Assembly (NCBI GenBank): GCA_029821145.1
Contig: JALGTY010000004.1
Coordinates: 1-54,166, forward strand
Length of the DNA: 54,166 nucleotides
DNA from: Candidatus Zipacnadia bacterium
GTDB lineage: Bacteria; Armatimonadota; Zipacnadia; Zipacnadales; UBA11051
Direction of reading: 5' to 3'
Shown here: positions 1 to 54,166 of the stretch, piece by piece
Numbering within the stretch: the stretch's first letter is position 1
How the letters are laid out: every line of letters begins with the position of its first letter
Position numbers and translations under genes: made by a program
The notes under the pieces: model-generated
Database searches by the model: none
Seen by the model: the letters and a program-made list of their open reading frames with translations, nothing else
Told to the model about the DNA's origin: nothing

Positions 1-109
1 CTCCGTTACAATGGTAGAGGCAGACAATTTGACGCCAGAATGAGTTGAATGAAAAAGCGCAGCCGGTCAGTCCATCCCCGCTGCGCTCTTGTCGTGCTCG
101 GACATATTC

Positions 110-713
110 CTATTCGCCGGCGGCTTCGACCGCTTTCCTGCCTAGCTCTCTGGCCGCGGCCATCACGTCCTCCATCTCCGCCACAGCGCCTTTTTTTCCC
201 GCCGAAACGCAGACATCGCCAATATATTCGCCGCGCCAGCGTTCGGCCCAGAACGCGATCGGCTCCGTGACCCATTTGCTCTGGTCCTGAGTGGGGTCAC
301 CGTAGGCGCACAACACGGCCCAGATTTTGCCGGCAAAGCCCTGGTTGAGCCACTCGGCGGCGTAATAGGCCGACCAGCGATCAACAAAGCACTTCATCTG
401 GGCCGGAACGCCCTGCCAATAGACGGGGGCGCCCCAAACCAGTACGTCGGCCGGGGGCGCCCCAAACCAGTACGTCGGCCTCGATAACCTTGTGCATTAC
501 CTTGCGCCAGTCGTCGTCAGCGCGCAGGTCCACCCGCATACTGAAATCGTCGCAGACTTCGGCGATTGGACGGATGTTGAGATCGTCCAGATAGATCTTC
601 TCGACCTCCGCGCCTGCCTCCGCAGCGCCTTCGAGAAAGGCGTCGGCCAGGCAGTCGGTGTTACCGCCCTTGCGCGGGCTGCCGATGAGAGCTAAGGCTT
701 TCAAGAATACCAC
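110..713 (-). pseudogene. Flavodoxin-fold NAD(P)H-dependent FMN reductase / iron-sulfur-flavoprotein-like gene, frame broken by a 28-bp tandem duplication
   Basis: ORF 381..713 (MVFLKALALIGSPRKGGNT...EADVLVWGAP) and ORF 110..397 (MKCFVDRWSAYYAAEW...) are the two halves of one protein. Removing one copy of the 28-bp repeat (424..479) restores the frame and reads ...VLVWGAPVYWQGVPAQMKCFVDRW..., giving 191 aa. Confidence 0.7.
424..479. repeat. Perfect 28-bp tandem duplication (2 copies: 424-451, 452-479)
   Basis: The unit cgggggcgccccaaaccagtacgtcggc occurs twice back to back. 28 is not a multiple of 3, so the duplication shifts the frame of the flavoprotein gene. Confidence 0.95.
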
Positions 714-770
714 CTCGACAATAAGTTGCTAGCCTGCAACATTCACGAGTGAAATGGAATGTGTAGCAAC

Positions 771-852
771 GACCTCGGGCTGGAAGCTGAGAACGCGATA
801 ACTCGCGTTCTCACCTGACCTGCGCTTGGCGCAGGTCAGGCCGAGCCACGCG
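771..852. repeat. Composite REP-like element, long copy A
   Basis: The arms gacctcgggctggaagc ... ggccgagccacgcg enclose two nested hairpins (gagaacgcg/cgcgttctc and cctgacctgcgc/gcgcaggtcagg). The same arms and inner hairpin recur at 4359-4457 and, diverged, at 2538-2640. Confidence 0.8.
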
Positions 853-903
853 TCTTGTGAATTATTCGGGATAGATGCCAACAGCATGCCACACAGACCG
901 GGC

Positions 904-1893
904 CTAGATTTCTTTCAGGATTTCAGCCTTGCGGGCGGCGAGCTCTTCGTCAGTGATAAGGCCCTTTTCTTTGAGGTCCGCCAGCTTTTCGAGACGCTCT
1001 TCAACGCTGGCGCCAGCACCGGCGGGCGGTGCTGGCGGCTGTTGCTGCATGGCTTGCTGCATGGCGCCCATCATCGCCGCGCCCATGCCGGCTCCTGCGC
1101 CAAGGCCCATGCCGACGCCAGCCGCACCGCCTCCGCCCTCGGCACTGGGTATGTCGCCAATCGCCTGGGCGGTGCGGAACTGCATGAAGCGCTGCATATC
1201 GCCGACAGCACCCATGCCGGAGCGTGCGTCAATCATCTCCAGGACGGCCTCGGGCGGAGCGATGGCCTCGATGAGGAAGTCAATAAGCTCGAGGCCGTAG
1301 TTGTTGAAATCCTGGCCAACACGGGCACGCATGACCTCGCCGAGCTCGTCGTAGTGCTTGGGCAGGTCCAGCACCGTGTCCATGACCTCGCCGAGGACGT
1401 CATTGAAGCGCGCGACGATGAAGTCGCGCAGCCACGAGGCCACTAAGTCGGTATCGTACATGTGCTGGGTGCCAACCACCTCGTTCACGAAAAGCTGCGA
1501 GTCGGCCACCCGGCACGTGTAGGCACCAAAGGCACGCAGGCGCACCATGTCAAGCTCCGAATCGCGGAATATTACCGGCGAGGCGGTGCCCCATTTGAGA
1601 TCGGTAAAGGTGCGCATGTTGACGAAATAGACCTCGGCCTGAAACGGTGTCTCGCCGCCGAAGGGAATGTTGATGATGGCCTGCAGCAGCGGGATGTTGG
1701 CCGTGGTGAGGGTGTGGCGCCCCACGTGGAAAACATCGAGCGCCTTGCCGTCGCGGAAAAAGATCGCCTCCTGGCTCTCCCGCACGGTCAACTGTGCGCC
1801 CAGCTTGATAGTGCCCGGCCCATACTCCGGCCAGCGGTGCACGATCTCGTTTCCGGTGACATCTCGCCATTCGATAACATCTATTGCCGCCAT
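904..1893 (-). CDS. SPFH/Band-7-like protein of the YdjI (virion-core-protein-like) type with C-terminal SHOCT-like motif
   Basis: 329-aa ORF. The N-terminus reads MAAIDVIEWRD...FFRDGKALDVF. A Gly/Ala/Met-rich linker follows. The C-terminus LEKLADLKEKGLITDEELAARKAEILKEI fits the SHOCT pattern. Confidence 0.7.
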   Translation of the reverse strand: MAAIDVIEWRDVTGNEIVHRWPEYGPGTIKLGAQLTVRESQEAIFFRDGKALDVFHVGRHTLTTANIPLLQAIINIPFGGETPFQAEVYFVNMRTFTDLKWGTASPVIFRDSELDMVRLRAFGAYTCRVADSQLFVNEVVGTQHMYDTDLVASWLRDFIVARFNDVLGEVMDTVLDLPKHYDELGEVMRARVGQDFNNYGLELIDFLIEAIAPPEAVLEMIDARSGMGAVGDMQRFMQFRTAQAIGDIPSAEGGGGAAGVGMGLGAGAGMGAAMMGAMQQAMQQQPPAPPAGAGASVEERLEKLADLKEKGLITDEELAARKAEILKEI

Positions 1894-1922
1894 ATTGGTG
1901 TCCTCCTCAAGGTCAGACTTAT

Positions 1923-1949
1923 GATGTCGGGCTGGAAGCCCGACCTACG
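1923..1949. repeat. Short REP-like hairpin (core gtcgggctggaagcccgac)
   Basis: atgtcgggctggaagcccgacctacg is nearly identical to 51687-51712 and similar to 51725-51750 and 42056-42085. Confidence 0.85.
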
Positions 1950-2040
1950 GGAATTATTGAGGGCTTGTCCTATGTGAGCAGATAACCCTACAGGGACGCC
2001 CATCCCACGCCATACGTGTATGAGTGCCAACTGCCGGCCA

Positions 2041-2472
2041 TCAGGCCGGGAATATTTCGACAAGCGCACTGTCAATGGGGCTGGCTTTGAATATCTGTGT
2101 GCGGCCCCGGTCTGTGATCGCCAGGGCGATGCTATTGTCATCAGCCACACAATAGGCGAACTCGCAGCGGCTGAAGTCACGGCCCGAAGCCGTCGCAATC
2201 TCGCGCTGGGCACCGCCCTGCCGGACCAAGCGATAGCCCTCGTCGCGCAACTCCGCTACGGCGTCTTCCACTTCAGGCTGACTGAGACTTGTCTCGTAGA
2301 GGTGTCCCTTCAGCCTGGTAATCCACTGGTGTTGCTCCTGACCCTTTAGCTGCACCTCCCAGACGGCCCAGTTGAGGGCCGGGCTGGCATATTTGTCAAC
2401 AGCGACTATCTTCCCGTCCAGCCCGCGCAACGTGATCTCATCGCCTACCTTGGCATTGTTGATGTCCGACAC
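2041..2472 (-). CDS. Hypothetical protein, possibly DUF4178 (YdjH-like partner of the SPFH protein)
   Basis: 143-aa ORF immediately upstream of the SPFH gene on the same strand. The W..WEV.L......W pattern and the gene context resemble B. subtilis ydjH-ydjI. This call is from memory only. Confidence 0.4.
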   Translation of the reverse strand: MSDINNAKVGDEITLRGLDGKIVAVDKYASPALNWAVWEVQLKGQEQHQWITRLKGHLYETSLSQPEVEDAVAELRDEGYRLVRQGGAQREIATASGRDFSRCEFAYCVADDNSIALAITDRGRTQIFKASPIDSALVEIFPA

Positions 2473-2537
2473 AACTCCATCCGTTTCGGGTATATTGATA
2501 ACTAAGAATAATGGCCAGTTGTGAGATTAAGGGTATT

Positions 2538-2640
2538 CGCGGGCTGGAAGCTGAGAATGCTCACCCTTCGACAGGCTCAGGGCATGCCGCATTCTCACCC
2601 GACCTTTGCAGACGGCACAAAGCTCGGGCCGCGCTACGCG
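2538..2640. repeat. Composite REP-like element, long copy C (diverged)
   Basis: gcgggctggaagc-tgagaatgc...gcattctca-...-ctcgggccgcgctacgcg. The insert contains cccttcgacaggctcaggg, a sub-motif also present at 12889-12915. Confidence 0.7.
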
Positions 2641-2665
2641 TCAGAGAGTAATCGGCGTGAATACG

Positions 2666-3211
2666 CTAAACACTTACCTGTTTTGAGATGGCATCGCCGG
2701 GGACGGCCGAGCTTATCACTTCGTCGCGGTCGTCAAGCATCTGCTCGAGGTAGTCCATCTGGGCTTCGAGCTCGGCAAGCAAGTCGTCATAATCTGCGCT
2801 GTCGGCAGCCGCCAGTTCGGCCACTGTAGCGTCCATGTCGGCGATGTGCTTCATCAGCGACATGTCATAGTCATACATGCGGTCGAGTTCTTCTTCTTCG
2901 ATCTTGATAGCGTCGAAAAAGCCGGTATAGCCGTAGCTGGCGTGATCAATTCGGTCGCGCAGGGTCGTCATCCGCCTCTGAGTGCGGCCGATCTTTGAGG
3001 TGAGTTCAATGTCTGAGGTGCCGGACTCGCGCATGAGGCCCTCAAGCTTGCCCCTGATTGCGTCCAAGAGCTTGACCAGGTGGTCCCGCACCAGCCTGTC
3101 AGCGGTGCGGCGAATCTCTTGTTCACGATAGCCGTCGAAGCCGGGGATGGCCTCGGCCAGCTTCTGAAATGCGTTTTCGTCCCCTTTGATACGGTCGCGC
3201 ATATCTGACAT
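2666..3211 (-). CDS. Hypothetical acidic coiled-coil protein (181 aa)
   Basis: The start is the ATG at 3211-3209 (MSDMRDRIKGDENAF...). The product is helical and heptad-like and is the first gene of the coiled-coil/DUF4178/SPFH trio. The longer track ORF (to 3616) runs antisense through the T-box leader. Confidence 0.55.
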   Translation of the reverse strand: MSDMRDRIKGDENAFQKLAEAIPGFDGYREQEIRRTADRLVRDHLVKLLDAIRGKLEGLMRESGTSDIELTSKIGRTQRRMTTLRDRIDHASYGYTGFFDAIKIEEEELDRMYDYDMSLMKHIADMDATVAELAAADSADYDDLLAELEAQMDYLEQMLDDRDEVISSAVPGDAISKQVSV

Positions 3212-3341
3212 GTGCCAGCCTGCCTTTCTCGGAGCTGAGTGGAGCCGCCAGTTGACGTATTCGCCTCGACCACGGTCGTTTCCTGCCTGTCGCGGAAAAA
3301 AGCTGCCAGGGACTTCAAGCGAAGCAGAGAGGGCCGGCAGC

Positions 3342-3370
3342 TTGACGAATCTGCCATGCTGTACTATACT
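3342..3370 (+). promoter_or_regulatory. Sigma70-type promoter for the T-box leader
   Basis: TTGACG (3342-3347), a 17-nt spacer, then TATACT (3365-3370). Confidence 0.6.
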
Positions 3371-3376
3371 GTAGTC

Positions 3377-3650
3377 AATCTGGATGTTGCTTACGGCGAG
3401 GAAGGGGAGGAGTAGGCGGACCCCGCCAGGATACAGAGAGCCGTCGTCGTGCTGAGAGACGGTGCCAACGGGCCGCTGAATGTCGCCCTCGAGCCGTTGG
3501 GCTGAACGAACTTCGTGGGAGTAGGTCCGGCCGGGTGCGCCCGTTACCGCGCTAAAGAGTCCGGTGTAGCCGCAAGGTTGCGCCGGGAATCTGGGTGGTA
3601 CCGCAGGAGCTAGCAAGCCTCTTGTCCCATTGTGGACACGAGGTTTTTTT
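3377..3650 (+). promoter_or_regulatory. T-box riboswitch leader (tRNA-sensing transcription attenuator)
   Basis: K-turn-like CGGC-GAG-GA (3394-3402) lies opposite GA-GCCG (3491-3496). AGUA (3411-3414) lies opposite GAA (3478-3480), as in a specifier-loop S-turn. There is an AGAGAG box (3435-3440) and an F-box-like CCCGUUACC (3540-3548). The near-consensus T-box AAUCUGGGUGGUACCGCAGG is at 3588-3607, and a terminator hairpin plus U7 is at 3618-3650. Confidence 0.8.
3618..3650 (+). terminator. Intrinsic terminator of the T-box expression platform
   Basis: The stem cctcttgtcc/ggacacgagg has one mismatch, the loop is cattgt, and ttttttt (3644-3650) follows. Confidence 0.75.
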
Positions 3651-3698
3651 GTACCTCAATGCGTGCAGTACCTGGTGTTATTGGCGAGGCCTACTGTC

Positions 3699-4349
3699 AT
3701 GCAGATCGCACGGGCAGGCACTTTCTCGATAGTAGCACGCGACGGGGGCACCGGCGACATGGGGGTGGCCGTTCACTCCAAGTATTTCGCCGTGGGTAAC
3801 GTTGTGCCGTGGGCTGTGGCCGGGGTGGGAGCGATAGCGACACAGGCTGCGGTGAATCCCGAATTTGGTCCGGAGGGACTTCGCTTATTGCGCACGGGGC
3901 TGTTACCGGAAGATGCTCTGGAGCAGATGTTGGCGGCGGATGACACTCCGGAACTGCGCCAGGTGGGAATCATAGACCACCGGGGGCGTACCGCCAACCA
4001 CACGGGCGCAGAATGTACTCAGTGGGCAGGAGCTATCTGTGGCGACGATTTCTGCGCCCAGGGGAACATCCTGGTCGGGCCACAAGTGATTGACGCTATG
4101 GTAGGGACCTTCGAAGATACAGCGGGGCAGGTACTGCCCGAACGCTTGATGCGGACGCTTGAAGCTGCACAGGCAGCCGGCGGCGACTCCAGAGGACAGC
4201 AATCGGCCGCTCTGCTGGTGGTGAGCGAAGACATTGGGATTGCAGGTTTCACGGACCGCATAGTGGACCTGCGAGTGGACGATCACACGCTACCTGTTGA
4301 GGAACTGCGGCGCATATTTGACATGCTCAAGGCTATGCGGGAGTGGTAG
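3699..4349 (+). CDS. DUF1028 family protein (Ntn-hydrolase-fold, function unknown)
   Basis: MQIARAGTFSIVARDGGTGDMGVAVHSKYFAVG... shows the typical TFSIVARD N-terminus. The ATG at 3699 lies after GGCGAGG. The upstream TTG at 3630 lies inside the terminator. Confidence 0.7.
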   Translation: MQIARAGTFSIVARDGGTGDMGVAVHSKYFAVGNVVPWAVAGVGAIATQAAVNPEFGPEGLRLLRTGLLPEDALEQMLAADDTPELRQVGIIDHRGRTANHTGAECTQWAGAICGDDFCAQGNILVGPQVIDAMVGTFEDTAGQVLPERLMRTLEAAQAAGGDSRGQQSAALLVVSEDIGIAGFTDRIVDLRVDDHTLPVEELRRIFDMLKAMREW

Positions 4350-4358
4350 GTCGCGAAA

Positions 4359-4457
4359 GACCTCGGGCTGGAAGCTGAGAATTGACCCACGCCTGTGGCG
4401 CGGGTACCCCCATTCTCACCTGACCTGCGCCTCGCGCAGGTCAGGCCGAGCCACGCG
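4359..4457. repeat. Composite REP-like element, long copy B
   Basis: gacctcgggctggaagctgagaat...attctcacctgacctgcgc-ctc-gcgcaggtcaggccgagccacgcg has the same arms and terminal hairpin as copy A, with a different central insert. Confidence 0.8.
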
Positions 4458-4532
4458 TTTTGCAGGTTGTTCGAGCTAGGATCTAGTATAGTGAGTCAGT
4501 GAGACAGCCACATCACGAACGGAGGCAGGGAG

Positions 4533-6194
4533 ATGAAGAAGCATAGTGGACCGGTGGTACAAGGAATCAGCCGGGCGCCGGCACGTGCGCTGCTGCACGC
4601 CTGCGGCTTCACGCCCGAACAGCTTTCGGATAATCCATTTATCGGGATCGCCAACAGCTACAGCGATATCGTGCCGGGGCACGTCGGAATGCAGCGTCTG
4701 TTGCGCGGTGTCGAGCTGGGCATCGCCGCCGGTGGCGGGACTCCTATGAGCTTTGGCATTCCTGCAATCTGTGATGGGGTGGCTATGGGCCATGCCGGCA
4801 TGTTCTACAGCCTGCCCAGCCGTGAACTAATCGCCGACACCGTCGAGAGCATGGCGATCGCGCACGGTTTCGACGGCCTGGTACTGCTGACGAATTGCGA
4901 CAAGATCACTCCGGGGATGCTGATGGCCGCGGGCCGGCTTGATATACCGGCTATCGCCATCACCGCCGGCCCGATGCACTCGGGCCGACTGGCGGGCAAG
5001 CCGCTCTCGCTCGTCCGCGATACCTTTGAGGCCTTCAATAAGGCCGAGCGGGGTGTGATAAGCGAGGAAGAGCTGCACGATCTGGAGATCGAGGCCTGCC
5101 CCGGCCTCGGCTCGTGCCAGGGCCTTTACACGGCCAATACGATGGCCTGCGTGACAGAGGCGATGGGGATGAGTCTGGTCGGGTGCGGTACGGCTCTGGC
5201 CGGTATGGCCAAGAAGGAGCGGTTGGCTTACGATACGGGTGTGGCCGCCTGCCGGCTGGTGGAAGAGGACATCACCGCCCGCCACGTCATCACCGAAGCC
5301 AGCATCAGAAACGCCATCCGCATGGATATGACTCTGGGCGGCTCGACAAACTCGTGCCTGCACATTGCAGCGATCGCCTACGAGGCGGGTGTGGATATCA
5401 GCCTGGAAGTCTTTGACCAGCTATCCAAAGAGACGCCGCAGATAGCACACCTGCGTCCGGGTGGCGACTATATGATGGAAGACTTGGACTGGGCAGGAGG
5501 GATAGCCGGGGCCTTCTCGGTGCTGGCCGAATTGCTGGATGACAACATCACCGTCTCGGGCAAGACTGTTGCGGAGATCGCTAACGAAGGCCGCGTTACC
5601 GACAGTGATGTGATTCGCTCCCTGGACAACGCCTATCGGGAAGAGGGTGGTATCGCCGTCCTGCGCGGTAATCTGTGCCCGGACGGTGCGGTTGTCAAGC
5701 AGTCCGCGGTGTCGGAGAAGATGCGCAAGTTCCGCGGGACCGCCGTGTGCTTCGATTCAGAGGAAGAGGCGCTGGAGGCCATCATTGCCGACAGTATTCC
5801 GAACGGCTCCTGGGTCATCATCCGCTACGAGGGGCCCAGAGGCGGCCCCGGGATGCGGGAGATGCTCAACCCGACGGCGACACTGACGGGCATGGGCAAA
5901 GAGGAGGCAGTAGGGCTGCTGACCGATGGGCGCTTCTCAGGTGGCACGCGCGGCCCCTGCGTCGGTCACATCTCGCCGGAGGCGGCGGCCGGTGGTACGC
6001 TGGCGCTGGTGCAAGACGGCGATGAAATAGCCATTGACCTCGATGCTCGGAGCCTGGAGCTTCTGGTAGATGAGGCAGAACTGGGCAGGCGTCGCGAAGC
6101 CTGGCAGGCGCCAGATGCTAAGATCACCACGGGCTGGCTGGCGCGCTATGCGCGGTGTGTGCAGTCGGCGGCTTCTGGCGCGGTAATGAAATAA
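4533..6194 (+). CDS. ilvD: Dihydroxy-acid dehydratase
   Basis: 553 aa with the motifs [24 protein letters not shown] and [20 protein letters not shown] lies 8 nt upstream of the ATG. Confidence 0.95.
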
Positions 6195-6255
6195 TCTCAC
6201 CCGATGGCTTCGGCAGCCGTACAGTGAAGCCTTGCGGGTCCAAGGAGGTAATATC

Positions 6256-7953
6256 GTGAGTGGAAAAATGATCAACGGTGCCGTGGGGATGCTCCAGGTG
6301 CTGGAGGAAGAAGGTGTGGATGTCATCTTCGGATACCCGGGCGGGTCCGTGATACCGATCTATGACGCGCTGTACGATTCGAAGATAAAGAACATCCTGC
6401 CGCGCCACGAGCAGGGGGCAGCACACGCTGCCGACGGCTACGCACGCTCGACTGGCCGGGTGGGTGTGTGCATGGCCACCAGCGGCCCGGGTGCGCTGAA
6501 CCTGGTCACCGGACTGGCGAACGCTTACATGGACTCGGTGCCGATGGTAGCCATCACCGGCCAGGTCAAGAGGCCCTTAATTGGCAAGGATTCCTTCCAG
6601 GAGGCCGATACTACCGGCGTCACGATTCCAGTCACGAAGCACAACTACCTGGTGACTAACACGGCCGAGCTGGTGGACATCTGCCGGGAGGCGTTTTACC
6701 TGGCGCGGACGGGCCGTCCCGGGCCGGTGCTGGTGGACGTGCCGTTCGACGTCAGCATCGGCGAGGTACCGTGGACTGAGCGCAATATCGAGGGGCTCGA
6801 CGGCTACGAGGAGCCGAAGCCGGTTGATGACGAGCTCATCCGCCGGTCTGCGGACATGATCGAGCAGGCCAAAAGGCCAATTCTCATGATCGGCGGCGGG
6901 GTAGTCGCCTCGGGGGCTTCGGAGAAGCTGTTTGAGTTGGCGACCAAATGCAATATCGGTGTGGTCCACACGATGATGGGCAAGGGCGCTTTCCCGGAAA
7001 GCCACGAGCTCTCGATGGGGATGCCGGGGATGCATGGGATGGCGTACGCCTCGATGGCCCTGCAGAACAGCGACCTGATGATCGTCATCGGGGCGCGCTT
7101 TGACGACCGCATCACCGGCGCTCTGGAGAGCTTCGCCCCCGGTGCCCAGGTGATTCACATTGATGTTGACGCCGCCGAAATTGACAAACTGCGCCCGGCG
7201 AAGGTCGGCATTTGCGCTGACGCCGGCGATGCTCTCGCCAAGCTCATCGCGGCCTGCAAGCCACGCGATAAGGGTCCGTGGGAAGAACAACTTTTTGAGT
7301 GGCGGCGTACACACCCGCTGACATATCCAACGCCTGATGAGGGCATCGCGCCACAGTACATAGTCGAGCAGCTATACGAGCTGACCGGCGGCAACGCGAT
7401 AATCGCCACCGAGGTTGGTCAGAACCAGATGTGGGCGGCACAGTATTACAAGCTCGAAAAGCCCCGGCGGTTTCTGAGTTCCGGCGGCCTGGGCACCATG
7501 GGCTACGGTTTCCCGGCGGCCATTGGCGCTCAGGTGGGCAACCCGGGCGAGCTGGTCGTTGACATCGCCGGTGATGGCAGCATCCAGATGAACCAACAGG
7601 AGCTGACCACCGCCAGCATCAATAAGCTGCCAGTTAAGGTGGTCATTCTCAACAACAGCTATCTGGGGATGGTGCGGCAGTGGCAGGAGATGTTCTTCGA
7701 CAACCGGCTTTCGGGTGTTGACTTGACCGGCAACCCGGACTTCGTGAAGATGGCCGAGGCGCATGGGGGAGTGGGACTGCGCTGTGCCGAACCCGATAAG
7801 GTGCGCGAGACCCTCGAGCAGGGCCTGGAGGTCAATGATAAGCCGGTGTTCATGGACTTCCTAGTCCACAAGCAAGAGAACGTGTTCCCGTTCATACCGG
7901 CCGGGAAGAGCGTTGATGACATTATCATGGAGCAACCTGAGAATGAGAAATGA
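6256..7953 (+). CDS. ilvB: Acetolactate synthase large (catalytic) subunit
   Basis: ThDP-enzyme motifs are present (GYPGGSVIPIYDAL, GPGALNLVTGLANAYMDS, GLGTMGYGFPAAIGAQ, DGSIQMNQQEL). The start is set at the GTG at 6256, 7 nt after AAGGAGG (6242-6248). Confidence 0.9.
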   Translation: MSGKMINGAVGMLQVLEEEGVDVIFGYPGGSVIPIYDALYDSKIKNILPRHEQGAAHAADGYARSTGRVGVCMATSGPGALNLVTGLANAYMDSVPMVAITGQVKRPLIGKDSFQEADTTGVTIPVTKHNYLVTNTAELVDICREAFYLARTGRPGPVLVDVPFDVSIGEVPWTERNIEGLDGYEEPKPVDDELIRRSADMIEQAKRPILMIGGGVVASGASEKLFELATKCNIGVVHTMMGKGAFPESHELSMGMPGMHGMAYASMALQNSDLMIVIGARFDDRITGALESFAPGAQVIHIDVDAAEIDKLRPAKVGICADAGDALAKLIAACKPRDKGPWEEQLFEWRRTHPLTYPTPDEGIAPQYIVEQLYELTGGNAIIATEVGQNQMWAAQYYKLEKPRRFLSSGGLGTMGYGFPAAIGAQVGNPGELVVDIAGDGSIQMNQQELTTASINKLPVKVVILNNSYLGMVRQWQEMFFDNRLSGVDLTGNPDFVKMAEAHGGVGLRCAEPDKVRETLEQGLEVNDKPVFMDFLVHKQENVFPFIPAGKSVDDIIMEQPENEK

Positions 7954-8005
7954 CGTGCTGCAGACCAGCGGAATCTCAGATTTTGCACTGGGGAAGGTGA
8001 CGAAT

Positions 8006-8491
8006 ATGACACACACATTGTCAGCACTGGTGAAGAACCGCCCGCGGGTTCTGGCCCGTGTGGCAGGGCTATTCGCCAGGCGTGATTTCAATATCGAGAG
8101 CCTGGCCGTCAGCACCACCGAGGATCCCGCGATTTCACGTATGACCATCGCTGTGGATGTTTCCGGGACGCCGCTGGAGCAAGTTCGCAAGCAACTCGAG
8201 AAACTGCATGATGTGGTCACCGTAATAGACCATACAGAGCATGCCGTGGTAGAGCGCGAGTTGTGTATGGTCAAGGTAAATGTGAAGCCGTCCCAGCGAG
8301 CCGAAGCGGCGGCCTTGGTGGAGATCTTCCGTGGCGATATCATTGACATCGGCAATGGCACGCTGATCGTGCAGTCCATCGGCAATTCGGACAAGATTGA
8401 TGCGTTCGTCGAGAACTTCGCCGACTACGGCATCATTGAATTGGTGCGCACAGGCAAGGTCGTATTGGCACGCGGCGGACAGAAGACCTGA
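8006..8491 (+). CDS. ilvN: Acetolactate synthase small (regulatory, ACT-domain) subunit
   Basis: MTHTLSALVKNRPRVLARVAGLFARRDFNIESLAV... is a typical IlvN/IlvH N-terminus. The gene lies immediately after ilvB. Confidence 0.9.
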   Translation: MTHTLSALVKNRPRVLARVAGLFARRDFNIESLAVSTTEDPAISRMTIAVDVSGTPLEQVRKQLEKLHDVVTVIDHTEHAVVERELCMVKVNVKPSQRAEAAALVEIFRGDIIDIGNGTLIVQSIGNSDKIDAFVENFADYGIIELVRTGKVVLARGGQKT

Positions 8492-8568
8492 GTCGGGCGC
8501 GTTCGTGGAGGCCGGTCCGCCAATAGCCGCGCGCGTCGTTGCCTATCGTCGAAAGGAGTGTGCAGACC

Positions 8569-9285
8569 ATGTCAGCTTCGTGGAAGGCCGTGTTGGTCGT
8601 AGGAATTCTGGTGGTGGGCGCCTTTGCCATTGCCGGACAGGGCAGCGCACAGAGCTCGCCCGTGCACTTTGAGGACACTGATCTGACTGAGCCGGAGTTC
8701 CGGGATCTGACCATGAATAGCCCGGAATTCCACGGGGTCAACCTGCGGGACAGCCTCTTCGAACGATGCAAATTCACGAATGGGAAATTCACGAATTGCG
8801 GTCTCTCTGAGGTGACCTTCAGTCAATCAAAGATGCAGAAGCCGAGCTTCAAGCAAATGACGTTCGAGTATCCATCGTTCCATACAGGTGCGTTCAAGTA
8901 TGGCCGTTTCGAGCGGATGGAGTTCGATGGGACCCGCTTTTACGACTGCGATCTGGATGACGTCATCTGGGAGTACAGCGAAAGCGATGACCTGCATCTG
9001 CTCCGCTGCACCGGCACGGACTGGTACATAGAGCGGGTCGAGCTACGCAATCTGCGCGCCGAATACTTCAAGGCCACATATGCCCGTTGGAGCAGTTGCG
9101 AATTTGACCACGGGCATTTTTCTCACACCGACTTCTCATTCAGCACGATGGAAAACGCCGACCTGCGGCGCACTACCATCAAGTACTCCGATCTTTCGGA
9201 CGTGTCCATCGAGCGCTGCAATATCCGTGGGCTGGAGATAGACGGGGTGGATATCGAAGAACTGTTGCGCAAAGCAGGGCATTAG
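8569..9285 (+). CDS. Secreted pentapeptide-repeat protein
   Basis: A signal-like N-terminus (MSASWKAVLVVGILVVGAFAIAGQGSAQS) is followed by repeated A(D/N)L/F-x-x style pentapeptides (CKFTNGKFTNCGLSEVTFSQ..., ENADLRRTTIKYSDLSDVSIERCNIRG). AAAGGAG lies upstream of the ATG at 8569. Confidence 0.7.
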   Translation: MSASWKAVLVVGILVVGAFAIAGQGSAQSSPVHFEDTDLTEPEFRDLTMNSPEFHGVNLRDSLFERCKFTNGKFTNCGLSEVTFSQSKMQKPSFKQMTFEYPSFHTGAFKYGRFERMEFDGTRFYDCDLDDVIWEYSESDDLHLLRCTGTDWYIERVELRNLRAEYFKATYARWSSCEFDHGHFSHTDFSFSTMENADLRRTTIKYSDLSDVSIERCNIRGLEIDGVDIEELLRKAGH

Positions 9286-9292
9286 GTATATA

Positions 9293-9712
9293 TTGAGTGA
9301 AGGCCGCGGCGGGAGGCGGAAGGTGGAACCGCAGCTAAGAGAGATTGTTGACTTGGCACAGGTGGATGCGTTCATGATCTACCTGGCTATCGCTGCGCCG
9401 GTGCTGGGGCTGTTCATCGGCGTCATCGCCGGAGGTATGCAGGGCCGTTTGCTGCAGGGCCTGGGCCGAGGACTGGCGTTCGGAATGCTGGGTCCGATCG
9501 TGCTGGTGATGTGGCGCTTCTACCGCCACATGGTCCGCTATGACCCAGGAACCGGATACGTCGGGCTGCACAAGATGTCGGTGTTCGTGCTGAATATCTG
9601 CATATTCGCTGTTGTGGGAATTGTACTGGGCGCGGTCTATGGCAAACTGATTCGCGGTGCGGGGTCGTCGGCTGAAAAGGACAAGAACAATCCGGAAAGT
9701 GCTGGCAGTTGA
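9293..9712 (+). CDS. Small hypothetical membrane protein
   Basis: Three hydrophobic helices are visible ([55 protein letters not shown]). The start is uncertain: TTG at 9293 or ATG at 9374. No family was recognised. Confidence 0.4.
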
Positions 9713-9732
9713 TCACTAAGGAGGAATTTCCT

Positions 9733-10734
9733 ATGGCTGTTACGATCTACTACGACGACGATGCTGATCTGAGCGTACTCGATGGCAAGAAGGTCGCCAT
9801 CATTGGCTACGGCATTCAGGGCTCAGCGCAATCAATGTGTTTGCGCGATTCCGGGGTAGATGTCATAGTGTCGGAGCTGGAGGGTACGGCGAATTTCGAG
9901 AAGGCCGTTGCTGACGGCTGGGAGGTATGTACGGATGCGGCAGACGCCGCCAGGGAAGCCGACCTGGTCCAGATCCTGACACAGGACCACGTGCAGGCAA
10001 CGGTCTACAAGAACCTCATCGAGCCGAACCTGGAAGCGGGCAATGCGCTGATCTTCTCGCACGGGTTCAACATCCACTACAAGCAGATCGTGCCGCCCGA
10101 CTTCGTGGATGTTTTCATGGTCGCTCCCAAGGGTCCGGGCGCGCTGGTGCGGGAGTGCTATGTGTCCGATACCGGGGTACCGTGCCTGCTGGCGGTGTAT
10201 CAGGACGCCACCGGCATGGCCAAGCAGTACGGCCTGGCCTACGCGAAGGCGATCAAGGGTACCAAGGCCGGCCTGATCGAGACCACCTTCGCCGAGGAAA
10301 CCATCACCGATCTGTTCGGGGAGCAAGTCGTGCTGTGCGGCGGGGTGACGGAACTGATTACCGCCGCTTTTGACACTCTCGTCGAGGGCGGCTACGCGCC
10401 CGAGATGGCGTACTTCGAGGTCCTCCACGAACTGAAGCTAATCATGGACCTGGTCTATAACAAAGGCATCATCGGCATGCGGCGCGGCGTGTCCGACACC
10501 GCCACCTACGGCGACCTGAGCCGTGGGCCACGCATCATCAACGAAGAAACACGGGCGGAGATGAGAAAAATCCTCACCGAGGTGGAAGACGGCTCGTTCG
10601 CCAAGGAATGGATCCTGGAGAACCAGGCCGGCCGCACGGTCTTTAACGCGCTGCTCGAGAAGTCGGCCGACCACCTGATCGAAAGGATCGGCAAAGAGTT
10701 GCGCGCAATGATGCCGTGGATTCAAGACGACTGA
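9733..10734 (+). CDS. ilvC: Ketol-acid reductoisomerase (class I)
   Basis: [41 protein letters not shown]... The ATG at 9733 is preceded by AAGGAGG. Confidence 0.95.
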
Positions 10735-10756
10735 GCCAGCGCGTCTTGGACAGTGG

Positions 10757-12682
10757 CTAGTCGGACATATTGTGTATCAGATGGTCGTGCACGGCCTGGG
10801 CGGCCTTGCGGTTCATGCCCGGGACGGCGGCTAATTCATCTACCGGGGCGCTACGCATCGCCTGGATGGAGGGGAACGCCTTGAGCAGCGCGGCGCGGCG
10901 CTTGGGGCCGATGCCCTCGATCTCGTCAAGCTGGGAACTGCTCATGCTCTTGGCTCGCAGTCCGCGGTGGTAAGCTATCGCAAAGCGGTGGGCTTCGTCA
11001 CGGATCCGCTGCAACAGGAATTGCCCTCGAGGGTGGGCACTCATATCCAGCGGCATGCCGTGGCCCCGCACGAACACCTCTTCCTCAGCCTTAGCCAGAC
11101 CGGCCAGCGCGATATTGTCCTCGCTCGCGACCTCGTCCAGAATCTTCCCGACAGCATTCAACTGACCCTTGCCACCGTCCACGACAATCAGGTCAGGCAG
11201 GGGTAGGAATTTATTGTCACCGGCCTTCGCCGCTCGCAGGCGGCGAGCCAGCACCTCCGCCAGCATCGCATAGTCGTCCTGGCCCGCGACGGTGCGGATG
11301 CGGAAGCGGCGGTAGCCGGATTTGTCCGGCACGCCGCCAGCGAAGACCACCATCGAGCCCACGGCATGATCGCCCTGCAAGTTGGATATGTCGTAGCATT
11401 CAATTCGGCGGACGGGCTGCTGAAGCTCCAACGCTTCGGCCAGATCGCTGAGTGCGGCATCACTGTCTGCGGCGCGGGTTCGGGCGTGGTGTGCAAGCGC
11501 TTCGAGAGCCGTCTTGGCGTTCATCTGCGCCAGTTCGATCAGGCGGCGGCGCTCACCGCGCTGGGGCACTGCGAGATCAACAGGGCCCCCGCGCATCTGC
11601 GAAAGCAGCTCCTCCCACTCTTGTTGCTCCCCAAGCGGAGCGGCGAGGAGCACGTGGCGGGCCGGGATGTTGCCAGCGCCGTAGTACAGCGTCATCGCGG
11701 CTTCAATGATTTCGCCGAGGGAGCGTCCGGCGGCGTGGGCGAGGCTATAGGTTTCCTGGGTGGTCAGCCGGCCGCCGCGCACTCCAAGCAGCTTCACGAC
11801 CGCGCGCTCATCTTCACTGGCCGCACCGAAGAGGTCCTGGTCGCGGTTCTCGTTAGCCACCATGAGCTGGTCTTCGCTGCTACGCTCGATGGTCTGCAGC
11901 TTGTCGCGGAGCATCGCCGCCCGCTCAAAGTCCAGTTCCTGTGCGGCCCGCTCCATTTCGCCTCTGATTCTGTCGGTGATCTGTTTGGTCTTGCCGTCCA
12001 GGAAGCTGATGACCTGCTCGACCACCTCGGCGTACTGCTCATCGCTGACATTGCCCGTACACGGGCCTACACAATGGCCGAGATGGTAGTAGAGGCACGG
12101 CTTGCCGGCGGGGGTGCCGTCGAGTTTGCGGCGGCACTGGCGCAGACCAAATAGCTGGCTGGCCATGCGTCGGGCACGCCACATGACGCTGGCGGTGGGG
12201 TATGGGCCGAAAATCTCGCCGGCGCTGAAACCGTAAACCTCGTGGCGCTTGGGGTCGTGAAAGCCGCGCCGGTATTTCCCACCACCACCCGGTATGCGTA
12301 CACGGGCGTCGCTGGGTAGATCACGGATTACCAGCAGGCGCGGGTATTTCTCGGCGGTGAGACACAGGTAGGGGTAGCTCTTGTCATCGCGCAGGCGGAT
12401 GTTGAAGCGGGGCTTGTGCTGCTTAATCAGAGTCGCTTCAAGGATGAGGGCCTCAGTCTCGGTGCGGGTGACGATATAGTCGAAGTCGGCCAGCTTCTGG
12501 TGCATCACCTGCGCCCAGCCACCGGTACGGTCGCTGTCACCGCGCACGTGCTGGCGGAGGCGGGCGCCCAGGGACCGCGCTTTGCCGACATAGATAATGT
12601 GCCCGCCGGCGTCCAGAATGTTATAGACGCCTGGCTGGGATGGGACCTGGTCGAGTTTTTCGAGGAGATCTTGCTGGTTCAT
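10757..12682 (-). CDS. uvrC: Excinuclease ABC subunit C
   Basis: 641 aa with a GIY-YIG N-terminus (PGVYNILDAGGHIIYVGKA...YPYL), a UVR-type helix and a C-terminal HhH region. Confidence 0.95.
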   Translation of the reverse strand: MNQQDLLEKLDQVPSQPGVYNILDAGGHIIYVGKARSLGARLRQHVRGDSDRTGGWAQVMHQKLADFDYIVTRTETEALILEATLIKQHKPRFNIRLRDDKSYPYLCLTAEKYPRLLVIRDLPSDARVRIPGGGGKYRRGFHDPKRHEVYGFSAGEIFGPYPTASVMWRARRMASQLFGLRQCRRKLDGTPAGKPCLYYHLGHCVGPCTGNVSDEQYAEVVEQVISFLDGKTKQITDRIRGEMERAAQELDFERAAMLRDKLQTIERSSEDQLMVANENRDQDLFGAASEDERAVVKLLGVRGGRLTTQETYSLAHAAGRSLGEIIEAAMTLYYGAGNIPARHVLLAAPLGEQQEWEELLSQMRGGPVDLAVPQRGERRRLIELAQMNAKTALEALAHHARTRAADSDAALSDLAEALELQQPVRRIECYDISNLQGDHAVGSMVVFAGGVPDKSGYRRFRIRTVAGQDDYAMLAEVLARRLRAAKAGDNKFLPLPDLIVVDGGKGQLNAVGKILDEVASEDNIALAGLAKAEEEVFVRGHGMPLDMSAHPRGQFLLQRIRDEAHRFAIAYHRGLRAKSMSSSQLDEIEGIGPKRRAALLKAFPSIQAMRSAPVDELAAVPGMNRKAAQAVHDHLIHNMSD

Positions 12683-12737
12683 AGGATTGGGAAGTTATCT
12701 GCATATAAACTGTGCGAAAGGCGCCCTCACCCCCCGA

Positions 12738-12762
12738 CCCCCTCTCCCTGTGGGAGAGGGGG
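12738..12762. repeat. Perfect 11-bp-stem GC hairpin (cccccctctccc-tgt-gggagaggggg type)
   Basis: ccccctctccc (12738-12748), loop tgt, gggagaggggg (12752-12762). It lies in the uvrB-uvrC spacer and may act as a uvrB terminator or a REP-type structure. Confidence 0.7.
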
Positions 12763-12878
12763 TAACTGCAACGGCTGGGCCGGATGGCCGTGAGTTTGCA
12801 AGCAAACTCCCGTCTCACCCACGCCTGCGCCGAACACACCTTCGGCAGGCCCCTCCATTACGACTAACGGCAACGCGG

Positions 12879-12939
12879 CCTCGGGCTGCCCTTCGGCCCT
12901 TCAGCAGGCTCAGGGCCTGCGGGAAGCGCGAGCTACGCG
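12879..12939. repeat. Composite REP-like element (diverged copy)
   Basis: cctcgggctg ... cccttcggcccttcagcaggctcagggcctgc ... gaagcgcgagctacgcg. The arms resemble the gtcgggctggaagcccgacctacgcg family, and the insert shares the aggctcaggg sub-motif with copy C. Confidence 0.6.
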
Positions 12940-12957
12940 GGGTTTGACTATCCCGGT

Positions 12958-14934
12958 TCAGTCGTCCAGCATCTTCTCCAGCTCTTTGATTTCATCGCGC
13001 AGTTCGGCCGCATGCTCGAAATCAAGCTCTTCGGCGGCCTTGTGCATTTCGATCTCCAGCGCCGCGATTACGTCGCGCATATCGTCAGTGTCCATGATGG
13101 AGGCTGCTTCCGGGCTGACCAGACGGCGGGCGCGTTCGGCTATCATGGCCCGGATCGGCTCCCGCACCGTCTTCTTCACTGTCCGCGGCACGATACCGTG
13201 AGCTTCGTTATAGGCCCTCTGCTTTGCGCGACGGCGGGTGGTCTCATCAATGGCCGCCTGCATCGCGGAGGTGATCTCATCGGCATACATGATCGCCTTG
13301 CCCTCTTCGTGGCGGGCGGCGCGCCCCATGTTCTGCATTAGCGAGGTCTCAGAGCGCAGAAAGCCCTCACGGTCGGCGTCCAATATCGCCATCAGCGACA
13401 CCTCCGGCAGGTCCAGGCCCTCGCGCAGCAGGTTTATGCCGACCAGTACATCGTAGGCCCCCAGCCGCAGATCGCGCAGCAGCTCAGTGCGCTCCAGGGT
13501 GTCTATGTCGGAGTGCAGGTAGTGGACGCGGATTGACATCTCGGCCAGATACTCGCAGAGGTCCTCGGCCATGCGCTTGGTCAGGGTGGTGACCAGCACA
13601 CGCTGCTGCCTGTCCACACGCCTCTTTATTTCAGCAATCAGGTCGTCAATCTGGCCCTCGGTCGGCCGCACCTCCACCTCCGGGTCGAGCAGGCCGGTGG
13701 GGCGGATCACACATTCCACGATACGGCTGGCCTTGTTCTTCTCGTAGGGGCCGGGTGTTGCGGAGGTGTAGATGACCTGGTTGACGTGCTGCTCCCATTC
13801 GCTGAAGGTCAGCGGGCGGTTGTCGTAGGCGGAGGGCAGGCGAAAGCCGTGCTCGACGAGGCTATCCTTGCGCGAGCGGTCGCCCTGGTACATCGCGCGG
13901 ACTTGCGGAATGCTCTGGTGCGATTCATCAACAACCAGCAAGAAGTCATCGGGGAAGTAGTCCATCAGCGTGTGTGGCGGCTGGCCGGCTTTGCGGCCGT
14001 CCAGGTGACGGGAGTAGTTCTCGATGCCCTGGCAGTAGCCGATCTCGTGGATCATCTCCAGGTCGTAGTTGGTGCGCTGCTCCAGCCGCTGGGCCTCGAG
14101 TAGCTTGCCCTGGTTCTCAAACCAGGCGGCTCTTTCGCCCAGCTCCTGGCGGATGCTGACCATCGCGTCCTGCAGCCGCTCGGCGGAAGTCACAAAGTGG
14201 CTGGTCGGGAAGAGCAGTGTGCTGTCCCTGGTTTCGACGATCTCGCCGGTGATTTCGTTGATGCGAGTGATGCGCTCGACCTGGTCGCCGAACAACTCCA
14301 GCCGGGTAATGAGATCCTCGTCAACCGGGTGAACCTCGATGACATCACCGCGGACGCGAAAGGTGCCGCGCTCCAGGGCAAGATCGTTGCGGCTAAACTG
14401 CATGTTCACCAACTGGCGCAAGATGGCGTCGCGCTCGATCTGCTGCCCGACTCTGAGTTCGAGAGTGATTTGCTTGTACTCCTCGGGCGAGCCGAGGCCA
14501 AAGATGCATGAGACCGAGGCGACGACTATCGTATCGCGCCGCGAGGCGACCGAATGTGTGGCGGAGTGTCGCAGTCGTTCGATTTCTTCGTTAATCTCGG
14601 CATCTTTCTCGATGTAGGTATCAGTCTGGGGCAAGTACGCCTCGGGCTGATAATAGTCGTAGTAGCTGACGAAGTACTCGACGGCGTTGTCGGGAAAGAA
14701 CTCGCGAAATTCCATGCAAAGCTGGCCGGCCAGTGTCTTGTTGTGGACGAGTACCAGCGTCGGCCGTTGTACCGTCTCGATGACCTTGGCGATCACGTAG
14801 GTCTTGCCGGAGCCGGTGATGCCGAGCAGCACCTGATCGCGCTCACCGTCGAGAACACCCTCGCTGAGCGCCTCGATGGCCTGCGCCTGGTCGCCTTTGG
14901 GCTCATATTCTGATATTACTTGGAACTCGGGCAC
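12958..14934 (-). CDS. uvrB: Excinuclease ABC subunit B
   Basis: Motifs [13 protein letters not shown] and a C-terminal UVR domain are present. The start is set at the GTG at 14934 ([16 protein letters not shown]), which is preceded by GGAGA. The track TTG at 14973 lies only a few nt from the predicted -10 box. Confidence 0.93.
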
Positions 14935-14979
14935 TGTGTTTCTCCGAGAAGTTGAGGATGAGCAGTGGTGCAAGAGGAT

Positions 14980-14988
14980 ATTATAGCA
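14980..14988 (-). promoter_or_regulatory. Extended -10 promoter element for uvrB (TGcTATAAT on the minus strand)
   Basis: The minus strand reads tgctataat at 14988-14980. The -35 region is weak. Confidence 0.45.
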
Positions 14989-15024
14989 GAAATTGCCGGC
15001 GTCTTGTGCCAGCGGCCGGGGAAC

Positions 15025-17007
15025 CTAAAAGGTGGCGAAGCCGCCGAACTCCAGAGAGAGCCGTCCGGTCTCTTCACTGTAGGTGAGACCGATCTCCCGC
15101 TGACCGAACATGCGCGCGAGGGTGAGTTCCCATTCGTTATATGAGGAGTCCTCGAAGCTATAAATGATGCCAGCCAGCTCCCAGCGCCAGCGCTCGCTTT
15201 GGTAGTAGTTGAGGTCGAGGTAGGAGAAGGTGTCATCAAAGGTAATATTGTGGGTGCCAAATGCGTACAAGTACCACTTGTTGCGGCGGGCGCTCAGGTC
15301 GAGGCTGAGGATCTGCTCAATGCCATCAACGGTCGCATCGCCGCTGAAATACTCGGCGCTGTAACTAAGGCCGATGATGGAATTGAGACTGAGCCGGTGC
15401 GTGAAATCCAAGTCGGCACGCAGGCCGTTCGCGTTGTAGCCGCTGGTGTCCCAGGAAAACATATTACGCAGCACAGGACGCAGGGTGGTCTTGCGGCCGA
15501 GATCATAGGTGCCCCAGTTCAGCTCTGCGAACGCCCTATTACCAAACTCAACAGCGCCGGTCTCGTGGTGGTGCTCGGTGCCGGCCGTTAGACCAATGCG
15601 GTATGAGTTGCGCTCGTTCAAAGCAATGGGGTTGGAAAGCCAGTCGCCCACCAGGCCGTAGCTTGTGTCATAGTCGCGAGGGTCGTCATAGTAGGCGCGC
15701 AGGTTAAAACGGCCCTTGTCAGTGTAGCGATAGACGCTAGCATCGGAAAAGATGCTATGGTGATCGGGCATGCTGAAGTTGAGGTAGGAATTGGCGTCGC
15801 CCCAGAGGGTGCGCTGATCCTGCCATTGCAGGCCCCAGCTCGAGCGCGGCAGGCCGGCGATCTCGATCGAGCCCTCGTAATCATTAGTAAGCGAGCGGTA
15901 CTCGCGTTCCCATGCCAGCGACCAGCCACCGCGGGCAGCGGCGACTGAACCCGATGTGGTGCCGTGCTGCACCTTCACGGCGGCGGTTGTGGTGTCAGTG
16001 ACGCTATAGAAGAACGGAAAGTCGAGAGCCACACCGCCACCGGTATCGGCGCTGAACATGTTGTTATTGGTGCTGCCGGTGTAGCCCGGTTCGCCGATGA
16101 TCCAATATGCGGGGAAGCTGAGAATCTTATCCTGATCAATCCATGCGGAGCCATGACGCAGCACTATCTTTTCGCCGATGAAGTAGGAGATGCTGTCGGC
16201 GACGAGCCAGGTCTGCGTCTCGCGGGTGTCGTAGCTGAAGGCATCCGATGGCGGCTCCCATTCCGCCTCCAGGGGCTGCAGGTCATAGGCATCAAAGAAG
16301 ACGCGCTCGATACCGGACACTCCAGCCCCGCGCAGCACTCCGCGGCGGGTGCCGAGGTCGAAGTAAAGCTGCTTGCCCGAAAGCTCCCTTTCCCCCCTGC
16401 TAACGACAACGCCCGCCTCTTCCAATGAGAATGCGCGCAGGGAGAAGTCGTTGAGGTCAATGTCTATTGTGTCGCTGGCTTCGATGGTCAGTTCGCCGAG
16501 GCGGACCTGTGCCTGATCGCGGGCCTCAAGCAGGCGGTGGTCAACACTGAAGCCGGTCCACTTGCCCTTGATATGAATGGTCTTGGCTACGGGGCGGGCC
16601 ACCTCGCCCTCAGGCAGATAGCGGATGGTAGTGCTGTTGCGGGACTCGCGAACCCAAGCCGTGATGGTGGCGAGGCCCGGGGTGTTGCTGCTGGCGAACA
16701 CAGTCGCCACGCCGCCGATAGCACGCACCTGAAGGCTCTGCTGGCGCGACACATGGTCGGTGGAAAGATAGCCGAGATTGGCGCTGATGACGACCTCGAC
16801 TTCTTCGGTGGCCAACTGTCCACTCTCGGTGCGCACCTCAATGCGCACACGGGCCTCGGTCTTGTTGTCAGCCGGGCGCTGTGGCGGGATGGCGGTGAGC
16901 TTGAGGCGGTATTGGCCGCTGCGGGCGACCTGGGCGCAAGTCTGAGGACCGCCCAGCCCTATGAGCACCGCCGCACAGAGTAGTAGTCTCAAGTGGCGAC
17001 TCAACAT
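15025..17007 (-). CDS. Outer-membrane beta-barrel protein, LptD/OstA-like, with N-terminal Ig-like domain
   Basis: The signal peptide is MLSRHLRLLLCAAVLIGLGGPQTCAQ. A bacterial Ig-like segment and an OstA-like segment (ELTIEASDTIDIDL...KQLYFDLGTRRGVLRG) follow. The long C-terminal region has alternating aromatic beta-strand patterns and ends in ...LEFGGFATF, the terminal-Phe OMP signature. Confidence 0.5.
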   Translation of the reverse strand: MLSRHLRLLLCAAVLIGLGGPQTCAQVARSGQYRLKLTAIPPQRPADNKTEARVRIEVRTESGQLATEEVEVVISANLGYLSTDHVSRQQSLQVRAIGGVATVFASSNTPGLATITAWVRESRNSTTIRYLPEGEVARPVAKTIHIKGKWTGFSVDHRLLEARDQAQVRLGELTIEASDTIDIDLNDFSLRAFSLEEAGVVVSRGERELSGKQLYFDLGTRRGVLRGAGVSGIERVFFDAYDLQPLEAEWEPPSDAFSYDTRETQTWLVADSISYFIGEKIVLRHGSAWIDQDKILSFPAYWIIGEPGYTGSTNNNMFSADTGGGVALDFPFFYSVTDTTTAAVKVQHGTTSGSVAAARGGWSLAWEREYRSLTNDYEGSIEIAGLPRSSWGLQWQDQRTLWGDANSYLNFSMPDHHSIFSDASVYRYTDKGRFNLRAYYDDPRDYDTSYGLVGDWLSNPIALNERNSYRIGLTAGTEHHHETGAVEFGNRAFAELNWGTYDLGRKTTLRPVLRNMFSWDTSGYNANGLRADLDFTHRLSLNSIIGLSYSAEYFSGDATVDGIEQILSLDLSARRNKWYLYAFGTHNITFDDTFSYLDLNYYQSERWRWELAGIIYSFEDSSYNEWELTLARMFGQREIGLTYSEETGRLSLEFGGFATF

Positions 17008-17109
17008 TTGCCTTATGCCGAGAGGTTATTCAAACCTGGTGTTATCTTGTTGCTGTCTTGTAGTGTGTCAGGCTGCAAGAGTCCACCCACGCGGATGGGA
17101 AGAACGATT

Positions 17110-17141
17110 CCGCCCTCGGGCTGAGGGTTACCCGGGGGCGG
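17110..17141 (-). terminator. GC-rich hairpin, possible terminator after the 354-aa gene
   Basis: ccgccctcggg / cccgggggcgg form an 11-bp stem with one mismatch. On the minus strand it is followed by aatcgttctt, a weak U-tract. Confidence 0.3.
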
Positions 17142-17170
17142 CACAAATGAGCGCCTACCAAGCTCTGGCA

Positions 17171-18235
17171 TCAGGTCCGTGTGAAGGCGAGGGCCCCCGA
17201 GAGAGTGTATTGTGAGGTCTCAGAGTTGGTGTACACTACTCGCACGCGGTACTGGTAAATGTATCTGCCTGAGAGTGTGGCGGTGTCCGTGTATTGTGTC
17301 ACGGCGGGCCCGATGTTGTCGGACAGAAGGCTAAAGGTGCCACCATCAACACTGCGCCATATCTCGTATTTCAGTATCGTTAGTGTGGTACCGGTCGGCG
17401 GGTTCCACGTGAGGCGGATATTTGGCTGCATCTGCGTGAGATACAAGTTGGTGACCGGCTTGGCCTGCGCGGCAGCGCCGGGCGGGGCGGCTGGGGTGCT
17501 GGAGTTGTTGACCGCAATGATCAGCACACCAACGGCCAGAGCATAGAGTAGCCACTTCCACGATTTGCTCTTTTCCCTGGCAACCGGCTGGTATTCCGTC
17601 GGTTTGCCGGCCAGCGTCTTGGCAGCCTTGTAGGCGGCGTCGCGCATGGCCTCCGCGATAAGCGGTGAGTCGCTACCTGTATAGTGGGCGCGCTCCTGGC
17701 TGTTGCCCGATACGCCAAAGGCGCGATAGACGGTCGGCTCTTCAACTACTTCGCCGGTGGCTTCGTCAACATTGCCCTTTACCTCGTACGCTTGGCCGGA
17801 CAATATGATCTTAGCCTGTCGCGGCTCTTCCTGAATATCGAATGACTGGACACTGGAAATCACAACATAGTCCATGCCGAGTACGTTGCCGATAAACAGA
17901 GCGAGGCTGGCAGAAGCCGTTTCGCCGGCTTCTACATCAATCTGGCGCAGACGGCCCTCGGAGACCGCGCGCATCACCAGTGCGGAATGGGGCGAAAACC
18001 TGCTAGCTGCGAAGTCGGCCTGGGCGTCAATGGCCATCTGCAGGGAGGCGGTCGCCTTGTAGGCGATACTTGCCTGGACGCTTTCGCTCTCATCAAGAAC
18101 CGGAAAAACCAAGACAGATCTGGTGCCCGGCTCCGCGGTGGCGGCGAAGCTGACTGGTATCAGCGATGCCAACATGCAGAATGCAACTAGGAGGCTGATA
18201 GTGCGAAAAGTGCGTCGTTTTCTTATTGTATTCAT
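17171..18235 (-). CDS. Envelope protein: signal peptide + CsgG/LpoB/TolB-N-like domain + TM helix + FN3 domain
   Basis: Signal peptide MNTIRKRRTFRTISLLVAFCMLASLIPVSFA. The SVLVFPVLDES... domain follows, then a K/R cluster and the TM helix WKWLLYALAVGVLIIAV. The C-terminus is FN3-like (IRLTWNPPTG...YEIWRS...YIYQYRVRVV). Confidence 0.55.
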   Translation of the reverse strand: MNTIRKRRTFRTISLLVAFCMLASLIPVSFAATAEPGTRSVLVFPVLDESESVQASIAYKATASLQMAIDAQADFAASRFSPHSALVMRAVSEGRLRQIDVEAGETASASLALFIGNVLGMDYVVISSVQSFDIQEEPRQAKIILSGQAYEVKGNVDEATGEVVEEPTVYRAFGVSGNSQERAHYTGSDSPLIAEAMRDAAYKAAKTLAGKPTEYQPVAREKSKSWKWLLYALAVGVLIIAVNNSSTPAAPPGAAAQAKPVTNLYLTQMQPNIRLTWNPPTGTTLTILKYEIWRSVDGGTFSLLSDNIGPAVTQYTDTATLSGRYIYQYRVRVVYTNSETSQYTLSGALAFTRT

Positions 18236-18303
18236 TGCATCACTTCCCCCTTGCGGGAGGGCTTAATCGTTGTGGAATGACTTGCAGCATACTGTTTATC
18301 GCA

Positions 18304-21147
18304 TTACGGGCTGATATTGAAGGTCCGCAGGACATTGGCAACCTGCCCGGTTTCCGGACACCGCGCGGTAATATGACAGATGTAACAGCCGCTTGGGACC
18401 GGGGCACCCTTCTGGTTCTGGCCGGCCCAAACCACACTGTTAGTGCCTTCGGGCGACATCCGGTTGGCGGCCACGCGCGCGACCGGCACGCCGGATATGT
18501 TGCGGATGACGATGTCAACATTAGCCGGTACGGTCAGGCTGTAGGTGATGGGGACCTGTCCGCCGCGAGCCTGCTGCGCGCTGAGGCTGGTCACCATGAG
18601 CGTATTGGGGCCACGCTGCCGAACGATCAGTTCGAATACTCGCGTCTCGTGGTCCTGTCTGGTGCGGTAGGTGTAGGAACTGGCGGTTCGCATGTAGCAG
18701 CGTCTGCCGGTGGCTGTATCAACAAGCGTGGGCACCAGGTCGCCGCCCATCGGCGCGAGGTCATCCCAACTGACCGTGACATCCTGGTCGGCAACGCCGG
18801 TGGAGACGGCAAAGCGCCAGGTCGTATTGGGGGCGGGTGGCCTCATGTCAACCAGCAAGCGGCCAGCCTCGTCCGCCGGCGCGTCACCACACAGGAAACC
18901 AGCATTGAGTGCCCTTGCGCCCTCGGCGACTGCCACCGGCGGCTGGGGCATGTCGTTGCGGTCGTAGCCGTCCTTGGCGCCCGGGCAGGTGCCGAAGGCA
19001 CGGTTGGTCCTGACCTGCTCGCCGGCAGTTACCGACAGCTTCACAGCCCAGCGGTCACGATCCGGTGCGGCGGCTGTCACCGGCTCCTGGGCGGCTACCG
19101 TGGCGGGGGAGAAGAGACTTGGCGGCGGGAACTGCAGAGTTATGTCGTCATAGCACAGCAGCCAATAGCCTTTGTACGGATCCAGCCGCGCCTCGGATAG
19201 CTCGGTGGACCACACGTAGTCATTGGCGAGCGGATCATATTCAAAGATGGTGGGCACCAGCAGCAGGCGGCTATAGGCCTCCCAGATCGAGTACTCGCCG
19301 CCGGCCGGCCCAATAACGCGGGCCTGGTCCAGACGCAAGGGTATGGTAAAGGGGTTGCCAATCTGGTTCCAGCCCGCCGGAAGGCGGATACTGTAGGTGC
19401 GTTCGGTAGATACAGGAACGGCGTCAAGGGGAAGTTCGACGGACTCGCGGGTCAGGTTCAGCAGCCAGAAGCCCACACCCGGCTCGATGTTGGTCGTACT
19501 GGGATCGGGGAACCAACGATACTGCCCAGTATGCGGGTCCCAGCGCACGATGGTAGCATTCCCGCCCGGCTGCAGACTACCCAGGTCCTGGAATACCCAC
19601 TCCGCATCCGTATTGCCGAATTCATAAGGTATGGAGACCATCTCCAGCCCGCGGGGCGACTCCAACGGATTGAGTACCGGCACGGCAGGGATGTTGATGA
19701 GTCGCTCCAGCACCTTGCCCTGCGGTCCGGTGAACTTGACCGAGTGGCGCCCCGGGCGAGCGGCAGTGGCCCGGATCATCCAACTGACCCACTTCAGTTC
19801 GTTGCGCCGCACTACGCCGACCGACTTCGTGGGGCTTTCGCCCTCCATTAGCTCCAGCCCAATAGGCAGCCGGATGCGGACGCTGGCGTCCAGTAGCGCC
19901 TCGGCCCCATAGTTATCTATGTAGGCTGCTATCGGGAAGGGGGAGCGGCCCTCGGAATCGCCGAGGTAATAATCCTCGACCACGTCTGGTGTGGCCGGGT
20001 CATCCCCGGTCTGTTGAATCAGCGAGGGAGGGGTATAGACCAGAAACGCATAGGGACGGTCATAGTCGGGAGTTGACATGCCCACACCGTAATAGGTGAC
20101 AAAGCGGCACGACTGGCCCGGTGATATCTCCTCGGGGTCCCACTTGACCGCATACCCCCAGTCTTCCCCCAGCAGCAAGGCTTGCGGATTCGGAGTGAAG
20201 TAGTATTGGCTGGACAGTCCCATGTTGCGCATCTGTCCCCAGGCAACCGAGTCAGGCAGGCCTGCGCTCTTGCTGGCCGGCCCGGCGTCCAAGACCTCCT
20301 GGGCGTTGATTACGCCGCGTATAGCTACGGTGGGAGCCATCGGGTCGTCGTATGTGACCCAGGTGTCCGGCAACAATTGGCCACCGAACGTAGTATCCGG
20401 CAACTTGGTTTCCCTGGTAATGGCGGTCCCGTCAGGCAGGATGATGGCCTGGCCGTCCTGCACGGCGGCACCACCAAAGATGCCGTCAAACACAATGCGG
20501 ACGCCGATACGTTGTTGCTGGGGGGTGGTGTTATAGACGATGTATTCGGCCTGCAAGGCGTCGCCGATGAGAGTAAGAGCCTGGCGCACTTCAATCCATG
20601 CCGTAGGAAGATCGTCTTCATCAAAAGCAACAGGCAGACGATAAATGCCAGTCAGATCTCTGGTACCGGCGACGGGAGCGGCGATCCAGTAGTTGGTCAG
20701 GGCGGCCGACGATTCTTGGGGATCCTGACTAGCCATCAGTTCGTGAATGTCGTAGAAGTACCCCAGGTCTTCGTCGTCCTCAACATCTTCAGCCTGTCGA
20801 GGATTTATGGCGATAGTGGTCTTGCTGGTAAAAGAGCCTCCCTGTGCGACGCTGGCGATGTTGCGGCTCTCGTCACCTGTGCGGGTGGGATCGCCCCCAA
20901 TAGGAGCTGCGGTGCCGGTCCAGAGCTGAAAGCGGCCGGCGGGGTAGTACATCCAGTCATCACCGGTTATCGTCAACGCGGGGTATTCCAGCTCCAGTCT
21001 GGTCAGCCCGCCTGGGTGCAGAACCGAGACAGTGTGGGTGGGCTGCTGGCAGAAGACGGGAGCCAGACTGACGAGCACCAGCACTAGAGTCCACAGCAGT
21101 ATGGTCTGCCGCGGAAGTTGTCGGTCAAGACTGGTTTGAGGGCCCAC
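18304..21147 (-). CDS. Large secreted protein of unknown function (947 aa) with shared C-terminal cassette and FlgD-Ig-like tail
   Basis: A signal-like segment (ILLWTLVLVLVSLAPVFCQ) is present. No family was recognised for aa 40-500. From about aa 501 onward it carries the IPYEF...GFWLL / GWNQIGNPF...GYWLL / W.VKL... / FlgD-Ig-like cassette (TYSLTVPANVDIVIRNISGVPVA...WAGQNQKGAPVPSGCY). Confidence 0.6.
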   Translation of the reverse strand: MGPQTSLDRQLPRQTILLWTLVLVLVSLAPVFCQQPTHTVSVLHPGGLTRLELEYPALTITGDDWMYYPAGRFQLWTGTAAPIGGDPTRTGDESRNIASVAQGGSFTSKTTIAINPRQAEDVEDDEDLGYFYDIHELMASQDPQESSAALTNYWIAAPVAGTRDLTGIYRLPVAFDEDDLPTAWIEVRQALTLIGDALQAEYIVYNTTPQQQRIGVRIVFDGIFGGAAVQDGQAIILPDGTAITRETKLPDTTFGGQLLPDTWVTYDDPMAPTVAIRGVINAQEVLDAGPASKSAGLPDSVAWGQMRNMGLSSQYYFTPNPQALLLGEDWGYAVKWDPEEISPGQSCRFVTYYGVGMSTPDYDRPYAFLVYTPPSLIQQTGDDPATPDVVEDYYLGDSEGRSPFPIAAYIDNYGAEALLDASVRIRLPIGLELMEGESPTKSVGVVRRNELKWVSWMIRATAARPGRHSVKFTGPQGKVLERLINIPAVPVLNPLESPRGLEMVSIPYEFGNTDAEWVFQDLGSLQPGGNATIVRWDPHTGQYRWFPDPSTTNIEPGVGFWLLNLTRESVELPLDAVPVSTERTYSIRLPAGWNQIGNPFTIPLRLDQARVIGPAGGEYSIWEAYSRLLLVPTIFEYDPLANDYVWSTELSEARLDPYKGYWLLCYDDITLQFPPPSLFSPATVAAQEPVTAAAPDRDRWAVKLSVTAGEQVRTNRAFGTCPGAKDGYDRNDMPQPPVAVAEGARALNAGFLCGDAPADEAGRLLVDMRPPAPNTTWRFAVSTGVADQDVTVSWDDLAPMGGDLVPTLVDTATGRRCYMRTASSYTYRTRQDHETRVFELIVRQRGPNTLMVTSLSAQQARGGQVPITYSLTVPANVDIVIRNISGVPVARVAANRMSPEGTNSVVWAGQNQKGAPVPSGCYICHITARCPETGQVANVLRTFNISP

Positions 21148-21178
21148 GCAACTTCAGCTCCTCTCGAAGGCCGATAGT

Positions 21179-24100
21179 TCACCTTATCTTATCGAAAAGT
21201 GCGATAGCCTGTACGGTCTGGCCTTCCGGGGTGCGCGCAGTCAAGCGCACCAGGTACCTGCCATTGGGAACTCTGGTGCCGCTGTGGTTGCGGCCATTCC
21301 AGGACATTGTTTGCGTCACGCCGGCGGCTGCTTCAGTCCGCGTCAGACGTGCGATCGGCAGCCCCGCTATGTTGCGGATATCGGCAGTAACAGTAGCAGC
21401 ACGCGTCAAGGTGTAACTGACAGTCACGCTACCGTCGGTGGCATTGGCCGTGTTAATGGCCGAGACGGCCAGGCTGCCCGACTGCGCAACGGTGCAGATT
21501 ATCCTGAAATGCCGTATCTCCTGTTCGTCGCCGGTCTGGAACGTATAGCCGCTGGTTGTACGCATGTAGATGTCGCGGTTGCCGTCCAGGTCGCGCAAGA
21601 TCAGCCGGACGTTTTTCGGCACCGTCCTATTGAGTTCCTCCCAGGCGAGGGTTACGGGAGCCCGTGACAAGGTGGAAGCGACTTCGATGTCCCACTCCTG
21701 GCGGGCGCTGAGGCTGCTTCGCACATCGCGCACATAGTGTCCAGCGCGGCTACCCCAGTCGGGCTGCGGCATGTACAGCGCGAGGCCCTGGGCCAGAGCA
21801 GGCGGCTCATTCAGGTCCAGACCGATGTCATAGCCCTGGGTGCCTTCAGGGTGTACGCCGATGTAGTTGACAGGGTCCTGGAACTGGCCGCTGTAAGCTG
21901 AGATCTTCAGTGTCCATTGATCCCTGGTAGGCACGTTACTTAACTTGGCGGGCCTGGGCCTCTCGACGACCGTAGTGGTCACTGCCGGGTTGTACATGAC
22001 CAGGGCGGCATCGCGCAACACGTGCACCCAGTAGCCGCGCATATACTCCAGTATGTCTTCAGACGGATCAGACGAGAATTGGTAGTAGCCGCCGGTGGTC
22101 GTGCTGACGAAGTCGAACAGCACCCCCTCGGTGATCGCGACGTCTTCAGACATCGCTTCGCGCAGGTCATAGCGCTGGCCATCGGCAATGAAGCTAACCG
22201 TGCCCCAGTCAACCACCGACTCATAGGGGTTACCGATGAGGTTCCAGCCGCGCGGCGAATCGGTTCCATAGATGAGATTGATTTGGTACGATGTCGTGTC
22301 GCTGAGGGGGCCGGCGCCGCCTGTGTTGAGGGTGCAGCGTTTGGGCAGGCGCACGAAGTATCCGAGGCCGGCAGGCGGGTGGCTGACTATGGGATCGGAG
22401 CCGCGCGCATCCGGCGGGTTGAAGGTGGCATATTCGTCCGGATAGATGTGATACTTGACCGGCCGGGCGTCGTCGGGCACCCAGCGCGCCAGTTGCAACT
22501 CGTCGTATGGTATGCCGAATACCAGAGAGGGGTCCGCGTTGACCAGACCCGCATAGGGTAAGCTTATCAGGTGCAATCCGGCGTCAATTGATGGAGCCGC
22601 GACGCGGAAACTGGTCACCGCGGGTGTGGCCGCGTTACCATCATAGTCACTGGCGACAATAGTCAGAGTGTGTTGGCTGCGGGTAAGCTCCGCCCCGGCC
22701 GGCACCGTGTATGTGAGCAGGCCGTTGCTGGGCACATAGTCCCCGCTCACCAGATTGCCATCCAATCGGATCTCAATTGTGGTCTCGTCCACGCCGCTGC
22801 CGACATCGGTGATGGTGGCGATTATCGTTGGTGTGGCGTCGGTGATTGTGCTGCCATTGCGCGGGAAACTGATGCTGATCTGTGGCGGGGTGTTGTCGGT
22901 GCCGACACGCAGTCTCAGCCGTCCGTGGCCGTAGGTGTTGTCGGGTATCGGCTGGTTGGTGGACGGGTCGGTTTGCAGCATATGCTTGGCGGCCAGCTCC
23001 TGCAGTGTAGCGGCGAGCATGACCGGGGTATTGGTGCTGTCCTCATCCAGCAGCAGTGCAGCGGCGCCGGCGACGTGCGGTGCCGCTGCCGAGGTGCCGA
23101 CGAACGGATCGTACGCCGTTTCGACCAGGCTGGTGGTCACAAAATCGGGAGCTGACAGATCGGGCTTCGGCAGACCGCTAAGCGAGGGGCCGCGCGAGCT
23201 GAATTCTTCAATCTGATCTATGGGCAGCACCGGCTCGGCCCCCACGATGCGCAAGGAGCCGCGCGTGGCGCCGACGGTGAACGAGCCACTGGCTTCGGCA
23301 GGAACCGGCAGACTGTGCTCGAGTACTTGGTGTATGCCCTCTACATCAACATCAGGCAGGAAAAGCTGGAAATGGTCATCGGCAGGAATTGAGTCGAGTG
23401 ACATGCGTTCAATGCGCAGAGAGTAGACGCCGGCCTCAGACAGGTACGCTATCAGCATCTCATCAGGCGGATCATCGCCGTTCTGTGTCACCGCGGACCT
23501 GGTAACCTCGGTGCCGCTCGCGTCCAACAGCACCAGATCATAGTCATGGTTGGTGGTGGCGCCGGCGGTCTGATACCAACTCAGGAACGCCTGAAATCTG
23601 CCGGCGGGCAGGCTGAGGTTCATATCCTGATCACCAAAGCCCCACTCGTGGAGTCGGTCGCTGTTGCTGTCGCTCCAGTCGCCTTCGTAATGACGCTGGG
23701 CGTGGTTACCGGCGGCATTTACCCAGAAAACTCCCGAGTTCCATGCCATATTGACTTTCTGCGATATCGCGTGAGTGCCATCGTAGGGGCCCTCAAAGAT
23801 CCCCGCTGACATCACCGCAACGCCAAAACTATTGTCCCGCACATAGTTGATGGCCTGCTCGATGGCGAGGTTGGTGTCAACTGCAAGCAGATATATCTCG
23901 GCCCCGGGGGCCATATCGGCGACCACTTCGGCCACTGCTGTACCGTGCTGCGACCCGCCCATGCCGCCGCCAGTAAACGATATTGTACGCCCAGAACCCT
24001 CACCGACGCCGGGGATCTCTGCTTCGTCGTAGCCGCCAAAGCCGGTGTCTATGACCGCAACTTTGACGCCTGAGCCGGTGATGCCATTGGTGTGCATCGC

Positions 24101-24556
24101 AGTGGCGGCCGTGAGTTGGACGCCTTCGGAGGAGGTCCCCCCGTAGCCCTGCAGCGGCACCGGCCTACGCGGCAGGCGAACCTGCGCCACCTCAGCAAGC
24201 TCGGCAACCGCGTTCAAGGAGCCGGTGGGCAGCCAAGCCTGGACGCGTCTGTCCATACGAATGTCCACCCGGCCGCCATACGCAGCTAAGTTGGTTGAGA
24301 ACGCCGCGAGAGGAGTGCGAAAGATGATTTCAACCTGCACTCGGCCGCCCTGGATACGCACCAGTGGGCTAACAGCGGCCGGCGCCGCCCGGCCTGAGGC
24401 CGCGGCAGCAGCAACTGCGCGCAGCGGGCCAGCCAGGTCGTCAGAGACCTTGGGGGCTGCCTCGGTCGGTGCGCCGCATGCCAAAAGCAGTGCGACCAGA
24501 GCGATTGCACAGGCACTTTGCAGGCGAGCTTTTGCAGGGCGGCTATGATGCCTCAA
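21179..24556 (-). CDS. Secreted subtilisin-like serine protease (peptidase S8) with Ig-like repeats and the shared C-terminal cassette
   Basis: Catalytic-triad motifs are VKVAVIDTG (Asp170), HGTAVAEV (His204) and GTSAAAPHVAGAAALL (Ser489), with AAGN as the oxyanion Asn. The start is TTG after GAGGAGGAGG. The C-terminus is FlgD-Ig-like (VSYTLTRAATVTADIRNIAGLPIA...WNGRNHSGTRVPNGRY). Confidence 0.85.
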   Translation of the reverse strand: MRHHSRPAKARLQSACAIALVALLLACGAPTEAAPKVSDDLAGPLRAVAAAAASGRAAPAAVSPLVRIQGGRVQVEIIFRTPLAAFSTNLAAYGGRVDIRMDRRVQAWLPTGSLNAVAELAEVAQVRLPRRPVPLQGYGGTSSEGVQLTAATAMHTNGITGSGVKVAVIDTGFGGYDEAEIPGVGEGSGRTISFTGGGMGGSQHGTAVAEVVADMAPGAEIYLLAVDTNLAIEQAINYVRDNSFGVAVMSAGIFEGPYDGTHAISQKVNMAWNSGVFWVNAAGNHAQRHYEGDWSDSNSDRLHEWGFGDQDMNLSLPAGRFQAFLSWYQTAGATTNHDYDLVLLDASGTEVTRSAVTQNGDDPPDEMLIAYLSEAGVYSLRIERMSLDSIPADDHFQLFLPDVDVEGIHQVLEHSLPVPAEASGSFTVGATRGSLRIVGAEPVLPIDQIEEFSSRGPSLSGLPKPDLSAPDFVTTSLVETAYDPFVGTSAAAPHVAGAAALLLDEDSTNTPVMLAATLQELAAKHMLQTDPSTNQPIPDNTYGHGRLRLRVGTDNTPPQISISFPRNGSTITDATPTIIATITDVGSGVDETTIEIRLDGNLVSGDYVPSNGLLTYTVPAGAELTRSQHTLTIVASDYDGNAATPAVTSFRVAAPSIDAGLHLISLPYAGLVNADPSLVFGIPYDELQLARWVPDDARPVKYHIYPDEYATFNPPDARGSDPIVSHPPAGLGYFVRLPKRCTLNTGGAGPLSDTTSYQINLIYGTDSPRGWNLIGNPYESVVDWGTVSFIADGQRYDLREAMSEDVAITEGVLFDFVSTTTGGYYQFSSDPSEDILEYMRGYWVHVLRDAALVMYNPAVTTTVVERPRPAKLSNVPTRDQWTLKISAYSGQFQDPVNYIGVHPEGTQGYDIGLDLNEPPALAQGLALYMPQPDWGSRAGHYVRDVRSSLSARQEWDIEVASTLSRAPVTLAWEELNRTVPKNVRLILRDLDGNRDIYMRTTSGYTFQTGDEQEIRHFRIICTVAQSGSLAVSAINTANATDGSVTVSYTLTRAATVTADIRNIAGLPIARLTRTEAAAGVTQTMSWNGRNHSGTRVPNGRYLVRLTARTPEGQTVQAIALFDKIR

Positions 24557-24635
24557 TAGGATTCCTCCTCCTCACTGTGAGGCGCCGGCACCTGCCCTGC
24601 GCTGCACAGCGTGGTGGCATCAGATGATATGTTTG

Positions 24636-25859
24636 TTATGGTCTACTCTTTGCAGCACAGACAGTCTCAGCCGCCGCGCTGCACGGGACTTGTATTGTCG
24701 AACCGATAAGCTGGCTCTTGCTGATCTCGTAGTAGGCCTGTAGAAACTCGGCCCACCCGGTCTCAGCAGCCAGACGATAAGTGCTCCCGTAATGTGGTGG
24801 GACCTGTTCCCACGTGGCCGGGAAGAAAATCCCCAGATTGCCCACATGGACATTTGCATTCGTCGCTTGTCGGCCGGTGCCCGGGACTATCGCGCGCTCC
24901 AGGCTTGCCTCCAATTCGCCGGCACGCTGCGAGACTTCCCTGGTGGCGGCCATTTCGTGCAGCAGGCGGGCCAGATACAGCAGATCGCACATCTCGTCTC
25001 TGTATCCCCAGTTGGGACTGCGGCTGCGTACCAAGCGTAGTGCGGGCGCATTGGCACGCGCATCCCCATTCAATGCCTCGACCAGAGCCTTCAAACGTGT
25101 TGCGACATCAGCCACGGCCCGCAGATCAACCCGTCCAAGCGCATGCTCATACTCGGCATACAGCGCCACGACAGCCGCACGTCCGTCATCACAGCCGTTC
25201 AATCGCGCCAGTACCTGCGCCCAAGGCAGACCCGGACTCGGCACGCGGTCGGGCGAGGCTACCAGGTAATTGGCCGTCTGCCGCAGGCTGTAGGCCACTT
25301 CAATACTTGCGGCGTAGCACGCCTCCAGAGATACCAACTCAACGGGCCTGTCCGTCGCATGGCTCTCGGCAAGGGCGGCGGACAACTCAGCGATACTTAG
25401 TGTATCGTTGCTGCCACCATCAAAGACCACGCCGCTAAGGTTCGGCACGAGGGTCGCCAGCCCGGTACCGTGGCCCATAACGATGAGCAGATAACGGTCT
25501 GCCGACAGATTGCCGCGTGCCCATTTCAAGAAGCGGGTCAATGTCGGCTGTGCGCCCATATTGACAACGCCTAGCGGCTGCCAGTTGGCGTGATTGCCGG
25601 ACACGGCCAGCCACCTGGCACAGACGTATGGTCCGTCCATCTGCACCGCAGCGCTGCAACAGCCGTCTGCGGCGGCTTCCATTATGGCCTGCCAGTAGGC
25701 CGCGGCTTCCTGCTCAAGCCCGCCCTGTCCGCTCAGGTACGCCATTACACCCCATTTCGGGCGCGTCGCGGCGAATGCATTGTCAAGGAGCAACACTGAA
25801 CATACTGCAAACACGACGAATACGAGTCCCGCCCGCCTGGGCGGCCGTGGCCATTGCAT
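24636..25859 (-). CDS. Clostripain-like cysteine peptidase (family C11), secreted
   Basis: KWGVMAYLSGQGGLE, the His motif LLIVMGHGTG and the Cys motif VSLEACYAASIEV fit the C11 His/Cys dyad. The ATG at 25859 lies 13 nt after the upstream stop and is preceded by GGAG. Confidence 0.65.
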   Translation of the reverse strand: MQWPRPPRRAGLVFVVFAVCSVLLLDNAFAATRPKWGVMAYLSGQGGLEQEAAAYWQAIMEAAADGCCSAAVQMDGPYVCARWLAVSGNHANWQPLGVVNMGAQPTLTRFLKWARGNLSADRYLLIVMGHGTGLATLVPNLSGVVFDGGSNDTLSIAELSAALAESHATDRPVELVSLEACYAASIEVAYSLRQTANYLVASPDRVPSPGLPWAQVLARLNGCDDGRAAVVALYAEYEHALGRVDLRAVADVATRLKALVEALNGDARANAPALRLVRSRSPNWGYRDEMCDLLYLARLLHEMAATREVSQRAGELEASLERAIVPGTGRQATNANVHVGNLGIFFPATWEQVPPHYGSTYRLAAETGWAEFLQAYYEISKSQLIGSTIQVPCSAAAETVCAAKSRP

Positions 25860-25872
25860 GGTCGGCTCCGGG

Positions 25873-27795
25873 TCAGCGGCCAACGCTGCCGTGCTTGACT
25901 CGCCAGAAGCCGGGCTTGCGGGTGGCCGGTTTCGTGTTGTCTTTGTTAAGGTCCAAGGTGCCCGGAGGCCCTAGGACGGTCTGGAATTCCCGCATTTGAC
26001 TGTACAGGTAGCCGACCTTATCGAGGTCCCTGTTGTGCGGGTCGGCTGCGTCGCCGCTGGCCCTGGCCCCGACACGCCAGTAATAGGTCGTGTCCGGAGT
26101 GAGCCCGTCAGCCGGATCGGCGACGGTGAAGGAGGCGCTCATTGTGGTGGCGCCGCCGCTGGCGCGGAGTTCTCCGCTCTGCCAGTAGAGATTGCCCCTG
26201 CCGTTGGGATCGGTGGGGCCGAACAGTTCGACGTTGTAGATGTCCGCGCCCGTGGTCACCTGCCAGGTGAAGCGGATGTTGTCGGTAGCCTGGTTTGGTG
26301 CGCCGTGAGCCGGGCTGGAAAGCTGTGGTGGCAAGAAGTATGTGATCGGCCCGAAATGGTTGCTGGCTTCGGACAAGCCGGAGCCGCCTTCCACCTCGAG
26401 TTCGAAGGTCGCCTCCACCGGCTCCTCAGCCTGCTCGGTGGCTATCGGCGGGTTGAAGCCCGGTGGGCGCTCGGGCTCAATTATTCTGCGCACGGTATAG
26501 TAATACCTGGTGCCCGGGCTCATTGGCAAGTGGTTCCATGAGGCGGTGACGTCGGCTTCTTCCTGTTCGCCTTCCTCGACAAAATAGAAGTATGTGAATT
26601 CGAAGTCCTCGATATATTCAGTGAGATTGGGGTCGTCACTGTAGCGATTGGAGGGCAGGTCTTTGCCCTCGAATACATCAATCATGTTGTGAGCAGCGGG
26701 CACGAAGTAAGGGCTGTTACCCCGGTAAATGACCCAGCCGTGAGTTCTTTCCCGTTCGGTATTGTCCGAATGGACCTTCAGAACGATGGCGGGAGCCGCG
26801 CCGCATGTCGCCTGAGAGAGGTTGCCGGTAAGCTCGGAGGCACTGGCGATCGAGGTGCCGGTGCCAACGGTGTAGATGCCCAGCAGCAGACCAACAGCGG
26901 CGATCATCTGGACGAGGTTCTTTCGAGACTTGCTGCGCTGTTCGGCCTTCTTGCGAACAGGCGGCTTGTACAGCTTATACACCCTGTCACCCGTCTGAGG
27001 GACAGACCCCTCGACAACATTACCCCAGGCCATGTTGGTGTCCACTTCCCCCACCGATATTATACCAACACGCCGCATAACTACCTTTTCCAGATCCGCA
27101 GACCAGGTGGGGCGCATTACAAGGAACTCGGTGCCGATCTCGATACCATCGCCGATGCCCAGGCCGATGTTTACTTCGCCGCGGTCGGTTACCAGGTCCA
27201 CGTGTCCGCGGCGCACCCGCCTGGCCATCATCTGGGTCACGGCGGTCTCGGCCGCGGCGCGCATGGCGTCGTTGACAACCTTGGTGATATCACCGCTCCA
27301 GCCGGGTATCGGACTGGTGCTTACGGTTGCCACCGCGCCATCCAGAAAGTCCTGCACGGTGACGCTAAGCATCTTGATCTCAATACTGCAGCGGGCCTGG
27401 CCGGTACTCTTGTTGACAGACAGCTCGCTGATGGTGCCGGTGAGGACTCTCTCGACCCTTAGTGCCTCGCCAAGCCTCACCTGCTCAACCTTGGAGACCG
27501 GCGATTGCATGCCCAAGGCGGCCATGTCCCGGTTCAGATCCAGGGTCGAGGTGACCAGGAATTCTCGTGAGCCCTCCAGCGAAAGTGCGACCGCCGCCGC
27601 AGCTTTGTCCGGCAGCAGCGGGTCATCGTGGCCTGTAACATTAGCGAAGGGCAGCACCACACAGGAGGTAACGGTTCGTCCCACACCTGACGCTGCCGTT
27701 CGCTGGCCGAAGGACATGCCGCAGGGAAGAATTATCGCTGCGATGAGAAAGTAAACCAGCTTGCGCATTATCAAACTTCTTCGAATGTACTGCAT
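25873..27795 (-). CDS. Envelope protein: signal peptide + CsgG/LpoB/TolB-N-like domain + beta-rich domain + TM helix + two FN3-like domains
   Basis: MQYIRRSLIMRKLVYFLIAAIILPCGMSFG, then CVVLPFANVTGHDD...ERVLTGTISE. A K/R-rich stretch (KPPVRKKAEQRSKSRKN) precedes the TM helix LVQMIAAVGLLLGIYTV. FN3-like segments follow (YYYTVRRI; IRFTWQV...YYWRVGAR). The start is set at the ATG at 27795 after GGAGGGAGAG. Confidence 0.55.
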   Translation of the reverse strand: MQYIRRSLIMRKLVYFLIAAIILPCGMSFGQRTAASGVGRTVTSCVVLPFANVTGHDDPLLPDKAAAAVALSLEGSREFLVTSTLDLNRDMAALGMQSPVSKVEQVRLGEALRVERVLTGTISELSVNKSTGQARCSIEIKMLSVTVQDFLDGAVATVSTSPIPGWSGDITKVVNDAMRAAAETAVTQMMARRVRRGHVDLVTDRGEVNIGLGIGDGIEIGTEFLVMRPTWSADLEKVVMRRVGIISVGEVDTNMAWGNVVEGSVPQTGDRVYKLYKPPVRKKAEQRSKSRKNLVQMIAAVGLLLGIYTVGTGTSIASASELTGNLSQATCGAAPAIVLKVHSDNTERERTHGWVIYRGNSPYFVPAAHNMIDVFEGKDLPSNRYSDDPNLTEYIEDFEFTYFYFVEEGEQEEADVTASWNHLPMSPGTRYYYTVRRIIEPERPPGFNPPIATEQAEEPVEATFELEVEGGSGLSEASNHFGPITYFLPPQLSSPAHGAPNQATDNIRFTWQVTTGADIYNVELFGPTDPNGRGNLYWQSGELRASGGATTMSASFTVADPADGLTPDTTYYWRVGARASGDAADPHNRDLDKVGYLYSQMREFQTVLGPPGTLDLNKDNTKPATRKPGFWRVKHGSVGR

Positions 27796-27916
27796 CGAGA
27801 TAGCTCTCCCTCCGACGCAGACGCAGAGATGATGTGAGCGACTGCTGCCACTCAGACAGTATAGCATACGTCATTTGGTCTGTAAAAGTCCTACCCGTCG
27901 CGCTATTGCAGGCCTG

Positions 27917-30900
27917 CTAACGGATTATTGCGACCTGGGTCAGGGCCTGTGCCTGCTGGCCGTCCTCGGTGCGTGCGGTGATCCGGATGAGATAGCGGCC
28001 GTTGGGTACCCTGACGCCTGTATTGCTGCGGCCATTCCAGGCCACGGACTGCAAGCCGGCGGCCTGGCTCTGATCCTGCACCAGGCGCCTGATGAGGCGG
28101 CCGCTGATATTGTGCACATCAACGGTCACTTGAGCGTTTTTCGACAGCGTGTAGCTGACCGCAGCGCTCGCAGCCTTGGTGGAAGCGACTGCGGCGGTTA
28201 TGGCCAACTGGCCGACGCCTGACGCTGAGGTGCTCACCCGTAGCTTGCGGGTGTGCGCGTCAGCCTCGAAGCTGTAAGCGCGGCTGGTGCGCATGTACAC
28301 CCGCTTGCCGGTAGCCAAATCGGTCAGGATAGGCTGGGTCCCGGCCGGCACGCCGGACATATCGGGCCAGGATATTTCGATCGGCTGCCCCTTGAGGTTG
28401 GTCTGCACCTCAACGTCCCACTGCTGTTGCTTGGACTGCTGACTACGGATGTCAACTGCCATCCCCGGGGCATTTGCACCTTGTAGCGACAGATAGACAT
28501 ACGCGCCGATGGCAGGCACCGGCGGCTTGGCCTGGTCGAGGCCCGGATCGAAGCCGTCAGAGGCGCCGGCTGCGGTCCCGATGTAGGCTGCGGTGTCCTG
28601 CAGACCGGCGACGGTGGCGGTGGTCTGCAACTGCAATAGCCAACCATCGGCCGGAACGGGGACGGCCGGTCTGGCCGCCTGCGTGCCTACGCCCAGCGTG
28701 TCTGTGCTCTCGTCAATGACTAGCTCGCAAGGCTCGTTGGCGTTGAGCCAGTAGCCGACATAGGGCGTCAATGCTGCGGCGACGCGGTAACCGCCCAGCA
28801 TGTAGGCGAACAGGCCGGAACCCAGCACGTTTCGGGCCATGGCGTCCTGCACCGACCGCAACACTCCGTCCTGGTCGCGGACACTGGTTGCGTAGAACTC
28901 GATGCTCGACAAGAACGGGTTACCGATGAGGTTCCAGCCTGGGACCAGCGGGATCTCGTGGATGGTTGCGGCCGGCGTGCCCTCCTGAGCCAGATCGGTG
29001 GGGCCTGCCAGATTCAGCCAGTAGCCGGTACCGAGGCGGAAGCGGTCGGCGGGAGCGCTGGGATAGATCCGGTAACGCCCGCTGCTTGCCTCCCAAGTGG
29101 CCATGTGCAGCGTGTCAACGCCGCCGAGCAAGTCCTTCGGGTCTATGTTATTCTCTCCACTGCTAAAATCCCAGGGCAGGGAGATAAGCTGCAACCCGGC
29201 CGGGAAGACGTGCAGGCTTTCCAGCACGAAGCTTACGCCGGTGGTCGTCTTACCGCTGAGCACGGTCACAACGCGCTGCTGGGGCTGCGGCTTGTAGCCG
29301 GAGACTACCGGCACAACAGTGACTTCGCCGGCCGGCACGCTTTCTTGATCGTCATCTTTGTCGAAGATGTAGTTGTAGGGCGGTGTGCCGTCGCCCGGAT
29401 CGGTAGGCGGCTCGGCGTGGGTCTCGGTGGTGCAAATGACAGTGTCACCCGACATGATTCTTATCACCACGCCGCCCACACACAGGCCGGTAGTTGCAGA
29501 TACAACCTTGCCAGAGATGCCGCCATCAGCCACCGTGTTGAGCTCTATATACACCTCTTTAGTCTCCTGAGAAACTACCACAGTGCCCAGCAGGGGTGAG
29601 GCTTCGTAGCCGGCGCGCGAGGCTCGCACCTGATAGGTGCCGGCCGGCAGCGAGATATTGACTATCCCGGTCGAGTCAGTTAGCGGGGCAGGCGCAACTA
29701 CCTGCTGGCCGTTCTCGTCGAGGATCTCGATTGTCGCATCGGGGATGTCGTCGCCCGTGTCGGCCTCGTTCACGTGTACCTCAAGGATTCCGTCAGCAGC
29801 GCCAAGAATAAAGGCCAGGTTGGTGGTATTGCCGGGCGTGACCGTTGCCTCGAGCTGCTGTGTGCCGTAGCCGACCACAGTGCCGTCAGCGACTACGATG
29901 TAGTCTCCGGGCGGAATTCCCGGAATGACGAAGGTGCCGTCCGCAGCGCTGGTACCTTCGCCGATGGGATCTCCCAGATCCTCAATGGGGATATCGCCCT
30001 CGGCCTGACCGGGGGCGACGGACGCTGTTGCCGTTTCCTCTTCTTCTTCCTCCACAGGCGCCGGATAGACGCGTATGGTGACGTTGCTGATGGGGTCGCC
30101 GGTTGCCTCAGAGACTACGGTTCCGGCTATTGCGCCTGGCTGGGCTTCCTTGATTGCGAAGTCCACCTGCACAGGTTCCTGACCGCCATGGACCCAGGAC
30201 CGTGTTCCGTGGTCAATTTCGAAGCCGGTGCGTATCACTTCGAAGGTATAATGGCCCGGGTTGAGGCCCTGCATGACATACGTGCCGTCCTTCTGGCAGC
30301 GGACGGCATACTTATACTCGGTGACCTCTCCGACTGGGTCGTCGCCCTCCTCGGGCTGCTCTCTGACACCCGCTAATAGGGTGGCAATGACGACCGGCTC
30401 AGGGTCGGTGACAGGCTTTCCGCCCTCGCTGATGGAGACGACGCGCCCCTGGAAGGTAGCGGTGCGCATCCAGCACTTGGCATTGTGGGCCAGGTGGCTG
30501 CGGTGATTCGCACAGTGTGCCGGAATGGGCGTGTGTGCGTTGATATAGCGCCGGTGAATCTGCTCAAAGCCGAATGAGAGGAAGGCCACCCGTGCACCGG
30601 TAGTGAAATTTTGATATCTGGTGCCGGCACCGGTGCCGTCGAAGCCCCCATACCCGTACATCTTTACATTTCCCACCGGGGTGATGCCATCGGCCCAGTC
30701 TGAGAATTCCGCCGCGTCGCAAAGACAGGGCTGGGAGGAGCTTTGGTTCTGTGGCGTCACCAGATCGATCGGGTTATCTGCTGCCTCGTACCAGAGGGGG
30801 GTAAATAACTGGCCAGTTGAATAGTGCACACTTGAGCTTTCGACCCAGGCGTCCCAGGCAACCGGGTCAGTGGCGGCCCCTCCAACCGTAAATCCCCACG

Positions 30901-33109
30901 TGCCGGCGGCATCGGTGTAATAGCTAGCGCGCAAATAGGTGGTCAGGAAGTTGTTGGTGGTCTTGTCGCCCATGGTCAGCGCCCAAGCGAGGTCCTGGCC
31001 GGATATGAAGAGCCGGCCGCCCTGATCCAGGAACTGACTCATCTGGGCCTGGGTGGCTGCATCCATGATCGTGCCATCGCATACCCAGACATCGCCCGTG
31101 TGCGGCGCAGCCCAGAACACCATACGGTTGGCGACCAGAACTTCCCGCTTGGCCTTTGCCGTCGTAGGACTGGCGAGGGCGTCTGCGGGGTCCAACTGGT
31201 AATCCGAACTCGGCAGGTAGTTGCGCAGAATTGTGTCGGGTATCTGCCCGCGGCAGATGATTCTCCAGACGTCGTAGCTCTCGTTGAATGGGCCGGCTAT
31301 GCTGTCGAAATCAGTGCTCCACTCCAAGCCCTCTTTGTAGCCGGGGTTGTAGCGCCAGTAGCTCTCGTTCGGAAACGCGGCAGGCCAGTCTGTGTTGTAT
31401 CCGGTGTCAGCGATGAAACGCTGGCCCTCGCAGTAGTCGTCAACAAACAAGACACGGTTATCGGGATTGAATGTGATAGTGCTAAAGCCGTAGATATCAT
31501 CGTAGGTGAGCGAGTTGCCCTCATTATCGGTTGTGGTAATGTCAATGATGTAGTCCCGGGGCACAACAGTGGTGGTATATGTGCCGGTGAAGACGCCGTC
31601 TCCCGCCGTCGAGTCTGGTGCCACGCCATCGTCCAGCAACGGTCTGGCGCCGGTTTGCACACAGTCCCATTCCAAGGCCTGATGACAACCGGGTGTTGTT
31701 CCCATCCATTGCTCAAAGCGTGCGCCGTCCCACCAGAGATAGACTTTGATGTCAGGGTCCTTGAACGTCGCTGTGACCGAGCTGACCCCGCTATCCTTGT
31801 CATAGACAGCGACATATACTGTGATGTCGGAACCGGGCGGCGGATTACGGTCATCAACCCAAGGCAGTGCATCCTCACGGTCCGGACCATTGACCAGTAC
31901 AGGCGGCACGGTGTCCCGGGCGAAGGTGGCCCAGATGTCGGGCTCACTGGCGGGGTCGTAGGGGGGGTCGGGGCGGGTTGATTGAAAGATAAACCGCATT
32001 CTGGCCCGCTGGTCGAGGTCAGGTGTCCATGTCGGGTTGGTGTCATCGTACGCATCATCGAGAACGTTGAGGGTCACAATTGTCGCGTCTGCGCCGACTG
32101 CTTCGCCGACGGCGGACATGCGCCAGATGTTGAAATCATTGGTAGTATCGCCGGGGCCTGTCACTCGCGACGACGAGAAGACAAGGCTCTGGCCGGTCGG
32201 TTGCCACGCCGGATCTATATCGTCGGCGTCCGGGTAGCCCCCACCGGTACTCAGAGCCGTCACATTGCCACCCTCGCCGTCCATGGCGAAGATGCGCTGT
32301 ACAGTGCCCGTGGTGGTCTGGTAGGCAATGTAGGGAGATGTCGGCGACCAGGCCGGAGAGGTCTCGTCATTGGGACTGACCGCAAGCGGCACTTCGGAGC
32401 CAGCGCCGGTGGATGAGATCTTGAAGATGTCCCAGTTGCCGCTGCGGTCACACTGGAAGGCGATCCAGTTGCTGTCAGGTGACCAGGTCGGATGGCGTTT
32501 GTTGCCCTGGGTGGTGGTGATCTGCCAGATGACGCCTGTGCTAACCTCGATAGTATATATCTGATAAGTGCCGGTCTGGTTGGAGGCGTATGCCAACAGC
32601 CTGCCACTGGGATTGAAAGCGGGCTCGCGCTGGTCGCCCGGCAGATCGACGAGTTGCACTTGCTGGGTGCCGTCGGGCCGCATCAGCCAGAGGTTGAATT
32701 CGGGCTCGTCGGGCAAGGTGGGGTCAATCTGGCGGTCGGCGTCGGCGTCTTCGCCGTTGCTTACAAACGCGATAGAGTTGGCGCCGGTAGCAGGAGATGA
32801 ACTGGGGTCAAGTTCCTCCGTCGCCACCGCGTTTGGGGTGATATCATCATCCCGGTCCGGGCCCGGGCCCTGTTGCGTATCCACACCACCATGACGCTCC
32901 GGGCACTCCATACAGCCGATGACTTGGCGCGGAGGCCCTGGCAACGGCTCACGCTGCAGCCTGTCCAGCGACAACAGCGGCCCCGCAGCACGTAGGCGTG
33001 AGGACTGCGTCGAGGCGACGGATGATATGATAAGTAGAATTGCGACCAGTAGACAGAAGAGCAATAATGAAGCCAGGGGTCTGGTGTGGCCCTTCTGCAA
33101 GATAATCAC
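27917..33109 (-). CDS. Giant secreted multidomain protein (about 1730 aa): TolB-like beta-propeller + unknown central domain + carboxypeptidase-regulatory-like repeats + shared C-terminal cassette
   Basis: PD40/TolB-type blades are present (PAFNPSGRLLAYASNQTGTYQIY, PTWSPDSNWIAFQCDRSGNWDIF, PAWSPTSPYIAYQ). CarboxypepD_reg-like repeats are present (GTVVSEATGDPISNVTIRVY, GKVVSATTGLCVGGVVIRI). The cassette is ISLPWDF...GYWLN / GWNLIGNPF...GYWLN / FlgD-Ig tail. The start is ambiguous: GTG at 33109 or TTG at 33100. Confidence 0.7.
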   Translation of the reverse strand: MIILQKGHTRPLASLLLFCLLVAILLIISSVASTQSSRLRAAGPLLSLDRLQREPLPGPPRQVIGCMECPERHGGVDTQQGPGPDRDDDITPNAVATEELDPSSSPATGANSIAFVSNGEDADADRQIDPTLPDEPEFNLWLMRPDGTQQVQLVDLPGDQREPAFNPSGRLLAYASNQTGTYQIYTIEVSTGVIWQITTTQGNKRHPTWSPDSNWIAFQCDRSGNWDIFKISSTGAGSEVPLAVSPNDETSPAWSPTSPYIAYQTTTGTVQRIFAMDGEGGNVTALSTGGGYPDADDIDPAWQPTGQSLVFSSSRVTGPGDTTNDFNIWRMSAVGEAVGADATIVTLNVLDDAYDDTNPTWTPDLDQRARMRFIFQSTRPDPPYDPASEPDIWATFARDTVPPVLVNGPDREDALPWVDDRNPPPGSDITVYVAVYDKDSGVSSVTATFKDPDIKVYLWWDGARFEQWMGTTPGCHQALEWDCVQTGARPLLDDGVAPDSTAGDGVFTGTYTTTVVPRDYIIDITTTDNEGNSLTYDDIYGFSTITFNPDNRVLFVDDYCEGQRFIADTGYNTDWPAAFPNESYWRYNPGYKEGLEWSTDFDSIAGPFNESYDVWRIICRGQIPDTILRNYLPSSDYQLDPADALASPTTAKAKREVLVANRMVFWAAPHTGDVWVCDGTIMDAATQAQMSQFLDQGGRLFISGQDLAWALTMGDKTTNNFLTTYLRASYYTDAAGTWGFTVGGAATDPVAWDAWVESSSVHYSTGQLFTPLWYEAADNPIDLVTPQNQSSSQPCLCDAAEFSDWADGITPVGNVKMYGYGGFDGTGAGTRYQNFTTGARVAFLSFGFEQIHRRYINAHTPIPAHCANHRSHLAHNAKCWMRTATFQGRVVSISEGGKPVTDPEPVVIATLLAGVREQPEEGDDPVGEVTEYKYAVRCQKDGTYVMQGLNPGHYTFEVIRTGFEIDHGTRSWVHGGQEPVQVDFAIKEAQPGAIAGTVVSEATGDPISNVTIRVYPAPVEEEEEETATASVAPGQAEGDIPIEDLGDPIGEGTSAADGTFVIPGIPPGDYIVVADGTVVGYGTQQLEATVTPGNTTNLAFILGAADGILEVHVNEADTGDDIPDATIEILDENGQQVVAPAPLTDSTGIVNISLPAGTYQVRASRAGYEASPLLGTVVVSQETKEVYIELNTVADGGISGKVVSATTGLCVGGVVIRIMSGDTVICTTETHAEPPTDPGDGTPPYNYIFDKDDDQESVPAGEVTVVPVVSGYKPQPQQRVVTVLSGKTTTGVSFVLESLHVFPAGLQLISLPWDFSSGENNIDPKDLLGGVDTLHMATWEASSGRYRIYPSAPADRFRLGTGYWLNLAGPTDLAQEGTPAATIHEIPLVPGWNLIGNPFLSSIEFYATSVRDQDGVLRSVQDAMARNVLGSGLFAYMLGGYRVAAALTPYVGYWLNANEPCELVIDESTDTLGVGTQAARPAVPVPADGWLLQLQTTATVAGLQDTAAYIGTAAGASDGFDPGLDQAKPPVPAIGAYVYLSLQGANAPGMAVDIRSQQSKQQQWDVEVQTNLKGQPIEISWPDMSGVPAGTQPILTDLATGKRVYMRTSRAYSFEADAHTRKLRVSTSASGVGQLAITAAVASTKAASAAVSYTLSKNAQVTVDVHNISGRLIRRLVQDQSQAAGLQSVAWNGRSNTGVRVPNGRYLIRITARTEDGQQAQALTQVAIIR

Positions 33110-33268
33110 TCCTCAGCAGATGCTTTGATGCATTCTACGTTGACCGGCCAGCGCCAACCACAGTAGCCCCACCCCTGGTCACCTATCAAACATGTTCCCA
33201 CGTAGCAACATACAAGGCTCACATTACGCACTACGCAGCAATGCTCCCGTGAGCGCCAGGGCCACGGC

Positions 33269-33298
33269 ATTATAGCACACCGTCTTGCGGCTTGCCAA
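33269..33298 (-). promoter_or_regulatory. Strong sigma70-type promoter for the secreted-protein island
   Basis: The minus strand reads TTGGCA (33298-33293), an 18-nt spacer, then TGcTATAAT (extended -10, TATAAT at 33274-33269). This leaves a leader of about 155 nt before the giant ORF. Confidence 0.55.
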
Positions 33299-33485
33299 GA
33301 GGCAACGCCGGCGACCAGCCAGAAGTCAAATGAATCCCCCGCCAGATTTCCCTGCGGCTTCCAGAAAGCCGCAATATACCGGCGTTGAATCCGGAATGGC
33401 TTACTTCAGTATATACCCAATATTCTAGGACAACAACCCAGCGATTTCGGTTCTGCGAAACATCCATGTTCAGCATCGTGAACCG

Positions 33486-34094
33486 CTAAGTACCACGCCC
33501 GGTCAGTCGTTGGTACAGTGCTTCTACTTGCGCCTGTAGTTGGCCTGCATTTTTGTCGGTATTTATCTCAAGATCGGCTGGACTATCATCCAAGCCGGCG
33601 GCTGCGTGGGCGTCGAGCCGGCGCTTGGTCTCGGCTACAGTCAGGTTGTCTCTTGTGCGTATGCGGTGTTCCCGCACGGGTCGGGAGGCAGTGACATTCA
33701 ATACATAATCAACCAGCCTGTCGGCACCCATTTCGTACAGATTCGCAGCCTCCACGGTTACCAGCGCCGGCGGGACTGTTGCCTCCCGCAACTGCGCGAG
33801 GCGCTCCTGCAGCAGGCCTACCATTGCCGGATACATGATATCATTGAGCCGCTGGCGTGCCTGCTCGCTGGCAAAGATCAATTCGGCCAATCTGCCCCGC
33901 AGCAGGTTGCCTTCGCTGTCGAAGAACTCCTCGCCGAAAGCGTGCCTGATCTTGCCCGTCAGCGCCGCACCCGGCTGCAGCAACTCTCTTGACAGGTCAT
34001 CGGCCTCGATGGTCACAGCCCCGAGGCGACCGAGGATCTCCAGCACAAAGGTCTTGCCGGATCCCATCGGCCCGACTATGCCGAGAACGGTCAT
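33486..34094 (-). CDS. coaE: Dephospho-CoA kinase
   Basis: MTVLGIVGPMGSGKTFV carries a P-loop. The product is 202 aa with a typical CoaE layout. Confidence 0.85.
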   Translation of the reverse strand: MTVLGIVGPMGSGKTFVLEILGRLGAVTIEADDLSRELLQPGAALTGKIRHAFGEEFFDSEGNLLRGRLAELIFASEQARQRLNDIMYPAMVGLLQERLAQLREATVPPALVTVEAANLYEMGADRLVDYVLNVTASRPVREHRIRTRDNLTVAETKRRLDAHAAAGLDDSPADLEINTDKNAGQLQAQVEALYQRLTGRGT

Positions 34095-34127
34095 CCCAGC
34101 TTCATCCCTGTCACTACAACAGTATGC

Positions 34128-35879
34128 CTATTCATCCGCCTTTTCAGGCTTGTCTTGTTTGTCCGCAGCGTCTTCGTCTTCTTTGTCTTTCTTTGCTTTT
34201 CTGGGCTTTTTGGGTTTCTTGGCTTTTGTGGTCGTTGCAGCTTTTTTGGGCTTCTTGGTACTAGCGGCTTTCTTCGGCTTTTTGGGCTTTTCGGCTGTCT
34301 CGGCTTCTTCTTCGGTTTCCTCTTCAGCCGCTTTCTCTTCCGGTTCTTCTTCGGTTTCTTCTGCGGCCGCTTCTGCGGCTGCTTCTACGTCTTCCTCTTC
34401 AGTTGGCTCTTCTTCTGCTGTCTCGGCTACTTGCTGAGGTTCTCCTTCGGGCTCTACTTCTTCGGCTGCTTCTACGTCTTCCTCTTCGGTTGCCTCTTCT
34501 TCTGTCTCGGCTACTTGCTGAGGTTCTCCTTCTGTCTCGGCTACTTGCTGAGGTTCTCCTTCGGGCTCTACTTCTTCGGCTGCTTCTACGTCTTCCTCTT
34601 CGGTTGCCTCTTCTTCTGCTGGTTTTTCTTGGACTTCCTCGGTTTCATCCTCGACTGCTACCTGCTGCAGAACATCACCGAACTGGTCGCCCAGAGTTAG
34701 CTTGGGCTGTTCCTGGTTGGCCATGTATTGCTGATACTCCTGCCGTTCTTTCTCCTGGTCGGCGGCGACCAGGCTCAAGCTCATGCGGCGCGCCTTGATA
34801 CGCATATCAATGACCTTCAGATCGACCTCTTGGCCGGCGCTGACCACGTCCGAGGCCTCTGAGATGCGTTTGTTGCTCATTTCAGATATGGGTATGAAGC
34901 CCTCTATCTCGTAGTCAAACAACTGCGCGAAAGCGCCGGTGCGCACCACACGGGTAATACGTGCCTTGAGGACGCTGCCGACTCGAATACTGGGCGCAGC
35001 CTCCTTCCACGGATCGGGCAGGATCTGGCGCCTCGAAAGTGAGATACGATTGTTTTCGCGGTCAATGTCCAGCACGGCAACGCGAACTGTATCCCCTACC
35101 TTGAGCACTTCAGAGGGGTGCTTGACGTGTGTCCAGGCCATTTCGGAGATGTGCAGCAGGCCGTCAACGCCACCCAGATCAATGAAAGCGCCATAGCTGG
35201 TGAGGCTGCGCACTTTGCCTTCGCAGACCACGCCTTCTTCGAGGTTGCTGAGTGTCTCCTGGCGACGCCGTTCGCGTTCTTCTTCGATCGCCACGCGGTG
35301 CGAGAGGATTAGCTTCTTGGACTCGCGGTCGGCTTCGAGCACGCGCAGGCGCAGAGACTGGCCGACAAAGCGCTCGAGGTTGCGGAGGTTGCGGGTTGCC
35401 ACATGTTTGCCGGGCACAAAACCGGGCATGCCCACGTCCACGCGCAATCCGCCTTTTACGCGGTCGGTGACGATGGCCTCGACTATCTCGCCGGTTTCAA
35501 CGGCCTCGGTGAGGCGGTTCCAGACCCGCTCGTAGTCGGCTCTGCGCTTGGACAGCCTGATAACGCTTTCTTCGTCATCAACTTTGACAACAGCGACCTC
35601 TATTTCATCGTCCACGGCCGGAAACTCATCAGGGCTGGCGAACTCGGACACGGGTATGATGCCTTCGTACTTGCTGCCGATGTCAACGCTGACGACTTGA
35701 TCGTCAACAGCCGCGACGACGCCTGTGACTATATCACCTTTATTGACTTGTATCGGCAGTGCCTGGTCGAGGGCGGCCTGCATTGGGTCGCCGGTTGTTC
35801 CTGACGCTTTCTCAGGCGATGCCTCAGCTTCATCCTTCCGCTGCTTTTCCTTGTCGGTATCTTCAAAGTCCCAAGTCAT
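34128..35879 (-). CDS. rpsA: 30S ribosomal protein S1 with long acidic then lysine-rich repetitive C-terminal extension
   Basis: Multiple S1/OB repeats are visible (GDIVTGVV..., GEIVEAIVTDRVKGG, GVVCEGKVRSLTSYGAFIDLGG, GSVLKARITRVV). The ATG at 35879 follows GGGAG. The tail reads EEATEEEDVEAAEEVEPEGEPQQVAET... and then KPKKPKKAASTKKPKK... Confidence 0.9.
   Translation of the reverse strand: MTWDFEDTDKEKQRKDEAEASPEKASGTTGDPMQAALDQALPIQVNKGDIVTGVVAAVDDQVVSVDIGSKYEGIIPVSEFASPDEFPAVDDEIEVAVVKVDDEESVIRLSKRRADYERVWNRLTEAVETGEIVEAIVTDRVKGGLRVDVGMPGFVPGKHVATRNLRNLERFVGQSLRLRVLEADRESKKLILSHRVAIEEERERRRQETLSNLEEGVVCEGKVRSLTSYGAFIDLGGVDGLLHISEMAWTHVKHPSEVLKVGDTVRVAVLDIDRENNRISLSRRQILPDPWKEAAPSIRVGSVLKARITRVVRTGAFAQLFDYEIEGFIPISEMSNKRISEASDVVSAGQEVDLKVIDMRIKARRMSLSLVAADQEKERQEYQQYMANQEQPKLTLGDQFGDVLQQVAVEDETEEVQEKPAEEEATEEEDVEAAEEVEPEGEPQQVAETEGEPQQVAETEEEATEEEDVEAAEEVEPEGEPQQVAETAEEEPTEEEDVEAAAEAAAEETEEEPEEKAAEEETEEEAETAEKPKKPKKAASTKKPKKAATTTKAKKPKKPRKAKKDKEDEDAADKQDKPEKADE
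34381..34618. repeat. In-frame tandem repeats inside the rpsA tail (84-bp unit with an extra 30-bp sub-unit)
   Basis: The 30-mer tgtctcggctacttgctgaggttctccttc occurs at 34419-34448, 34503-34532 and 34533-34562. The 54-mer gggctctacttcttcggctgcttctacgtcttcctcttcggttgcctcttcttc occurs at 34449-34502 and 34563-34616. A partial copy is at 34381-34418. Confidence 0.9.
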
Positions 35880-35950
35880 GCGAACAATCTCCCTTCGGCC
35901 GTCTCTGGCGGACGGCCATACCAAGTTGAGTTACGCGATGTCGAGTTTTC

Positions 35951-36017
35951 TGTCGGGCTGGAGCCTACTTCGCCATAGTACCCGCAGGCTACATCGGTTG
36001 AAAGCCCGACCCATGCG
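35951..36017. repeat. Composite REP-like element (diverged) in the polA-rpsA spacer
   Basis: The left arm is tgtcgggctgga, the right arm is gaaagcccgacccatgcg, and an insert of about 37 nt lies between them. Confidence 0.55.
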
Positions 36018-36066
36018 AAATGTGAAGATGGAACGTTACACGTCACAAGTTGACCGAAGCCCGTAG

Positions 36067-38679
36067 TCACTCATGCAAAGGTTGCACATCACGCCAGTTC
36101 TCTCCCACAGAGACATCCACGGTCAACGGCACACTGAGTGTGTAGGCGCTTTCCATCACCTCCTTGACGACCACAGCCAGATCGGGAACGCTAGCAGCAG
36201 GCGCTCGCAGAACGATTTCATCATGGACTTGCAGAAGCATCTCTGCGTCGGGGAAATCGGTCGCCAGCGCCGCGTCGAGCTTGAGCATAGCGAGTTTGAC
36301 TATATCGGCAGCACTGCCCTGCATGGGGGTATTGGTTGCGGCGCGTTCGGCGTACCCGCGGACCCGGGCGTTGGCTGCATCGAGGTCAGGAACCGGCCGG
36401 CGACGTCCCATGATCGTGCTCACGTAGCCCGTCTGCCGCGCTTGCTCCAGAGTGGCGCTCAAGAACTCCTGCACTCCCGGCAGACGCTTGTGATAGTTCT
36501 CGATGAACTCCTTGGCTTCCTGGATACTCATGTCCAGCGCGTCAGCCAGAGCCCTGGGGCCCATGCCATATAACACGGCGTAGTTGACCGTCTTGGCCGC
36601 GCTTCGCATCCGATAGTCCACTTCGTCGTGGTCGCAGTCGAAGATCAGAGTGGCGGTGTAAGTGTGGATATCTTCATGGTTGGCGAAGGCCTCCAGCAGC
36701 GTGGGATCCTGGGACAGGTGAGCCAGGATGCGCAACTCGATCTGCGAATAGTCGGCGCAGATAAGGCTGTAGCCCTCGACACCGCTGCAGAAGCAACTGC
36801 GGATCTGCCGACCCCACTCGGTGCGCACGGGGATGTTCTGCAGATTAGGGCTTCGACTCGACAAACGGCCGGTGGCAGTGACCGTCTGCTCGAAGCTGGT
36901 GTGAACCAGGCCAGTTGCGGGATCTATCTCGCGCTGCAGGCCGTCAACATAAGTACTGCGCAGCTTGGCGTACTCCCGATACTCCAGAATCAATGCGACG
37001 ATCTCGTGCTCCTTCGCGAGGTCATCGAGCACGCCGGCCGCCGTTGACCATCCGGTCTTGGTTTTGCGGCCCTTGGGCAACTCAAGCCGCTCGAACAGGA
37101 CCTCACCGACTTGCTTCGGCGAATCAACGTTGAACTCTTCGCCGGCCAGCTCAAAGATGCGCGTGGAGAGCTCTTCCATCATGCCGGAAAGCTCCCGGCC
37201 GGCCTCTTGCAGCCGCTCCAGATCCACGCCAATGCCGGCCCGCTCCATCTTGGCCAACAGCGACACCAGCGGCATCTCCACATCAGCGAAGAGTTCCAGC
37301 ATCCCCTGCTGCTTCAGGTCACGCCGCAGCCGCGATTGCAACTGCGCCGTCGCCAGAGCCTCGATGCAGCCCCGGGCCTGCCACGCGGGCATGCCATAAG
37401 CGTCGGCGACGTCACTTTCGGGCAGCTCCCAGCCGAGATACTGGGCCGCCCACAAGCCGATGCCGTGGTCCGAGCGCTGCGGGCCCAGCAGGTAAGAGGC
37501 GATTTCGGCGTCGAAAGCCAGATTACAGGTGGCAACCTCATGTCCGCGAAGCAAGTGGTCAAGGTGCTTGAGCCGGCAGCCGCTTATGGCTATGTCCGGA
37601 TCGGCCAGGATTTCGACCAACACCTCAGGGATGGGGCTATCCTCATTCTCACCGGCGAAAAGGCCGGCCTGCGGGGCGTCTTCGGCCGACGCTGGTGGCA
37701 GGGCAAGAGCCAGCGCCGCGGCTTCCCCATGCTCGGTCGGCACGACAAAAAGCGTGTCGCCCTCCCTGGCCTTGTCGCATATCGCGGCGAGGCTGTCGGG
37801 GTCGGCGACGGCTGCTGTGCCCTCTGTGCTCGGGGCCTCGGAACGGGGCAAGCGCTTCAGCAGGCTGCTGAACTCCAGTTCTGCCAACAGCTTGCGTAGC
37901 GCCTCGGCGTCCAGGCCGCGCCAGGCCAGGTCCACCTCACGCTCGATGCGGGCCAGACGCTTCCACAGCAGCGCATCTCGTTCATTTCCGGCCAGCTTGC
38001 TGCGCACAGTGCCAGAGATGTCGTCGGCGTGTTCGAATACCGCCTCTACGGTGCCGTATTCGGAAAGCAGGCCTGCGGCTGTCTTTTCTCCGATACCGGC
38101 AATTCCGGGGATGTTGTCGGAAGTGTCGCCGGCAAATGCCTTCATGTCAGCGAGTTGGCCTGGTGCTATGCCGTACTGTTCGGTGAATTTTTCCACATCG
38201 TAAGCGATTACCTGTTTTGTGCCGCTAGTGGTAATCAAGACCTGCACGCCTTCATCAAGTAGTTGCAGCAGATCGCGGTCGCCAGTGATTATGACAATCT
38301 CGTAACCTTCGCTGCCGGCACGAGTGGCCAGAGCGCCGATGATGTCATCAGCCTCATAACCGGCCCGTTCGAGCGCCACCAGTCCCATAGCCTGCACAAG
38401 CCGGCGGATAATCGGGAACTGCGAGGCCAGTTCCTGGTCCATTTCGGGGCGGTTGGCCTTGTACTGGTCGTACATCTCGTGGCGAAAGGTTGCGCCCGGG
38501 GCGTCGAAGACCATGACCGCTTCATCGGGTGCCTGCTCTTCGAGCAGGGCCAGCAACATCTGAGCGAGACCGAAGGCCGCGTTGGTAGGCTGCCCATCGG
38601 CGGTGCTCAAATGCGGCAGGGCGTGGAAGGCCCGGTGAATGAGGCTGTTGGCGTCTATCAGCAATAGCTTGCGCGCCAC
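36067..38679 (-). CDS. polA: DNA polymerase I
   Basis: 870 aa with a 5'-nuclease N-terminus (LLLIDANSLIHRAFHA). Polymerase motif A is CADYSQIELRILAHLS, motif B is RSAAKTVNYAVLYGM and motif C is LLQVHDEIVL. Confidence 0.95.
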   Translation of the reverse strand: MARKLLLIDANSLIHRAFHALPHLSTADGQPTNAAFGLAQMLLALLEEQAPDEAVMVFDAPGATFRHEMYDQYKANRPEMDQELASQFPIIRRLVQAMGLVALERAGYEADDIIGALATRAGSEGYEIVIITGDRDLLQLLDEGVQVLITTSGTKQVIAYDVEKFTEQYGIAPGQLADMKAFAGDTSDNIPGIAGIGEKTAAGLLSEYGTVEAVFEHADDISGTVRSKLAGNERDALLWKRLARIEREVDLAWRGLDAEALRKLLAELEFSSLLKRLPRSEAPSTEGTAAVADPDSLAAICDKAREGDTLFVVPTEHGEAAALALALPPASAEDAPQAGLFAGENEDSPIPEVLVEILADPDIAISGCRLKHLDHLLRGHEVATCNLAFDAEIASYLLGPQRSDHGIGLWAAQYLGWELPESDVADAYGMPAWQARGCIEALATAQLQSRLRRDLKQQGMLELFADVEMPLVSLLAKMERAGIGVDLERLQEAGRELSGMMEELSTRIFELAGEEFNVDSPKQVGEVLFERLELPKGRKTKTGWSTAAGVLDDLAKEHEIVALILEYREYAKLRSTYVDGLQREIDPATGLVHTSFEQTVTATGRLSSRSPNLQNIPVRTEWGRQIRSCFCSGVEGYSLICADYSQIELRILAHLSQDPTLLEAFANHEDIHTYTATLIFDCDHDEVDYRMRSAAKTVNYAVLYGMGPRALADALDMSIQEAKEFIENYHKRLPGVQEFLSATLEQARQTGYVSTIMGRRRPVPDLDAANARVRGYAERAATNTPMQGSAADIVKLAMLKLDAALATDFPDAEMLLQVHDEIVLRAPAASVPDLAVVVKEVMESAYTLSVPLTVDVSVGENWRDVQPLHE

Positions 38680-38720
38680 AGGAACAGCTCCTGGACAGCA
38701 TCTGTTGTGCAGCTTGTGTG

Positions 38721-39836
38721 CTAGGGTACGAGCCGCACAGGCATGGCTTGCAGCATCAGGTTATTGTAAGTGAAAGGCTCGATCAGCATCGGCCCGCTCA
38801 GATTCAGCAGACTGTGCCGGGAAAAGAACGGGAAGAGCTGCTCCGTGCCGAACAGTTCGCCCCAGATGCCCTCAGATGCGCCGAACATCTTGACCTTCGG
38901 CTCCCCCTTGATGCCGCCTTCCTTGGCAGCCAATTCGATGGCATCGTAATAGGAGCCCAGGCTGTCCACCAGGCCCAGATCGAGTGCCTGGTGGCCGGTG
39001 AGAATTCTTCCGTCGGCGAGCTGGAGCACCTTTTCCCGAGGCATGTCGCGGCCCTCGGCTACCGCGTCCACAAACTGGTCATAAACGTCCTGTACCAGCC
39101 CCTGCAACAACTGCCTTTCATCAGCCCGCATTGGCCGCCAGGGAGAGCCGAGATCCTTGTACTTGCCGCTGGTGATGGTGTGGTCATCCACACCGATCTT
39201 GTCCATCAAGCCGTAGTAGGCAATGCCGGACATGATGACACCGATGCTGCCGGTCATGGTGGAGCCATTAGCCATTATCTGGTCGGCCCCGCAGGCGACA
39301 TAGTAGCCGCCGGAGGCCGCTACATCATCCATCGCGGCAATGACGGGCTTCTTCTCGGCGAGGGCAGCGACCTCTTTGTAGATAGCCTGTGAAGCAGCCG
39401 CAGACCCGCCTGGGCTGTTGATGTATAGCACCACGGCCTTGATGTCCTTTTCGCGCTTGGCGGCGCGCACGTCGGCCATAATCGCCCGGGAGCCCGCAGG
39501 GCCGCCGAATATAGGCGAGGCGCGGCCGCCGGACATGATCACGCCCTGCACCATCACAACACCGACCTTCTCACCCAGCGCCAGGCCCGAGGATTCAGTA
39601 TCCGTGATGGAGCTGACCAAGAGCGCCAGGCCTACAATGCTGGCCAGCGCCAGGCCCAGCAAGATCAGGACGATGACTATCACGGTTGCGACGCCGCGGC
39701 CCCGTCTTGGAGGCGGCTGAGTGCTACCAGGCGGCTGGCCGCCACCATAACCGCCTGCGGGTGGTACGGGCGGCTGAGGCTGCTGCGCCCCATCTGTCGG
39801 CTGACCGGGTTGTGGCGTAGAATTATCAGTTCCCAT
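38721..39836 (-). CDS. sppA: Signal peptide peptidase SppA (S49, 36K type) with Pro/Gly-rich N-terminus and TM anchor
   Basis: Motifs ...AASGGYYVACGADQI...GSIGVIMS... and VDSLGSY are present, with an N-terminal TM helix VATVIVIVLILLGLALASIVGLALLV. Confidence 0.85.
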   Translation of the reverse strand: MGTDNSTPQPGQPTDGAQQPQPPVPPAGGYGGGQPPGSTQPPPRRGRGVATVIVIVLILLGLALASIVGLALLVSSITDTESSGLALGEKVGVVMVQGVIMSGGRASPIFGGPAGSRAIMADVRAAKREKDIKAVVLYINSPGGSAAASQAIYKEVAALAEKKPVIAAMDDVAASGGYYVACGADQIMANGSTMTGSIGVIMSGIAYYGLMDKIGVDDHTITSGKYKDLGSPWRPMRADERQLLQGLVQDVYDQFVDAVAEGRDMPREKVLQLADGRILTGHQALDLGLVDSLGSYYDAIELAAKEGGIKGEPKVKMFGASEGIWGELFGTEQLFPFFSRHSLLNLSGPMLIEPFTYNNLMLQAMPVRLVP

Positions 39837-39864
39837 GATCTCTTTTCACCTTTGCCGAATGTAC

Positions 39865-39894
39865 TTGACAATTCACCTGTCCGCTCCATATACT
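39865..39894 (+). promoter_or_regulatory. Near-consensus promoter for tRNA-Leu
   Basis: TTGACA (39865-39870), an 18-nt spacer, then TATACT (39889-39894). The tRNA 5' end lies about 33 nt downstream. Confidence 0.6.
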
Positions 39895-39927
39895 GGTAGA
39901 GTACCTTGGTGCATCTCGGGTACAGTT

Positions 39928-40016
39928 GCCGGAGTGGCGGAATTGGCAGACGCACTGGACTCAAAATCCAGCGGGGCTCAAACCCCGTGTCGGTTCGAAT
40001 CCGACCTCCGGCACCA
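39928..40016 (+). tRNA. tRNA-Leu (anticodon CAA), class II long variable arm, CCA encoded
   Basis: The acceptor stem is gccggag/ctccggc. The anticodon stem-loop is ctgga-CU CAA AA-tccag, with the anticodon at 39962-39964. The variable arm is cggggctcaaaccccg and the T-loop is GGTTCGAATCC. The discriminator is A, followed by CCA. Confidence 0.93.
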
Positions 40017-40029
40017 GCACTACTATTCA

Positions 40030-40063
40030 GGGCTGCGGCTGAGTCAGCTGCAGCCCTTTTATT
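40030..40063 (+). terminator. Intrinsic terminator after tRNA-Leu
   Basis: The stem gggctgcggc/gctgcagccc has 10 bp with one G-U pair, a 7-nt loop, and is followed by ttttatt. Confidence 0.7.
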
Positions 40064-40081
40064 GTGCTTCGGGCCGGTGTA

Positions 40082-41053
40082 TCAGCTCTCCGCCAGGTCC
40101 TCGGGGGCGCCCATGCGGCGGAATTTTTCGTAGCGCTGCTCTATCAGTTGCTCGGGCAGAATGCCGACAAGAGCGGCTACGGCTTCCCGCAATGCGAGCT
40201 TGAGGTTGGCACAGGCTGCCTGCGGATTGCGATGCGCCCCGCCGACGGGCTCGGGGACGATCGTGTCAATGACCCCCAGCTCCATTGCGTCCTGGGCGGT
40301 TAGCTTCAAGGCCCGCGCGGCTTCCTCGCGCAGGGAGGCATCGCGCCACAGAATAGCGGCACACGCCTCGGGGGTAATCACTGAGTAGTACGCGTGCTCC
40401 ATCATCAGTAGCCGGTCGCCGACACCGATGCCGATGGCGCCACCACTGCCGCCTTCGCCGATTATGGCACAGGTTATGGGCACCGGCAGAGAGAACATAT
40501 CGCGCTGGTTGGCGGCGATAGCCTCGCATATGCCGCGACCTTCTGACTCTTCGAGGGGATCGGCCCCTGGAGTGTCAATCAGCGTTATGATCGGGCGCTT
40601 CATGCGGGCGGCAAGCTGCATCAGACGCATGGTCTTGCGGTAGCCTTCAGGCCGCGACATTCCGACATTGCGCTTATGGCGTTCACCGGCGGTGCGGCCC
40701 TTTTCCTGGCCGATGACCGCCACCGGCCGGCCTTCGAGGAATGCCAGACCGGTGATGACCGCATTGTCGTCACCAAAGCGGCGGTCGCCGTGCAACTCCA
40801 CGAAGTCGTCAAAGACGGCTCTGATGTAATCGGAGGAATGCGGGCGCTTCTCGTGCCTGGCCAGTGTCACTTTGTCCCAGGAGGTCAGGTCAGAGCAGAT
40901 CTCCCTGGCCAGGTCTTCGGCCTTCTGTTCCAATTGGCGCAGCTCCCCTTCATAGCTCTCCTGGCCGTTTTGCACCAGGCGTCGCAACTCGGCGATACGC
41001 GCGTCGAGCTCGTCAAGCGATCTTCGCAATGCTTCGAACTTGCTGTCACTCAT
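40082..41053 (-). CDS. accA: Acetyl-CoA carboxylase carboxyltransferase alpha subunit
   Basis: Motifs ...ARHEKRPHSSDYI..., GRPVAVIGQEKG and IITLIDTPGA...GEGGSGGA are present. The ATG at 41053 is preferred over the TTG at 41077, but the start is uncertain. Confidence 0.9.
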   Translation of the reverse strand: MSDSKFEALRRSLDELDARIAELRRLVQNGQESYEGELRQLEQKAEDLAREICSDLTSWDKVTLARHEKRPHSSDYIRAVFDDFVELHGDRRFGDDNAVITGLAFLEGRPVAVIGQEKGRTAGERHKRNVGMSRPEGYRKTMRLMQLAARMKRPIITLIDTPGADPLEESEGRGICEAIAANQRDMFSLPVPITCAIIGEGGSGGAIGIGVGDRLLMMEHAYYSVITPEACAAILWRDASLREEAARALKLTAQDAMELGVIDTIVPEPVGGAHRNPQAACANLKLALREAVAALVGILPEQLIEQRYEKFRRMGAPEDLAES

Positions 41054-41107
41054 CTTCTTGTCACAACAGGCCTGCAAGCGCGCAAGCCAGTTGAGCCCTC
41101 ACAATTC

Positions 41108-41938
41108 TCATACGGTACACCAGCGCAGTATGTTGTGCAGTGCCGGGCGGATATCCTTGCGTGGCAGCAGCATGTCAATCATACCGTGCTGGTACTGGAA
41201 CTCGGCGGTTTGTACCTCGGGCGGTATCTTCAGACCTGTCAACTCCACCACGCGCGGGCCGGCAAAGCCCATAGCTGCCCCGGCCTCGGCGATAATGATG
41301 TCGCCGAGAGAGGCAAAGCTGGCCATCACTCCGCCGTAGGTCGGATGGGTCAGGACGCTGATATATGCCAGGCCGGCTTCTGCCAGCCTGCCGACCGCGG
41401 CGCTGGTCTTGGCCATCTGCATAAGAGCGATGAGGCTTTCCTGCATGCGTGCGCCGCCGGAGGCACAGAATAGCGTCACCGGCAGCCGCTGGTGTACGGC
41501 GCGCTCCATCAGCCGTGTGAGCCGCTCGCCCACCGTCCAGCCCATGCTGCCGCCGATAAAGCTCAAGTCCATGAGGCCGATCGCCAGAGAAATGCCATCG
41601 AGAGTGGCCTCTCCGGTGAGCACCGCCTCGGTCATGCCGGTCTTCTCACGAGCCGCCTGCGTCTTGTCGGGGTACTCAGGGAACTCGAGCGGGTCGTGCA
41701 GAGGCAAGTCGTGGTCCCATTCCTCGAAACTGCCGGGGTCGGTGGTCACCTGCAGCCGCTGCCAGACGGTGAGGCGGAAATGATGCCCACACTTGACGCA
41801 GACCCACAAGTCGGCCTCCAGGTCGGGTGCGTAAATGAGCTGGTTGCACTCCGGGCACGCCTGCCAGAGATCCGGCGGGATGTCGTCGGAGGTAAGCCCG
41901 GGCGGTGCTTTTTCATCTTCTGATGATGTCATACTCAT
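41108..41938 (-). CDS. accD: Acetyl-CoA carboxylase carboxyltransferase beta subunit
   Basis: The zinc ribbon CPECNQ...CVKCGHH is present, along with GGSMG and ASGGARMQE motifs. Confidence 0.92.
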   Translation of the reverse strand: MSMTSSEDEKAPPGLTSDDIPPDLWQACPECNQLIYAPDLEADLWVCVKCGHHFRLTVWQRLQVTTDPGSFEEWDHDLPLHDPLEFPEYPDKTQAAREKTGMTEAVLTGEATLDGISLAIGLMDLSFIGGSMGWTVGERLTRLMERAVHQRLPVTLFCASGGARMQESLIALMQMAKTSAAVGRLAEAGLAYISVLTHPTYGGVMASFASLGDIIIAEAGAAMGFAGPRVVELTGLKIPPEVQTAEFQYQHGMIDMLLPRKDIRPALHNILRWCTV

Positions 41939-42007
41939 TCCTCAGGCCCGGTCGAATTTCCCGAAGGAGGCTCGTATTGTCTATCCTGCCGCGTCATGGC
42001 GTACGCG

Positions 42008-42036
42008 TTGCCTGTTTGCACGCTTTGTGCTACTAT
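42008..42036 (+). promoter_or_regulatory. Candidate promoter for pheA
   Basis: TTGCCT (42008-42013), a 17-nt spacer, then TACTAT (42031-42036). Confidence 0.4.
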
Positions 42037-42055
42037 TCTCTGCACTGAGAGCACA

Positions 42056-42085
42056 ATGTGTCGGGCTGCAAGCCTGATCCACGCG
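42056..42085. repeat. Degenerate short REP-like hairpin in the pheA leader
   Basis: atgtgtcgggctgcaagcctgatccacgcg compares with the family consensus atgtcgggctggaagcccgacctacgcg. Confidence 0.5.
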
Positions 42086-42140
42086 ACGAGTATATCGGTA
42101 TTGCGATATGTTTTGCCTCGCGCAGCCAAGGAGAGCACCT

Positions 42141-43205
42141 ATGTCATTGGAAGCAGCTCGTGAAAGAATTGACCAAATAGACGAACAGATCATACAACTT
42201 CTGCGGCAGCGCGGTCAGATAGTCCAGGAAATCGGCCAGATAAAAGACGCTGGCGGTCTTGCTGTGTATGATCCGGCCCGGGAGGCGCAGGTTCTGGACA
42301 AGCTCACCTCCGGTAATCTGACCCCGCTGGATAAAGATGCCGTCGTCGCCATCTACCGGCAAATCATTGCCGCCTGCCGCAACCTGGAGCGAACCATGCG
42401 GGTCGCATTCCTGGGCCCGCAGTACACATTCAGCCACATCGCCGCACTGCAGTATTTCGGTCCAACCGCCGAACTGTCCGCCACCGCCGCCATCGAAGAG
42501 GTCTTCTCTACGGTGGAGCGTGGTGCTGCTGACTACGGAATTGTTCCGATCGAGAATTCGATCCAGGGCGTCGAGGCGAGGACCCTGGACTGCCTGTTTG
42601 AATCTAACCTGCTAATATGTGCAGAAAGCTACGTGCCGATCCATCTGCACCTGCTGGCCAACTGCGAGCTGGAGCGGGTCCAAGCCGTGCACTCACATCC
42701 CCAACCGCTGGGTCAGTGCCGCCAGTGGCTGCGCGCTAATCTGCCAGAGGCGGAGCTGGTGCATGAGTCAAGCACCGCCGCGGCCGCCGCAGCCATCATC
42801 GAGGAACCGTATCATGCCGCGATCGCCGCAGCGGAAGCCGCCGATGCCTACGGTCTGCAGGTGCTGGCCTCCAATATCGAAGACCAGGCCGACAACCGCA
42901 CGCGGTTTTTCGTGATTGGCCCGCACAGTGCCGCCTCTACCGGCAGGGACAAGACCTCGCTCGTTTTCACCACCGAGCACCAGTCCGGGGCGCTGTACCG
43001 CACGTTGGCTCCCTTCAGCGACCACAATATCAACCTGACCCTGATTCAGTCGCGGCCCGCTCACGGGGCCGTTGCCGGCCCTTACTACTTCTACGTTGAC
43101 TTCGATGGGCACGCCGCTTCAGTTGAGGTGGCCGAGGCTGTGGAGGCGTTGAGAGAGTGCTGTTCGTTTGTCAAGATACTGGGCAGCTACCCGGAGGCGG
43201 GCTGA
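42141..43205 (+). CDS. pheA: Bifunctional chorismate mutase / prephenate dehydratase (P-protein) with ACT domain
   Basis: The N-terminal CM is MSLEAARERIDQIDEQIIQLLRQR. The PDT part shows VAFLGPQYTFSH and TRF.VIG, and the C-terminus is ACT-like. AAGGAGAG lies upstream of the ATG at 42141. Confidence 0.88.
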   Translation: MSLEAARERIDQIDEQIIQLLRQRGQIVQEIGQIKDAGGLAVYDPAREAQVLDKLTSGNLTPLDKDAVVAIYRQIIAACRNLERTMRVAFLGPQYTFSHIAALQYFGPTAELSATAAIEEVFSTVERGAADYGIVPIENSIQGVEARTLDCLFESNLLICAESYVPIHLHLLANCELERVQAVHSHPQPLGQCRQWLRANLPEAELVHESSTAAAAAAIIEEPYHAAIAAAEAADAYGLQVLASNIEDQADNRTRFFVIGPHSAASTGRDKTSLVFTTEHQSGALYRTLAPFSDHNINLTLIQSRPAHGAVAGPYYFYVDFDGHAASVEVAEAVEALRECCSFVKILGSYPEAG

Positions 43206-44194
43206 GCCGCGCCGGCCCGCTTGCGGATTTCATCCATCTTCTCGAACGCCGTCTTGCCCTCATCGCTTCTTATGAACTCGCGCATCTCCTCAATGCGCTC
43301 CCCCAGATTGGGCTGGGAAGAGATAAAGGTGCCGATGCGGAACTGGCGCTCCATCTGGGCCGCGTCAGTGGAGATGTCGCCGGTGCTTTCCAGGTAGGTT
43401 CGCAACTCCTCCGGGGTGATATCAGCCTGCTTGTCGGCAAGCACCGCCATCTTGACAAGGGCCTTGTTCAACACTGACGCATCGCCGGTCAACAGCATGG
43501 CAAAGCGGTCGGCGGTAAAATTGGCCAAGTCCGCCCAGCCGCCGGCAAACATCTTGATCATCAGCAGCGGGAACAGCAAGGCCTTGAATATCAGGTTGGC
43601 GTTGGTGATGTAGTTTATCGCCAGCGTGGTGCGGACATGGTGGGAATTGATGTGTCCCATCTCATGGGCAATGAGCGCACTGAGGTCATCCTCTTCCAGC
43701 CCCTCGCGCAGTCCTGTTGAGACTACAATGGTGCCAGGGCCGCCCGGGATGGTATAAATGTAAGGCGCCTCGTCCTGCAGGAGATACATATTCGGCAGCT
43801 TCATGCCGGCCGGCTTGGCGTAGTCAGTCAGGACGCGGTGCAATTCAGGGTGGTTGTTGGGCATAACCTTCGCCTGCCGGCCCACTTTCTTGATATCTGC
43901 GGCCGAGTGCCTGGTGGCCAGTATGTTAGCGATCACAATGGCCAGCCAGGGGAAAACCAGAATGTTGACGGTTATCCAAATAGGCCAGCTAACCCCTCCC
44001 AGGCTTGACCACTGCTTCTCTCCGAAAAGGCTGGCCCTGAAGACAAACACCATAACAGCCGCCCAGGCGAACAGCCCCAGAGTGATGCCTATGGCAGTCC
44101 AGTAGCCGTTCTTTTCACCTGGAAACTGATAGTCAGCCAACTTGAGTGTCAGTTCTTCTTTTTTCTTCCGTCTGCGCCTGCTTTTCCGTGCCAT
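43187..44194 (-). CDS. M48-family (HtpX-like) membrane zinc metallopeptidase
   Basis: HEMGHINSHH is an HExxH motif. The N-terminus has TM helices and is highly basic (MARKSRRRRKKK). The start overlaps the upstream stop by 1 nt (TGATG). Confidence 0.75.
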   Translation of the reverse strand: MARKSRRRRKKKEELTLKLADYQFPGEKNGYWTAIGITLGLFAWAAVMVFVFRASLFGEKQWSSLGGVSWPIWITVNILVFPWLAIVIANILATRHSAADIKKVGRQAKVMPNNHPELHRVLTDYAKPAGMKLPNMYLLQDEAPYIYTIPGGPGTIVVSTGLREGLEEDDLSALIAHEMGHINSHHVRTTLAINYITNANLIFKALLFPLLMIKMFAGGWADLANFTADRFAMLLTGDASVLNKALVKMAVLADKQADITPEELRTYLESTGDISTDAAQMERQFRIGTFISSQPNLGERIEEMREFIRSDEGKTAFEKMDEIRKRAGAAQPASG

Positions 44195-45477
44195 CAGTCT
44201 TCGCCACCATCTCTGGATTTAACAGTTATGCGTACCCGTTCGATATGCTGCTCGTCGCTGTCCTCCACAGTCAGTACCACGCCGTCTATCTCAAATGCTT
44301 CCCCAGCCTCGGGAATGTGGTTGGCCAGTCCCATTATCAGCCCGCCAATTGTGTCGTACTGGTCGTCAGGCAGTGACACCAGGAGTTGCTCATTCAAATC
44401 CTCGATCCGCTCTTTGGCCGAGACGACCGCCTCGTCAGCGCTGATCAGCACCATGTCCTGTGAGACGGTGTCGTGTTCGTCTTCGATCTCGCCGACCAGC
44501 TCTTCGAGGATGTCTTCGATGGTCACCAGGCCTTCGGTACCGCCGAATTCGTCCACGATGATGGCCAAGTGTACGGCCCGTTCGCGCATTTCAGAGAACA
44601 ACTCGTCCAACAGCTTGCTTTCCGGCACATAGAATGGCTCTCTGGCGATCGCCACCAGGTCCAGCTCGGAGTTGCCGTCTTTGAGGCTTATCAAGAGGTC
44701 GTTTGCGTATAGGATGCCAGTTATGTTGTCCAGAGCGCCGCTGCATATTGGTATGCGCGAATAGCCACTTTCGATGACCACCCGCAGGATATGCTCGAGT
44801 TCATCGTTTTCGTCAAGTGCCACAATGTCCACTCGCGGGACCATGATCTCGCTGACCTTGGCCATGCTGAGTTCCAGGACGCTGTCAATCATCTCCCCTT
44901 CTTCGGGTTCCAGCTCGCCTTCTTCCTCACTGACGTCGGCGGCGACCCGGATCTCGTCTCTGGTGACAAAACCAATCTCGTCACGGGCCTTTACGCCGAA
45001 AAGACGCAGTATGCCGTAGGCAATAGCGGTGATCACAGTCATCGCCGGGCCGAGGATTCTCAGCAGAATGCTCATCGGCCGCGCCACACGCAGAGCCACA
45101 CGCTCGGCGAATAGCGCGCCATAGGTCTTGGGCGCGATTTCGGCCACTATCAACATGAACAACAGCATGCCGATGTGGATAGCTTCTTCGTGCCAGGTAC
45201 CGTGCACTGAAGCGCTGCGCGAAACCAGCACGGTCACAATTGTAGAGATGGCTATGATGCAAACATTGACCCCTACGATGATGACAGTGAGAAACTCATG
45301 GTTACTGACCAGATCGCGCAACAGTGCGGCTCTGGGATCACCGTTCTTGCACAGGGCGCGTAGTCGTATGTCGCTAATCCCCAGCAAGGCGGCCTCAGAA
45401 AAGGATAGAAAACCCAGTCCAAAGATGCAGGCGCCTATAACTAAGCACCCGATGATTAAGAATAGTGGGTCTTCCAA
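44194..45477 (-). CDS. CNNM/CorB-type transporter (DUF21 TM domain + CBS pair + CorC_HlyC)
   Basis: 427 aa. The N-terminus has TM helices and EIAPKTYG. CBS-pair motifs follow (VSEIMVPRVDIVAL..., SRIPI). The C-terminal CorC/HlyC-like domain ends ...HIERVRITV. Confidence 0.8.
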   Translation of the reverse strand: MEDPLFLIIGCLVIGACIFGLGFLSFSEAALLGISDIRLRALCKNGDPRAALLRDLVSNHEFLTVIIVGVNVCIIAISTIVTVLVSRSASVHGTWHEEAIHIGMLLFMLIVAEIAPKTYGALFAERVALRVARPMSILLRILGPAMTVITAIAYGILRLFGVKARDEIGFVTRDEIRVAADVSEEEGELEPEEGEMIDSVLELSMAKVSEIMVPRVDIVALDENDELEHILRVVIESGYSRIPICSGALDNITGILYANDLLISLKDGNSELDLVAIAREPFYVPESKLLDELFSEMRERAVHLAIIVDEFGGTEGLVTIEDILEELVGEIEDEHDTVSQDMVLISADEAVVSAKERIEDLNEQLLVSLPDDQYDTIGGLIMGLANHIPEAGEAFEIDGVVLTVEDSDEQHIERVRITVKSRDGGED

Positions 45478-45494
45478 CAGTTAGTTACTACCTC

Positions 45495-46772
45495 CTAAGG
45501 TTCGCTGTCAGGCGCGGCTTGCGTTGCCACTACGCGAACTTTTTCGATGTGCGTCTCGGTGACCTGCTCGACAAGCAGCTTCAGGCCGTTGACTTCAAAG
45601 CACTCCCCGGCCTCGGGAATTCGGCCGGCCAAATCGAGCAGCCACCCGCCCAGTGAGTCAAACTCTTCCACGGGCAGCGGCCGCCGGATGGAGTTGGACA
45701 ATATGCGCAGGCTTACGCCGGCGTCACAGAGGTATTCGGTCGGGCTCAGCAGCAGTACCTCCGGCTCCTCCTGGTCGTACTCGTCGAGAATTTCGCCGAC
45801 GATTTCCTCAAGCAGGTCCTCCACCGTGACCACGCCGGCAGTGCCGCCATACTCGTCTCTGACGATGGCCATCAACTGCCTGGCGGTCTGAAGCTGCTTG
45901 AGAGCAATATCGGCGGGTAAGCTCTCAAGTATGTGATATGCCGGACGAGCGGCGATTTTGCACGGCTTGTCCATCTCGCTACTGGCCAGGTAAGGCAGTA
46001 GGTCCTTGAGCGAAAGCACGCCCACAATATCGTCCGGCGTCTTGGCGTACACCGGAAGCCGGGAATGTCGCGACTCAATGCCCACATCCAGAGCGTGCTG
46101 CAAGGTGTCGCTTTCTTCGACACAGATCATGTCACGGCGCGGGGTCATGACTTCCGTGACCGTCTGGTCCCCGAACTCCAGGACCCCGCGTAGCATCCGC
46201 CGCTCGGAGGCCTCCAGCTCGCCCTGTTCCTCGCTGGTCTCGATCATCTCCTTCAGATGGTCTTCACTGACGCTTGGCAGCACAGTGGCGGCGTGCACTC
46301 CGAACAGCCGCAGCAGGCCACGCGCGGCACTTGACATGATGAAGACAACCGGGGTCAGGAGAACGGAGAACACGAACACCGGCACGCCGGCGATGCGGAC
46401 CGCGCGTTCCGGGCTGCCGACGGCCCAGTGCATCGGCGTGGCCTCGCAAAACACCAACACGATGCACGTCATCGTCACAAGGGCAATCCAGGGCCCGATG
46501 GCTGCGCCGGCCCAATCGGTGGCCATACCGGTGGCAATGCGCTCGGCCATGTAGTTACAGGTCGTGATGCCGAGTAGCAACACGGAAAGCAGCAGCGCAC
46601 GACGGCCATGCAGATAGGATACGACACGTGCCGTCCACCCCCCGCTTTCACGCCATTGCTCAACCCGGCTGCGTCTGATTGCCAGAAATGCGATCTCCGA
46701 AGCCGTGAAAAAGGCTGAGGCGAAAAGTAACAGTAGTATTGTCAATAGCTGACCGGTAGCGGTCAATGTCAA
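45495..46772 (-). CDS. CNNM/CorB-type transporter, tandem paralogue
   Basis: 425 aa with the same DUF21+CBS+CorC_HlyC layout (VTEVMTPRRDMICV, SRLPVY, HIEKVRVV). The start is TTG at 46772 after GGAGGGGG. Confidence 0.8.
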   Translation of the reverse strand: MTLTATGQLLTILLLLFASAFFTASEIAFLAIRRSRVEQWRESGGWTARVVSYLHGRRALLLSVLLLGITTCNYMAERIATGMATDWAGAAIGPWIALVTMTCIVLVFCEATPMHWAVGSPERAVRIAGVPVFVFSVLLTPVVFIMSSAARGLLRLFGVHAATVLPSVSEDHLKEMIETSEEQGELEASERRMLRGVLEFGDQTVTEVMTPRRDMICVEESDTLQHALDVGIESRHSRLPVYAKTPDDIVGVLSLKDLLPYLASSEMDKPCKIAARPAYHILESLPADIALKQLQTARQLMAIVRDEYGGTAGVVTVEDLLEEIVGEILDEYDQEEPEVLLLSPTEYLCDAGVSLRILSNSIRRPLPVEEFDSLGGWLLDLAGRIPEAGECFEVNGLKLLVEQVTETHIEKVRVVATQAAPDSEP

Positions 46773-46848
46773 TTACGTCGGGCCCCCTCCGCAGGATGCT
46801 GTGCATCCTCGCGAGCCAACAACCAAACCCCGATTATCGGTGCCAACG

Positions 46849-46876
46849 ATTATATCATACACCTTTGCGCAGGCAA
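46849..46876 (-). promoter_or_regulatory. Promoter for the CNNM-CNNM-M48 unit
   Basis: The minus strand reads TTGCCT (46876-46871), a 16-nt spacer, then TGaTATAAT (TATAAT at 46854-46849). The leader of about 70 nt contains the hairpin aggatgc-aca-gcatcct. Confidence 0.5.
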
Positions 46877-46980
46877 AGCCTGCAAATGCCACCCTGCTGC
46901 ACTAGTTCCCTGCCGCCAGCCGGTTCACCTGCCATCACTGCGGCGATCGGCGACAAGCTGTCCAGTCCTAAACGCACGAC

Positions 46981-47001
46981 ACCGCGCCGTGTTGGCGCGG
47001 T
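46981..47001 (-). terminator. Hairpin downstream of rpsI (possible terminator, weak U-tract)
   Basis: accgcgcc-gtgtt-ggcgcggt is a perfect 8-bp stem. On the minus strand it is followed by gtcgtgcgttt. Confidence 0.3.
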
Positions 47002-47081
47002 ATCGCACAATTCGTCAACATGATGGAAGCACATGTTGGTGACATAAGTTCATAGTTACAAGCCCTGACCGTATGGCCGGT

Positions 47082-47477
47082 CTAGCGCTTCGAGAACTGC
47101 TTGCGGCGGCGTGCGCCCCGGCAGAACTGCTTCTTGCGCTCTTTGGCTCGCGGGTCACGCGTTAACAGGCCGAGCGGCCCCAGCTTCGCGCGATTGCTCT
47201 CGTCCATATCCACTAGTGCCTTGGCCACGCCGTGACGAAGCGCGTCGGCCTGTCCGGCAATGCCGCCACCCTTGGTGTATGCTCTGATGCTCACTTTATC
47301 TTCATTCTGAGTGGCAGCTAGAGGTTGCCTGGCCCGATCAATAAGCGCGAAGCGCACAAAGTACTTCTCCATCGGCACATCATTGACAGTGAACTCGCCA
47401 TCACCAGGGCTGAGCCATACACGAGCGATGGAGGTCTTGCGCCGCCCCGTACCATAAGCAGTCTGTGTGTCCAGCAA
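47082..47477 (-). CDS. rpsI: 30S ribosomal protein S9
   Basis: ...YGTGRRKTSIARVWL... with the C-terminus ...RKQFSKR. Confidence 0.95.
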   Translation of the reverse strand: MLDTQTAYGTGRRKTSIARVWLSPGDGEFTVNDVPMEKYFVRFALIDRARQPLAATQNEDKVSIRAYTKGGGIAGQADALRHGVAKALVDMDESNRAKLGPLGLLTRDPRAKERKKQFCRGARRRKQFSKR

Positions 47478-47530
47478 AGTTGGTCCTCCTCAAATTCGTT
47501 GCAGTTTGCTTGGCAAACTTCAGAGAGCGC

Positions 47531-47968
47531 CTACATCTCCAGCGGCTTGGGGTCCTGGGCTTCATGCGGATGCTCAGAATCCGCGTACACTTTCAGCTTG
47601 CGCAGCATCTGGCGGCCCAGCACGTTGTGCGGTAGCATCCCTTTTACTGCCTTGATGATGACTTTTTCGGGCTGCTCGGCCAAGAAGTGGCGGTACTGCT
47701 GCTCCTTCAAGTGACCGGGCCGGGTGCTGGCACGGTAGTAGATCTTCTGCCGCAGCTTGTCGCCGGTCAGCATCACTTCAGAGGCGTCGGTAACGATGAC
47801 GAAATCGCCAGTGTCCACGTGCGGCGTATAGATCGGCTTGTGCTTGCCGCGCAGCACCGACGCCACCTTGGCGGCCAGACGGCCCAGCGCAATGCCCCGG
47901 GCGCTGATTATCCACCAGTCCCTGGTGATGTCTTCTTTTCTTGCGGATTTAGTCTTCATGCCATTCAT
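47531..47968 (-). CDS. rplM: 50S ribosomal protein L13
   Basis: MNGMKTKSARKEDITRDWWIISARG... The ATG at 47968 lies 8 nt after GGAGG, so the track's longer N-terminus is unlikely. Confidence 0.92.
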   Translation of the reverse strand: MNGMKTKSARKEDITRDWWIISARGIALGRLAAKVASVLRGKHKPIYTPHVDTGDFVIVTDASEVMLTGDKLRQKIYYRASTRPGHLKEQQYRHFLAEQPEKVIIKAVKGMLPHNVLGRQMLRKLKVYADSEHPHEAQDPKPLEM

Positions 47969-48007
47969 TACAGAAGCCTCCGATGGGCTTGTAGCCAACA
48001 CCACAGT

Positions 48008-48742
48008 CTAATACTCCACTTTCACCAGGCACAGGCCGTGCGGTGGGGCAGGAGGTGGTGCTTCTGCACGGTCGCGGCTCTCAAGAATCGCTGCCACATC
48101 CGCTACCACAAGCCTGCCCTTGCCTACCTCTACCAGGGCGCCCATGATGTTTCTGACCATCATGTACAAGAACCCGTCACCGCCGATGCGAGTCTCAATC
48201 AGCTCGCCTTCTGTTTCGATGTCCAGGCGGAAGATCTCGCGGACCGTGGTCTGTGCTGAGCCACCGGCAGCGGCGAAGGCGGAAAAATCGTGCTTACCCA
48301 GTAGCGTCTCAGCCGCCTGTCGCATTGCCTCGACGTCTATTGGTTGCCCCACATGCCATGCATACCGGTTGATAAACGGCGAGCGCAACGGCCGGTTGAG
48401 AATTCGGTAAGAATACAGCTTCCCCGTCGCGCTGTAGCACGGGTGAAAGTCTGCAGGCACCCCGGTACATATCACCACCGCTACGGCCGGCGGCAGGATG
48501 TCGTTCAGCGCCTTCAGGAGGGCTGCTTCGGGGATGGGGTTGTCGGTCTGAAACGCGATTACCTGGCCCATCGCGTGCACCCCTGCGTCGGTGCGACCGG
48601 CGCCGATGACCCTAACCTGGTGTTGTAAAAGTTCACTTAGCGCTGTTTCCAACTCGGCCTGAACTGTCCACACTTGCGGCTGTATCTGAAACCCGGCATA
48701 CTCGGTGCCGTCGTACTGAACCGTGAGCGCAAGGTGGCGCAT
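48008..48742 (-). CDS. truA: tRNA pseudouridine(38-40) synthase
   Basis: MRHLALTVQYDGTEYAGFQIQP and GAGRTDAGVHA, which carries the catalytic Asp motif. Confidence 0.93.
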   Translation of the reverse strand: MRHLALTVQYDGTEYAGFQIQPQVWTVQAELETALSELLQHQVRVIGAGRTDAGVHAMGQVIAFQTDNPIPEAALLKALNDILPPAVAVVICTGVPADFHPCYSATGKLYSYRILNRPLRSPFINRYAWHVGQPIDVEAMRQAAETLLGKHDFSAFAAAGGSAQTTVREIFRLDIETEGELIETRIGGDGFLYMMVRNIMGALVEVGKGRLVVADVAAILESRDRAEAPPPAPPHGLCLVKVEY

Positions 48743-48760
48743 TTTGTAGGCTCCGGACCG

Positions 48761-49114
48761 CTACTCAGTCAATTCGAGGATAGCCATCTGGGTGCCATCG
48801 CCGCGCTGTTTGCCGGCGCGGGTGACACGGGTGTAGCCACCTTCGCGGTCAGTGAAACGGCTGGCGATCTCGTCGAAAAGATGCGCAACCAGATCAGCAT
48901 CCCTGATCTGGGCCAGGACCTGCCGGCGTGCGGCCAGGTCTCCACGCTTGGCCAGAGTAATCATCCTGTCGGCCAGCCGGCTGGCTTCCTTCGCCTTGGC
49001 CAGCGTTGTCTTTATCTGGTCGTGCTTGAACAGTGCGGCCACTTCCGCGCGCAACAATGCCAGCCGCTGCTGTGTTGATCTGTTGAGTTTGCGATGGTCT
49101 TTGCGGTGTTTCAT
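48761..49114 (-). CDS. rplQ: 50S ribosomal protein L17
   Basis: MKHRKDHRKLNRSTQQRLALLR... is a typical L17 N-terminus. Confidence 0.95.
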   Translation of the reverse strand: MKHRKDHRKLNRSTQQRLALLRAEVAALFKHDQIKTTLAKAKEASRLADRMITLAKRGDLAARRQVLAQIRDADLVAHLFDEIASRFTDREGGYTRVTRAGKQRGDGTQMAILELTE

Positions 49115-49125
49115 TACAGCTGCCT

Positions 49126-50091
49126 CTATTCATCTTCCTCAGCCGCGTCGGCCAGATGCATGTCGTAGTTTTCGAGCCGCTGTATGACTTCTTCAAGCGA
49201 CCGTTTGCCGAAGTTGCGGATGGCCAGGAGTTCCTCCTCGGTTCTCTGCACCACTTCGCCGAGGGTGTTGACGTTTTCTTTCTTCAGACAATTGAAGGTG
49301 CGGACCGAGAAGTCCACGTCTTCGATGGGAATATCATGATGCTTTTCGGTGACCATTTCTTCCTCGACGGCTTCCGCTTCGCCTTCGGGCAGCTCTTCGG
49401 TCACATCCATGAATATCTGCACATAGGACCACAACTCGCGGGCAGCCATGCGCAGAGTCTCCTCGGGGCTAACCGAGCCATCGCCCCACAGTTCCAGGAT
49501 CAGGCGATCGAGGTCGGTGCGGCTGCCCAGACGAGTGGGCTCGACACGGAAGCTGGCCCGATGGATCGGCGAAAACACTGAATCTATGGGGAGCACGTCA
49601 ACACCGCGTTTGCCGCGAGGGCGCTCGTCGAACTGCACGTAGCCGACACCCCGCTCGACCCACATGTCAACTTCCAATTCAGCGTCGTCATCGGCGATCT
49701 CTACAATGTGCAACTCCGGGTTGACGACTTCAACGCCGGGCGGCGTCTGGATGTCTGCAGCCAGCACTTCTCCCTGGCCCTTGGCCCGGATCTGCAGCAC
49801 AAGCTCATCGTCTTCAGCGGCCTCTGTGGTGATGCGGACCGCGATTTCCTTGATATTGAGCATGATTTCGGTCGTGTCTTCCACGATGCCCGAAATGGTA
49901 CTGAATTCGTGCAGCACGCCGTTGATGCGCACATCTGTCACCGCGGCCCCCGGGATGTGGGCCAACAGGATGCGGCGGAAGGCACTCCCGAGGGTATTGC
50001 CATACCCCCGCTCCAGTGGCTCAATGGCGAACTTGCCGTACTTATCATCTAGATGTAGCACGCGTACAATAGGGCTAATTCCTTCTTGCAT
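49126..50091 (-). CDS. rpoA: DNA-directed RNA polymerase alpha subunit
   Basis: ...KFAIEPLERGYGNTLGSAFRRILL... and a C-terminal domain (VRTFNCLKKENVNTLGEVV). The ATG at 50091 follows GGGAG and is preferred; the ATG at 50121 is possible. Confidence 0.93.
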   Translation of the reverse strand: MQEGISPIVRVLHLDDKYGKFAIEPLERGYGNTLGSAFRRILLAHIPGAAVTDVRINGVLHEFSTISGIVEDTTEIMLNIKEIAVRITTEAAEDDELVLQIRAKGQGEVLAADIQTPPGVEVVNPELHIVEIADDDAELEVDMWVERGVGYVQFDERPRGKRGVDVLPIDSVFSPIHRASFRVEPTRLGSRTDLDRLILELWGDGSVSPEETLRMAARELWSYVQIFMDVTEELPEGEAEAVEEEMVTEKHHDIPIEDVDFSVRTFNCLKKENVNTLGEVVQRTEEELLAIRNFGKRSLEEVIQRLENYDMHLADAAEEDE

Positions 50092-50162
50092 TAGCACACT
50101 CCCTTGCCTGGCTACTTGCATTCCGAGCTTGAATGTAGCCCCTCTACTGCCGACACGGGACG

Positions 50163-50795
50163 CTATCGGGAGTAGAACTCGATAACCTGCTGTTCGTCAG
50201 CGCCGGTTTCAATCTTGTCGGGCTCCGGTAGCCCTACTACGGTAACGGCTGCATTCTCCAGGTCCACTTGTAGCCATTCCGGCGGCACAACCGCGCCGGC
50301 GTTGGCTATGGCCTGTGCAATGGGCACGATCTCGCGGCTCTTTTCCCTTACTTTGATAACGTCGCCGGGCCGCACCGAGAATGACGGGATGTTGACAATG
50401 CGATCGTTGACGGTTACGTGGCGGTGGCCAACGACCTGACGCGCCTGCGCCCTGCTGACAGCCAGGCCGGCCCGATAGACGACATTGTCAAGCCGGCACT
50501 CGAGGGCCTGGACCAGCAATTCGCTGGTAACACCATCTCTGCGCTCAGCCTGCCGCACATAGCGGCGGAACTGCTTCTCCAGCAGGCCATAGACGGTTTT
50601 CATCTTCTGCTTTTCACGCAATTGCAGGGCATAGTCGCTGGGACGGCGCCTGCGCCGGTCGTCACCAAACATGCCGGGGGCATAGCCCTTCTTCTCAAAA
50701 GTACACTTCGGTGACTGACACTTCTGCCCTTTGAGGAATAGTTTCTTGCCCTCTCTGCGACACAGCCGACACGCGGCCGCTCGATATCTAGCCAT
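50163..50795 (-). CDS. rpsD: 30S ribosomal protein S4
   Basis: MARYRAAACRLCRREGKKLFLKGQKC... Confidence 0.95.
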   Translation of the reverse strand: MARYRAAACRLCRREGKKLFLKGQKCQSPKCTFEKKGYAPGMFGDDRRRRRPSDYALQLREKQKMKTVYGLLEKQFRRYVRQAERRDGVTSELLVQALECRLDNVVYRAGLAVSRAQARQVVGHRHVTVNDRIVNIPSFSVRPGDVIKVREKSREIVPIAQAIANAGAVVPPEWLQVDLENAAVTVVGLPEPDKIETGADEQQVIEFYSR

Positions 50796-50842
50796 TTAAG
50801 GTGGCCCTCCTCCAATAACTCCGATACAGCGATAGTTCCGGT

Positions 50843-51238
50843 TCACACCCGACGCCGCTTAGGTGGCCGGCAGCCGTTGTGCGGAATCGGTGTCACGTCT
50901 TTGATTGTGCCAATGGTCAGGCCGGCAGCCTCCAGCGCACGAATGGCGGTTTCACGACCGGAGCCCGGGCCCTTGACCAAGCAGTCAACCCGCTGAACGC
51001 CGAACTCCTGCGCTTTGCGGACAACGCTTTCAGCGGCCAACTGGGCGGCAAAGGGCGTGTTCTTCTTGGTGCCCTGGAAGCCGATGGTTCCGGCGCTTCC
51101 CCAGCACAGCACATTGCCCTGTTGGTCGGCAATAGATATCATCGTGTTGTTGAATGTTGACTTGATATAGGCTCGGGCGTACGGCACCTGTCTCTTCGTC
51201 TTCCTTCCGCCTTCACTCTGCGGGTCTTCTGTTGCCAT
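50843..51238 (-). CDS. rpsK: 30S ribosomal protein S11
   Basis: ...[20 protein letters not shown]...[13 protein letters not shown]...[13 protein letters not shown]. Confidence 0.95.
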
Positions 51239-51287
51239 TAGCCTACCTCCAAGTATCGCAACGGCTTACCGATTACCGGTCTGACGC

Positions 51288-51671
51288 CTATTTCTTGACT
51301 ACTGTGCGCTTGTGGATGGAGACGGTCTTGCGCCTGCCTTTGCGCGTGCGGGCATTGGTGCGGGTGCGTTGGCCTCTCACTGGCAGTCCGCGACGATGTC
51401 GCTGGCCGCGATAAGTGCCGATCTCGATCAGCCGCTGAATATTGCTCTGTACCTCGCGGCGCTTGTCACCCTCGATGGTGTAGTCGCGCTCTATAATCTC
51501 ACGGAGCTTGGCTGCCTCCTCCTCCGTGATATCACGCATGCGCGTATCTTCCGAGACCCCTGCGTCTTGGCAGATCTTCTTCGCGGTTGACCGGCCGATG
51601 CCATATATGTAGGTCAAAGCGATTTCCAGCCGCTTGTTGCGGGGCAGATCTACACCTGCAATTCTGGGCAC
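51288..51671 (-). CDS. rpsM: 30S ribosomal protein S13
   Basis: [26 protein letters not shown]... The start is GTG after GGAGGAG. Confidence 0.95.
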
Positions 51672-51685
51672 GGCAACTCCTCCTA

Positions 51686-51872
51686 TTATGTCGGGCTGGA
51701 AGCCCGACCTACGCGAAGGCTGTAATATGTCGGGCTCAAAGCTCGACCTACGTGACGATTGTCAGGTACCGGCCTGCAGTTCGACCACTCAACAGGTCCA
51801 TAGTGCTAAGCGACACCAAAGCACGGGCTCACTGTCCTGAGCGAAGTCGAAGGGCAAACCCGACCTATCCGA
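51686..51872. repeat. Cluster of three REP-like elements in the rpmJ-rpsM spacer
   Basis: tatgtcgggctggaagcccgacctacg has its core at 51690-51708. tatgtcgggctcaaagctcgacctacg has its core at 51729-51747, with stem changes that keep pairing. A composite copy runs gcacgggctc...ctgagcgaagtcgaaggg...caaacccgacctatccg (51821-51871). Confidence 0.8.
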
Positions 51873-51939
51873 TAAATGATTATTGGCATTGCAGAACTGA
51901 GCCGCCGATCGGCCTGGCCGAAAGGTGCCTGGCATCAGC

Positions 51940-52053
51940 TCAGCCCTGTCGCTGCTTGTGCCTTGGGTTCTCACAGATTACGCGCACAACGCCTTTGCGC
52001 CGCACGATCTTGCACTTGTCACAACGCTTTTTCACCGAAGCCTGTACTTTCAC
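51940..52053 (-). CDS. rpmJ: 50S ribosomal protein L36 (not in ORF track)
   Basis: The minus-strand translation from the GTG at 52053 gives [37 protein letters not shown] followed by a stop. AGGATGG lies upstream. Confidence 0.9.
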
Positions 52054-52126
52054 GATAACCATCCTATCCTCACCACGCCAGGTCATGCGGCGAGGCTTAA
52101 GTCAAATTGTTCCCTTCGCTCCCGGG

Positions 52127-52351
52127 CTATTTGTGCAGCCAGGTGATCCGTCCCCGGGTCAGGTCATAAGGCGAAAGCTCCACCGTCACCTTGTCACCGG
52201 CCATGACGCGGATAAAGCGCATTCGGATCTTACCGGAAACGTGTGCCAGCACTTCGTGCCCATTCTCCAACTCCACCCGGAACTTGGCGTCGGGCAACTT
52301 TTCCTTCACCGTACCCAGAGCGCGGATCGATTTGCTATCTTTGTTTGCCAT
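52127..52351 (-). CDS. infA: Translation initiation factor IF-1
   Basis: [49 protein letters not shown]... (74 aa). Confidence 0.95.
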
Positions 52352-52368
52352 CTGTCCGTTACGTCACC

Positions 52369-53160
52369 TCAAGTACGCGGCGTAAGTATCCGCGGTTCAT
52401 CCTTGGTCACCGCTATTGTGTGCTCAAAGTGGGCACTGAGACTGCCGTCGGCAGTCCGTGTCGTCCAGCGGTCTTCGTCCACTGCTATTTCGGGTCCACC
52501 TATGTTGATCATTGGCTCGATAGCCAAGGTCATTCCCGGACGCAGGCGCAGCTCATATTCCGGGAATTCACCGGGCTCATAATAGTTGGGCACCTGTGGC
52601 GGCTCATGCATTTGCCGCCCGATGCCGTGGCCCAGCAATTGCCGCACAACACTGTAGCCGTTGGCCGTCGCGTGCTCCTGTACTGCTATTGAAATCTCCT
52701 TCAGCTTGTTCCCGGCAACGGCCTGAGCAATGCCAAGGTACAGAGCCTCTTCGGTGACCTGTAACAGCTTGCGGGCCTGTTCAGAGACCTCGCCGATGGC
52801 CTTCGTGGCCGCATTGTCCCCGTGAAATCCGCCCTCAAAGTAGGCTCCGACATCAATTCCGACGATGTCGCCCTCCTTTATCCGCAACTTGTCGCTGGGG
52901 ATGCCGTGGACGACCACATCGTTGATCGAGATGCACGTGCTCGCCGGGTAGCCACGGAAGCCCTTAAAGCTAGGAAATGCGCCTGCTTCCCGGATTACCT
53001 GCTCCGCCGCCTGATCAACTTTCAAGGTACTCATGCCAGGAACCAGCATCGCCAATGCTGTTTGCAGAGCCTTCGCACTTATTGCTCCGGCCTGTGCCAT
53101 GGCGTCGAGCTCGCCTGGGCTCTTACGTGTTACCGCGCCGCGTTTGCTTCGTCCATACAT
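52369..53160 (-). CDS. map: Methionine aminopeptidase, type I
   Basis: GDIVGIDVG, HGIGRQMHE and ...LAIEPMI...FEHTIAVT carry the metal-ligand pattern. Confidence 0.92.
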   Translation of the reverse strand: MYGRSKRGAVTRKSPGELDAMAQAGAISAKALQTALAMLVPGMSTLKVDQAAEQVIREAGAFPSFKGFRGYPASTCISINDVVVHGIPSDKLRIKEGDIVGIDVGAYFEGGFHGDNAATKAIGEVSEQARKLLQVTEEALYLGIAQAVAGNKLKEISIAVQEHATANGYSVVRQLLGHGIGRQMHEPPQVPNYYEPGEFPEYELRLRPGMTLAIEPMINIGGPEIAVDEDRWTTRTADGSLSAHFEHTIAVTKDEPRILTPRT

Positions 53161-53194
53161 CCTGTCAACTGTCCCAAACCCTTGCTTGAGCCCA

Positions 53195-53851
53195 TCAGGT
53201 GAGGCTTGCAGTCACTCGCTCGTAAACCTCATCCGCCTCAGCACTGCCGTCTATGTCAATCAGCAGACCCCGCTGGGTGTAATAGCCGATCAGCGGCGCA
53301 GTCTGCTCGTAGTAGGTGCGCAGCCGCTCGGCGATAGTCTCGGGCTTATCATCGCTACGTTGATAGAGCTTGCCGCCCTCGCATTCCGAGCAGTCATCGC
53401 CCACGTCAACTCCGTCGCGGTCAACATTGAATATCGCATCACAGGTATCGCACATGCGCCTGCCCGAAAGCCGGCGGATCAGGACCTCGTCAGATGCCGA
53501 GAGATTGATTACGAGCAGACCGGTCAACTGTAGCTGCGCCACGACCTCGGCGAGCGCTTCGGCTTGCGCGATGGTGCGCGGAAAACCGTCCAGCAGTACA
53601 CCTCGCTGCTTGATGTCATCCTCGGCAAGCCGGTCGCGGATGATGCCGATTACCAGTTCGTCGGGCACCAATTCGCCGGCGTCCATGTACGCTTTGGCCT
53701 TATTGCCCAGTTCGGTACCGGCCGCCGCCGCCTCCCGCAGGATGTTGCCAGTGGACAGGTGCACCAGCCCGTAGTCTTCAACCAATCTTTCGGCGTGCGT
53801 GCCCTTCCCTACTCCCGGAGGGCCCAGCAATATTACGTTGCGCTCGGCCAC
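53195..53851 (-). CDS. adk: Adenylate kinase with Cys4 zinc lid
   Basis: The P-loop is LLGPPGVGKGT and the lid is CDTCD...CSECEG. The GTG at 53851 lies 9 nt after AAGGAG and is preferred over the track TTG at 53857. Confidence 0.92.
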   Translation of the reverse strand: MAERNVILLGPPGVGKGTHAERLVEDYGLVHLSTGNILREAAAAGTELGNKAKAYMDAGELVPDELVIGIIRDRLAEDDIKQRGVLLDGFPRTIAQAEALAEVVAQLQLTGLLVINLSASDEVLIRRLSGRRMCDTCDAIFNVDRDGVDVGDDCSECEGGKLYQRSDDKPETIAERLRTYYEQTAPLIGYYTQRGLLIDIDGSAEADEVYERVTASLT

Positions 53852-53853
53852 GG

Positions 53854-54166
53854 TCAAGGTCTCCTTCTCATGACAAGAAGCCTGTGTAGTGGCGCATCAA
53901 CAGGTGCGCTTCCACCTACAATAATGAGAAGCGAGGTGCCACCGACCAGAGAAAAGGTAGACACCCCGGTGATGGGGCCTATGTAGTATTGCATCAGCGC
54001 CACAATGCCCAGGAACAAGGCGCCGGCCAGCGTAATGCGGTAGAGTATTTTATCCAGATAGTCCCGCGTCTTTTCTCCCGGCCGGATGCCTCTGATCGCA
54101 CCACCGTTCTTCTGCAGGTTCTCGGCGATCTGTTCCGGATTAAAGGTAACGGCCGTGTAGAAGTAG
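53854..54166 (-). CDS. secY: Preprotein translocase SecY, 3' fragment (runs off the window) with an apparent frameshift/deletion near its end
   Basis: The minus frame reads YFYTAVTFNPEQIAENLQKNGGAIRGIRPGEKT...VGGTSLLIIVG. It then continues as the non-canonical GSAPVDAPLHRLLVMRRRP before a stop at 53854. The canonical SecY end EAHLLMRHYTGFLS lies in the +1 frame, with its stop at 53868. Confidence 0.8.
   Translation of the reverse strand, partial: YFYTAVTFNPEQIAENLQKNGGAIRGIRPGEKTRDYLDKILYRITLAGALFLGIVALMQYYIGPITGVSTFSLVGGTSLLIIVGGSAPVDAPLHRLLVMRRRP

Follow-up and report, generated by a model that had tools for sequence, protein, structure and literature searches.

The closest described counterpart of the leader analysed here is that of the ilv-leu operon (ilvB) of Bacillus subtilis, a class I transcriptional T-box of Rfam family RF00230 that has its own promoter, is ordered as Stem I, Stem II, Stem IIA/B, Stem III and antiterminator/terminator, and governs branched-chain biosynthetic enzymes, among them acetolactate synthase and ketol-acid reductoisomerase, by tRNA-dependent antitermination. 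Control by CodY, TnrA and CcpA is layered on this T-box. The B. subtilis leader is described as having CUC as its specifier and tRNA-Leu as its ligand (Marta et al. 1996, as cited in PMC2494555; PMC12452182). The valS T-boxes of the Bacillota form a second point of comparison; they have Val specificity, use GUC as a regular specifier, carry a UGGU bulge that fits discriminator A, and regulate valyl-tRNA synthetase. In general, Val-specific T-boxes have been described mainly on valS and on transporters. Outside the Firmicutes, sporadic or lineage-specific T-boxes on single amino-acid operons, with few leaders per genome and Leu, Ile, Trp or Gly specificity, are exemplified by those of Geobacter/Pelobacter (leuA), the Chloroflexi member Dehalococcoides (ileS and trp genes), Deinococcus (ileS and the glycyl-tRNA ligase gene) and Actinobacteria (ileS) (PMC2494555; PMC7778990 supplement).

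The stretch of DNA analysed (the window, 54,166 nucleotides) comes from a member of the Armatimonadota, in keeping with an earlier impression that the host is not a firmicute, and contains a leader that shares the class, domain order and own promoter of the B. subtilis ilv-leu leader and would likewise control its operon by tRNA-dependent antitermination (Table 1). An Rfam covariance-model (CM) search with RF00230 matches positions 3390–3632 of the + strand over the full model (1–219) with 104.7 bits (E = 4e-22), above the curated gathering score of 93 bits, and homologous leaders in 25 related loci score 93.3–121.8 bits. Passing this threshold, together with covariation in 37 homologous leaders, places the leader far beyond chance, and judged from its sequence it is a complete, ordinary-looking class I transcriptional T-box with all structural domains present. 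The preliminary description had called it a T-box riboswitch with its own promoter, and the motifs it named – promoter, K-turn, AGUA/GAA S-turn, AGAGAG, F-box, T-box sequence and a hairpin-U7 terminator before the first open reading frame – all agree with that description. We consider it highly probable that the leader senses uncharged tRNA-Val and thereby switches on an operon for branched-chain amino-acid synthesis, a reading built on the elements of sequence and structure and how they covary, on the conservation of the specifier, and on a matching tRNA in relatives. The comparative set consisted of 38 T-box leaders for the specifier, 37 for the promoter, antiterminator and terminator, and 28 sequences for Stem I covariation.

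Table 1. Predicted features of the leader and its operon (window positions).
Feature	Position	Strand	Details	Basis
Sigma-70-type promoter	3342–3370	+	TTGACG (3342–3347), 17 nt, TATACT (3365–3370)	Consensus scan
Complete class I (transcriptional) T-box leader	3390–3650	+		RF00230 match
Stem I	3396–3494	+		Rfam alignment, covariation
K-turn of Stem I	3396–3402, 3491–3494	+	GC 3396–3397, GAGGA 3398–3402, facing GAGC 3491–3494	Rfam alignment
Lower Stem I helix	3404–3407/3486–3489	+	GGGG paired with CCCU	Rfam alignment
Specifier-loop S-turn	3411–3414, 3478–3480	+	AGUA, GAA	
AG bulge of Stem I	3435–3440	+	AGAGAG	
Stem I distal helix and loop	3440–3445/3458–3463; 3446–3457	+		Rfam alignment
Specifier codon	3482–3484	+	GUC (Val); 3′ strand of specifier loop GAA-U-GUC-G (3478–3485)	CM alignment
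Stem II	3497–3530	+	UUGGGCU 3497–3503/GGUCCGG 3524–3530; S-turn elements GAA 3504–3506, AGUA 3520–3523	Rfam alignment
Stem IIA/B pseudoknot	3532–3552	+	IIA CGGG 3532–3535/CCCG 3540–3543; IIB GCGC 3537–3540 with GCGC 3549–3552	
F-box	3541–3546	+	CCGUUA	
Stem III hairpin	3560–3587	+		Rfam alignment, MFE fold
T-box sequence	3588–3607	+	AAUCUGGGUGGUACCGCAGG	
Antiterminator	3592–3629	+	UGGG 3592–3595/CCCA 3626–3629; upper helix GCAGGAG 3603–3609/CUCUUGU 3619–3625	Local MFE
T-box bulge	3596–3602	+	UGGUACC, 7 nt; UGGU predicted to pair with tRNA 3′ end ACCA	
Intrinsic terminator	3618–3650	+	Stem 3618–3627/3634–3643, loop 3628–3633, U7 3644–3650	Terminator scan
DUF1028 (Ntn-hydrolase superfamily), first ORF after leader	3699–4349	+		Pfam PF06267, E = 1e-75
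Perfect 12-bp palindrome	4419–4445	+	CCTGACCTGCGC-CTC-GCGCAGGTCAGG, within ~55-nt repeat between DUF1028 and ilvD	
ilvD, dihydroxy-acid dehydratase	4533–6194	+		Pfam ILVD_EDD_N, ILV_EDD_C
ilvB, acetolactate synthase large subunit	6232–7953	+		Pfam TPP_enzyme_N/M/C
ilvN, acetolactate synthase small subunit	7913–8491	+		Pfam ALS_ss_C, ACT
Pentapeptide-repeat protein	8539–9285	+	Inside operon	Pfam
139-aa protein	9293–9712	+	Inside operon; no Pfam match	
ilvC, ketol-acid reductoisomerase	9709–10734	+	Last gene	Pfam KARI_N, KARI_C
uvrC	10757–12682	-	Convergent after ilvC	UvrC domains

The promoter scores 10/12 in the consensus scan, where shuffled sequence would yield 0.2 sites, and 35 of the 37 homologous leaders carry the form TTGAC(G/A/C)-17/18-TATA(C/G)T 20–27 nt upstream of Stem I. 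The genes that follow the leader are, in order, DUF1028, ilvD, ilvB, ilvN, a pentapeptide-repeat gene, a gene for a 139-aa hypothetical protein, and ilvC; the pentapeptide-repeat and 139-aa genes are syntenic in seven relatives (L001–L004, L018, L030 and L056). In 33 of the 38 T-box loci the leader abuts ilvD directly, identifying ilvD as the ancestral target of the module, and the arrangement promoter-T-box(Val)-ilvD-ilvBN-ilvC has been kept at a single locus in several Armatimonadota classes and is also present in one Poribacteria MAG. That the common branched-chain pathway of the Armatimonadota has a leader predicted to sense tRNA-Val as its ancestral regulator throughout the phylum is well supported; at least one Poribacteria lineage shares this leader and ilvD.

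DUF1028 is less deeply rooted in this arrangement. The preliminary description had proposed a DUF1028-ilvD-ilvBN-ilvC cluster, and although Pfam matches bear out its genes, DUF1028 is a lineage-specific passenger and not part of the core. It lies between the leader and ilvD position in four lineages only (the window, L081, L084 and L089), and is absent from the leader junction in L001–L004 and all other loci examined; relative to L001, the window has an 862-nt replacement for 45 nt at the leader-ilvD junction. A single recent insertion was dropped as the sole explanation, given the same-site orthologues in L081, L084 and L089, and this distribution is better described by repeated loss or by recombinational exchange. 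A general tie between DUF1028 and T-boxes or ilv genes was likewise rejected, as the more distant homologues P0006 and P0032 lack a T-box and lie among other genes. In L014 the leader-ilvD junction holds an unrelated Fic gene, which together with these homologues indicates that the site simply tolerates insertions.

The position of DUF1028 raises the question of how far the control by the leader extends. The DUF1028-ilvD spacer is 183 nt long and contains a repeat hairpin and a TATAGT-containing block that is also conserved in L081, so that the coupling of ilvD to the leader could be incomplete in this genome. In its strongest form, the T-box would be real but would control DUF1028 only, with the hairpin at 4419–4445 stopping or processing the transcript and a second promoter, close to the block TAGTATAGT (~4483–4498), driving ilvD through ilvC. 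We regard this as unlikely, though it deserves more weight than any other alternative. First, the hairpin is a perfect 12-bp stem that folds strongly, and the same palindrome recurs between genes elsewhere in the window (814–840), with further copies in L001 and L081; however, it is followed by no U-tract, and the consensus scan calls neither a terminator nor a promoter in the spacer, including at the palindrome. Second, the block TAGTATAGTGAGTCAG resembles the TACTATACTGTAGTCA of the leader promoter and is retained in L081 despite an indel-rich spacer, but an acceptable -35 sequence is missing 16–18 nt upstream of TATAGT. Finally, DUF1028 is just 43 nt from the next gene in L084 and L089 (ilvD in L084), and the ancestral status of ilvD as the target also speaks against this reading. 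We favor control of the whole operon by the leader.

A whole-leader MFE fold gave a non-canonical global structure (z = -0.8), which is uninformative for a multi-domain tRNA-dependent RNA, and the structure is supported instead by CM alignment, module-wise covariation and local folds. Across 28 sequences, 95.2% of Stem I cells are paired and 12 pairs are altered on both sides, a value matched by none of 500 shuffles, whereas slid alignments are 39–59% paired. The K-turn (GA motif), the AGUA/GAA S-turn, the AG bulge and the distal loop of Stem I are all at the positions expected from the model. In Stem II all seven pairs covary (95.6% of cells paired), and in IIB, 98.1% paired, two pairs covary, one present as AU, GC, GU and UA and the other as CG and GC. 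Stem II and the pseudoknot together are 93.1% paired, compared with 29–40% in slid controls, though the pseudoknot register is approximate and C3540 is drawn in both IIA and IIB.

The specifier is GUC (Val), as had been proposed, followed by a conserved purine (G3485 in the window). The GUC-purine sequence is invariant in 38 of 38 leaders while its flanks vary, and CM alignments of the window and 15 relatives place GUC in the specifier columns in 16 of 16 cases. The four-base-pair helix just below it is altered in a compensatory manner in L006, L007 and L011, and its compensatory forms are GAGG/CCUC, CGGG/CCCG and GGAG/CUCC. The amino acid fits the regulated genes, as the downstream enzymes make valine, and GUC accounts for 29% of known Val specifiers in TBDB (PMC7778990).

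It is very improbable that one of the other triplets present around the specifier loop is read instead, namely CUC (Leu, 3488–3490), UGU (Cys, 3481–3483) or UCG (Ser, 3483–3485). CUC, which the preliminary description had named as a competitor and which is the specifier of the B. subtilis ilv-leu leader, lies in the conserved lower helix and K-turn linker, and is excluded because the triplet at this position varies, being CCU, CUU, UCU, CGC or CCC in relatives. UCG/UCA is as conserved as GUC, with which it overlaps as part of GUC-purine, but were it the codon, the next base would be the first of the helix and there would be no purine. Bacterial tRNA-Ser has discriminator G, which is mismatched to the UGGU bulge, and a Cys specifier would require a different discriminator. 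UGU is excluded because the base preceding GUC is not conserved, with all four bases, and sometimes two bases, in its place, and UGU makes up 0.00 of Cys T-box specifiers (PMC7778990). Of the outcomes that the preliminary description had named as refuting its reading, none was obtained.

The UGGU bulge predicts a tRNA with discriminator A, an expectation already expressed in the preliminary description and matched by the tRNA-Val(GAC) genes of two related contigs (L022 and L030), which have A73 and an encoded CCA. Within the 54-kb window the only tRNA gene is tRNA-Leu(CAA), with neither a tRNA-Val(GAC) nor an aminoacyl-tRNA synthetase gene present.

The end of the leader has the organization of a transcriptional switch. 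The local MFE of 3592–3629 is exactly the bulged antiterminator helix (-10 to -12 kcal/mol, about -11.5), a fold obtained in 37 of 37 leaders, and the bulge UGGUA(C/A)C is present in all 37 folded leaders and in L048. The terminator (-14 to -16 kcal/mol) contains a U-C mismatch and is only some 3–4 kcal/mol more stable than the antiterminator, which counts against the switch; both energies are within the T-box ranges of TBDB (PMC7778990 supplement). Overlapping terminators are found in 37 of 37 leaders, with a mean of -22.6 kcal/mol and, in all but one, three or more U residues in a row on the 3′ side. Since antiterminator (3592–3629) and terminator (3618–3643) share nucleotides 3619–3627, they are mutually exclusive, which bears out the suspected antiterminator/terminator alternative. 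A translational element that sequesters the Shine-Dalgarno sequence in the manner of the ileS T-boxes of Actinobacteria, or a decaying relic without regulatory function, has very little to commend it: T-boxes outside the Firmicutes are often translational (PMC7778990, PMC7583486) and the window terminator is weaker than the family mean, but the stem runs into U7, which ends at 3650, 48 nt upstream of the ATG at 3699, the GAGG ribosome-binding site (~3686–3689) is outside the switch, the terminator hairpin is kept throughout the family, Stem I is full-length with Stem II and the pseudoknot present, and the leaders covary, indicating purifying selection, while the neighbouring ilvD proteins are just 59–95% identical to that of the window. 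Ribosome-mediated attenuation is also unsupported, as the leader has no plausible Val-rich small ORF.

We infer the following course of events. Transcription would start at the sigma-70-type promoter, and Stem I would offer the GUC specifier for pairing with a GAC anticodon, with the tRNA elbow docked by the platform of AG bulge and distal loop and the codon-anticodon helix buttressed by Stem II and the IIA/B pseudoknot. If the tRNA-Val is uncharged, its free 3′ ACCA could pair with UGGU of the T-box bulge, stabilizing the weaker antiterminator and allowing read-through into DUF1028 and past it to ilvD-ilvBN-ilvC; if it is charged, the more stable terminator would form and transcription would stop. 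Valine starvation would thus induce enzymes common to valine, isoleucine and leucine synthesis.

Three points are unusual about the T-box in the window: its host belongs to the Armatimonadota, its predicted specificity is for valine and not leucine, and it has been conserved throughout the phylum. B. subtilis ilv-leu, in the Bacillota, is coupled to tRNA-Leu through CUC, whereas the window leader is predicted to use tRNA-Val and GUC; its operon has ilvD as its first ancestral gene and no leu genes, so that the shared ilv enzymes would be coupled to valine-tRNA, not leucine-tRNA, charging. In contrast to the valS T-boxes, it precedes a biosynthetic operon. Like other T-boxes outside the Firmicutes, it is lineage-specific and sits on a single amino-acid operon, but it represents a Val leader kept at one locus across Armatimonadota classes; promoter, leader and ilvD are a stable, vertically conserved module and not a stray. 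Among the papers searched, none linked T-boxes to Armatimonadetes/Armatimonadota, and nothing relevant emerged on Val T-boxes on ilv operons. The expectation that such an element would be unusual holds for the phylum and the choice of amino acid but not for the mechanism, which is canonical, and the understanding of how T-boxes work is unchanged. The findings extend a textbook Gram-positive regulatory RNA to a poorly studied, mostly uncultured phylum, and the 38 naturally varied leaders with their fixed GUC provide a clean comparative set for T-box structure in high-GC RNA.

The DUF1028 protein itself (N-terminus MQIARAG-TFSIVA) gave no match in an exact-protein look-up, and PDB 2imh is its sole solved relative. 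It has been retained between leader and ilvD through 69–75% sequence divergence, and there is perhaps a one-in-several chance that this Ntn-hydrolase-superfamily protein was recruited to a valine-starvation regulon in one subclade and is functionally linked to it. Such a link would be a first functional lead, for example to an enzyme (amidase or peptidase) freeing valine or one of its precursors, and the patchy insertion of DUF1028 directly behind the terminator offers a testable clue to what this uncharacterized domain does.

Scanning the whole window against Rfam returns only two matches above gathering thresholds, a tRNA-Leu(CAA) and a T-box leader (RF00230) that scores 104.7 bits (E = 4e-22) against a gathering threshold of 93 bits, with the full model covered. 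Direct reading finds the sequence of 3342-3698 to be exactly as first described, and the score bears out the T-box that the preliminary description had placed there. The claim that the leader has its own promoter is supported by a consensus-scan score of 10/12 (with 0.2 such sites in shuffled sequence) and also by conservation in relatives: 35 of the 37 leaders have the form TTGAC(G/A/C)-17/18-TATA(C/G)T, always 20-27 nt ahead of Stem I. The two genes between ilvN and ilvC occupy the same position in many Armatimonadota loci (L001-L004, L018, L030, L056), an unexplained conserved pair within a biosynthetic operon.

Features of the window and tRNA-Val genes of two related loci (L022, L030); leader anatomy from covariance-model alignment and direct reading of the sequence
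Feature	Position	Remarks
Promoter	3342-3370	TTGACG-17-TATACT
T-box leader (RF00230)	3390-3632	+ strand
K-turn	3396-3397; 3491-3494	GC + GAGGA, opposite GAGC
Stem I lower helix	3404-3407/3486-3489	GGGG/CCCU
Specifier loop, 5' side	3411-3414	AGUA
Specifier loop, 3' side	3478-3485	GAA-U-GUC-G
AG bulge	3435-3440	
Stem I distal helix	3440-3445/3458-3463	with distal loop
Stem II	3497-3503/3524-3530	S-turn elements GAA and AGUA
Stem IIA		CGGG/CCCG
IIB pseudoknot	3537-3540/3549-3552	GCGC with GCGC
F-box		CCGUUA, in IIA/B region
Stem III	3560-3587	
Antiterminator lower helix	3592-3595/3626-3629	UGGG/CCCA
T-box bulge (7 nt)	3596-3602	UGGUACC
Antiterminator upper helix	3603-3609/3619-3625	GCAGGAG/CUCUUGU
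Terminator	3618-3627/3634-3643	U7 at 3644-3650
DUF1028	3699-4349	ORF downstream of leader
ilvD	4533-6194	ORF downstream of leader
ilvB	6232-7953	ORF downstream of leader
ilvN	7913-8491	ORF downstream of leader
Pentapeptide-repeat protein	8539-9285	ORF between ilvN and ilvC
139-aa protein	9293-9712	ORF between ilvN and ilvC; no Pfam match
ilvC	9709-10734	last ORF of series
uvrC		convergent, after ilvC
tRNA-Leu(CAA)	39928-40016	ARAGORN; Rfam match ends 40013
tRNA-Val(GAC), L022	2858-2932	- strand
tRNA-Val(GAC), L030	427-501	- strand

By every sequence and structure criterion tested, the element belongs to RF00230. The antiterminator and terminator proposed for it are indeed mutually exclusive, because 3619-3627 is common to both. 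When folded locally, the antiterminator has a free energy of about -10 to -12 kcal/mol and the terminator one of -14 to -16 kcal/mol, inside the ranges for T-boxes in TBDB (-7.4 +/- 4.2 and -19.5 +/- 7.9, respectively; PMC7778990 supplement); a global MFE fold of the entire leader is uninformative. A bulged antiterminator with an overlapping terminator is found in 37/37 folded leaders (mean energies -12.8 and -22.6 kcal/mol). Stem I has 95.2% of cells paired in 28 sequences, with two-sided changes in 12 pairs (shuffles 0/500; slid controls 39-59%), and Stem II with IIA/B has 93.1% paired in 26 sequences, with two-sided changes in all seven Stem II pairs (shuffles 0/500 for cells paired; slid controls 29-40%). 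The IIB pseudoknot is 98% paired, and one of its pairs occurs as AU, GC, GU and UA. In a related leader, that of L013 (3397-3447), most of Stem II and of the IIA/B pseudoknot is missing, with 65 nt from specifier to T-box versus about 100-110 nt in close relatives, and Stem I, GUC and the antiterminator/terminator are retained; it represents either a naturally occurring deletion or an artefact of assembly.

The specifier, thought from the outset to be probably GUC (Val), is identified by several features. First, GUC is invariant in all 38 leaders, and in 16/16 printed covariance-model alignments GAA-N-GUC-R makes up the eight unpaired nucleotides on the 3' side of the specifier loop, with a 4-bp helix directly after it; the base after GUC is G in 35 leaders and A in three (L023, L025 and L029). 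Second, the register is fixed, because the helix beneath the loop pairs fully (100%) across 28 sequences and carries compensatory changes (GAGG/CCUC in L006, CGGG/CCCG in L007, GGAG/CUCC in L011). Third, the variable flanks around GUC exclude both rival triplets, neither of which is conserved among the 38 leaders: UGU (Cys), since U, C, G, A, GA, AU or UU stands between GAA and GUC, and CUC (Leu, 3488-3490), since the matching triplet may be CUC, CCU, CUU, UCU, CGC, CCC or others. The overlapping UCG/UCA (Ser) is rejected because the next base would be a helix base and not a purine, the bulge is mismatched to the G that serves as discriminator in tRNA-Ser, and the regulated genes make valine. 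TBDB lists UGU as the specifier of 0.00 of Cys T-boxes, and for Val T-boxes GUC accounts for 29% (PMC7778990).

The bulge reads UGGUACC or UGGUAAC in every leader, and its fourth base, U, predicts a discriminator A. There is no tRNA-Val within the 54,166-nt window. The tRNA-Val genes of L022 and L030 both read GGGCGCU...UUGACAC...AGCGCCC-A-CCA, with anticodon GAC, an encoded CCA and the A that had been predicted from UGGU; by its sequence, this tRNA matches the leader exactly at each of the two points of recognition. GUC makes up 37% of valine codons in the window genes. In these two different lineages the tRNA gene lies 3.5-6 kb upstream of the Val T-box, which may reflect conserved linkage of sensor RNA and ligand gene, or coincidence.

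Both the elements seen in sequence and structure and their conservation support a standard class I transcriptional T-box. What is known of T-boxes in general (PMC7583486, PMC5951919) leads us to infer how binding and switching proceed: the GUC specifier would pair with the GAC anticodon of tRNA-Val and the distal platform of Stem I would contact the tRNA elbow, with the ACCA end of uncharged tRNA pairing with UGGU of the bulge to stabilise the antiterminator; charged tRNA would not form this pairing, and the terminator would form. Valine starvation would be expected to induce ilvD, ilvBN and ilvC, whose products serve valine, isoleucine and leucine synthesis alike. The window leader would work like that of B. 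subtilis ilv-leu, but reads Val (GUC) instead of Leu (CUC).

Searching the window IlvD against one genome per GTDB species yields 80 loci, of which the nearest (95% to about 62% identity) are almost all from Armatimonadota, Armatimonadia, Candidatus Zipacnadia (a class of Armatimonadota) or 'candidate division WS1' MAGs. The window is therefore DNA of an Armatimonadota bacterium, and the early impression that the host is not a firmicute holds. T-boxes are known mainly from Firmicutes, with fewer in Actinobacteria, Chloroflexi, Deinococcus-Thermus and a few Deltaproteobacteria (PMC2494555; PMC7778990 supplement), and our literature search found no paper linking them with Armatimonadetes or Armatimonadota. 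Since Armatimonadota belong to the same kingdom-level group (Bacillati) as the other T-box phyla, a T-box in this phylum is no great surprise.

Motif and then Rfam scans place a T-box ahead of ilvD in every Armatimonadota-type locus with enough upstream sequence (L001-L030, L032, L034 and L056, plus L081, L084 and L089, reached via DUF1028), with Rfam scores of 93.3-121.8 bits in 25 related loci tested. L014, L020 and L030 give no match at the gathering threshold, but their leaders nonetheless retain the motif, GUC as specifier and the two alternative folds. Among 18 scanned non-Armatimonadota ilvD loci, 17 have no T-box; the exception is a Poribacteria MAG (L048) with a T-box directly before ilvD (6593-6849, 100.1 bits, leader GC 46%, specifier loop GAA-G-GUC-G). 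The module of Val leader and ilvD is therefore not confined to Armatimonadota, and joint transfer of leader and gene is possible. A Nitrospirae MAG (L040, about 13320-13530) has a short leader that resembles a T-box, has neither Stem II nor IIA/B and is not called by Rfam at the gathering threshold. Its specifier loop is GAA-CUC-G (Leu) and a terminator follows; this leader lies downstream of the ilv operon of that MAG, close to where the fetched locus ends.

The leader directly adjoins ilvD in 33 of the 38 loci. The window and L001, whose IlvD is 95% identical, are collinear except where window 3657-4518 (862 nt, holding DUF1028 and 170 nt more) stands in place of 45 nt. Three other lineages carry a DUF1028 orthologue at this site: L081 (DUF1028 75% and IlvD 93% identical to the window's; 191 nt to the next gene), L084 (71% and 87%; 43 nt) and L089 (DUF1028 69%; 43 nt). 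The gene is absent from close relatives of each, for example from L001, close to the window, and from L003, though the IlvD proteins of L003 and L084 are 94% identical. Such patchy presence points to repeated loss or recombinational exchange. The junction accepts foreign genes, since in L014 (1641-2816) an unrelated Fic/DOC-family gene separates the terminator of the Val T-box from ilvD. DUF1028 may be functionally tied to valine, but the case is not compelling, given this insertion and the more distant DUF1028 genes examined, none of which has a T-box or ilv gene nearby.

In the 183-nt spacer between DUF1028 and ilvD, a perfect 12-bp palindrome (4419-4445; 27 nt, CCTGACCTGCGC-NNN-GCGCAGGTCAGG) forms part of a repeat some 55 nt long, TTCTCACCTGACC...GGCCGAGCCACGCGTYTTG; by chance, zero such palindromes are expected. 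Copies are found at window 814-840 and 4419-4445, at 4272-4321 in L001 and in the L081 spacer (5652-5842), and in this intergenic recurrence in the window genome and its relatives the repeat resembles REP-type elements. The strong palindrome, with a spacer block (TAGTATAGTGAGTCAG) resembling the -10 region of the leader promoter, could mean that ilvD is partly uncoupled from the leader in the window genome; we consider this unlikely, as the hairpin is not followed by a U-tract, the spacer has no acceptable -35, and a consensus scan of it calls neither terminator nor promoter.

By its JGI name, the DUF1028 protein is a member of the Ntn-hydrolase superfamily, and its sole solved relative is 2imh. 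Its N-terminus (window 3699-3722) has a Gly-Thr junction, MQIARAG/TFSIVA, that is conserved after a variable 7-residue prefix in orthologues (MEMAPTG-TFSIVA, MHSQLKG-TFSIVA). The junction is similar to the site at which Ntn hydrolases, proteasome beta subunits among them, process themselves, and suggests that DUF1028 may do so too.

Follow-up and report, generated by a model that had tools for sequence, protein, structure and literature searches.

A lineage-specific seven-gene cluster of Armatimonadota that may encode an outer-envelope assembly

Do seven consecutive genes for secreted or envelope proteins, lying between coaE and uvrB on a contig of an Armatimonadota MAG, encode a single assembly at the cell surface, and if so, of what kind? 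The Armatimonadota, diderm members of the Terrabacteria, have an envelope whose biology, including the route by which proteins reach the surface, has to our knowledge hardly been described. The literature describes them as diderm and as carrying LPS genes (PMC11535203, PMC10290634). We analyzed a stretch of DNA of 54,166 nucleotides, here called the window (54 kb), in which the genes occupy positions 15025-33109 in the following order.

27917-33109, minus strand: g1, 1730 aa
25873-27795, minus strand: g2, 640 aa
24636-25859 or 25883, minus strand: g3, secreted C11 cysteine peptidase
21179-24556, minus strand: g4, 1125 aa
18304-21147, minus strand: g5, 947 aa
17171-18235, minus strand: g6, 354 aa
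15025-17007, minus strand: g7, 660 aa, with the C terminus GGFATF

All seven minus-strand open reading frames of the preliminary description were recovered where it had placed them, with gaps of 13 to 163 nt, as it reported, and with coaE (33486-34094) and uvrB (12958-14973) on either side. The longest reading frame for g2 extends to 27867; a conserved Shine-Dalgarno sequence and the ATG at 27795 favor the start originally chosen. The signal-like segments described at the N termini were found in g1 to g6 by a hydropathy scan, while that of g7 is weaker and was judged by eye from the translation. The last three genes, g5, g6, and g7, are real, each having dozens of full-length homologues at 30 to 90% identity in protein searches, and each of the seven has orthologues in related loci.

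The case that these genes belong together comes from their conservation. We compared about 60 related loci, of which 29 came from metagenome contigs and the others from about 30 species-representative genomes; the relatives are MAGs labeled Armatimonadia, Candidatus Zipacnadia, or "WS1." Among all contigs of adequate length, the order and strand of g1 to g7 were identical, so that the genes are syntenic rather than scattered, and the median intergenic gaps across the lineage were 1 to 122 nt. The flanking pairs rpsA-coaE and uvrB-uvrC are also conserved in most relatives, and therefore part of this synteny reflects general collinearity. However, the intact cluster persists where the flanks have changed (L003/L004, L012, L023, L025, and L026). 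In a distant variant (L043), whose polA is 41% identical, counterparts of g1, g2, g4, g5, and g7 are retained in the same order, while g3, the C11 gene, and g6 are missing. Wherever a locus was long enough to show neighbors, the g2, g6, and g7 families were found in this same setting, and protein and metagenome searches found the g6 and g7 families only in this lineage; when metagenomes were scanned with the g7 alignment, every relative recovered was at least 35% identical. The idea of one unit fared well to this extent: order, strand, tight spacing, and persistence amid changed flanks all mark the genes as one conserved unit.

The word "island," also used for the locus, fared less well. GC content is flat across the cluster (0.59 to 0.63) and the neighbors are housekeeping genes (ilv genes, uvrBC, coaE, rpsA, polA, accAD, rpoA, and adk), and horizontal acquisition was ruled out on these grounds. 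The cluster belongs to the core genome and occurs once per contig. It would seem, then, to be vertically inherited, operon-like, and specific to one deep uncultured Armatimonadota lineage, and to encode an outer-envelope assembly, a view that we hold tentatively as a whole, at a little short of an even chance. Neither HMM nor fold searches assign the set to a named system, in agreement with the preliminary description, and the cluster is undescribed in the literature that we searched (on Armatimonadota with FlgD or T9SS, on PF13860, and on Zipacnadia).

Transcription appears to be more divided than was first thought. Three predicted elements bear on this.

33269-33298, minus strand: predicted promoter P1, upstream of g1; TTGGCA, an 18-nt spacer, and TGnTATAAT (extended -10)
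27858-27886, minus strand: predicted promoter P2, in the g1-g2 gap; TTTACA, a 17-nt spacer, and TGCTATACT
14995-15013, minus strand: terminator-like hairpin, directly after the g7 stop codon

A single strong promoter had been proposed for all seven genes. The site (33298-33269) is there: in a consensus scan it scored 11 of 12 matches plus the TG extension, and in a phylogenetic footprint of four relatives its -35 and -10 blocks are invariant, with the remainder of the spacer diverging. The TGnTATAAT motif is also found directly upstream of other genes in the 54-kb window. It is not the only promoter, however, as a second conserved extended -10 promoter precedes g2. P2 is conserved in five relatives and was also supported by a motif search, and it is followed by the Shine-Dalgarno sequence and ATG of g2. 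At the other end, uvrB has its own promoter, with a -10 element at 14990-14980, after the terminator-like hairpin. The predicted elements thus point to two transcription units, g1 from P1 and g2 to g7 from P2 as far as the hairpin.

Three of the products, g1, g4, and g5, are tied to one another by their C termini.

27917-29200, minus strand: C-terminal shared module of g1 (aa 1304-1730)
21179-22582, minus strand: C-terminal shared module of g4 (aa 659-1125)
18304-19680, minus strand: C-terminal shared module of g5 (aa ~490-947)

These tails match one another in blastp at E values of 1e-41 to 1e-55 and, judged by sequence, are paralogous copies of one beta-sandwich module of three domains and about 440 residues. 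The module is by no means confined to this locus: 1,999 representative protein clusters match its profile at E<=1e-30, the full-length profile lies nearly always at the extreme C terminus in the best 150 matches, and the N-terminal passenger domains ahead of it vary widely. Its last domain is of the FlgD-Ig type, related to the C-terminal sorting domain of the type IX secretion system (T9SS). Among orthologue tails, the PorU C-terminal domain matched 54 of 55, PorZ 46 of 55, and TIGR04183 42 of 55 (E<=1, best 7.6e-7); FlgD models matched all 55, equally well or better. The g1 tail from the window scored 22.2 bits against TIGR04183, for which the cutoff is 23, and in a full-length scan this model did not match the C terminus. 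The preliminary description saw no Por/T9SS core genes; this holds for the window, but it overlooks that g1, g4, and g5 each end in a domain related to the T9SS sorting domain.

What precedes the module differs among the three. After an N-terminal hydrophobic anchor or signal, g1 has the TolB-type beta-propeller already recognized in it (aa ~130-400; PDB profile E value of 1.8e-29, PD40 in Pfam), a choice-of-anchor-X-like Ig domain, a conserved domain assigned to no family (aa ~550-1000), and a CarboxypepD_reg/prealbumin array (aa ~1000-1290). It is not TolB of the Tol-Pal system: at 1730 aa it compares with about 430, it has no tol or pal neighbors, and it scored 94.8 bits against the equivalog model TIGR02800, for which the cutoff is 343, the propeller blades alone matching. 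In g5, where no N-terminal family had been recognized and where Pfam likewise gave no assignment, a signal peptide is followed by a galactose-mutarotase-type beta-supersandwich (aa ~40-380), an Ig domain, and the module. In g4, the order is signal peptide, S8 subtilase, Big_7 Ig domain, and module; an alternative, that g4 is a lipoprotein, was ruled out, the cysteine not being conserved.

Both peptidase assignments, C11 for g3 and S8 for g4, agree with Pfam. We consider g3 an intact secreted peptidase of the C11 (clostripain) family, clan CD, on the strength of its sequence: it matches PF03415 at 89 bits against a cutoff of 25.8 (E value of 5.7e-25), and all 27 sequences compared keep the catalytic His138 and Cys189. 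For g4, PF00082 scored 73.9 bits against a cutoff of 21.8, with D170, H204, and S489 present, placing it in S8. The triad is intact in 28 of 31 sequences and replaced in L003, L024, and L025, where g4 nonetheless stays full length and the whole cluster is kept. The loss of the triad from a gene retained at full length points to a structural function of g4 in addition to catalysis. Together with the L043 variant, which has no C11 gene, the loss of the triad in one subclade weakens the earlier suggestion of a proteolytic system.

The products g2 and g6 are paralogues, g6 being the shorter, each with a CsgG/FlgT-like periplasmic domain, one helix, and one or more FN3 domains. In g2, a signal peptide, a CsgG/TolB_N-like domain, and an FlgT_C-like barrel are followed by a K/R-rich stretch, a hydrophobic helix (aa 294-312), two FN3/Ig-like domains, and a Pro-rich tail ending in G-W-W-G-x-x-R. 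In g6, a signal peptide and a CsgG/TolB_N-like domain lead to a K/R-rich stretch, a hydrophobic helix (aa 225-243), a Pro-rich linker, and one FN3 domain. Homology of the N-terminal domains comes from profile-profile comparison only (hhalign probability 99.5%, E value of 1e-22), direct BLAST of g2 against g6 giving nothing. Of the labels first given to these proteins, FN3 stands, and it was FN3 domains only that PDB profile searches with g2 and g6 returned. The CsgG/LpoB-like label is less secure: among g2 orthologues, 9 of 24 matched CsgG (best E value of 9.6e-5) and 4 of 24 FlgT_C, all below Pfam thresholds; LpoB matched 2 of 40 g6 homologues; and CsgG itself (PF03783) matched neither g2 nor g6 of the window, nor any g6 homologue. 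No conserved lipobox cysteine was found in either protein. A Tat signal in g6 was considered and ruled out, since the twin arginine is not conserved.

The last product, g7, we take to be an outer-membrane protein that is LptD-like in fold only. A signal peptide is followed by a Big_1/Invasin_D3 Ig domain (aa 33-131), a beta-jellyroll-like domain (aa 143-305), and, in the AF2 model (pLDDT 81.6), a beta-barrel of about 21 to 22 strands (aa 326-655). Its best PDB fold matches are LptD (E value of 4.6e-13), the N-terminal jellyroll included, with a TM score of about 0.3 for the whole protein and of 0.40 when only the barrel is compared. The LptD-like barrel first reported thus stands as a fold but not as a sequence match: Big_1 is present in 31 of 31 family members, and the LptD (PF04453), LptD_N, and OstA models match 0 of 31 even at E<=1. 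NCBIfam gave no match for g7, and PDB sequence searches with g7 and with g5 found nothing. Ushers matched at an E value of about 1e-5 with TM scores of 0.19 to 0.26; no chaperone, pilin, or autotransporter family was found in Pfam or NCBIfam, which places g7 in neither the chaperone-usher nor the autotransporter systems.

How might these parts work together? We tentatively favor a lineage-specific surface complex on its own outer-membrane platform, a reading to which we give nearly, though not quite, even weight. The common module would target g1, g4, and g5 to the outer membrane and anchor them there; since no variant has lost any member of this trio, the copies of the module may pack against each other. 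The g7 barrel, with g2 and g6 as rings or scaffolds beneath or within the outer membrane, would provide a dedicated display platform, and g3 may trim or mature components. We imagine that the exposed heads, namely, propeller, subtilase, and sugar-binding sandwich, bind polymers at the surface of the cell and break them down. Several findings count against this picture: the basic residues of g2 and g6 lie before the helix and not after it, the global fold score of g7 is low, the L043 variant is without g3 and g6, module-bearing proteins at L042 and L044 have no g2, g6, or g7 nearby, and the module family is far larger than the lineage-limited g6 and g7 families.

Gene order by itself fits both "machinery plus cargo" and "co-regulated envelope proteins." It is possible, if rather unlikely, that the second applies: general pathways would export g1, g4, g5, and g3, which would act outside the cell as hydrolases or binders, and g2, g6, and g7 would be unrelated envelope proteins that share the operon by chance. 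The module-bearing proteins encoded elsewhere without g2, g6, and g7 fit this well, as do the conserved housekeeping flanks, with collinearity high in the lineage, and the report that Zipacnadia genomes commonly encode extracellular S8 peptidases (PMC10290634). It accounts less well for the cluster remaining intact where flanks change, for the survival of a five-gene core at 41% polA identity, for the tight gaps from g2 to g7 behind one conserved promoter, for the retention of an inactivated S8 protein at full length, and for the constant context of g2, g6, and g7.

One can also go further than a surface complex on its own platform and envision an undescribed display or secretion apparatus of diderm Terrabacteria, in which g7 and rings of g2 and g6 export and anchor module proteins in general and g3 has a processing or sortase-like role. 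We think this improbable, though worth keeping in mind. Such an apparatus would serve the roughly 2,000 module-carrying protein clusters and, outside Bacteroidota, would be either an evolutionary cousin of the T9SS attachment machinery or an analogue of independent origin.

The resemblance of g7 to LptD raises the question of a housekeeping operon for LPS or envelope integrity, with g7 as a divergent LptD, g6 or g2 as an LptE-like plug, and g1 as a TolB-like tether. In both LptD and g7, an N-terminal beta-jellyroll is followed by a large C-terminal barrel, and g7 adjoins a small protein with an alpha/beta periplasmic domain, g6, recalling the LptD-LptE pairing. The propeller of g1 is genuinely of the TolB type, g2 and g6 have the CsgG/LpoB/TolB_N-type fold, which is typical of periplasmic proteins associated with the outer membrane, the cluster belongs to the core genome with one copy per contig, and the lineage makes LPS (PMC10290634). 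Nevertheless, we find such an operon quite unlikely. Unlike LptD, with 26 strands, g7 has about 22, together with an extra N-terminal Big_1 Ig domain, and g2 and g6, which are not lipoproteins, carry FN3 domains along with a hydrophobic helix. The same LptD, LptD_N, and OstA models that recognize no member of the g7 family do pick out an Armatimonadota-type LptA/LptC pair in L042. Neither the cluster nor its immediate surroundings in the window contain lptA, lptB, lptC, lptF, or lptG, or tolA, tolQ, tolR, or pal, nor was any lpt gene found there in annotated relatives, and proteases and carbohydrate-type heads would be unexpected in an Lpt or Tol system.

That leaves T9SS. In the MEROPS classification, clan CD includes both the C11 peptidases and the T9SS sortase PorU, so that g3 shares a clan with PorU. 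Further likenesses to the cargo and attachment complex of the Bacteroidota T9SS (PorU, PorV, PorZ, and PorQ) are the Ig-like C-terminal domain of the same superfamily in g1, g4, and g5, the union of beta-propeller and C-terminal domain in g1, as in PorZ, and the presence of an outer-membrane barrel partner. In contrast to T9SS, the conserved C-terminal unit here is of about 440 aa and three domains rather than about 80 aa, g3 is C11 rather than C25 and has no C-terminal sorting domain of its own, and g7 is an LptD-like barrel of about 22 strands with an Ig domain and a jellyroll, whereas PorV is a 14-strand FadL-like barrel and SprA has 36 strands. Neither PorV nor SprA is among the best 50 fold matches of g7. 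That g1, g4, and g5 are ordinary cargo of a T9SS encoded elsewhere in the genome, the cluster being cargo plus accessory proteins, would fit the matches of their tails to PorU, PorZ, and TIGR04183 and the clan of g3, but is very unlikely given that FlgD matches the tails equally well or better, that the g1 tail falls below the TIGR04183 cutoff, that no T9SS core component (SprA, PorK/L/M/N, PorU, or PorV) was found in the 54-kb window or the flanks (<=10 kb) of related loci, that the literature searched contained no report of T9SS in Armatimonadota, a phylum of Terrabacteria, and that T9SS is described, in a review, as limited to the Bacteroidetes phylum (PMC11611037).

The scaffold proteins of the favored surface complex also have known relatives in fold. 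The N-terminal domains of g2 and g6 share their alpha/beta fold with the CsgG (curli, type VIII) and FlgT/FlgO/FlgP group, whose known members assemble into rings within the outer membrane or beneath it. Unlike CsgG and FlgT, g2 and g6 are without a lipobox, and we know of no CsgG or FlgT protein that has a hydrophobic helix at its center and FN3 domains at its C terminus. The cluster contains neither curli nor flagellar genes.

Whatever its mechanism, the cluster supplies a conserved, well-defined set of seven genes. Its widespread C-terminal module ties FlgD-type Ig domains to type IX sorting domains, and g7 places a barrel of LptD-like fold in a non-LPS context. Should the barrel and scaffolds prove to be export or anchoring machinery, they would represent a new route of outer-membrane protein display and would be relevant to how sorting by T9SS-type C-terminal domains arose. 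If they are not machinery, an entire uncultured class would still have in this cluster its signature surface complex, useful as a marker and as a target for proteomics or cryo-electron tomography.

The enzymes themselves have counterparts in Bacteroidales. Surface subtilases of that order resemble g4 in joining an S8 domain to Ig and C-terminal sorting-type domains, and the solved structures nearest to g3 are single-domain Bacteroidales C11 enzymes (PmC11 and fragipain type), with which it aligns, the His/Cys dyad being kept. Unlike these peptidases, g3 and g4 are set in a fixed seven-gene unit with nonenzymatic partners, and the S8 triad of g4 is dispensable in one subclade.

The third module-bearing protein, g5, belongs to a family of 67 homologues. 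Its AF2 model has a pLDDT of 88.4; Foldseek with the whole protein gave diffuse multi-Ig matches, the N-terminal supersandwich alone being readable. The model also had a local Foldseek match to the Bacillus Vpr fibril, g5 itself having no S8 domain.

The seven minus-strand open reading frames claimed in the preliminary description were all found in the window, as were coaE and uvrB beside them. They make up a conserved, transcriptionally compact unit encoding three exported proteins with a common C-terminal module, two paralogous scaffold-type proteins, an intact C11 peptidase, and an outer-membrane barrel with an LptD fold.

g1, 27917-33109, minus strand: module protein with a propeller, 1730 aa
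g2, 25873-27795, minus strand: scaffold-type protein, 640 aa
g3, 24636-25883 (ATG at 25859), minus strand: C11 peptidase, 415 aa
g4, 21179-24556, minus strand: module protein with an S8 domain, 1125 aa
g5, 18304-21147, minus strand: module protein, 947 aa
g6, 17171-18235, minus strand: scaffold-type protein, 354 aa
g7, 15025-17007, minus strand: barrel, 660 aa
P1, 33298-33269, minus strand: extended -10 promoter before g1 (TTGGCA, 18-nt spacer, TGnTATAAT)
P2, 27886-27858, minus strand: promoter of the same kind in the g1-g2 gap (TTTACA, 17-nt spacer, TGCTATACT)

The N-terminal hydrophobic segment proposed for every product was seen for g1 to g6 in a hydropathy scan; that of g7 is weaker, and signal-like as judged by eye from the translation. 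Among the features overlooked earlier are the paralogy of g2 and g6, the loss of the S8 triad in one subclade, and the module itself, which spans ~440 to 470 residues at the C termini of g1, g4, and g5 (28 to 34% identity; blastp E 1e-41 to 1e-55).

We imagine that the module serves as the base through which g1, g4, and g5 are targeted and anchored, and that three modules may pack against one another, since the g1/g4/g5 trio is invariant. An outer-membrane platform would consist of g7, g2, and g6; g3 would serve the maturation of components, and the heads of the module proteins would capture and degrade polymers. Taken as one reading, this has a little less than an even chance of being right. 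The Armatimonadota envelope is diderm, as seen by cryo-EM of Fervidibacter (PMC11535203), and Zipacnadia carry LPS genes (PMC10290634). Nothing describing the cluster or the module was found in the papers searched, and we agree that no named system fits: the individual folds are all of known kinds, and the combination is unmatched. We would place the cluster with a known kind, in which surface proteins carry a C-terminal sorting domain and are encoded beside an outer-membrane partner; that it represents a truly new route for display or secretion is unlikely.

The cluster is a core-genome operon flanked by uvrB/uvrC and, at the opposite end, by coaE/rpsA/polA. The remainder of the window is housekeeping (the ilv operon, sppA, accA/accD, pheA, truA, rpoA, rpsD, and adk), and GC is flat at 0.59 to 0.63, so that an acquired island is ruled out and the earlier term "island" does not apply. 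The contig was assigned to Armatimonadota from the source names of homologues. Also in the window, a single tRNA-Leu(CAA) gene (39928-40016, plus strand) lies between sppA and accA, and AT skew is strongly negative (-0.33) across rpsA (34001-36000), which an A-rich coding strand of the minus-strand rpsA would explain.

A single promoter had been proposed for the whole set; this has to be given up, given the second conserved promoter, P2, before g2. Both P1 and P2 are invariant blocks within otherwise diverged intergenic DNA of relatives. A motif search found no more extended -10 motifs between g2 and g7. Downstream of g7 comes a terminator-like hairpin, and uvrB is served by a separate -10 element; the likely transcription units are g1 from P1 and g2 to g7 from P2. 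The same motif also stands at other gene starts in the window, those of the T-box/ilv leader, uvrB, and the CNNM gene. That these are envelope proteins merely co-regulated is the alternative that survives best, if still rather unlikely, and gene order bears on it.

A g4 alignment run against the GTDB species representatives yielded 30 Armatimonadota loci (MAG labels Armatimonadia, Candidatus Zipacnadia, and "WS1"); beyond Armatimonadota, the alignment matches the S8 domain only. When the seven proteins and flanking genes were placed by tblastn in the species-representative loci, g1 to g7 kept one order and strand wherever the contig was long enough. Three look-ups that started from g5 homologues showed the identical arrangement, as did 29 metagenome loci retrieved by means of a g7 alignment. 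Median intergenic gaps, from g1 to g7, are 122, 1, 71, 29, 73, and 102 nt. This synteny is partly general collinearity, because the rpsA-coaE and uvrB-uvrC flanks are usually conserved too. The cluster is nonetheless unbroken despite differing flanks at several related loci in other genomes (L003/L004, L012, L023, L025, and L026). In a very distant relative (locus L043; 41% identity in polA, 48% in rpsA), sppA-polA-rpsA-coaE is kept, followed at the same genomic position by a reduced cluster (L043:9873-24519) of g1', g2', g4', g5', and g7'. There, g1' is without the propeller, the S8 gene carries the module, the g7-like gene has Big_1, and g3 (C11) and g6 are absent from the cluster. This reduced set therefore defines the core: the barrel, a single scaffold, and the trio of module proteins. 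Either the C11 peptidase and the other scaffold joined later, or the cluster can do without them.

Returning to module-anchored proteins on an outer-membrane platform, g2 and g6 align over the signal peptide and N-terminal alpha/beta domain (hhalign probability 99.5%, E 1e-22). In the g2 family, 9/24 members match CsgG and 4/24 FlgT_C, with FN3-like models too; in the g6 family, 30/40 match fn3 and just 2/40 LpoB. The earlier label "CsgG/LpoB-like + TM + FN3" is therefore reasonable, yet its matches fall under family thresholds. Both proteins run from a cleavable-looking signal peptide through a periplasmic-type domain, a K/R-rich stretch, a central hydrophobic helix, and an uncharged Pro-rich linker to FN3. 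The K/R-rich stretch comes before, not after, the helix; by the positive-inside rule, the FN3 end would be outside, in conflict with a simple inner-membrane stop-transfer topology.

The g2 and g6 families have in common a signal-peptide n-region, M-x-x-I/L-R-x-x-x-x-x-R (window 27750-27795 and 18190-18235), and in g6 M1, I4, R5, and R11 are each at least 90% conserved; ordinary Sec signals seldom show such conservation. Orthologues of g2 end in a Pro-rich stretch and a conserved basic tail, G-[WF]-W-G-x-x-R (window 25873-25970; examples, GFWRVKHGSVGR and RGWWGERRAPGR), a motif that could act in sorting or binding. One g6 homologue (P0128; 42% identity) is labeled "Bacteroidota bacterium" and comes from an 8.4-kb MAG contig, with all other named homologues in Armatimonadota; the label is probably a binning error, with transfer possible.

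The C11 peptidase g3 has His138 and Cys189 invariant in 27/27 sequences, and the nearest solved structures are single-domain Bacteroidales enzymes. The AF2 model of g7 (pLDDT 81.6) shows a Big_1/Invasin_D3 Ig domain, a jellyroll-looking domain of ~16 short strands, and a barrel of ~21 to 22 strands. Its best PDB fold matches are full-length LptD (E 4.6e-13), with global TM-scores of just ~0.3, followed by TonB-dependent receptors and ushers (~1e-5). The g1 propeller is of TolB type (PD40 in Pfam; TolB at E 1.8e-29 by PDB profile). These likenesses recall a divergent Lpt/Tol-like operon for envelope biogenesis, which we regard as quite improbable; the likeness of g7 to LptD is confined to fold, because 0/31 family members match the LptD and OstA Pfam models.

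The last ~80 residues of the module belong to the superfamily uniting FlgD-Ig domains and T9SS C-terminal sorting domains. Orthologue tails match FlgD models (55/55), the C-terminal domains of PorU (54/55) and PorZ (46/55), and TIGR04183 (42/55), and the window g1 tail reaches 22.2 bits against the TIGR04183 cut-off of 23; ordinary T9SS cargo is still the least probable explanation, at long odds.

As to the anchored proteins of the reading we favor, in g1 a CarboxypepD_reg/prealbumin array and a terminal FlgD_ig follow the propeller, and the strongly conserved residues 550-1000 (~450 aa) have no family match. The S8 subtilase g4 (D170, H204, S489) continues into Big_7 and FlgD_ig. In the L003, L024, and L025 orthologues, a subclade including Candidatus Zipacnadum vermilionense, its D, H, and S become A, L, and A or S; this g4 is a retained pseudo-protease, because the residues are replaced while the full-length protein and whole cluster are kept (e.g., L003:6653-9967). 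FlgD_ig is the sole Pfam match of g5, whose confident AF2 model (pLDDT 88.4) has an N-terminal beta-supersandwich, then Ig and beta-sandwich domains; the supersandwich resembles galactose-mutarotase-like domains (GH94 and GH116 N-terminal domains, OpgD, and YidC P1; TM <=0.44).

Searched against 1.84 billion representative proteins, the module profile matched 1999 clusters at E<=1e-30. Nearly all of the best 150 matches carry it full-length at the extreme C terminus, in proteins of 400 to 3800 aa. The top matches are g1-, g4-, or g5-like in 86/144; among the other 58/144 are subtilases of a different kind, proteins with FG-GAP/ASPIC, Big_1, or PHP domains, and two giants (3797 and 2571 aa). 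Module proteins are also encoded apart from g2, g6, and g7 (loci L042 and L044), and if the cluster is machinery, either it serves cargo encoded elsewhere as well or the module works without it. At L044:1531-20876, the two giants are adjacent, each with the module at its C terminus, and the second carries S8, FG-GAP, and CarboxypepD_reg domains. At L042:6955-16836, a 1004-aa module protein follows a 974-aa protein and precedes two CarboxypepD_reg proteins, then LptC-like and OstA_2/LptA-like genes; DUF5693 and polysaccharide pyruvyl transferase genes lie upstream, and no g2, g6, or g7 homologues are found at this locus.

Two leaders in the window deserve mention. In that of g1 (33110-33150), four relatives largely preserve the block GGCCGGTCAACGTAGAATGCATCAAAGCA, which immediately precedes the GAGGA Shine-Dalgarno, within an otherwise diverged ~150-nt leader; the block has no Rfam match and could be a regulatory site. 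A T-box (Rfam RF00230, 104.7 bits; 3390-3632, plus strand), overlapped by a minus-strand ORF (2666-3616) without a Pfam match, follows a -10 element, TGnTATACT, at 3360-3370. Immediately after this T-box come a DUF1028 gene (3630-4349) and then ilvD, ilvB, ilvN, a pentapeptide-repeat gene, and ilvC; the T-box is probably the tRNA-sensing leader of a branched-chain amino-acid operon.

What the first reader, a model, noticed from the sequence alone, without database searches (positions are those of the whole stretch)
18304..29212. Three otherwise unrelated giant proteins share a ~430-470-aa four-part C-terminal cassette ending in a FlgD-Ig-like domain
Seen: the C-terminal regions of the 947-aa (nt 18304-19647), 1125-aa S8 (21179-22576) and 1730-aa (27917-29212) proteins align module by module. 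(1) x-(I/V)S(L/I)P(Y/W)...W....Y(R/H)..P......G.G(Y/F)W(L/V): LEMVSIPYEF...GFWLL, LHLISLPYAG...GYFVRL, LQLISLPWDF...GYWLNL. (2) GWN(L/Q)IGNP(F/Y)...GYW: GWNQIGNPF..KGYWLL, GWNLIGNPY..RGYWVH, GWNLIGNPF..VGYWLN. (3) A W.(L/V)(K/Q)(L/I)...DGYD...PP...W...V...W.....L.D...G...YMRT...Y.F segment. (4) A FlgD-Ig / T9SS-CTD-like tail (V.Y.L...A.V..D(I/V).N..G......W.G.N..G..VP.G.Y). Two paralogues even share an exact 23-nt string, gggttaccgatgaggttccagcc, at 22227-22249 and 28917-28939. Inference: this is a common sorting, anchoring or assembly cassette fused to different cargo domains. I cannot name modules 1-3 from established families.
Basis: partly seen in the sequence, partly recalled or inferred. 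Interest (0 to 1): 0.75.

Follow-up and report, generated by a model that had tools for sequence, protein, structure and literature searches.

The report
Shared unnamed tail on three surface proteins
Three otherwise unrelated secreted proteins of an Armatimonadota bacterium share a real, roughly 440-residue C-terminal region containing two widespread domains that Pfam, NCBIfam and the PDB do not cover; it ends in a secretion-signal-like Ig domain and lies in a gene cluster conserved across the phylum.

Summary
The C-terminal ~430-470 aa of the 947-, 1125- and 1730-aa proteins align at 28-34% identity (BLASTP E 4e-42 to 6e-56), and their N-terminal parts are unrelated.

The "four-part" cassette is three structural units:
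- Modules 1 and 2 are homologous ~85-aa repeats (HHalign 96%) that fold into one compact all-beta domain (AF2 pLDDT 95.8). It has no significant PDB fold match and no Pfam or NCBIfam family.
- Module 3 is an unnamed beta-sandwich.
- The tail is a FlgD-Ig domain of the T9SS-CTD type.

The M1M2-M3 unit is widespread: 25,612 clusters at 50% identity, 3,416 of them at E<=1e-30. In FCB-group bacteria it sits directly upstream of bona fide T9SS sorting domains on varied cargo.

In Armatimonadota it is largely confined to one triad. That triad lies in a syntenic cluster (rpsA-coaE-[C]-[CsgG-like]-[B]-[A]-[OM barrel]) that recurs across the classes of the phylum sampled here.

Only the last domain has a link to sorting. 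My best reading, which is inferred, is a membrane-proximal display and retention module. I rate it a new variant of a known kind, of moderate to high interest.

The parts
27917..33109 (-). Protein C, 1730 aa. N-terminal hydrophobic signal or anchor, TolB-like PD40 propeller, choice_anch_X motif, 3-4 CarboxypepD_reg domains, then the cassette.
28709..29212 (-). C cassette unit 1 (M1M2, C residues ~1300-1467). Two homologous ~85-aa repeats (GLQLISLPW...GTGYW and GWNLIGNPF...VGYW) forming one all-beta domain.
   Evidence: AF2 pLDDT 95.8, pTM 0.90. HHalign of M1 against M2: 96.3%, E=1.6e-9. No PDB fold hit at E<=1e-3.
28220..28657 (-). C cassette unit 2 (M3, C residues ~1485-1630). Beta-sandwich with conserved W..L.L, G....A.DG.D...D..PP, VD.R, W and YMRT motifs.
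   Evidence: AF2 model with flanking low-pLDDT linkers. Conserved columns. No Pfam hit in any of 32 members.
27920..28207 (-). C cassette unit 3 (C residues ~1635-1730). FlgD-Ig / T9SS-CTD-like beta-sandwich ending in ...AIIR.
   Evidence: PF13860 at 51.2 bits. TIGR04183 at 20.1 bits, below the cut-off of 23. FlgD structures 3osv and 7eha match.
21179..24556 (-). Protein B, 1125 aa. Signal peptide with a possible lipobox LLAC, S8 subtilase (D/H/S motifs present by eye), Big_7 Ig domain, then the cassette.
21992..22582 (-). B cassette M1M2 (B residues ~659-855). Carries a lineage-specific ~14-aa insertion in repeat 1.
21485..21934 (-). B cassette M3 (B residues ~875-1024).
21182..21475 (-). B FlgD-Ig tail (B residues ~1028-1125), ending in ...DKIR.
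   Evidence: PF13860 at 40.3 bits.
18304..21147 (-). Protein A, 947 aa. Signal peptide, a ~490-aa N-terminal region with no family hit, then the cassette.
   Evidence: Orthologues are P0005, P0011 and P0019.
19129..19656 (-). A cassette M1M2 (A residues ~498-673).
18619..19065 (-). A cassette M3 (A residues ~695-843).
18307..18603 (-). A FlgD-Ig tail (A residues ~849-947).
   Evidence: PF13860 at 26.0 bits, marginally below the cut-off of 27. Aligns with the tails of B and C.
25873..27867 (-). Cluster neighbour, 664 aa. Signal, ~250-aa domain of unknown family (weak LPP20 hit, E=0.71), TM helix, FN3-like C-terminal domains. Conserved next to the C-type gene across Armatimonadota.
24636..25883 (-). 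Cluster neighbour, 415 aa. Exported clostripain-family (C11, clan CD) peptidase with GHG and EAC motifs. Present only in the Armatimonadia-like subset.
   Evidence: PF03415 at 89 bits. Sequence. Distribution.
17171..18235 (-). Cluster neighbour, 354 aa. Signal, ~200-aa domain, TM helix, FN3-like end. Same layout as the 664-aa protein.
15025..17007 (-). Cluster neighbour, 660 aa. Signal peptide and a Big_1/Invasin_D3-like Ig domain. The rest is read as an outer-membrane beta-barrel only from its terminal ...GGFATF (by eye, untested). [quoted passage not shown]
33269..33298 (-). Sigma-70-like promoter match (11 of 12, extended -10) about 160 nt upstream of gene C.
   Evidence: This is a consensus match only.
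14995..15013 (-). Terminator-like hairpin immediately after the stop codon of the 660-aa OMP gene.
   Evidence: This is a consensus match only.

Best explanation
Shown: the three tails are paralogous copies of a ~440-aa C-terminal region made of three domains.
1. M1M2: a ~170-aa all-beta domain built from two homologous ~85-aa repeats (strand motif G-W/L-N/Q-x-I-S/G-x-P, then G-x-G-Y-W). It has no named family and no solved structural relative.
2. M3: a ~145-aa beta-sandwich, also unnamed, with conserved acidic DG.D...D..PP / VD.R loops.
3. A ~95-aa FlgD-Ig beta-sandwich of the same kind as type-A T9SS C-terminal sorting domains, usually ending in Arg or Lys.

Also shown: all three proteins have N-terminal hydrophobic signal-like segments. 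Their genes lie in a seven-gene, same-strand cluster whose core recurs, with positional orthology of the three tails, in the Armatimonadota classes sampled. That core is the C-type giant, the CsgG-like/TM/FN3 protein, two further cassette proteins and a putative outer-membrane beta-barrel.

Inferred mechanism:
- The proteins are exported by Sec.
- The terminal Ig domain acts as the recognition or anchoring element at the outer membrane, as a T9SS CTD does.
- The M1M2-M3 unit stays with the mature protein as the membrane-proximal pedestal. It holds three different heads together at the cell surface: an S8 protease, a TolB-like propeller with a transthyretin-like array, and an unknown 490-aa domain.
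- It may do this by binding a common envelope component or by binding the other cassettes.

In FCB-group bacteria the same M1M2-M3 unit does the same job for many cargos ahead of true T9SS CTDs.
For: - Paralogy: BLASTP E 4e-42 to 6e-56.
- Domain parsing: AF2 of the C cassette gives pLDDT 93.2 and pTM 0.78, with low-confidence linkers at residues ~171-190 and ~331-340. M1M2 alone gives pLDDT 95.8 and pTM 0.90. M1 and M2 are repeats: HHalign 96.3%, E=1.6e-9.
- Unnamed families: no Pfam or NCBIfam hit outside the tail in the window proteins or in 32 diverse members. PDB sequence search finds nothing below E=0.096. Foldseek against the PDB gives a best E of 0.14 for M1M2.
- Spread: 25,612 representative clusters at E<=1e-3 and 3,416 at E<=1e-30. 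In 143 of the 170 proteins on hand the cassette is complete, and it almost always lies ~100 aa from the C-terminus.
- Link to sorting: the tail is FlgD_ig in 30 of 32 members and Por_Secre_tail in 5 of 32. Calditrichota, Cyclobacteriaceae and other FCB proteins carry M1M2-M3 directly before Por_Secre_tail above its cut-off of 27 (28-39.7 bits). Their cargos include PhoD, alkaline phosphatase, Laminin_G_3, FG-GAP and AIR9-Ig. 96 of 113 tails end in R or K.
- Cluster: 23 of 77 genome loci hold three cassette ORFs. Synteny rpsA-coaE-[C]-[664]-...-[660 OMP]-uvrB holds in Armatimonadia, Chthonomonadales, Fimbriimonadales and a WS1-labelled MAG.
- Positional orthology: position 1 is C-type in 21 of 23 loci, position 2 is B-type in 19 of 23, and position 3 is A-type in 11 of 23.
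- Triad specificity: 86 of 96 FlgD-Ig-tailed top representatives with >=150 aa upstream of the cassette have A-, B- or C-type N-termini.
- Promoter-like and terminator-like sites bracket the seven genes.
Against: - No experiment and no direct computational test shows export, cleavage, anchoring or binding.
- The window's tails do not reach the T9SS CTD model cut-off (TIGR04183 20.1 against 23; no PF18962 hit).
- The window encodes no recognisable T9SS component. The one review consulted describes T9SS as limited to Bacteroidetes (PMC11611037).
- M1/M2 repeats also occur without M3 or any CTD, in Methylococcales, Coprothermobacterota and an archaeal MAG protein. So M1M2 is not intrinsically a sorting element.
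- 25 of 143 full cassettes end in a second M1M2 instead of an Ig tail.
- Whether the neighbours (OMP, CsgG-like proteins, C11 peptidase) act on the cassette is inferred from synteny alone. The C11 and S8 domains are missing from the Fimbriimonadales clusters.
Confidence: 0.5

Rival explanations
1. M1M2, with or without M3, is a carbohydrate- or substrate-binding module (CBM-like). It targets secreted enzymes to external polymers. Its position before the sorting domain is simply where accessory modules sit in secreted multidomain enzymes.
For: - The fold is all-beta, and the only structural resemblances are weak ones to jelly-roll or lectin-like proteins (HA70 and HA3 of botulinum complexes, cupins; E 0.14-0.4).
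- Many conserved aromatic residues (W, Y).
- Cargo outside Armatimonadota is often enzymatic: PhoD, alkaline phosphatase, metallophosphatase P0020.
- M1M2 occurs alone at the C-terminus in some proteins and in lineages without T9SS.
Against: - None of the fold matches is significant (no PDB hit at E<=1e-3; TM<=0.26).
- The conserved residues are mainly Gly, Pro and Trp in strand motifs, which is typical of structural cores.
- The unit sits on non-enzymatic proteins and keeps a fixed order and distance from the C-terminus in 113 of 143 cases.
- In Armatimonadota three position-orthologous copies have been kept in one housekeeping-linked cluster. That is hard to explain by substrate targeting.
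Confidence: 0.2
2. The three cassettes are hetero-oligomerisation modules. The A, B and C tails co-assemble, for example as a heterotrimeric stalk or a polymer, into one envelope structure built by the cluster. The cassette is then an assembly interface rather than a sorting or retention tag.
For: - Exactly three cassette genes sit in the same order in 23 loci across classes, with positional orthology.
- FlgD-Ig-tailed full cassettes are almost all of A, B or C type.
- The best whole-cassette fold hit is the fibril form of a subtilase, Vpr (8jmw_A, E=3.7e-6).
- FlgD itself is an oligomeric cap.
Against: - The Vpr and FN3 hits have TM<=0.21 and reflect generic tandem beta-sandwiches.
- In other phyla the cassette occurs on single proteins with diverse cargo.
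- No multimer prediction could be run.
- This reading is not exclusive of the best explanation.
Confidence: 0.2
3. M1M2-M3 is an inert spacer of beta-domains with no specific partner. It is conserved only because it folds well and distances the cargo from the membrane.
For: - M3 plus the tail resemble generic FN3/Ig pairs of adhesin stalks.
- Modules are shuffled and duplicated: extra M3 copies, M3 placed before M1M2 in P0021, M1M2-M3-M1M2 arrangements.
Against: - Sequence conservation is unusually strong for a spacer: nearly invariant GWN.IG.P, G.GYW, DG.D...PP and VD.R motifs hold down to ~25% overall identity across phyla.
- The order M1M2, then M3, then tail is fixed in most proteins.
Confidence: 0.1

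Closest known systems
C-terminal region of T9SS type-A cargo: an Ig-like domain followed by the Por_Secre_tail CTD (TIGR04183 / PF18962), as in gingipain RgpB, PorU and PorZ
   Same: - Secreted proteins with an N-terminal signal and varied cargo.
- A beta-sandwich immediately before a ~90-aa terminal beta-sandwich that ends in a basic residue.
- Relatives of this cassette in Calditrichota, Cyclobacteriaceae and others carry a true Por_Secre_tail (28-39.7 bits).
- PorU (6za2) and PorZ (5m11) appear among the fold matches.
   Different: - The window's tails score below the CTD cut-offs and lack the PNPF motif.
- The organism is an Armatimonadota, a phylum in which I know of no T9SS (own knowledge; the one review consulted limits T9SS to Bacteroidetes).
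- The ~315-aa M1M2-M3 unit is not part of any description of T9SS signals that I could find.
FlgD Ig-like domain (PF13860), the flagellar hook cap
   Same: The last ~95 aa match PF13860 (26-51 bits) and superpose on FlgD structures: 3osv at rmsd 2.3 over 81 columns, and 7eha at 31% identity over 94 columns.
   Different: There is no FlgD N-terminal domain and no flagellar gene context. The domain here is a C-terminal appendage of large Sec-dependent proteins.
NCBI 'choice-of-anchor' domains: families defined by their association with alternative C-terminal sorting signals
   Same: - M1M2-M3 is found ahead of alternative termini: an FlgD-Ig tail, a Por_Secre_tail CTD, or a second M1M2.
- Protein C itself carries a choice_anch_X motif at 30.7 bits, above the cut-off of 25.
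   Different: No choice-of-anchor or other NCBIfam model matches M1M2 or M3. The resemblance is conceptual only.
Subtilases with C-terminal beta-sandwich arrays: C5a peptidase ScpA/ScpB and the Vpr fibril (8jmw)
   Same: Protein B is an S8 peptidase followed by Ig-like domains. ScpA, ScpB and Vpr are among the best whole-cassette fold matches (E 3.7e-6 to 4e-4).
   Different: TM-scores are <=0.21. The match covers generic tandem sandwiches, not M1M2. The same cassette is also on two non-protease proteins.

Membership tests
T9SS type-A C-terminal sorting domain (Por_Secre_tail, TIGR04183 / PF18962) | Sequence score at or above the curated cut-off of the family model. | tested here: not met
   TIGR04183 gives 20.1 bits against a cut-off of 23 for the C tail, and no hit for A or B. 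PF18962 does not hit the window members, although 5 of 32 aligned relatives do hit it.
T9SS type-A C-terminal sorting domain (Por_Secre_tail, TIGR04183 / PF18962) | A ~70-100-aa beta-sandwich at the extreme C-terminus of a Sec-exported protein, with a conserved basic residue at or near the end. | tested here: met
   The AF2 model is an all-beta sandwich over residues 340-435 of the cassette. N-terminal hydrophobic signals are visible. 96 of 113 tails end in R or K; B and C end in R, A ends in P.
T9SS type-A C-terminal sorting domain (Por_Secre_tail, TIGR04183 / PF18962) | The genome encodes the T9SS machinery (PorK/L/M/N, SprA/Sov, PorV, PorU). | not testable with these tools
   Only the 54-kb window and +/-10-kb loci are available. 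No such gene lies in the window. Whole genomes could not be scanned.
T9SS type-A C-terminal sorting domain (Por_Secre_tail, TIGR04183 / PF18962) | The CTD is cleaved and the cargo is attached to anionic LPS. | not testable with these tools
   This needs proteomics and biochemistry.
FlgD_ig (PF13860) | Score at or above the gathering cut-off of 27 bits. | tested here: met
   C scores 51.2 and B scores 40.3. A scores 26.0, marginally below, but it aligns with the other two.
Flagellar hook-cap protein FlgD | An N-terminal FlgD domain and a flagellar gene context. | tested here: not met
   NCBIfam FlgD equivalogs score 21-41 bits against cut-offs of 230-383 and cover only the Ig domain. The neighbours are envelope and housekeeping genes.
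Any named domain family for M1M2 (Pfam-A, NCBIfam, PDB) | A significant sequence or fold match. | tested here: not met
   Pfam at E<=0.1 and NCBIfam at E<=1 give nothing. A PDB profile search gives a best E of 0.096. Foldseek against the PDB gives a best E of 0.14 and TM<=0.26. The one BFVD hit is an unannotated likely homologue.
Any named domain family for M3 | A significant sequence match. | tested here: not met
   No Pfam or NCBIfam hit. HHalign against the FlgD-Ig tail gives 0.5% probability. Its fold was judged only from the AF2 strand pattern and whole-cassette matches to FN3/Ig pairs; no M3-only fold search was run.
Carbohydrate-binding module / lectin (considered for M1M2) | Homology or fold match to a known CBM or lectin family. 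| tested here: not met
   Only non-significant resemblances were found: HA70/HA3 and cupins at E 0.14-0.4.
Peptidase S8 (N-terminal part of protein B) | Pfam score above the cut-off, and Asp/His/Ser motifs present. | tested here: met
   PF00082 scores 73.9 bits against 21.8. The motifs VAVIDTG, HGTAVA and GTSAAAPHVAG are visible (by eye).
   Pfam at E<=5 gives only Big_1 and Invasin_D3. NCBIfam and PDB sequence searches are empty. 34 homologues carry only PF02369 and PF09134.

The most novel reading that the evidence does not exclude
Armatimonadota may possess a phylum-specific envelope apparatus that does not depend on T9SS. It would be encoded by this conserved cluster: the Ig-fronted putative outer-membrane barrel, the two CsgG-like/TM/FN3 proteins and, in some classes, a clan-CD peptidase. 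Its three dedicated clients or subunits would be recognised and assembled through the shared M1M2-M3-Ig cassette. That would make it either an evolutionary cousin or forerunner of the T9SS CTD-sorting logic in a Terrabacteria-affiliated phylum (placement from my own knowledge), or a new tripartite surface machine.
Probability: 0.2. Interest if true: 0.85.

Novelty: new variant of a known kind. Interest (0 to 1): 0.62.

Why it matters
- It defines two large domain families that Pfam, NCBIfam and the PDB do not cover, seen in tens of thousands of protein clusters. One of them has a high-confidence predicted fold with no solved relative. These are immediate targets for family curation and structure determination.
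- It shows that many T9SS-type cargo proteins in FCB bacteria share a conserved ~315-aa unit just before the sorting domain. I found no description of this unit.
- It reveals a seven-gene envelope cluster whose core is conserved across the Armatimonadota classes sampled here and is anchored beside rpsA, coaE and uvrB. The envelope biology of this phylum is almost unstudied.
- If the cluster is a dedicated display or secretion system, it would extend CTD-type sorting beyond the FCB group.

Tried and rejected
- A fourth cassette copy in the window: none found.
- Named families for M1M2 or M3: Pfam, NCBIfam, PDB sequence search and Foldseek PDB are all negative.
- M3 as a diverged copy of the FlgD-Ig tail or of M1M2: rejected (HHalign 0.2-0.5%).
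- The 660-aa OMP as LptD-like: no support.
- The C11 peptidase as a universal PorU-like sortase for the cassette: weakened, because C11 and the S8 head are absent from Fimbriimonadales clusters that keep the triad.
- The two CsgG-like proteins as clear paralogues: direct BLAST is not significant (E=0.12). There is only an indirect link through other loci.
- The search for related loci with the 15-sequence alignment failed because no stretch was conserved enough. I repeated it with the 3-sequence alignment.
- The look-up of encoding contigs for the window's own OMP: not on record.
- Literature searches for T9SS or FlgD-Ig tails in Armatimonadota returned nothing relevant.
- Whole-cassette Foldseek returned only generic tandem-sandwich matches (TM<=0.21), so I re-ran it on M1M2 alone.

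Full report
**Observation**

The region holds three minus-strand ORFs:
- A, 18304-21147, 947 aa.
- B, 21179-24556, 1125 aa.
- C, 27917-33109, 1730 aa.

Pfam finds Peptidase_S8 and Big_7 in B, and PD40 repeats plus several CarboxypepD_reg domains in C. It finds nothing in the first 860 residues of A.

The C-terminal ~450-475 residues align pairwise by BLASTP:
- A with B: 28% identity, E=4e-42.
- B with C: 34% identity, E=6e-56.
- A with C: 30% identity, E=4e-42.

All other HSPs have E>=0.04, so the N-terminal parts are unrelated at this sensitivity. The 23-nt identical string is real, unique to these two sites, and encodes GWNLIGNP. An HMM of the three tails finds no further copy among the window's ORFs.

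**Anatomy**

An AlphaFold2 model of the C cassette, built from a 32-sequence alignment, has mean pLDDT 93.2 and pTM 0.78 and is all-beta. Confidence dips only at residues ~171-190 and ~331-340. The cassette therefore has three units:
- M3, residues ~190-335.
- The FlgD-Ig tail, residues ~340-435.

M1M2 modelled alone gives pLDDT 95.8 and pTM 0.90, so it is one compact domain. Profile-profile comparison shows that its two halves are homologous repeats (HHalign probability 96.3%, E=1.6e-9 over 66 columns). M3 is not detectably related to M1M2 or to the tail.

**What is named and what is not**

In the three window proteins and in 32 diverse members, only the tail hits Pfam: FlgD_ig in 30 of 32, Por_Secre_tail in 5 of 32 and CHU_C in 5 of 32. 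NCBIfam gives only local FlgD, PorU-C-terminus and PorZ matches on the tail. TIGR04183 scores 20.1 bits against a cut-off of 23 for C. A profile of M1M2-M3 finds nothing in PDB sequences below E=0.096.

Foldseek with the whole cassette returns generic tandem beta-sandwich proteins at TM<=0.21: the Vpr fibril, PorU, C5a peptidase and FN3 pairs. FlgD itself matches the tail. Foldseek with M1M2 alone returns no PDB match at E<=1e-3 (best 0.14, TM<=0.26). It returns one BFVD hit, a likely homologue labelled 'putative hemin binding protein' from an uncultured marine phage bin (E=1.3e-4, TMq 0.59). M1M2 and M3 are therefore uncharacterised domain families. No AlphaFold DB library was available to test whether the M1M2 fold is otherwise unrepresented.

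**Distribution**

An exhaustive HMMER search was run with a 15-sequence profile of M1M2-M3 against 1.84 billion cluster representatives. It finds 25,612 proteins at E<=1e-3, 11,217 at E<=1e-10 and 3,416 at E<=1e-30.

Of the 170 proteins on hand (24 and 146 further ones), 143 carry a complete cassette; they are 435-3,646 aa long. Among those 143:
- 113 carry a ~100-aa tail after M3.
- 25 carry a second M1M2 pair instead of the tail.
- Several carry extra M3 copies upstream.

One Ignavibacteriaceae protein (P0021) has M3 before M1M2, and some proteins have only M1M2 at the C-terminus. The units are therefore independent, shuffled domains.

The M1/M2 repeat alone also occurs in proteins labelled Methylococcales, Coprothermobacterota and Thermoplasmata. 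It is often joined to Por_Secre_tail, and no source gives it a name.

**Link to sorting**

Relatives from Calditrichota (L063), Cyclobacteriaceae (L074), a Deferribacteres-labelled MAG (L035), and representatives P0088 and P0091 carry M1M2-M3 directly upstream of a Por_Secre_tail. That domain scores above its cut-off of 27 (28-39.7 bits). The cargos include PhoD and alkaline phosphatases, Laminin_G_3, FG-GAP and PQQ propellers, and Ig arrays.

13 of 113 tails have the PNPF motif of type-A CTDs, and 96 of 113 end in Arg or Lys. T9SS CTDs are sometimes labelled as FlgD_ig superfamily, and that review describes T9SS as limited to Bacteroidetes (PMC11611037). I found no paper on T9SS or such tails in Armatimonadota.

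**Genomic context**

The window is core chromosome, with ilv genes, uvrB/uvrC, polA, rpsA, coaE, accA/accD, rpoA, rpsD, map and adk. The three cassette genes lie in a same-strand block running from 33109 to 15025, in this order:
1. C.
2. A 664-aa protein with a signal, an unknown domain, a TM helix and FN3-like domains.
3. A C11 clostripain-like peptidase (89 bits; GHG and EAC motifs).
4. B.
5. A.
6. A 354-aa protein laid out like the 664-aa one.
7. A 660-aa protein with a Big_1/Invasin_D3-like Ig domain and a terminal ...GGFATF, which I read as an outer-membrane barrel from that terminus alone (by eye, untested).

These are shown. A promoter-like site (11 of 12) lies upstream of C, and a terminator-like hairpin follows the OMP gene. 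Both are consensus matches only.

A genome scan gave 214 relatives and kept 77 loci, mostly Armatimonadota MAGs (Armatimonadia, Chthonomonadales, Fimbriimonadales), plus WS1 and FCB-group phyla. The closest, L024, is an Armatimonadia MAG (75-87% identity for the genes with complete matches; 60% for C, whose ORF is cut at the locus edge), so the window is from that class.

23 loci contain three cassette ORFs. The arrangement rpsA-coaE-[C-type]-[664-type]-[cassette 2]-[cassette 3]-(354-type)-[660-type OMP]-uvrB recurs across these classes. The S8 head and the C11 gene are detected only in the Armatimonadia-like subset.

The cassettes are orthologous by position: position 1 is C-type in 21 of 23 loci, position 2 is B-type in 19 of 23, and position 3 is A-type in 11 of 23. 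So the triplication is old. Among top representatives with FlgD-Ig tails and at least 150 aa upstream of the cassette, 86 of 96 have A-, B- or C-type N-termini. In this phylum the cassette therefore marks a fixed triad rather than many cargos.

Homologues of the OMP are annotated only as hypothetical or 'Ig-like domain-containing'. There is no LptD or OstA signal.

**Interpretation**

Shown:
- True paralogy of the tails.
- A three-domain architecture.
- Two unnamed domain families.
- Wide distribution.
- Placement immediately before T9SS-type terminal domains.
- A conserved Armatimonadota cluster with a position-orthologous triad.

Inferred:
- The proteins are Sec-exported.
- The terminal Ig domain is the element recognised or anchored at the outer membrane.
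- M1M2-M3 remains as the membrane-proximal retention or assembly module that displays three different heads together.

Rival readings are given with their tests in the rival-explanations section: a CBM-like substrate binder, a hetero-oligomerisation interface, and an inert spacer. The oligomerisation reading is compatible with the main one.

It holds across phyla and for the last domain. Nothing shows that M1M2 or M3 are sorting elements, and within this lineage the cargo set is fixed.

**Novelty and score**

The kind of thing is known: a modular C-terminal region of secreted surface proteins ending in a CTD-like Ig domain. These particular domains, their ubiquity ahead of T9SS CTDs, and the Armatimonadota triad cluster appear undescribed in the resources searched. 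I rate it a new variant of a known kind, with interest about 0.6. The most novel reading still open is a T9SS-independent, phylum-specific display or secretion apparatus, or a tripartite surface machine (probability ~0.2).

Noticed in passing
window 15025-33298 (minus strand): Seven same-strand genes with short gaps (C, 664-aa, C11, B, A, 354-aa, 660-aa OMP). They are bracketed by a strong promoter-like site (33298-33269) and a terminator-like hairpin (15013-14995). The core of the block is syntenic beside rpsA/coaE and uvrB in several Armatimonadota classes.
   Followed up: partly
window 15025-17007 (-): The 660-aa protein has an N-terminal Big_1/Invasin_D3-like Ig domain and ends in ...GGFATF; the outer-membrane barrel is inferred from that terminus alone. 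An Ig domain placed before the barrel would be the reverse of the order in intimin and invasin. No LptD or OstA signal. 34 homologues, all unnamed and labelled Armatimonadota where a label exists.
   Followed up: partly
window 17171-18235 (-) and 25873-27867 (-): Two proteins share one unusual layout: signal peptide, ~200-250-aa domain of unknown family (weak LPP20 hit, E=0.71), basic stretch plus a single TM helix, then FN3-like domain(s). Direct BLAST between them is not significant (E=0.12). The 354-aa query does find 664-type ORFs in other loci at 1e-5 to 1e-8. Their topology and role are unexplained.
   Followed up: partly
window 24636-25883 (-): An exported clostripain-family (C11, clan CD) peptidase with GHG and EAC motifs is encoded between the cassette genes. 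It belongs to the same clan as the T9SS sortase PorU (own knowledge). It is absent from Fimbriimonadales versions of the cluster, so it is not a universal partner.
   Followed up: partly
window 29210-33109 (-), N-terminal part of protein C: The N-terminal part has a TolB-like PD40 propeller, a choice_anch_X motif (NF041940, 30.7 bits against a cut-off of 25) and a weak internal Por_Secre_tail-like match at residues 1122-1164 that lies within the CarboxypepD_reg array.
   Followed up: no
Proteins P0048, P0062, P0084, P0122, P0148 and others; loci L042, L046, L059: An alternative architecture, M1M2-M3-M1M2, has no Ig tail. It occurs on proteins up to 3,872 aa, in 25 of the 143 proteins with a complete cassette. 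The taxa are unnamed 'bacterium' MAGs. Here M1M2 itself is the C-terminal domain.
   Followed up: partly
Proteins P0211, P0214, P0234, P0248, P0290: M1/M2-type repeats occur in proteins labelled Coprothermobacterota, Methylococcales and Thermoplasmata archaeon. This is well outside the T9SS-bearing phyla.
   Followed up: no
window 34001-36000: Strong negative AT skew (-0.33) over the rpsA (S1) gene region, in contrast to about +/-0.1 elsewhere in the window. It is probably a codon or amino-acid composition effect of the minus-strand S1 gene.
   Followed up: no
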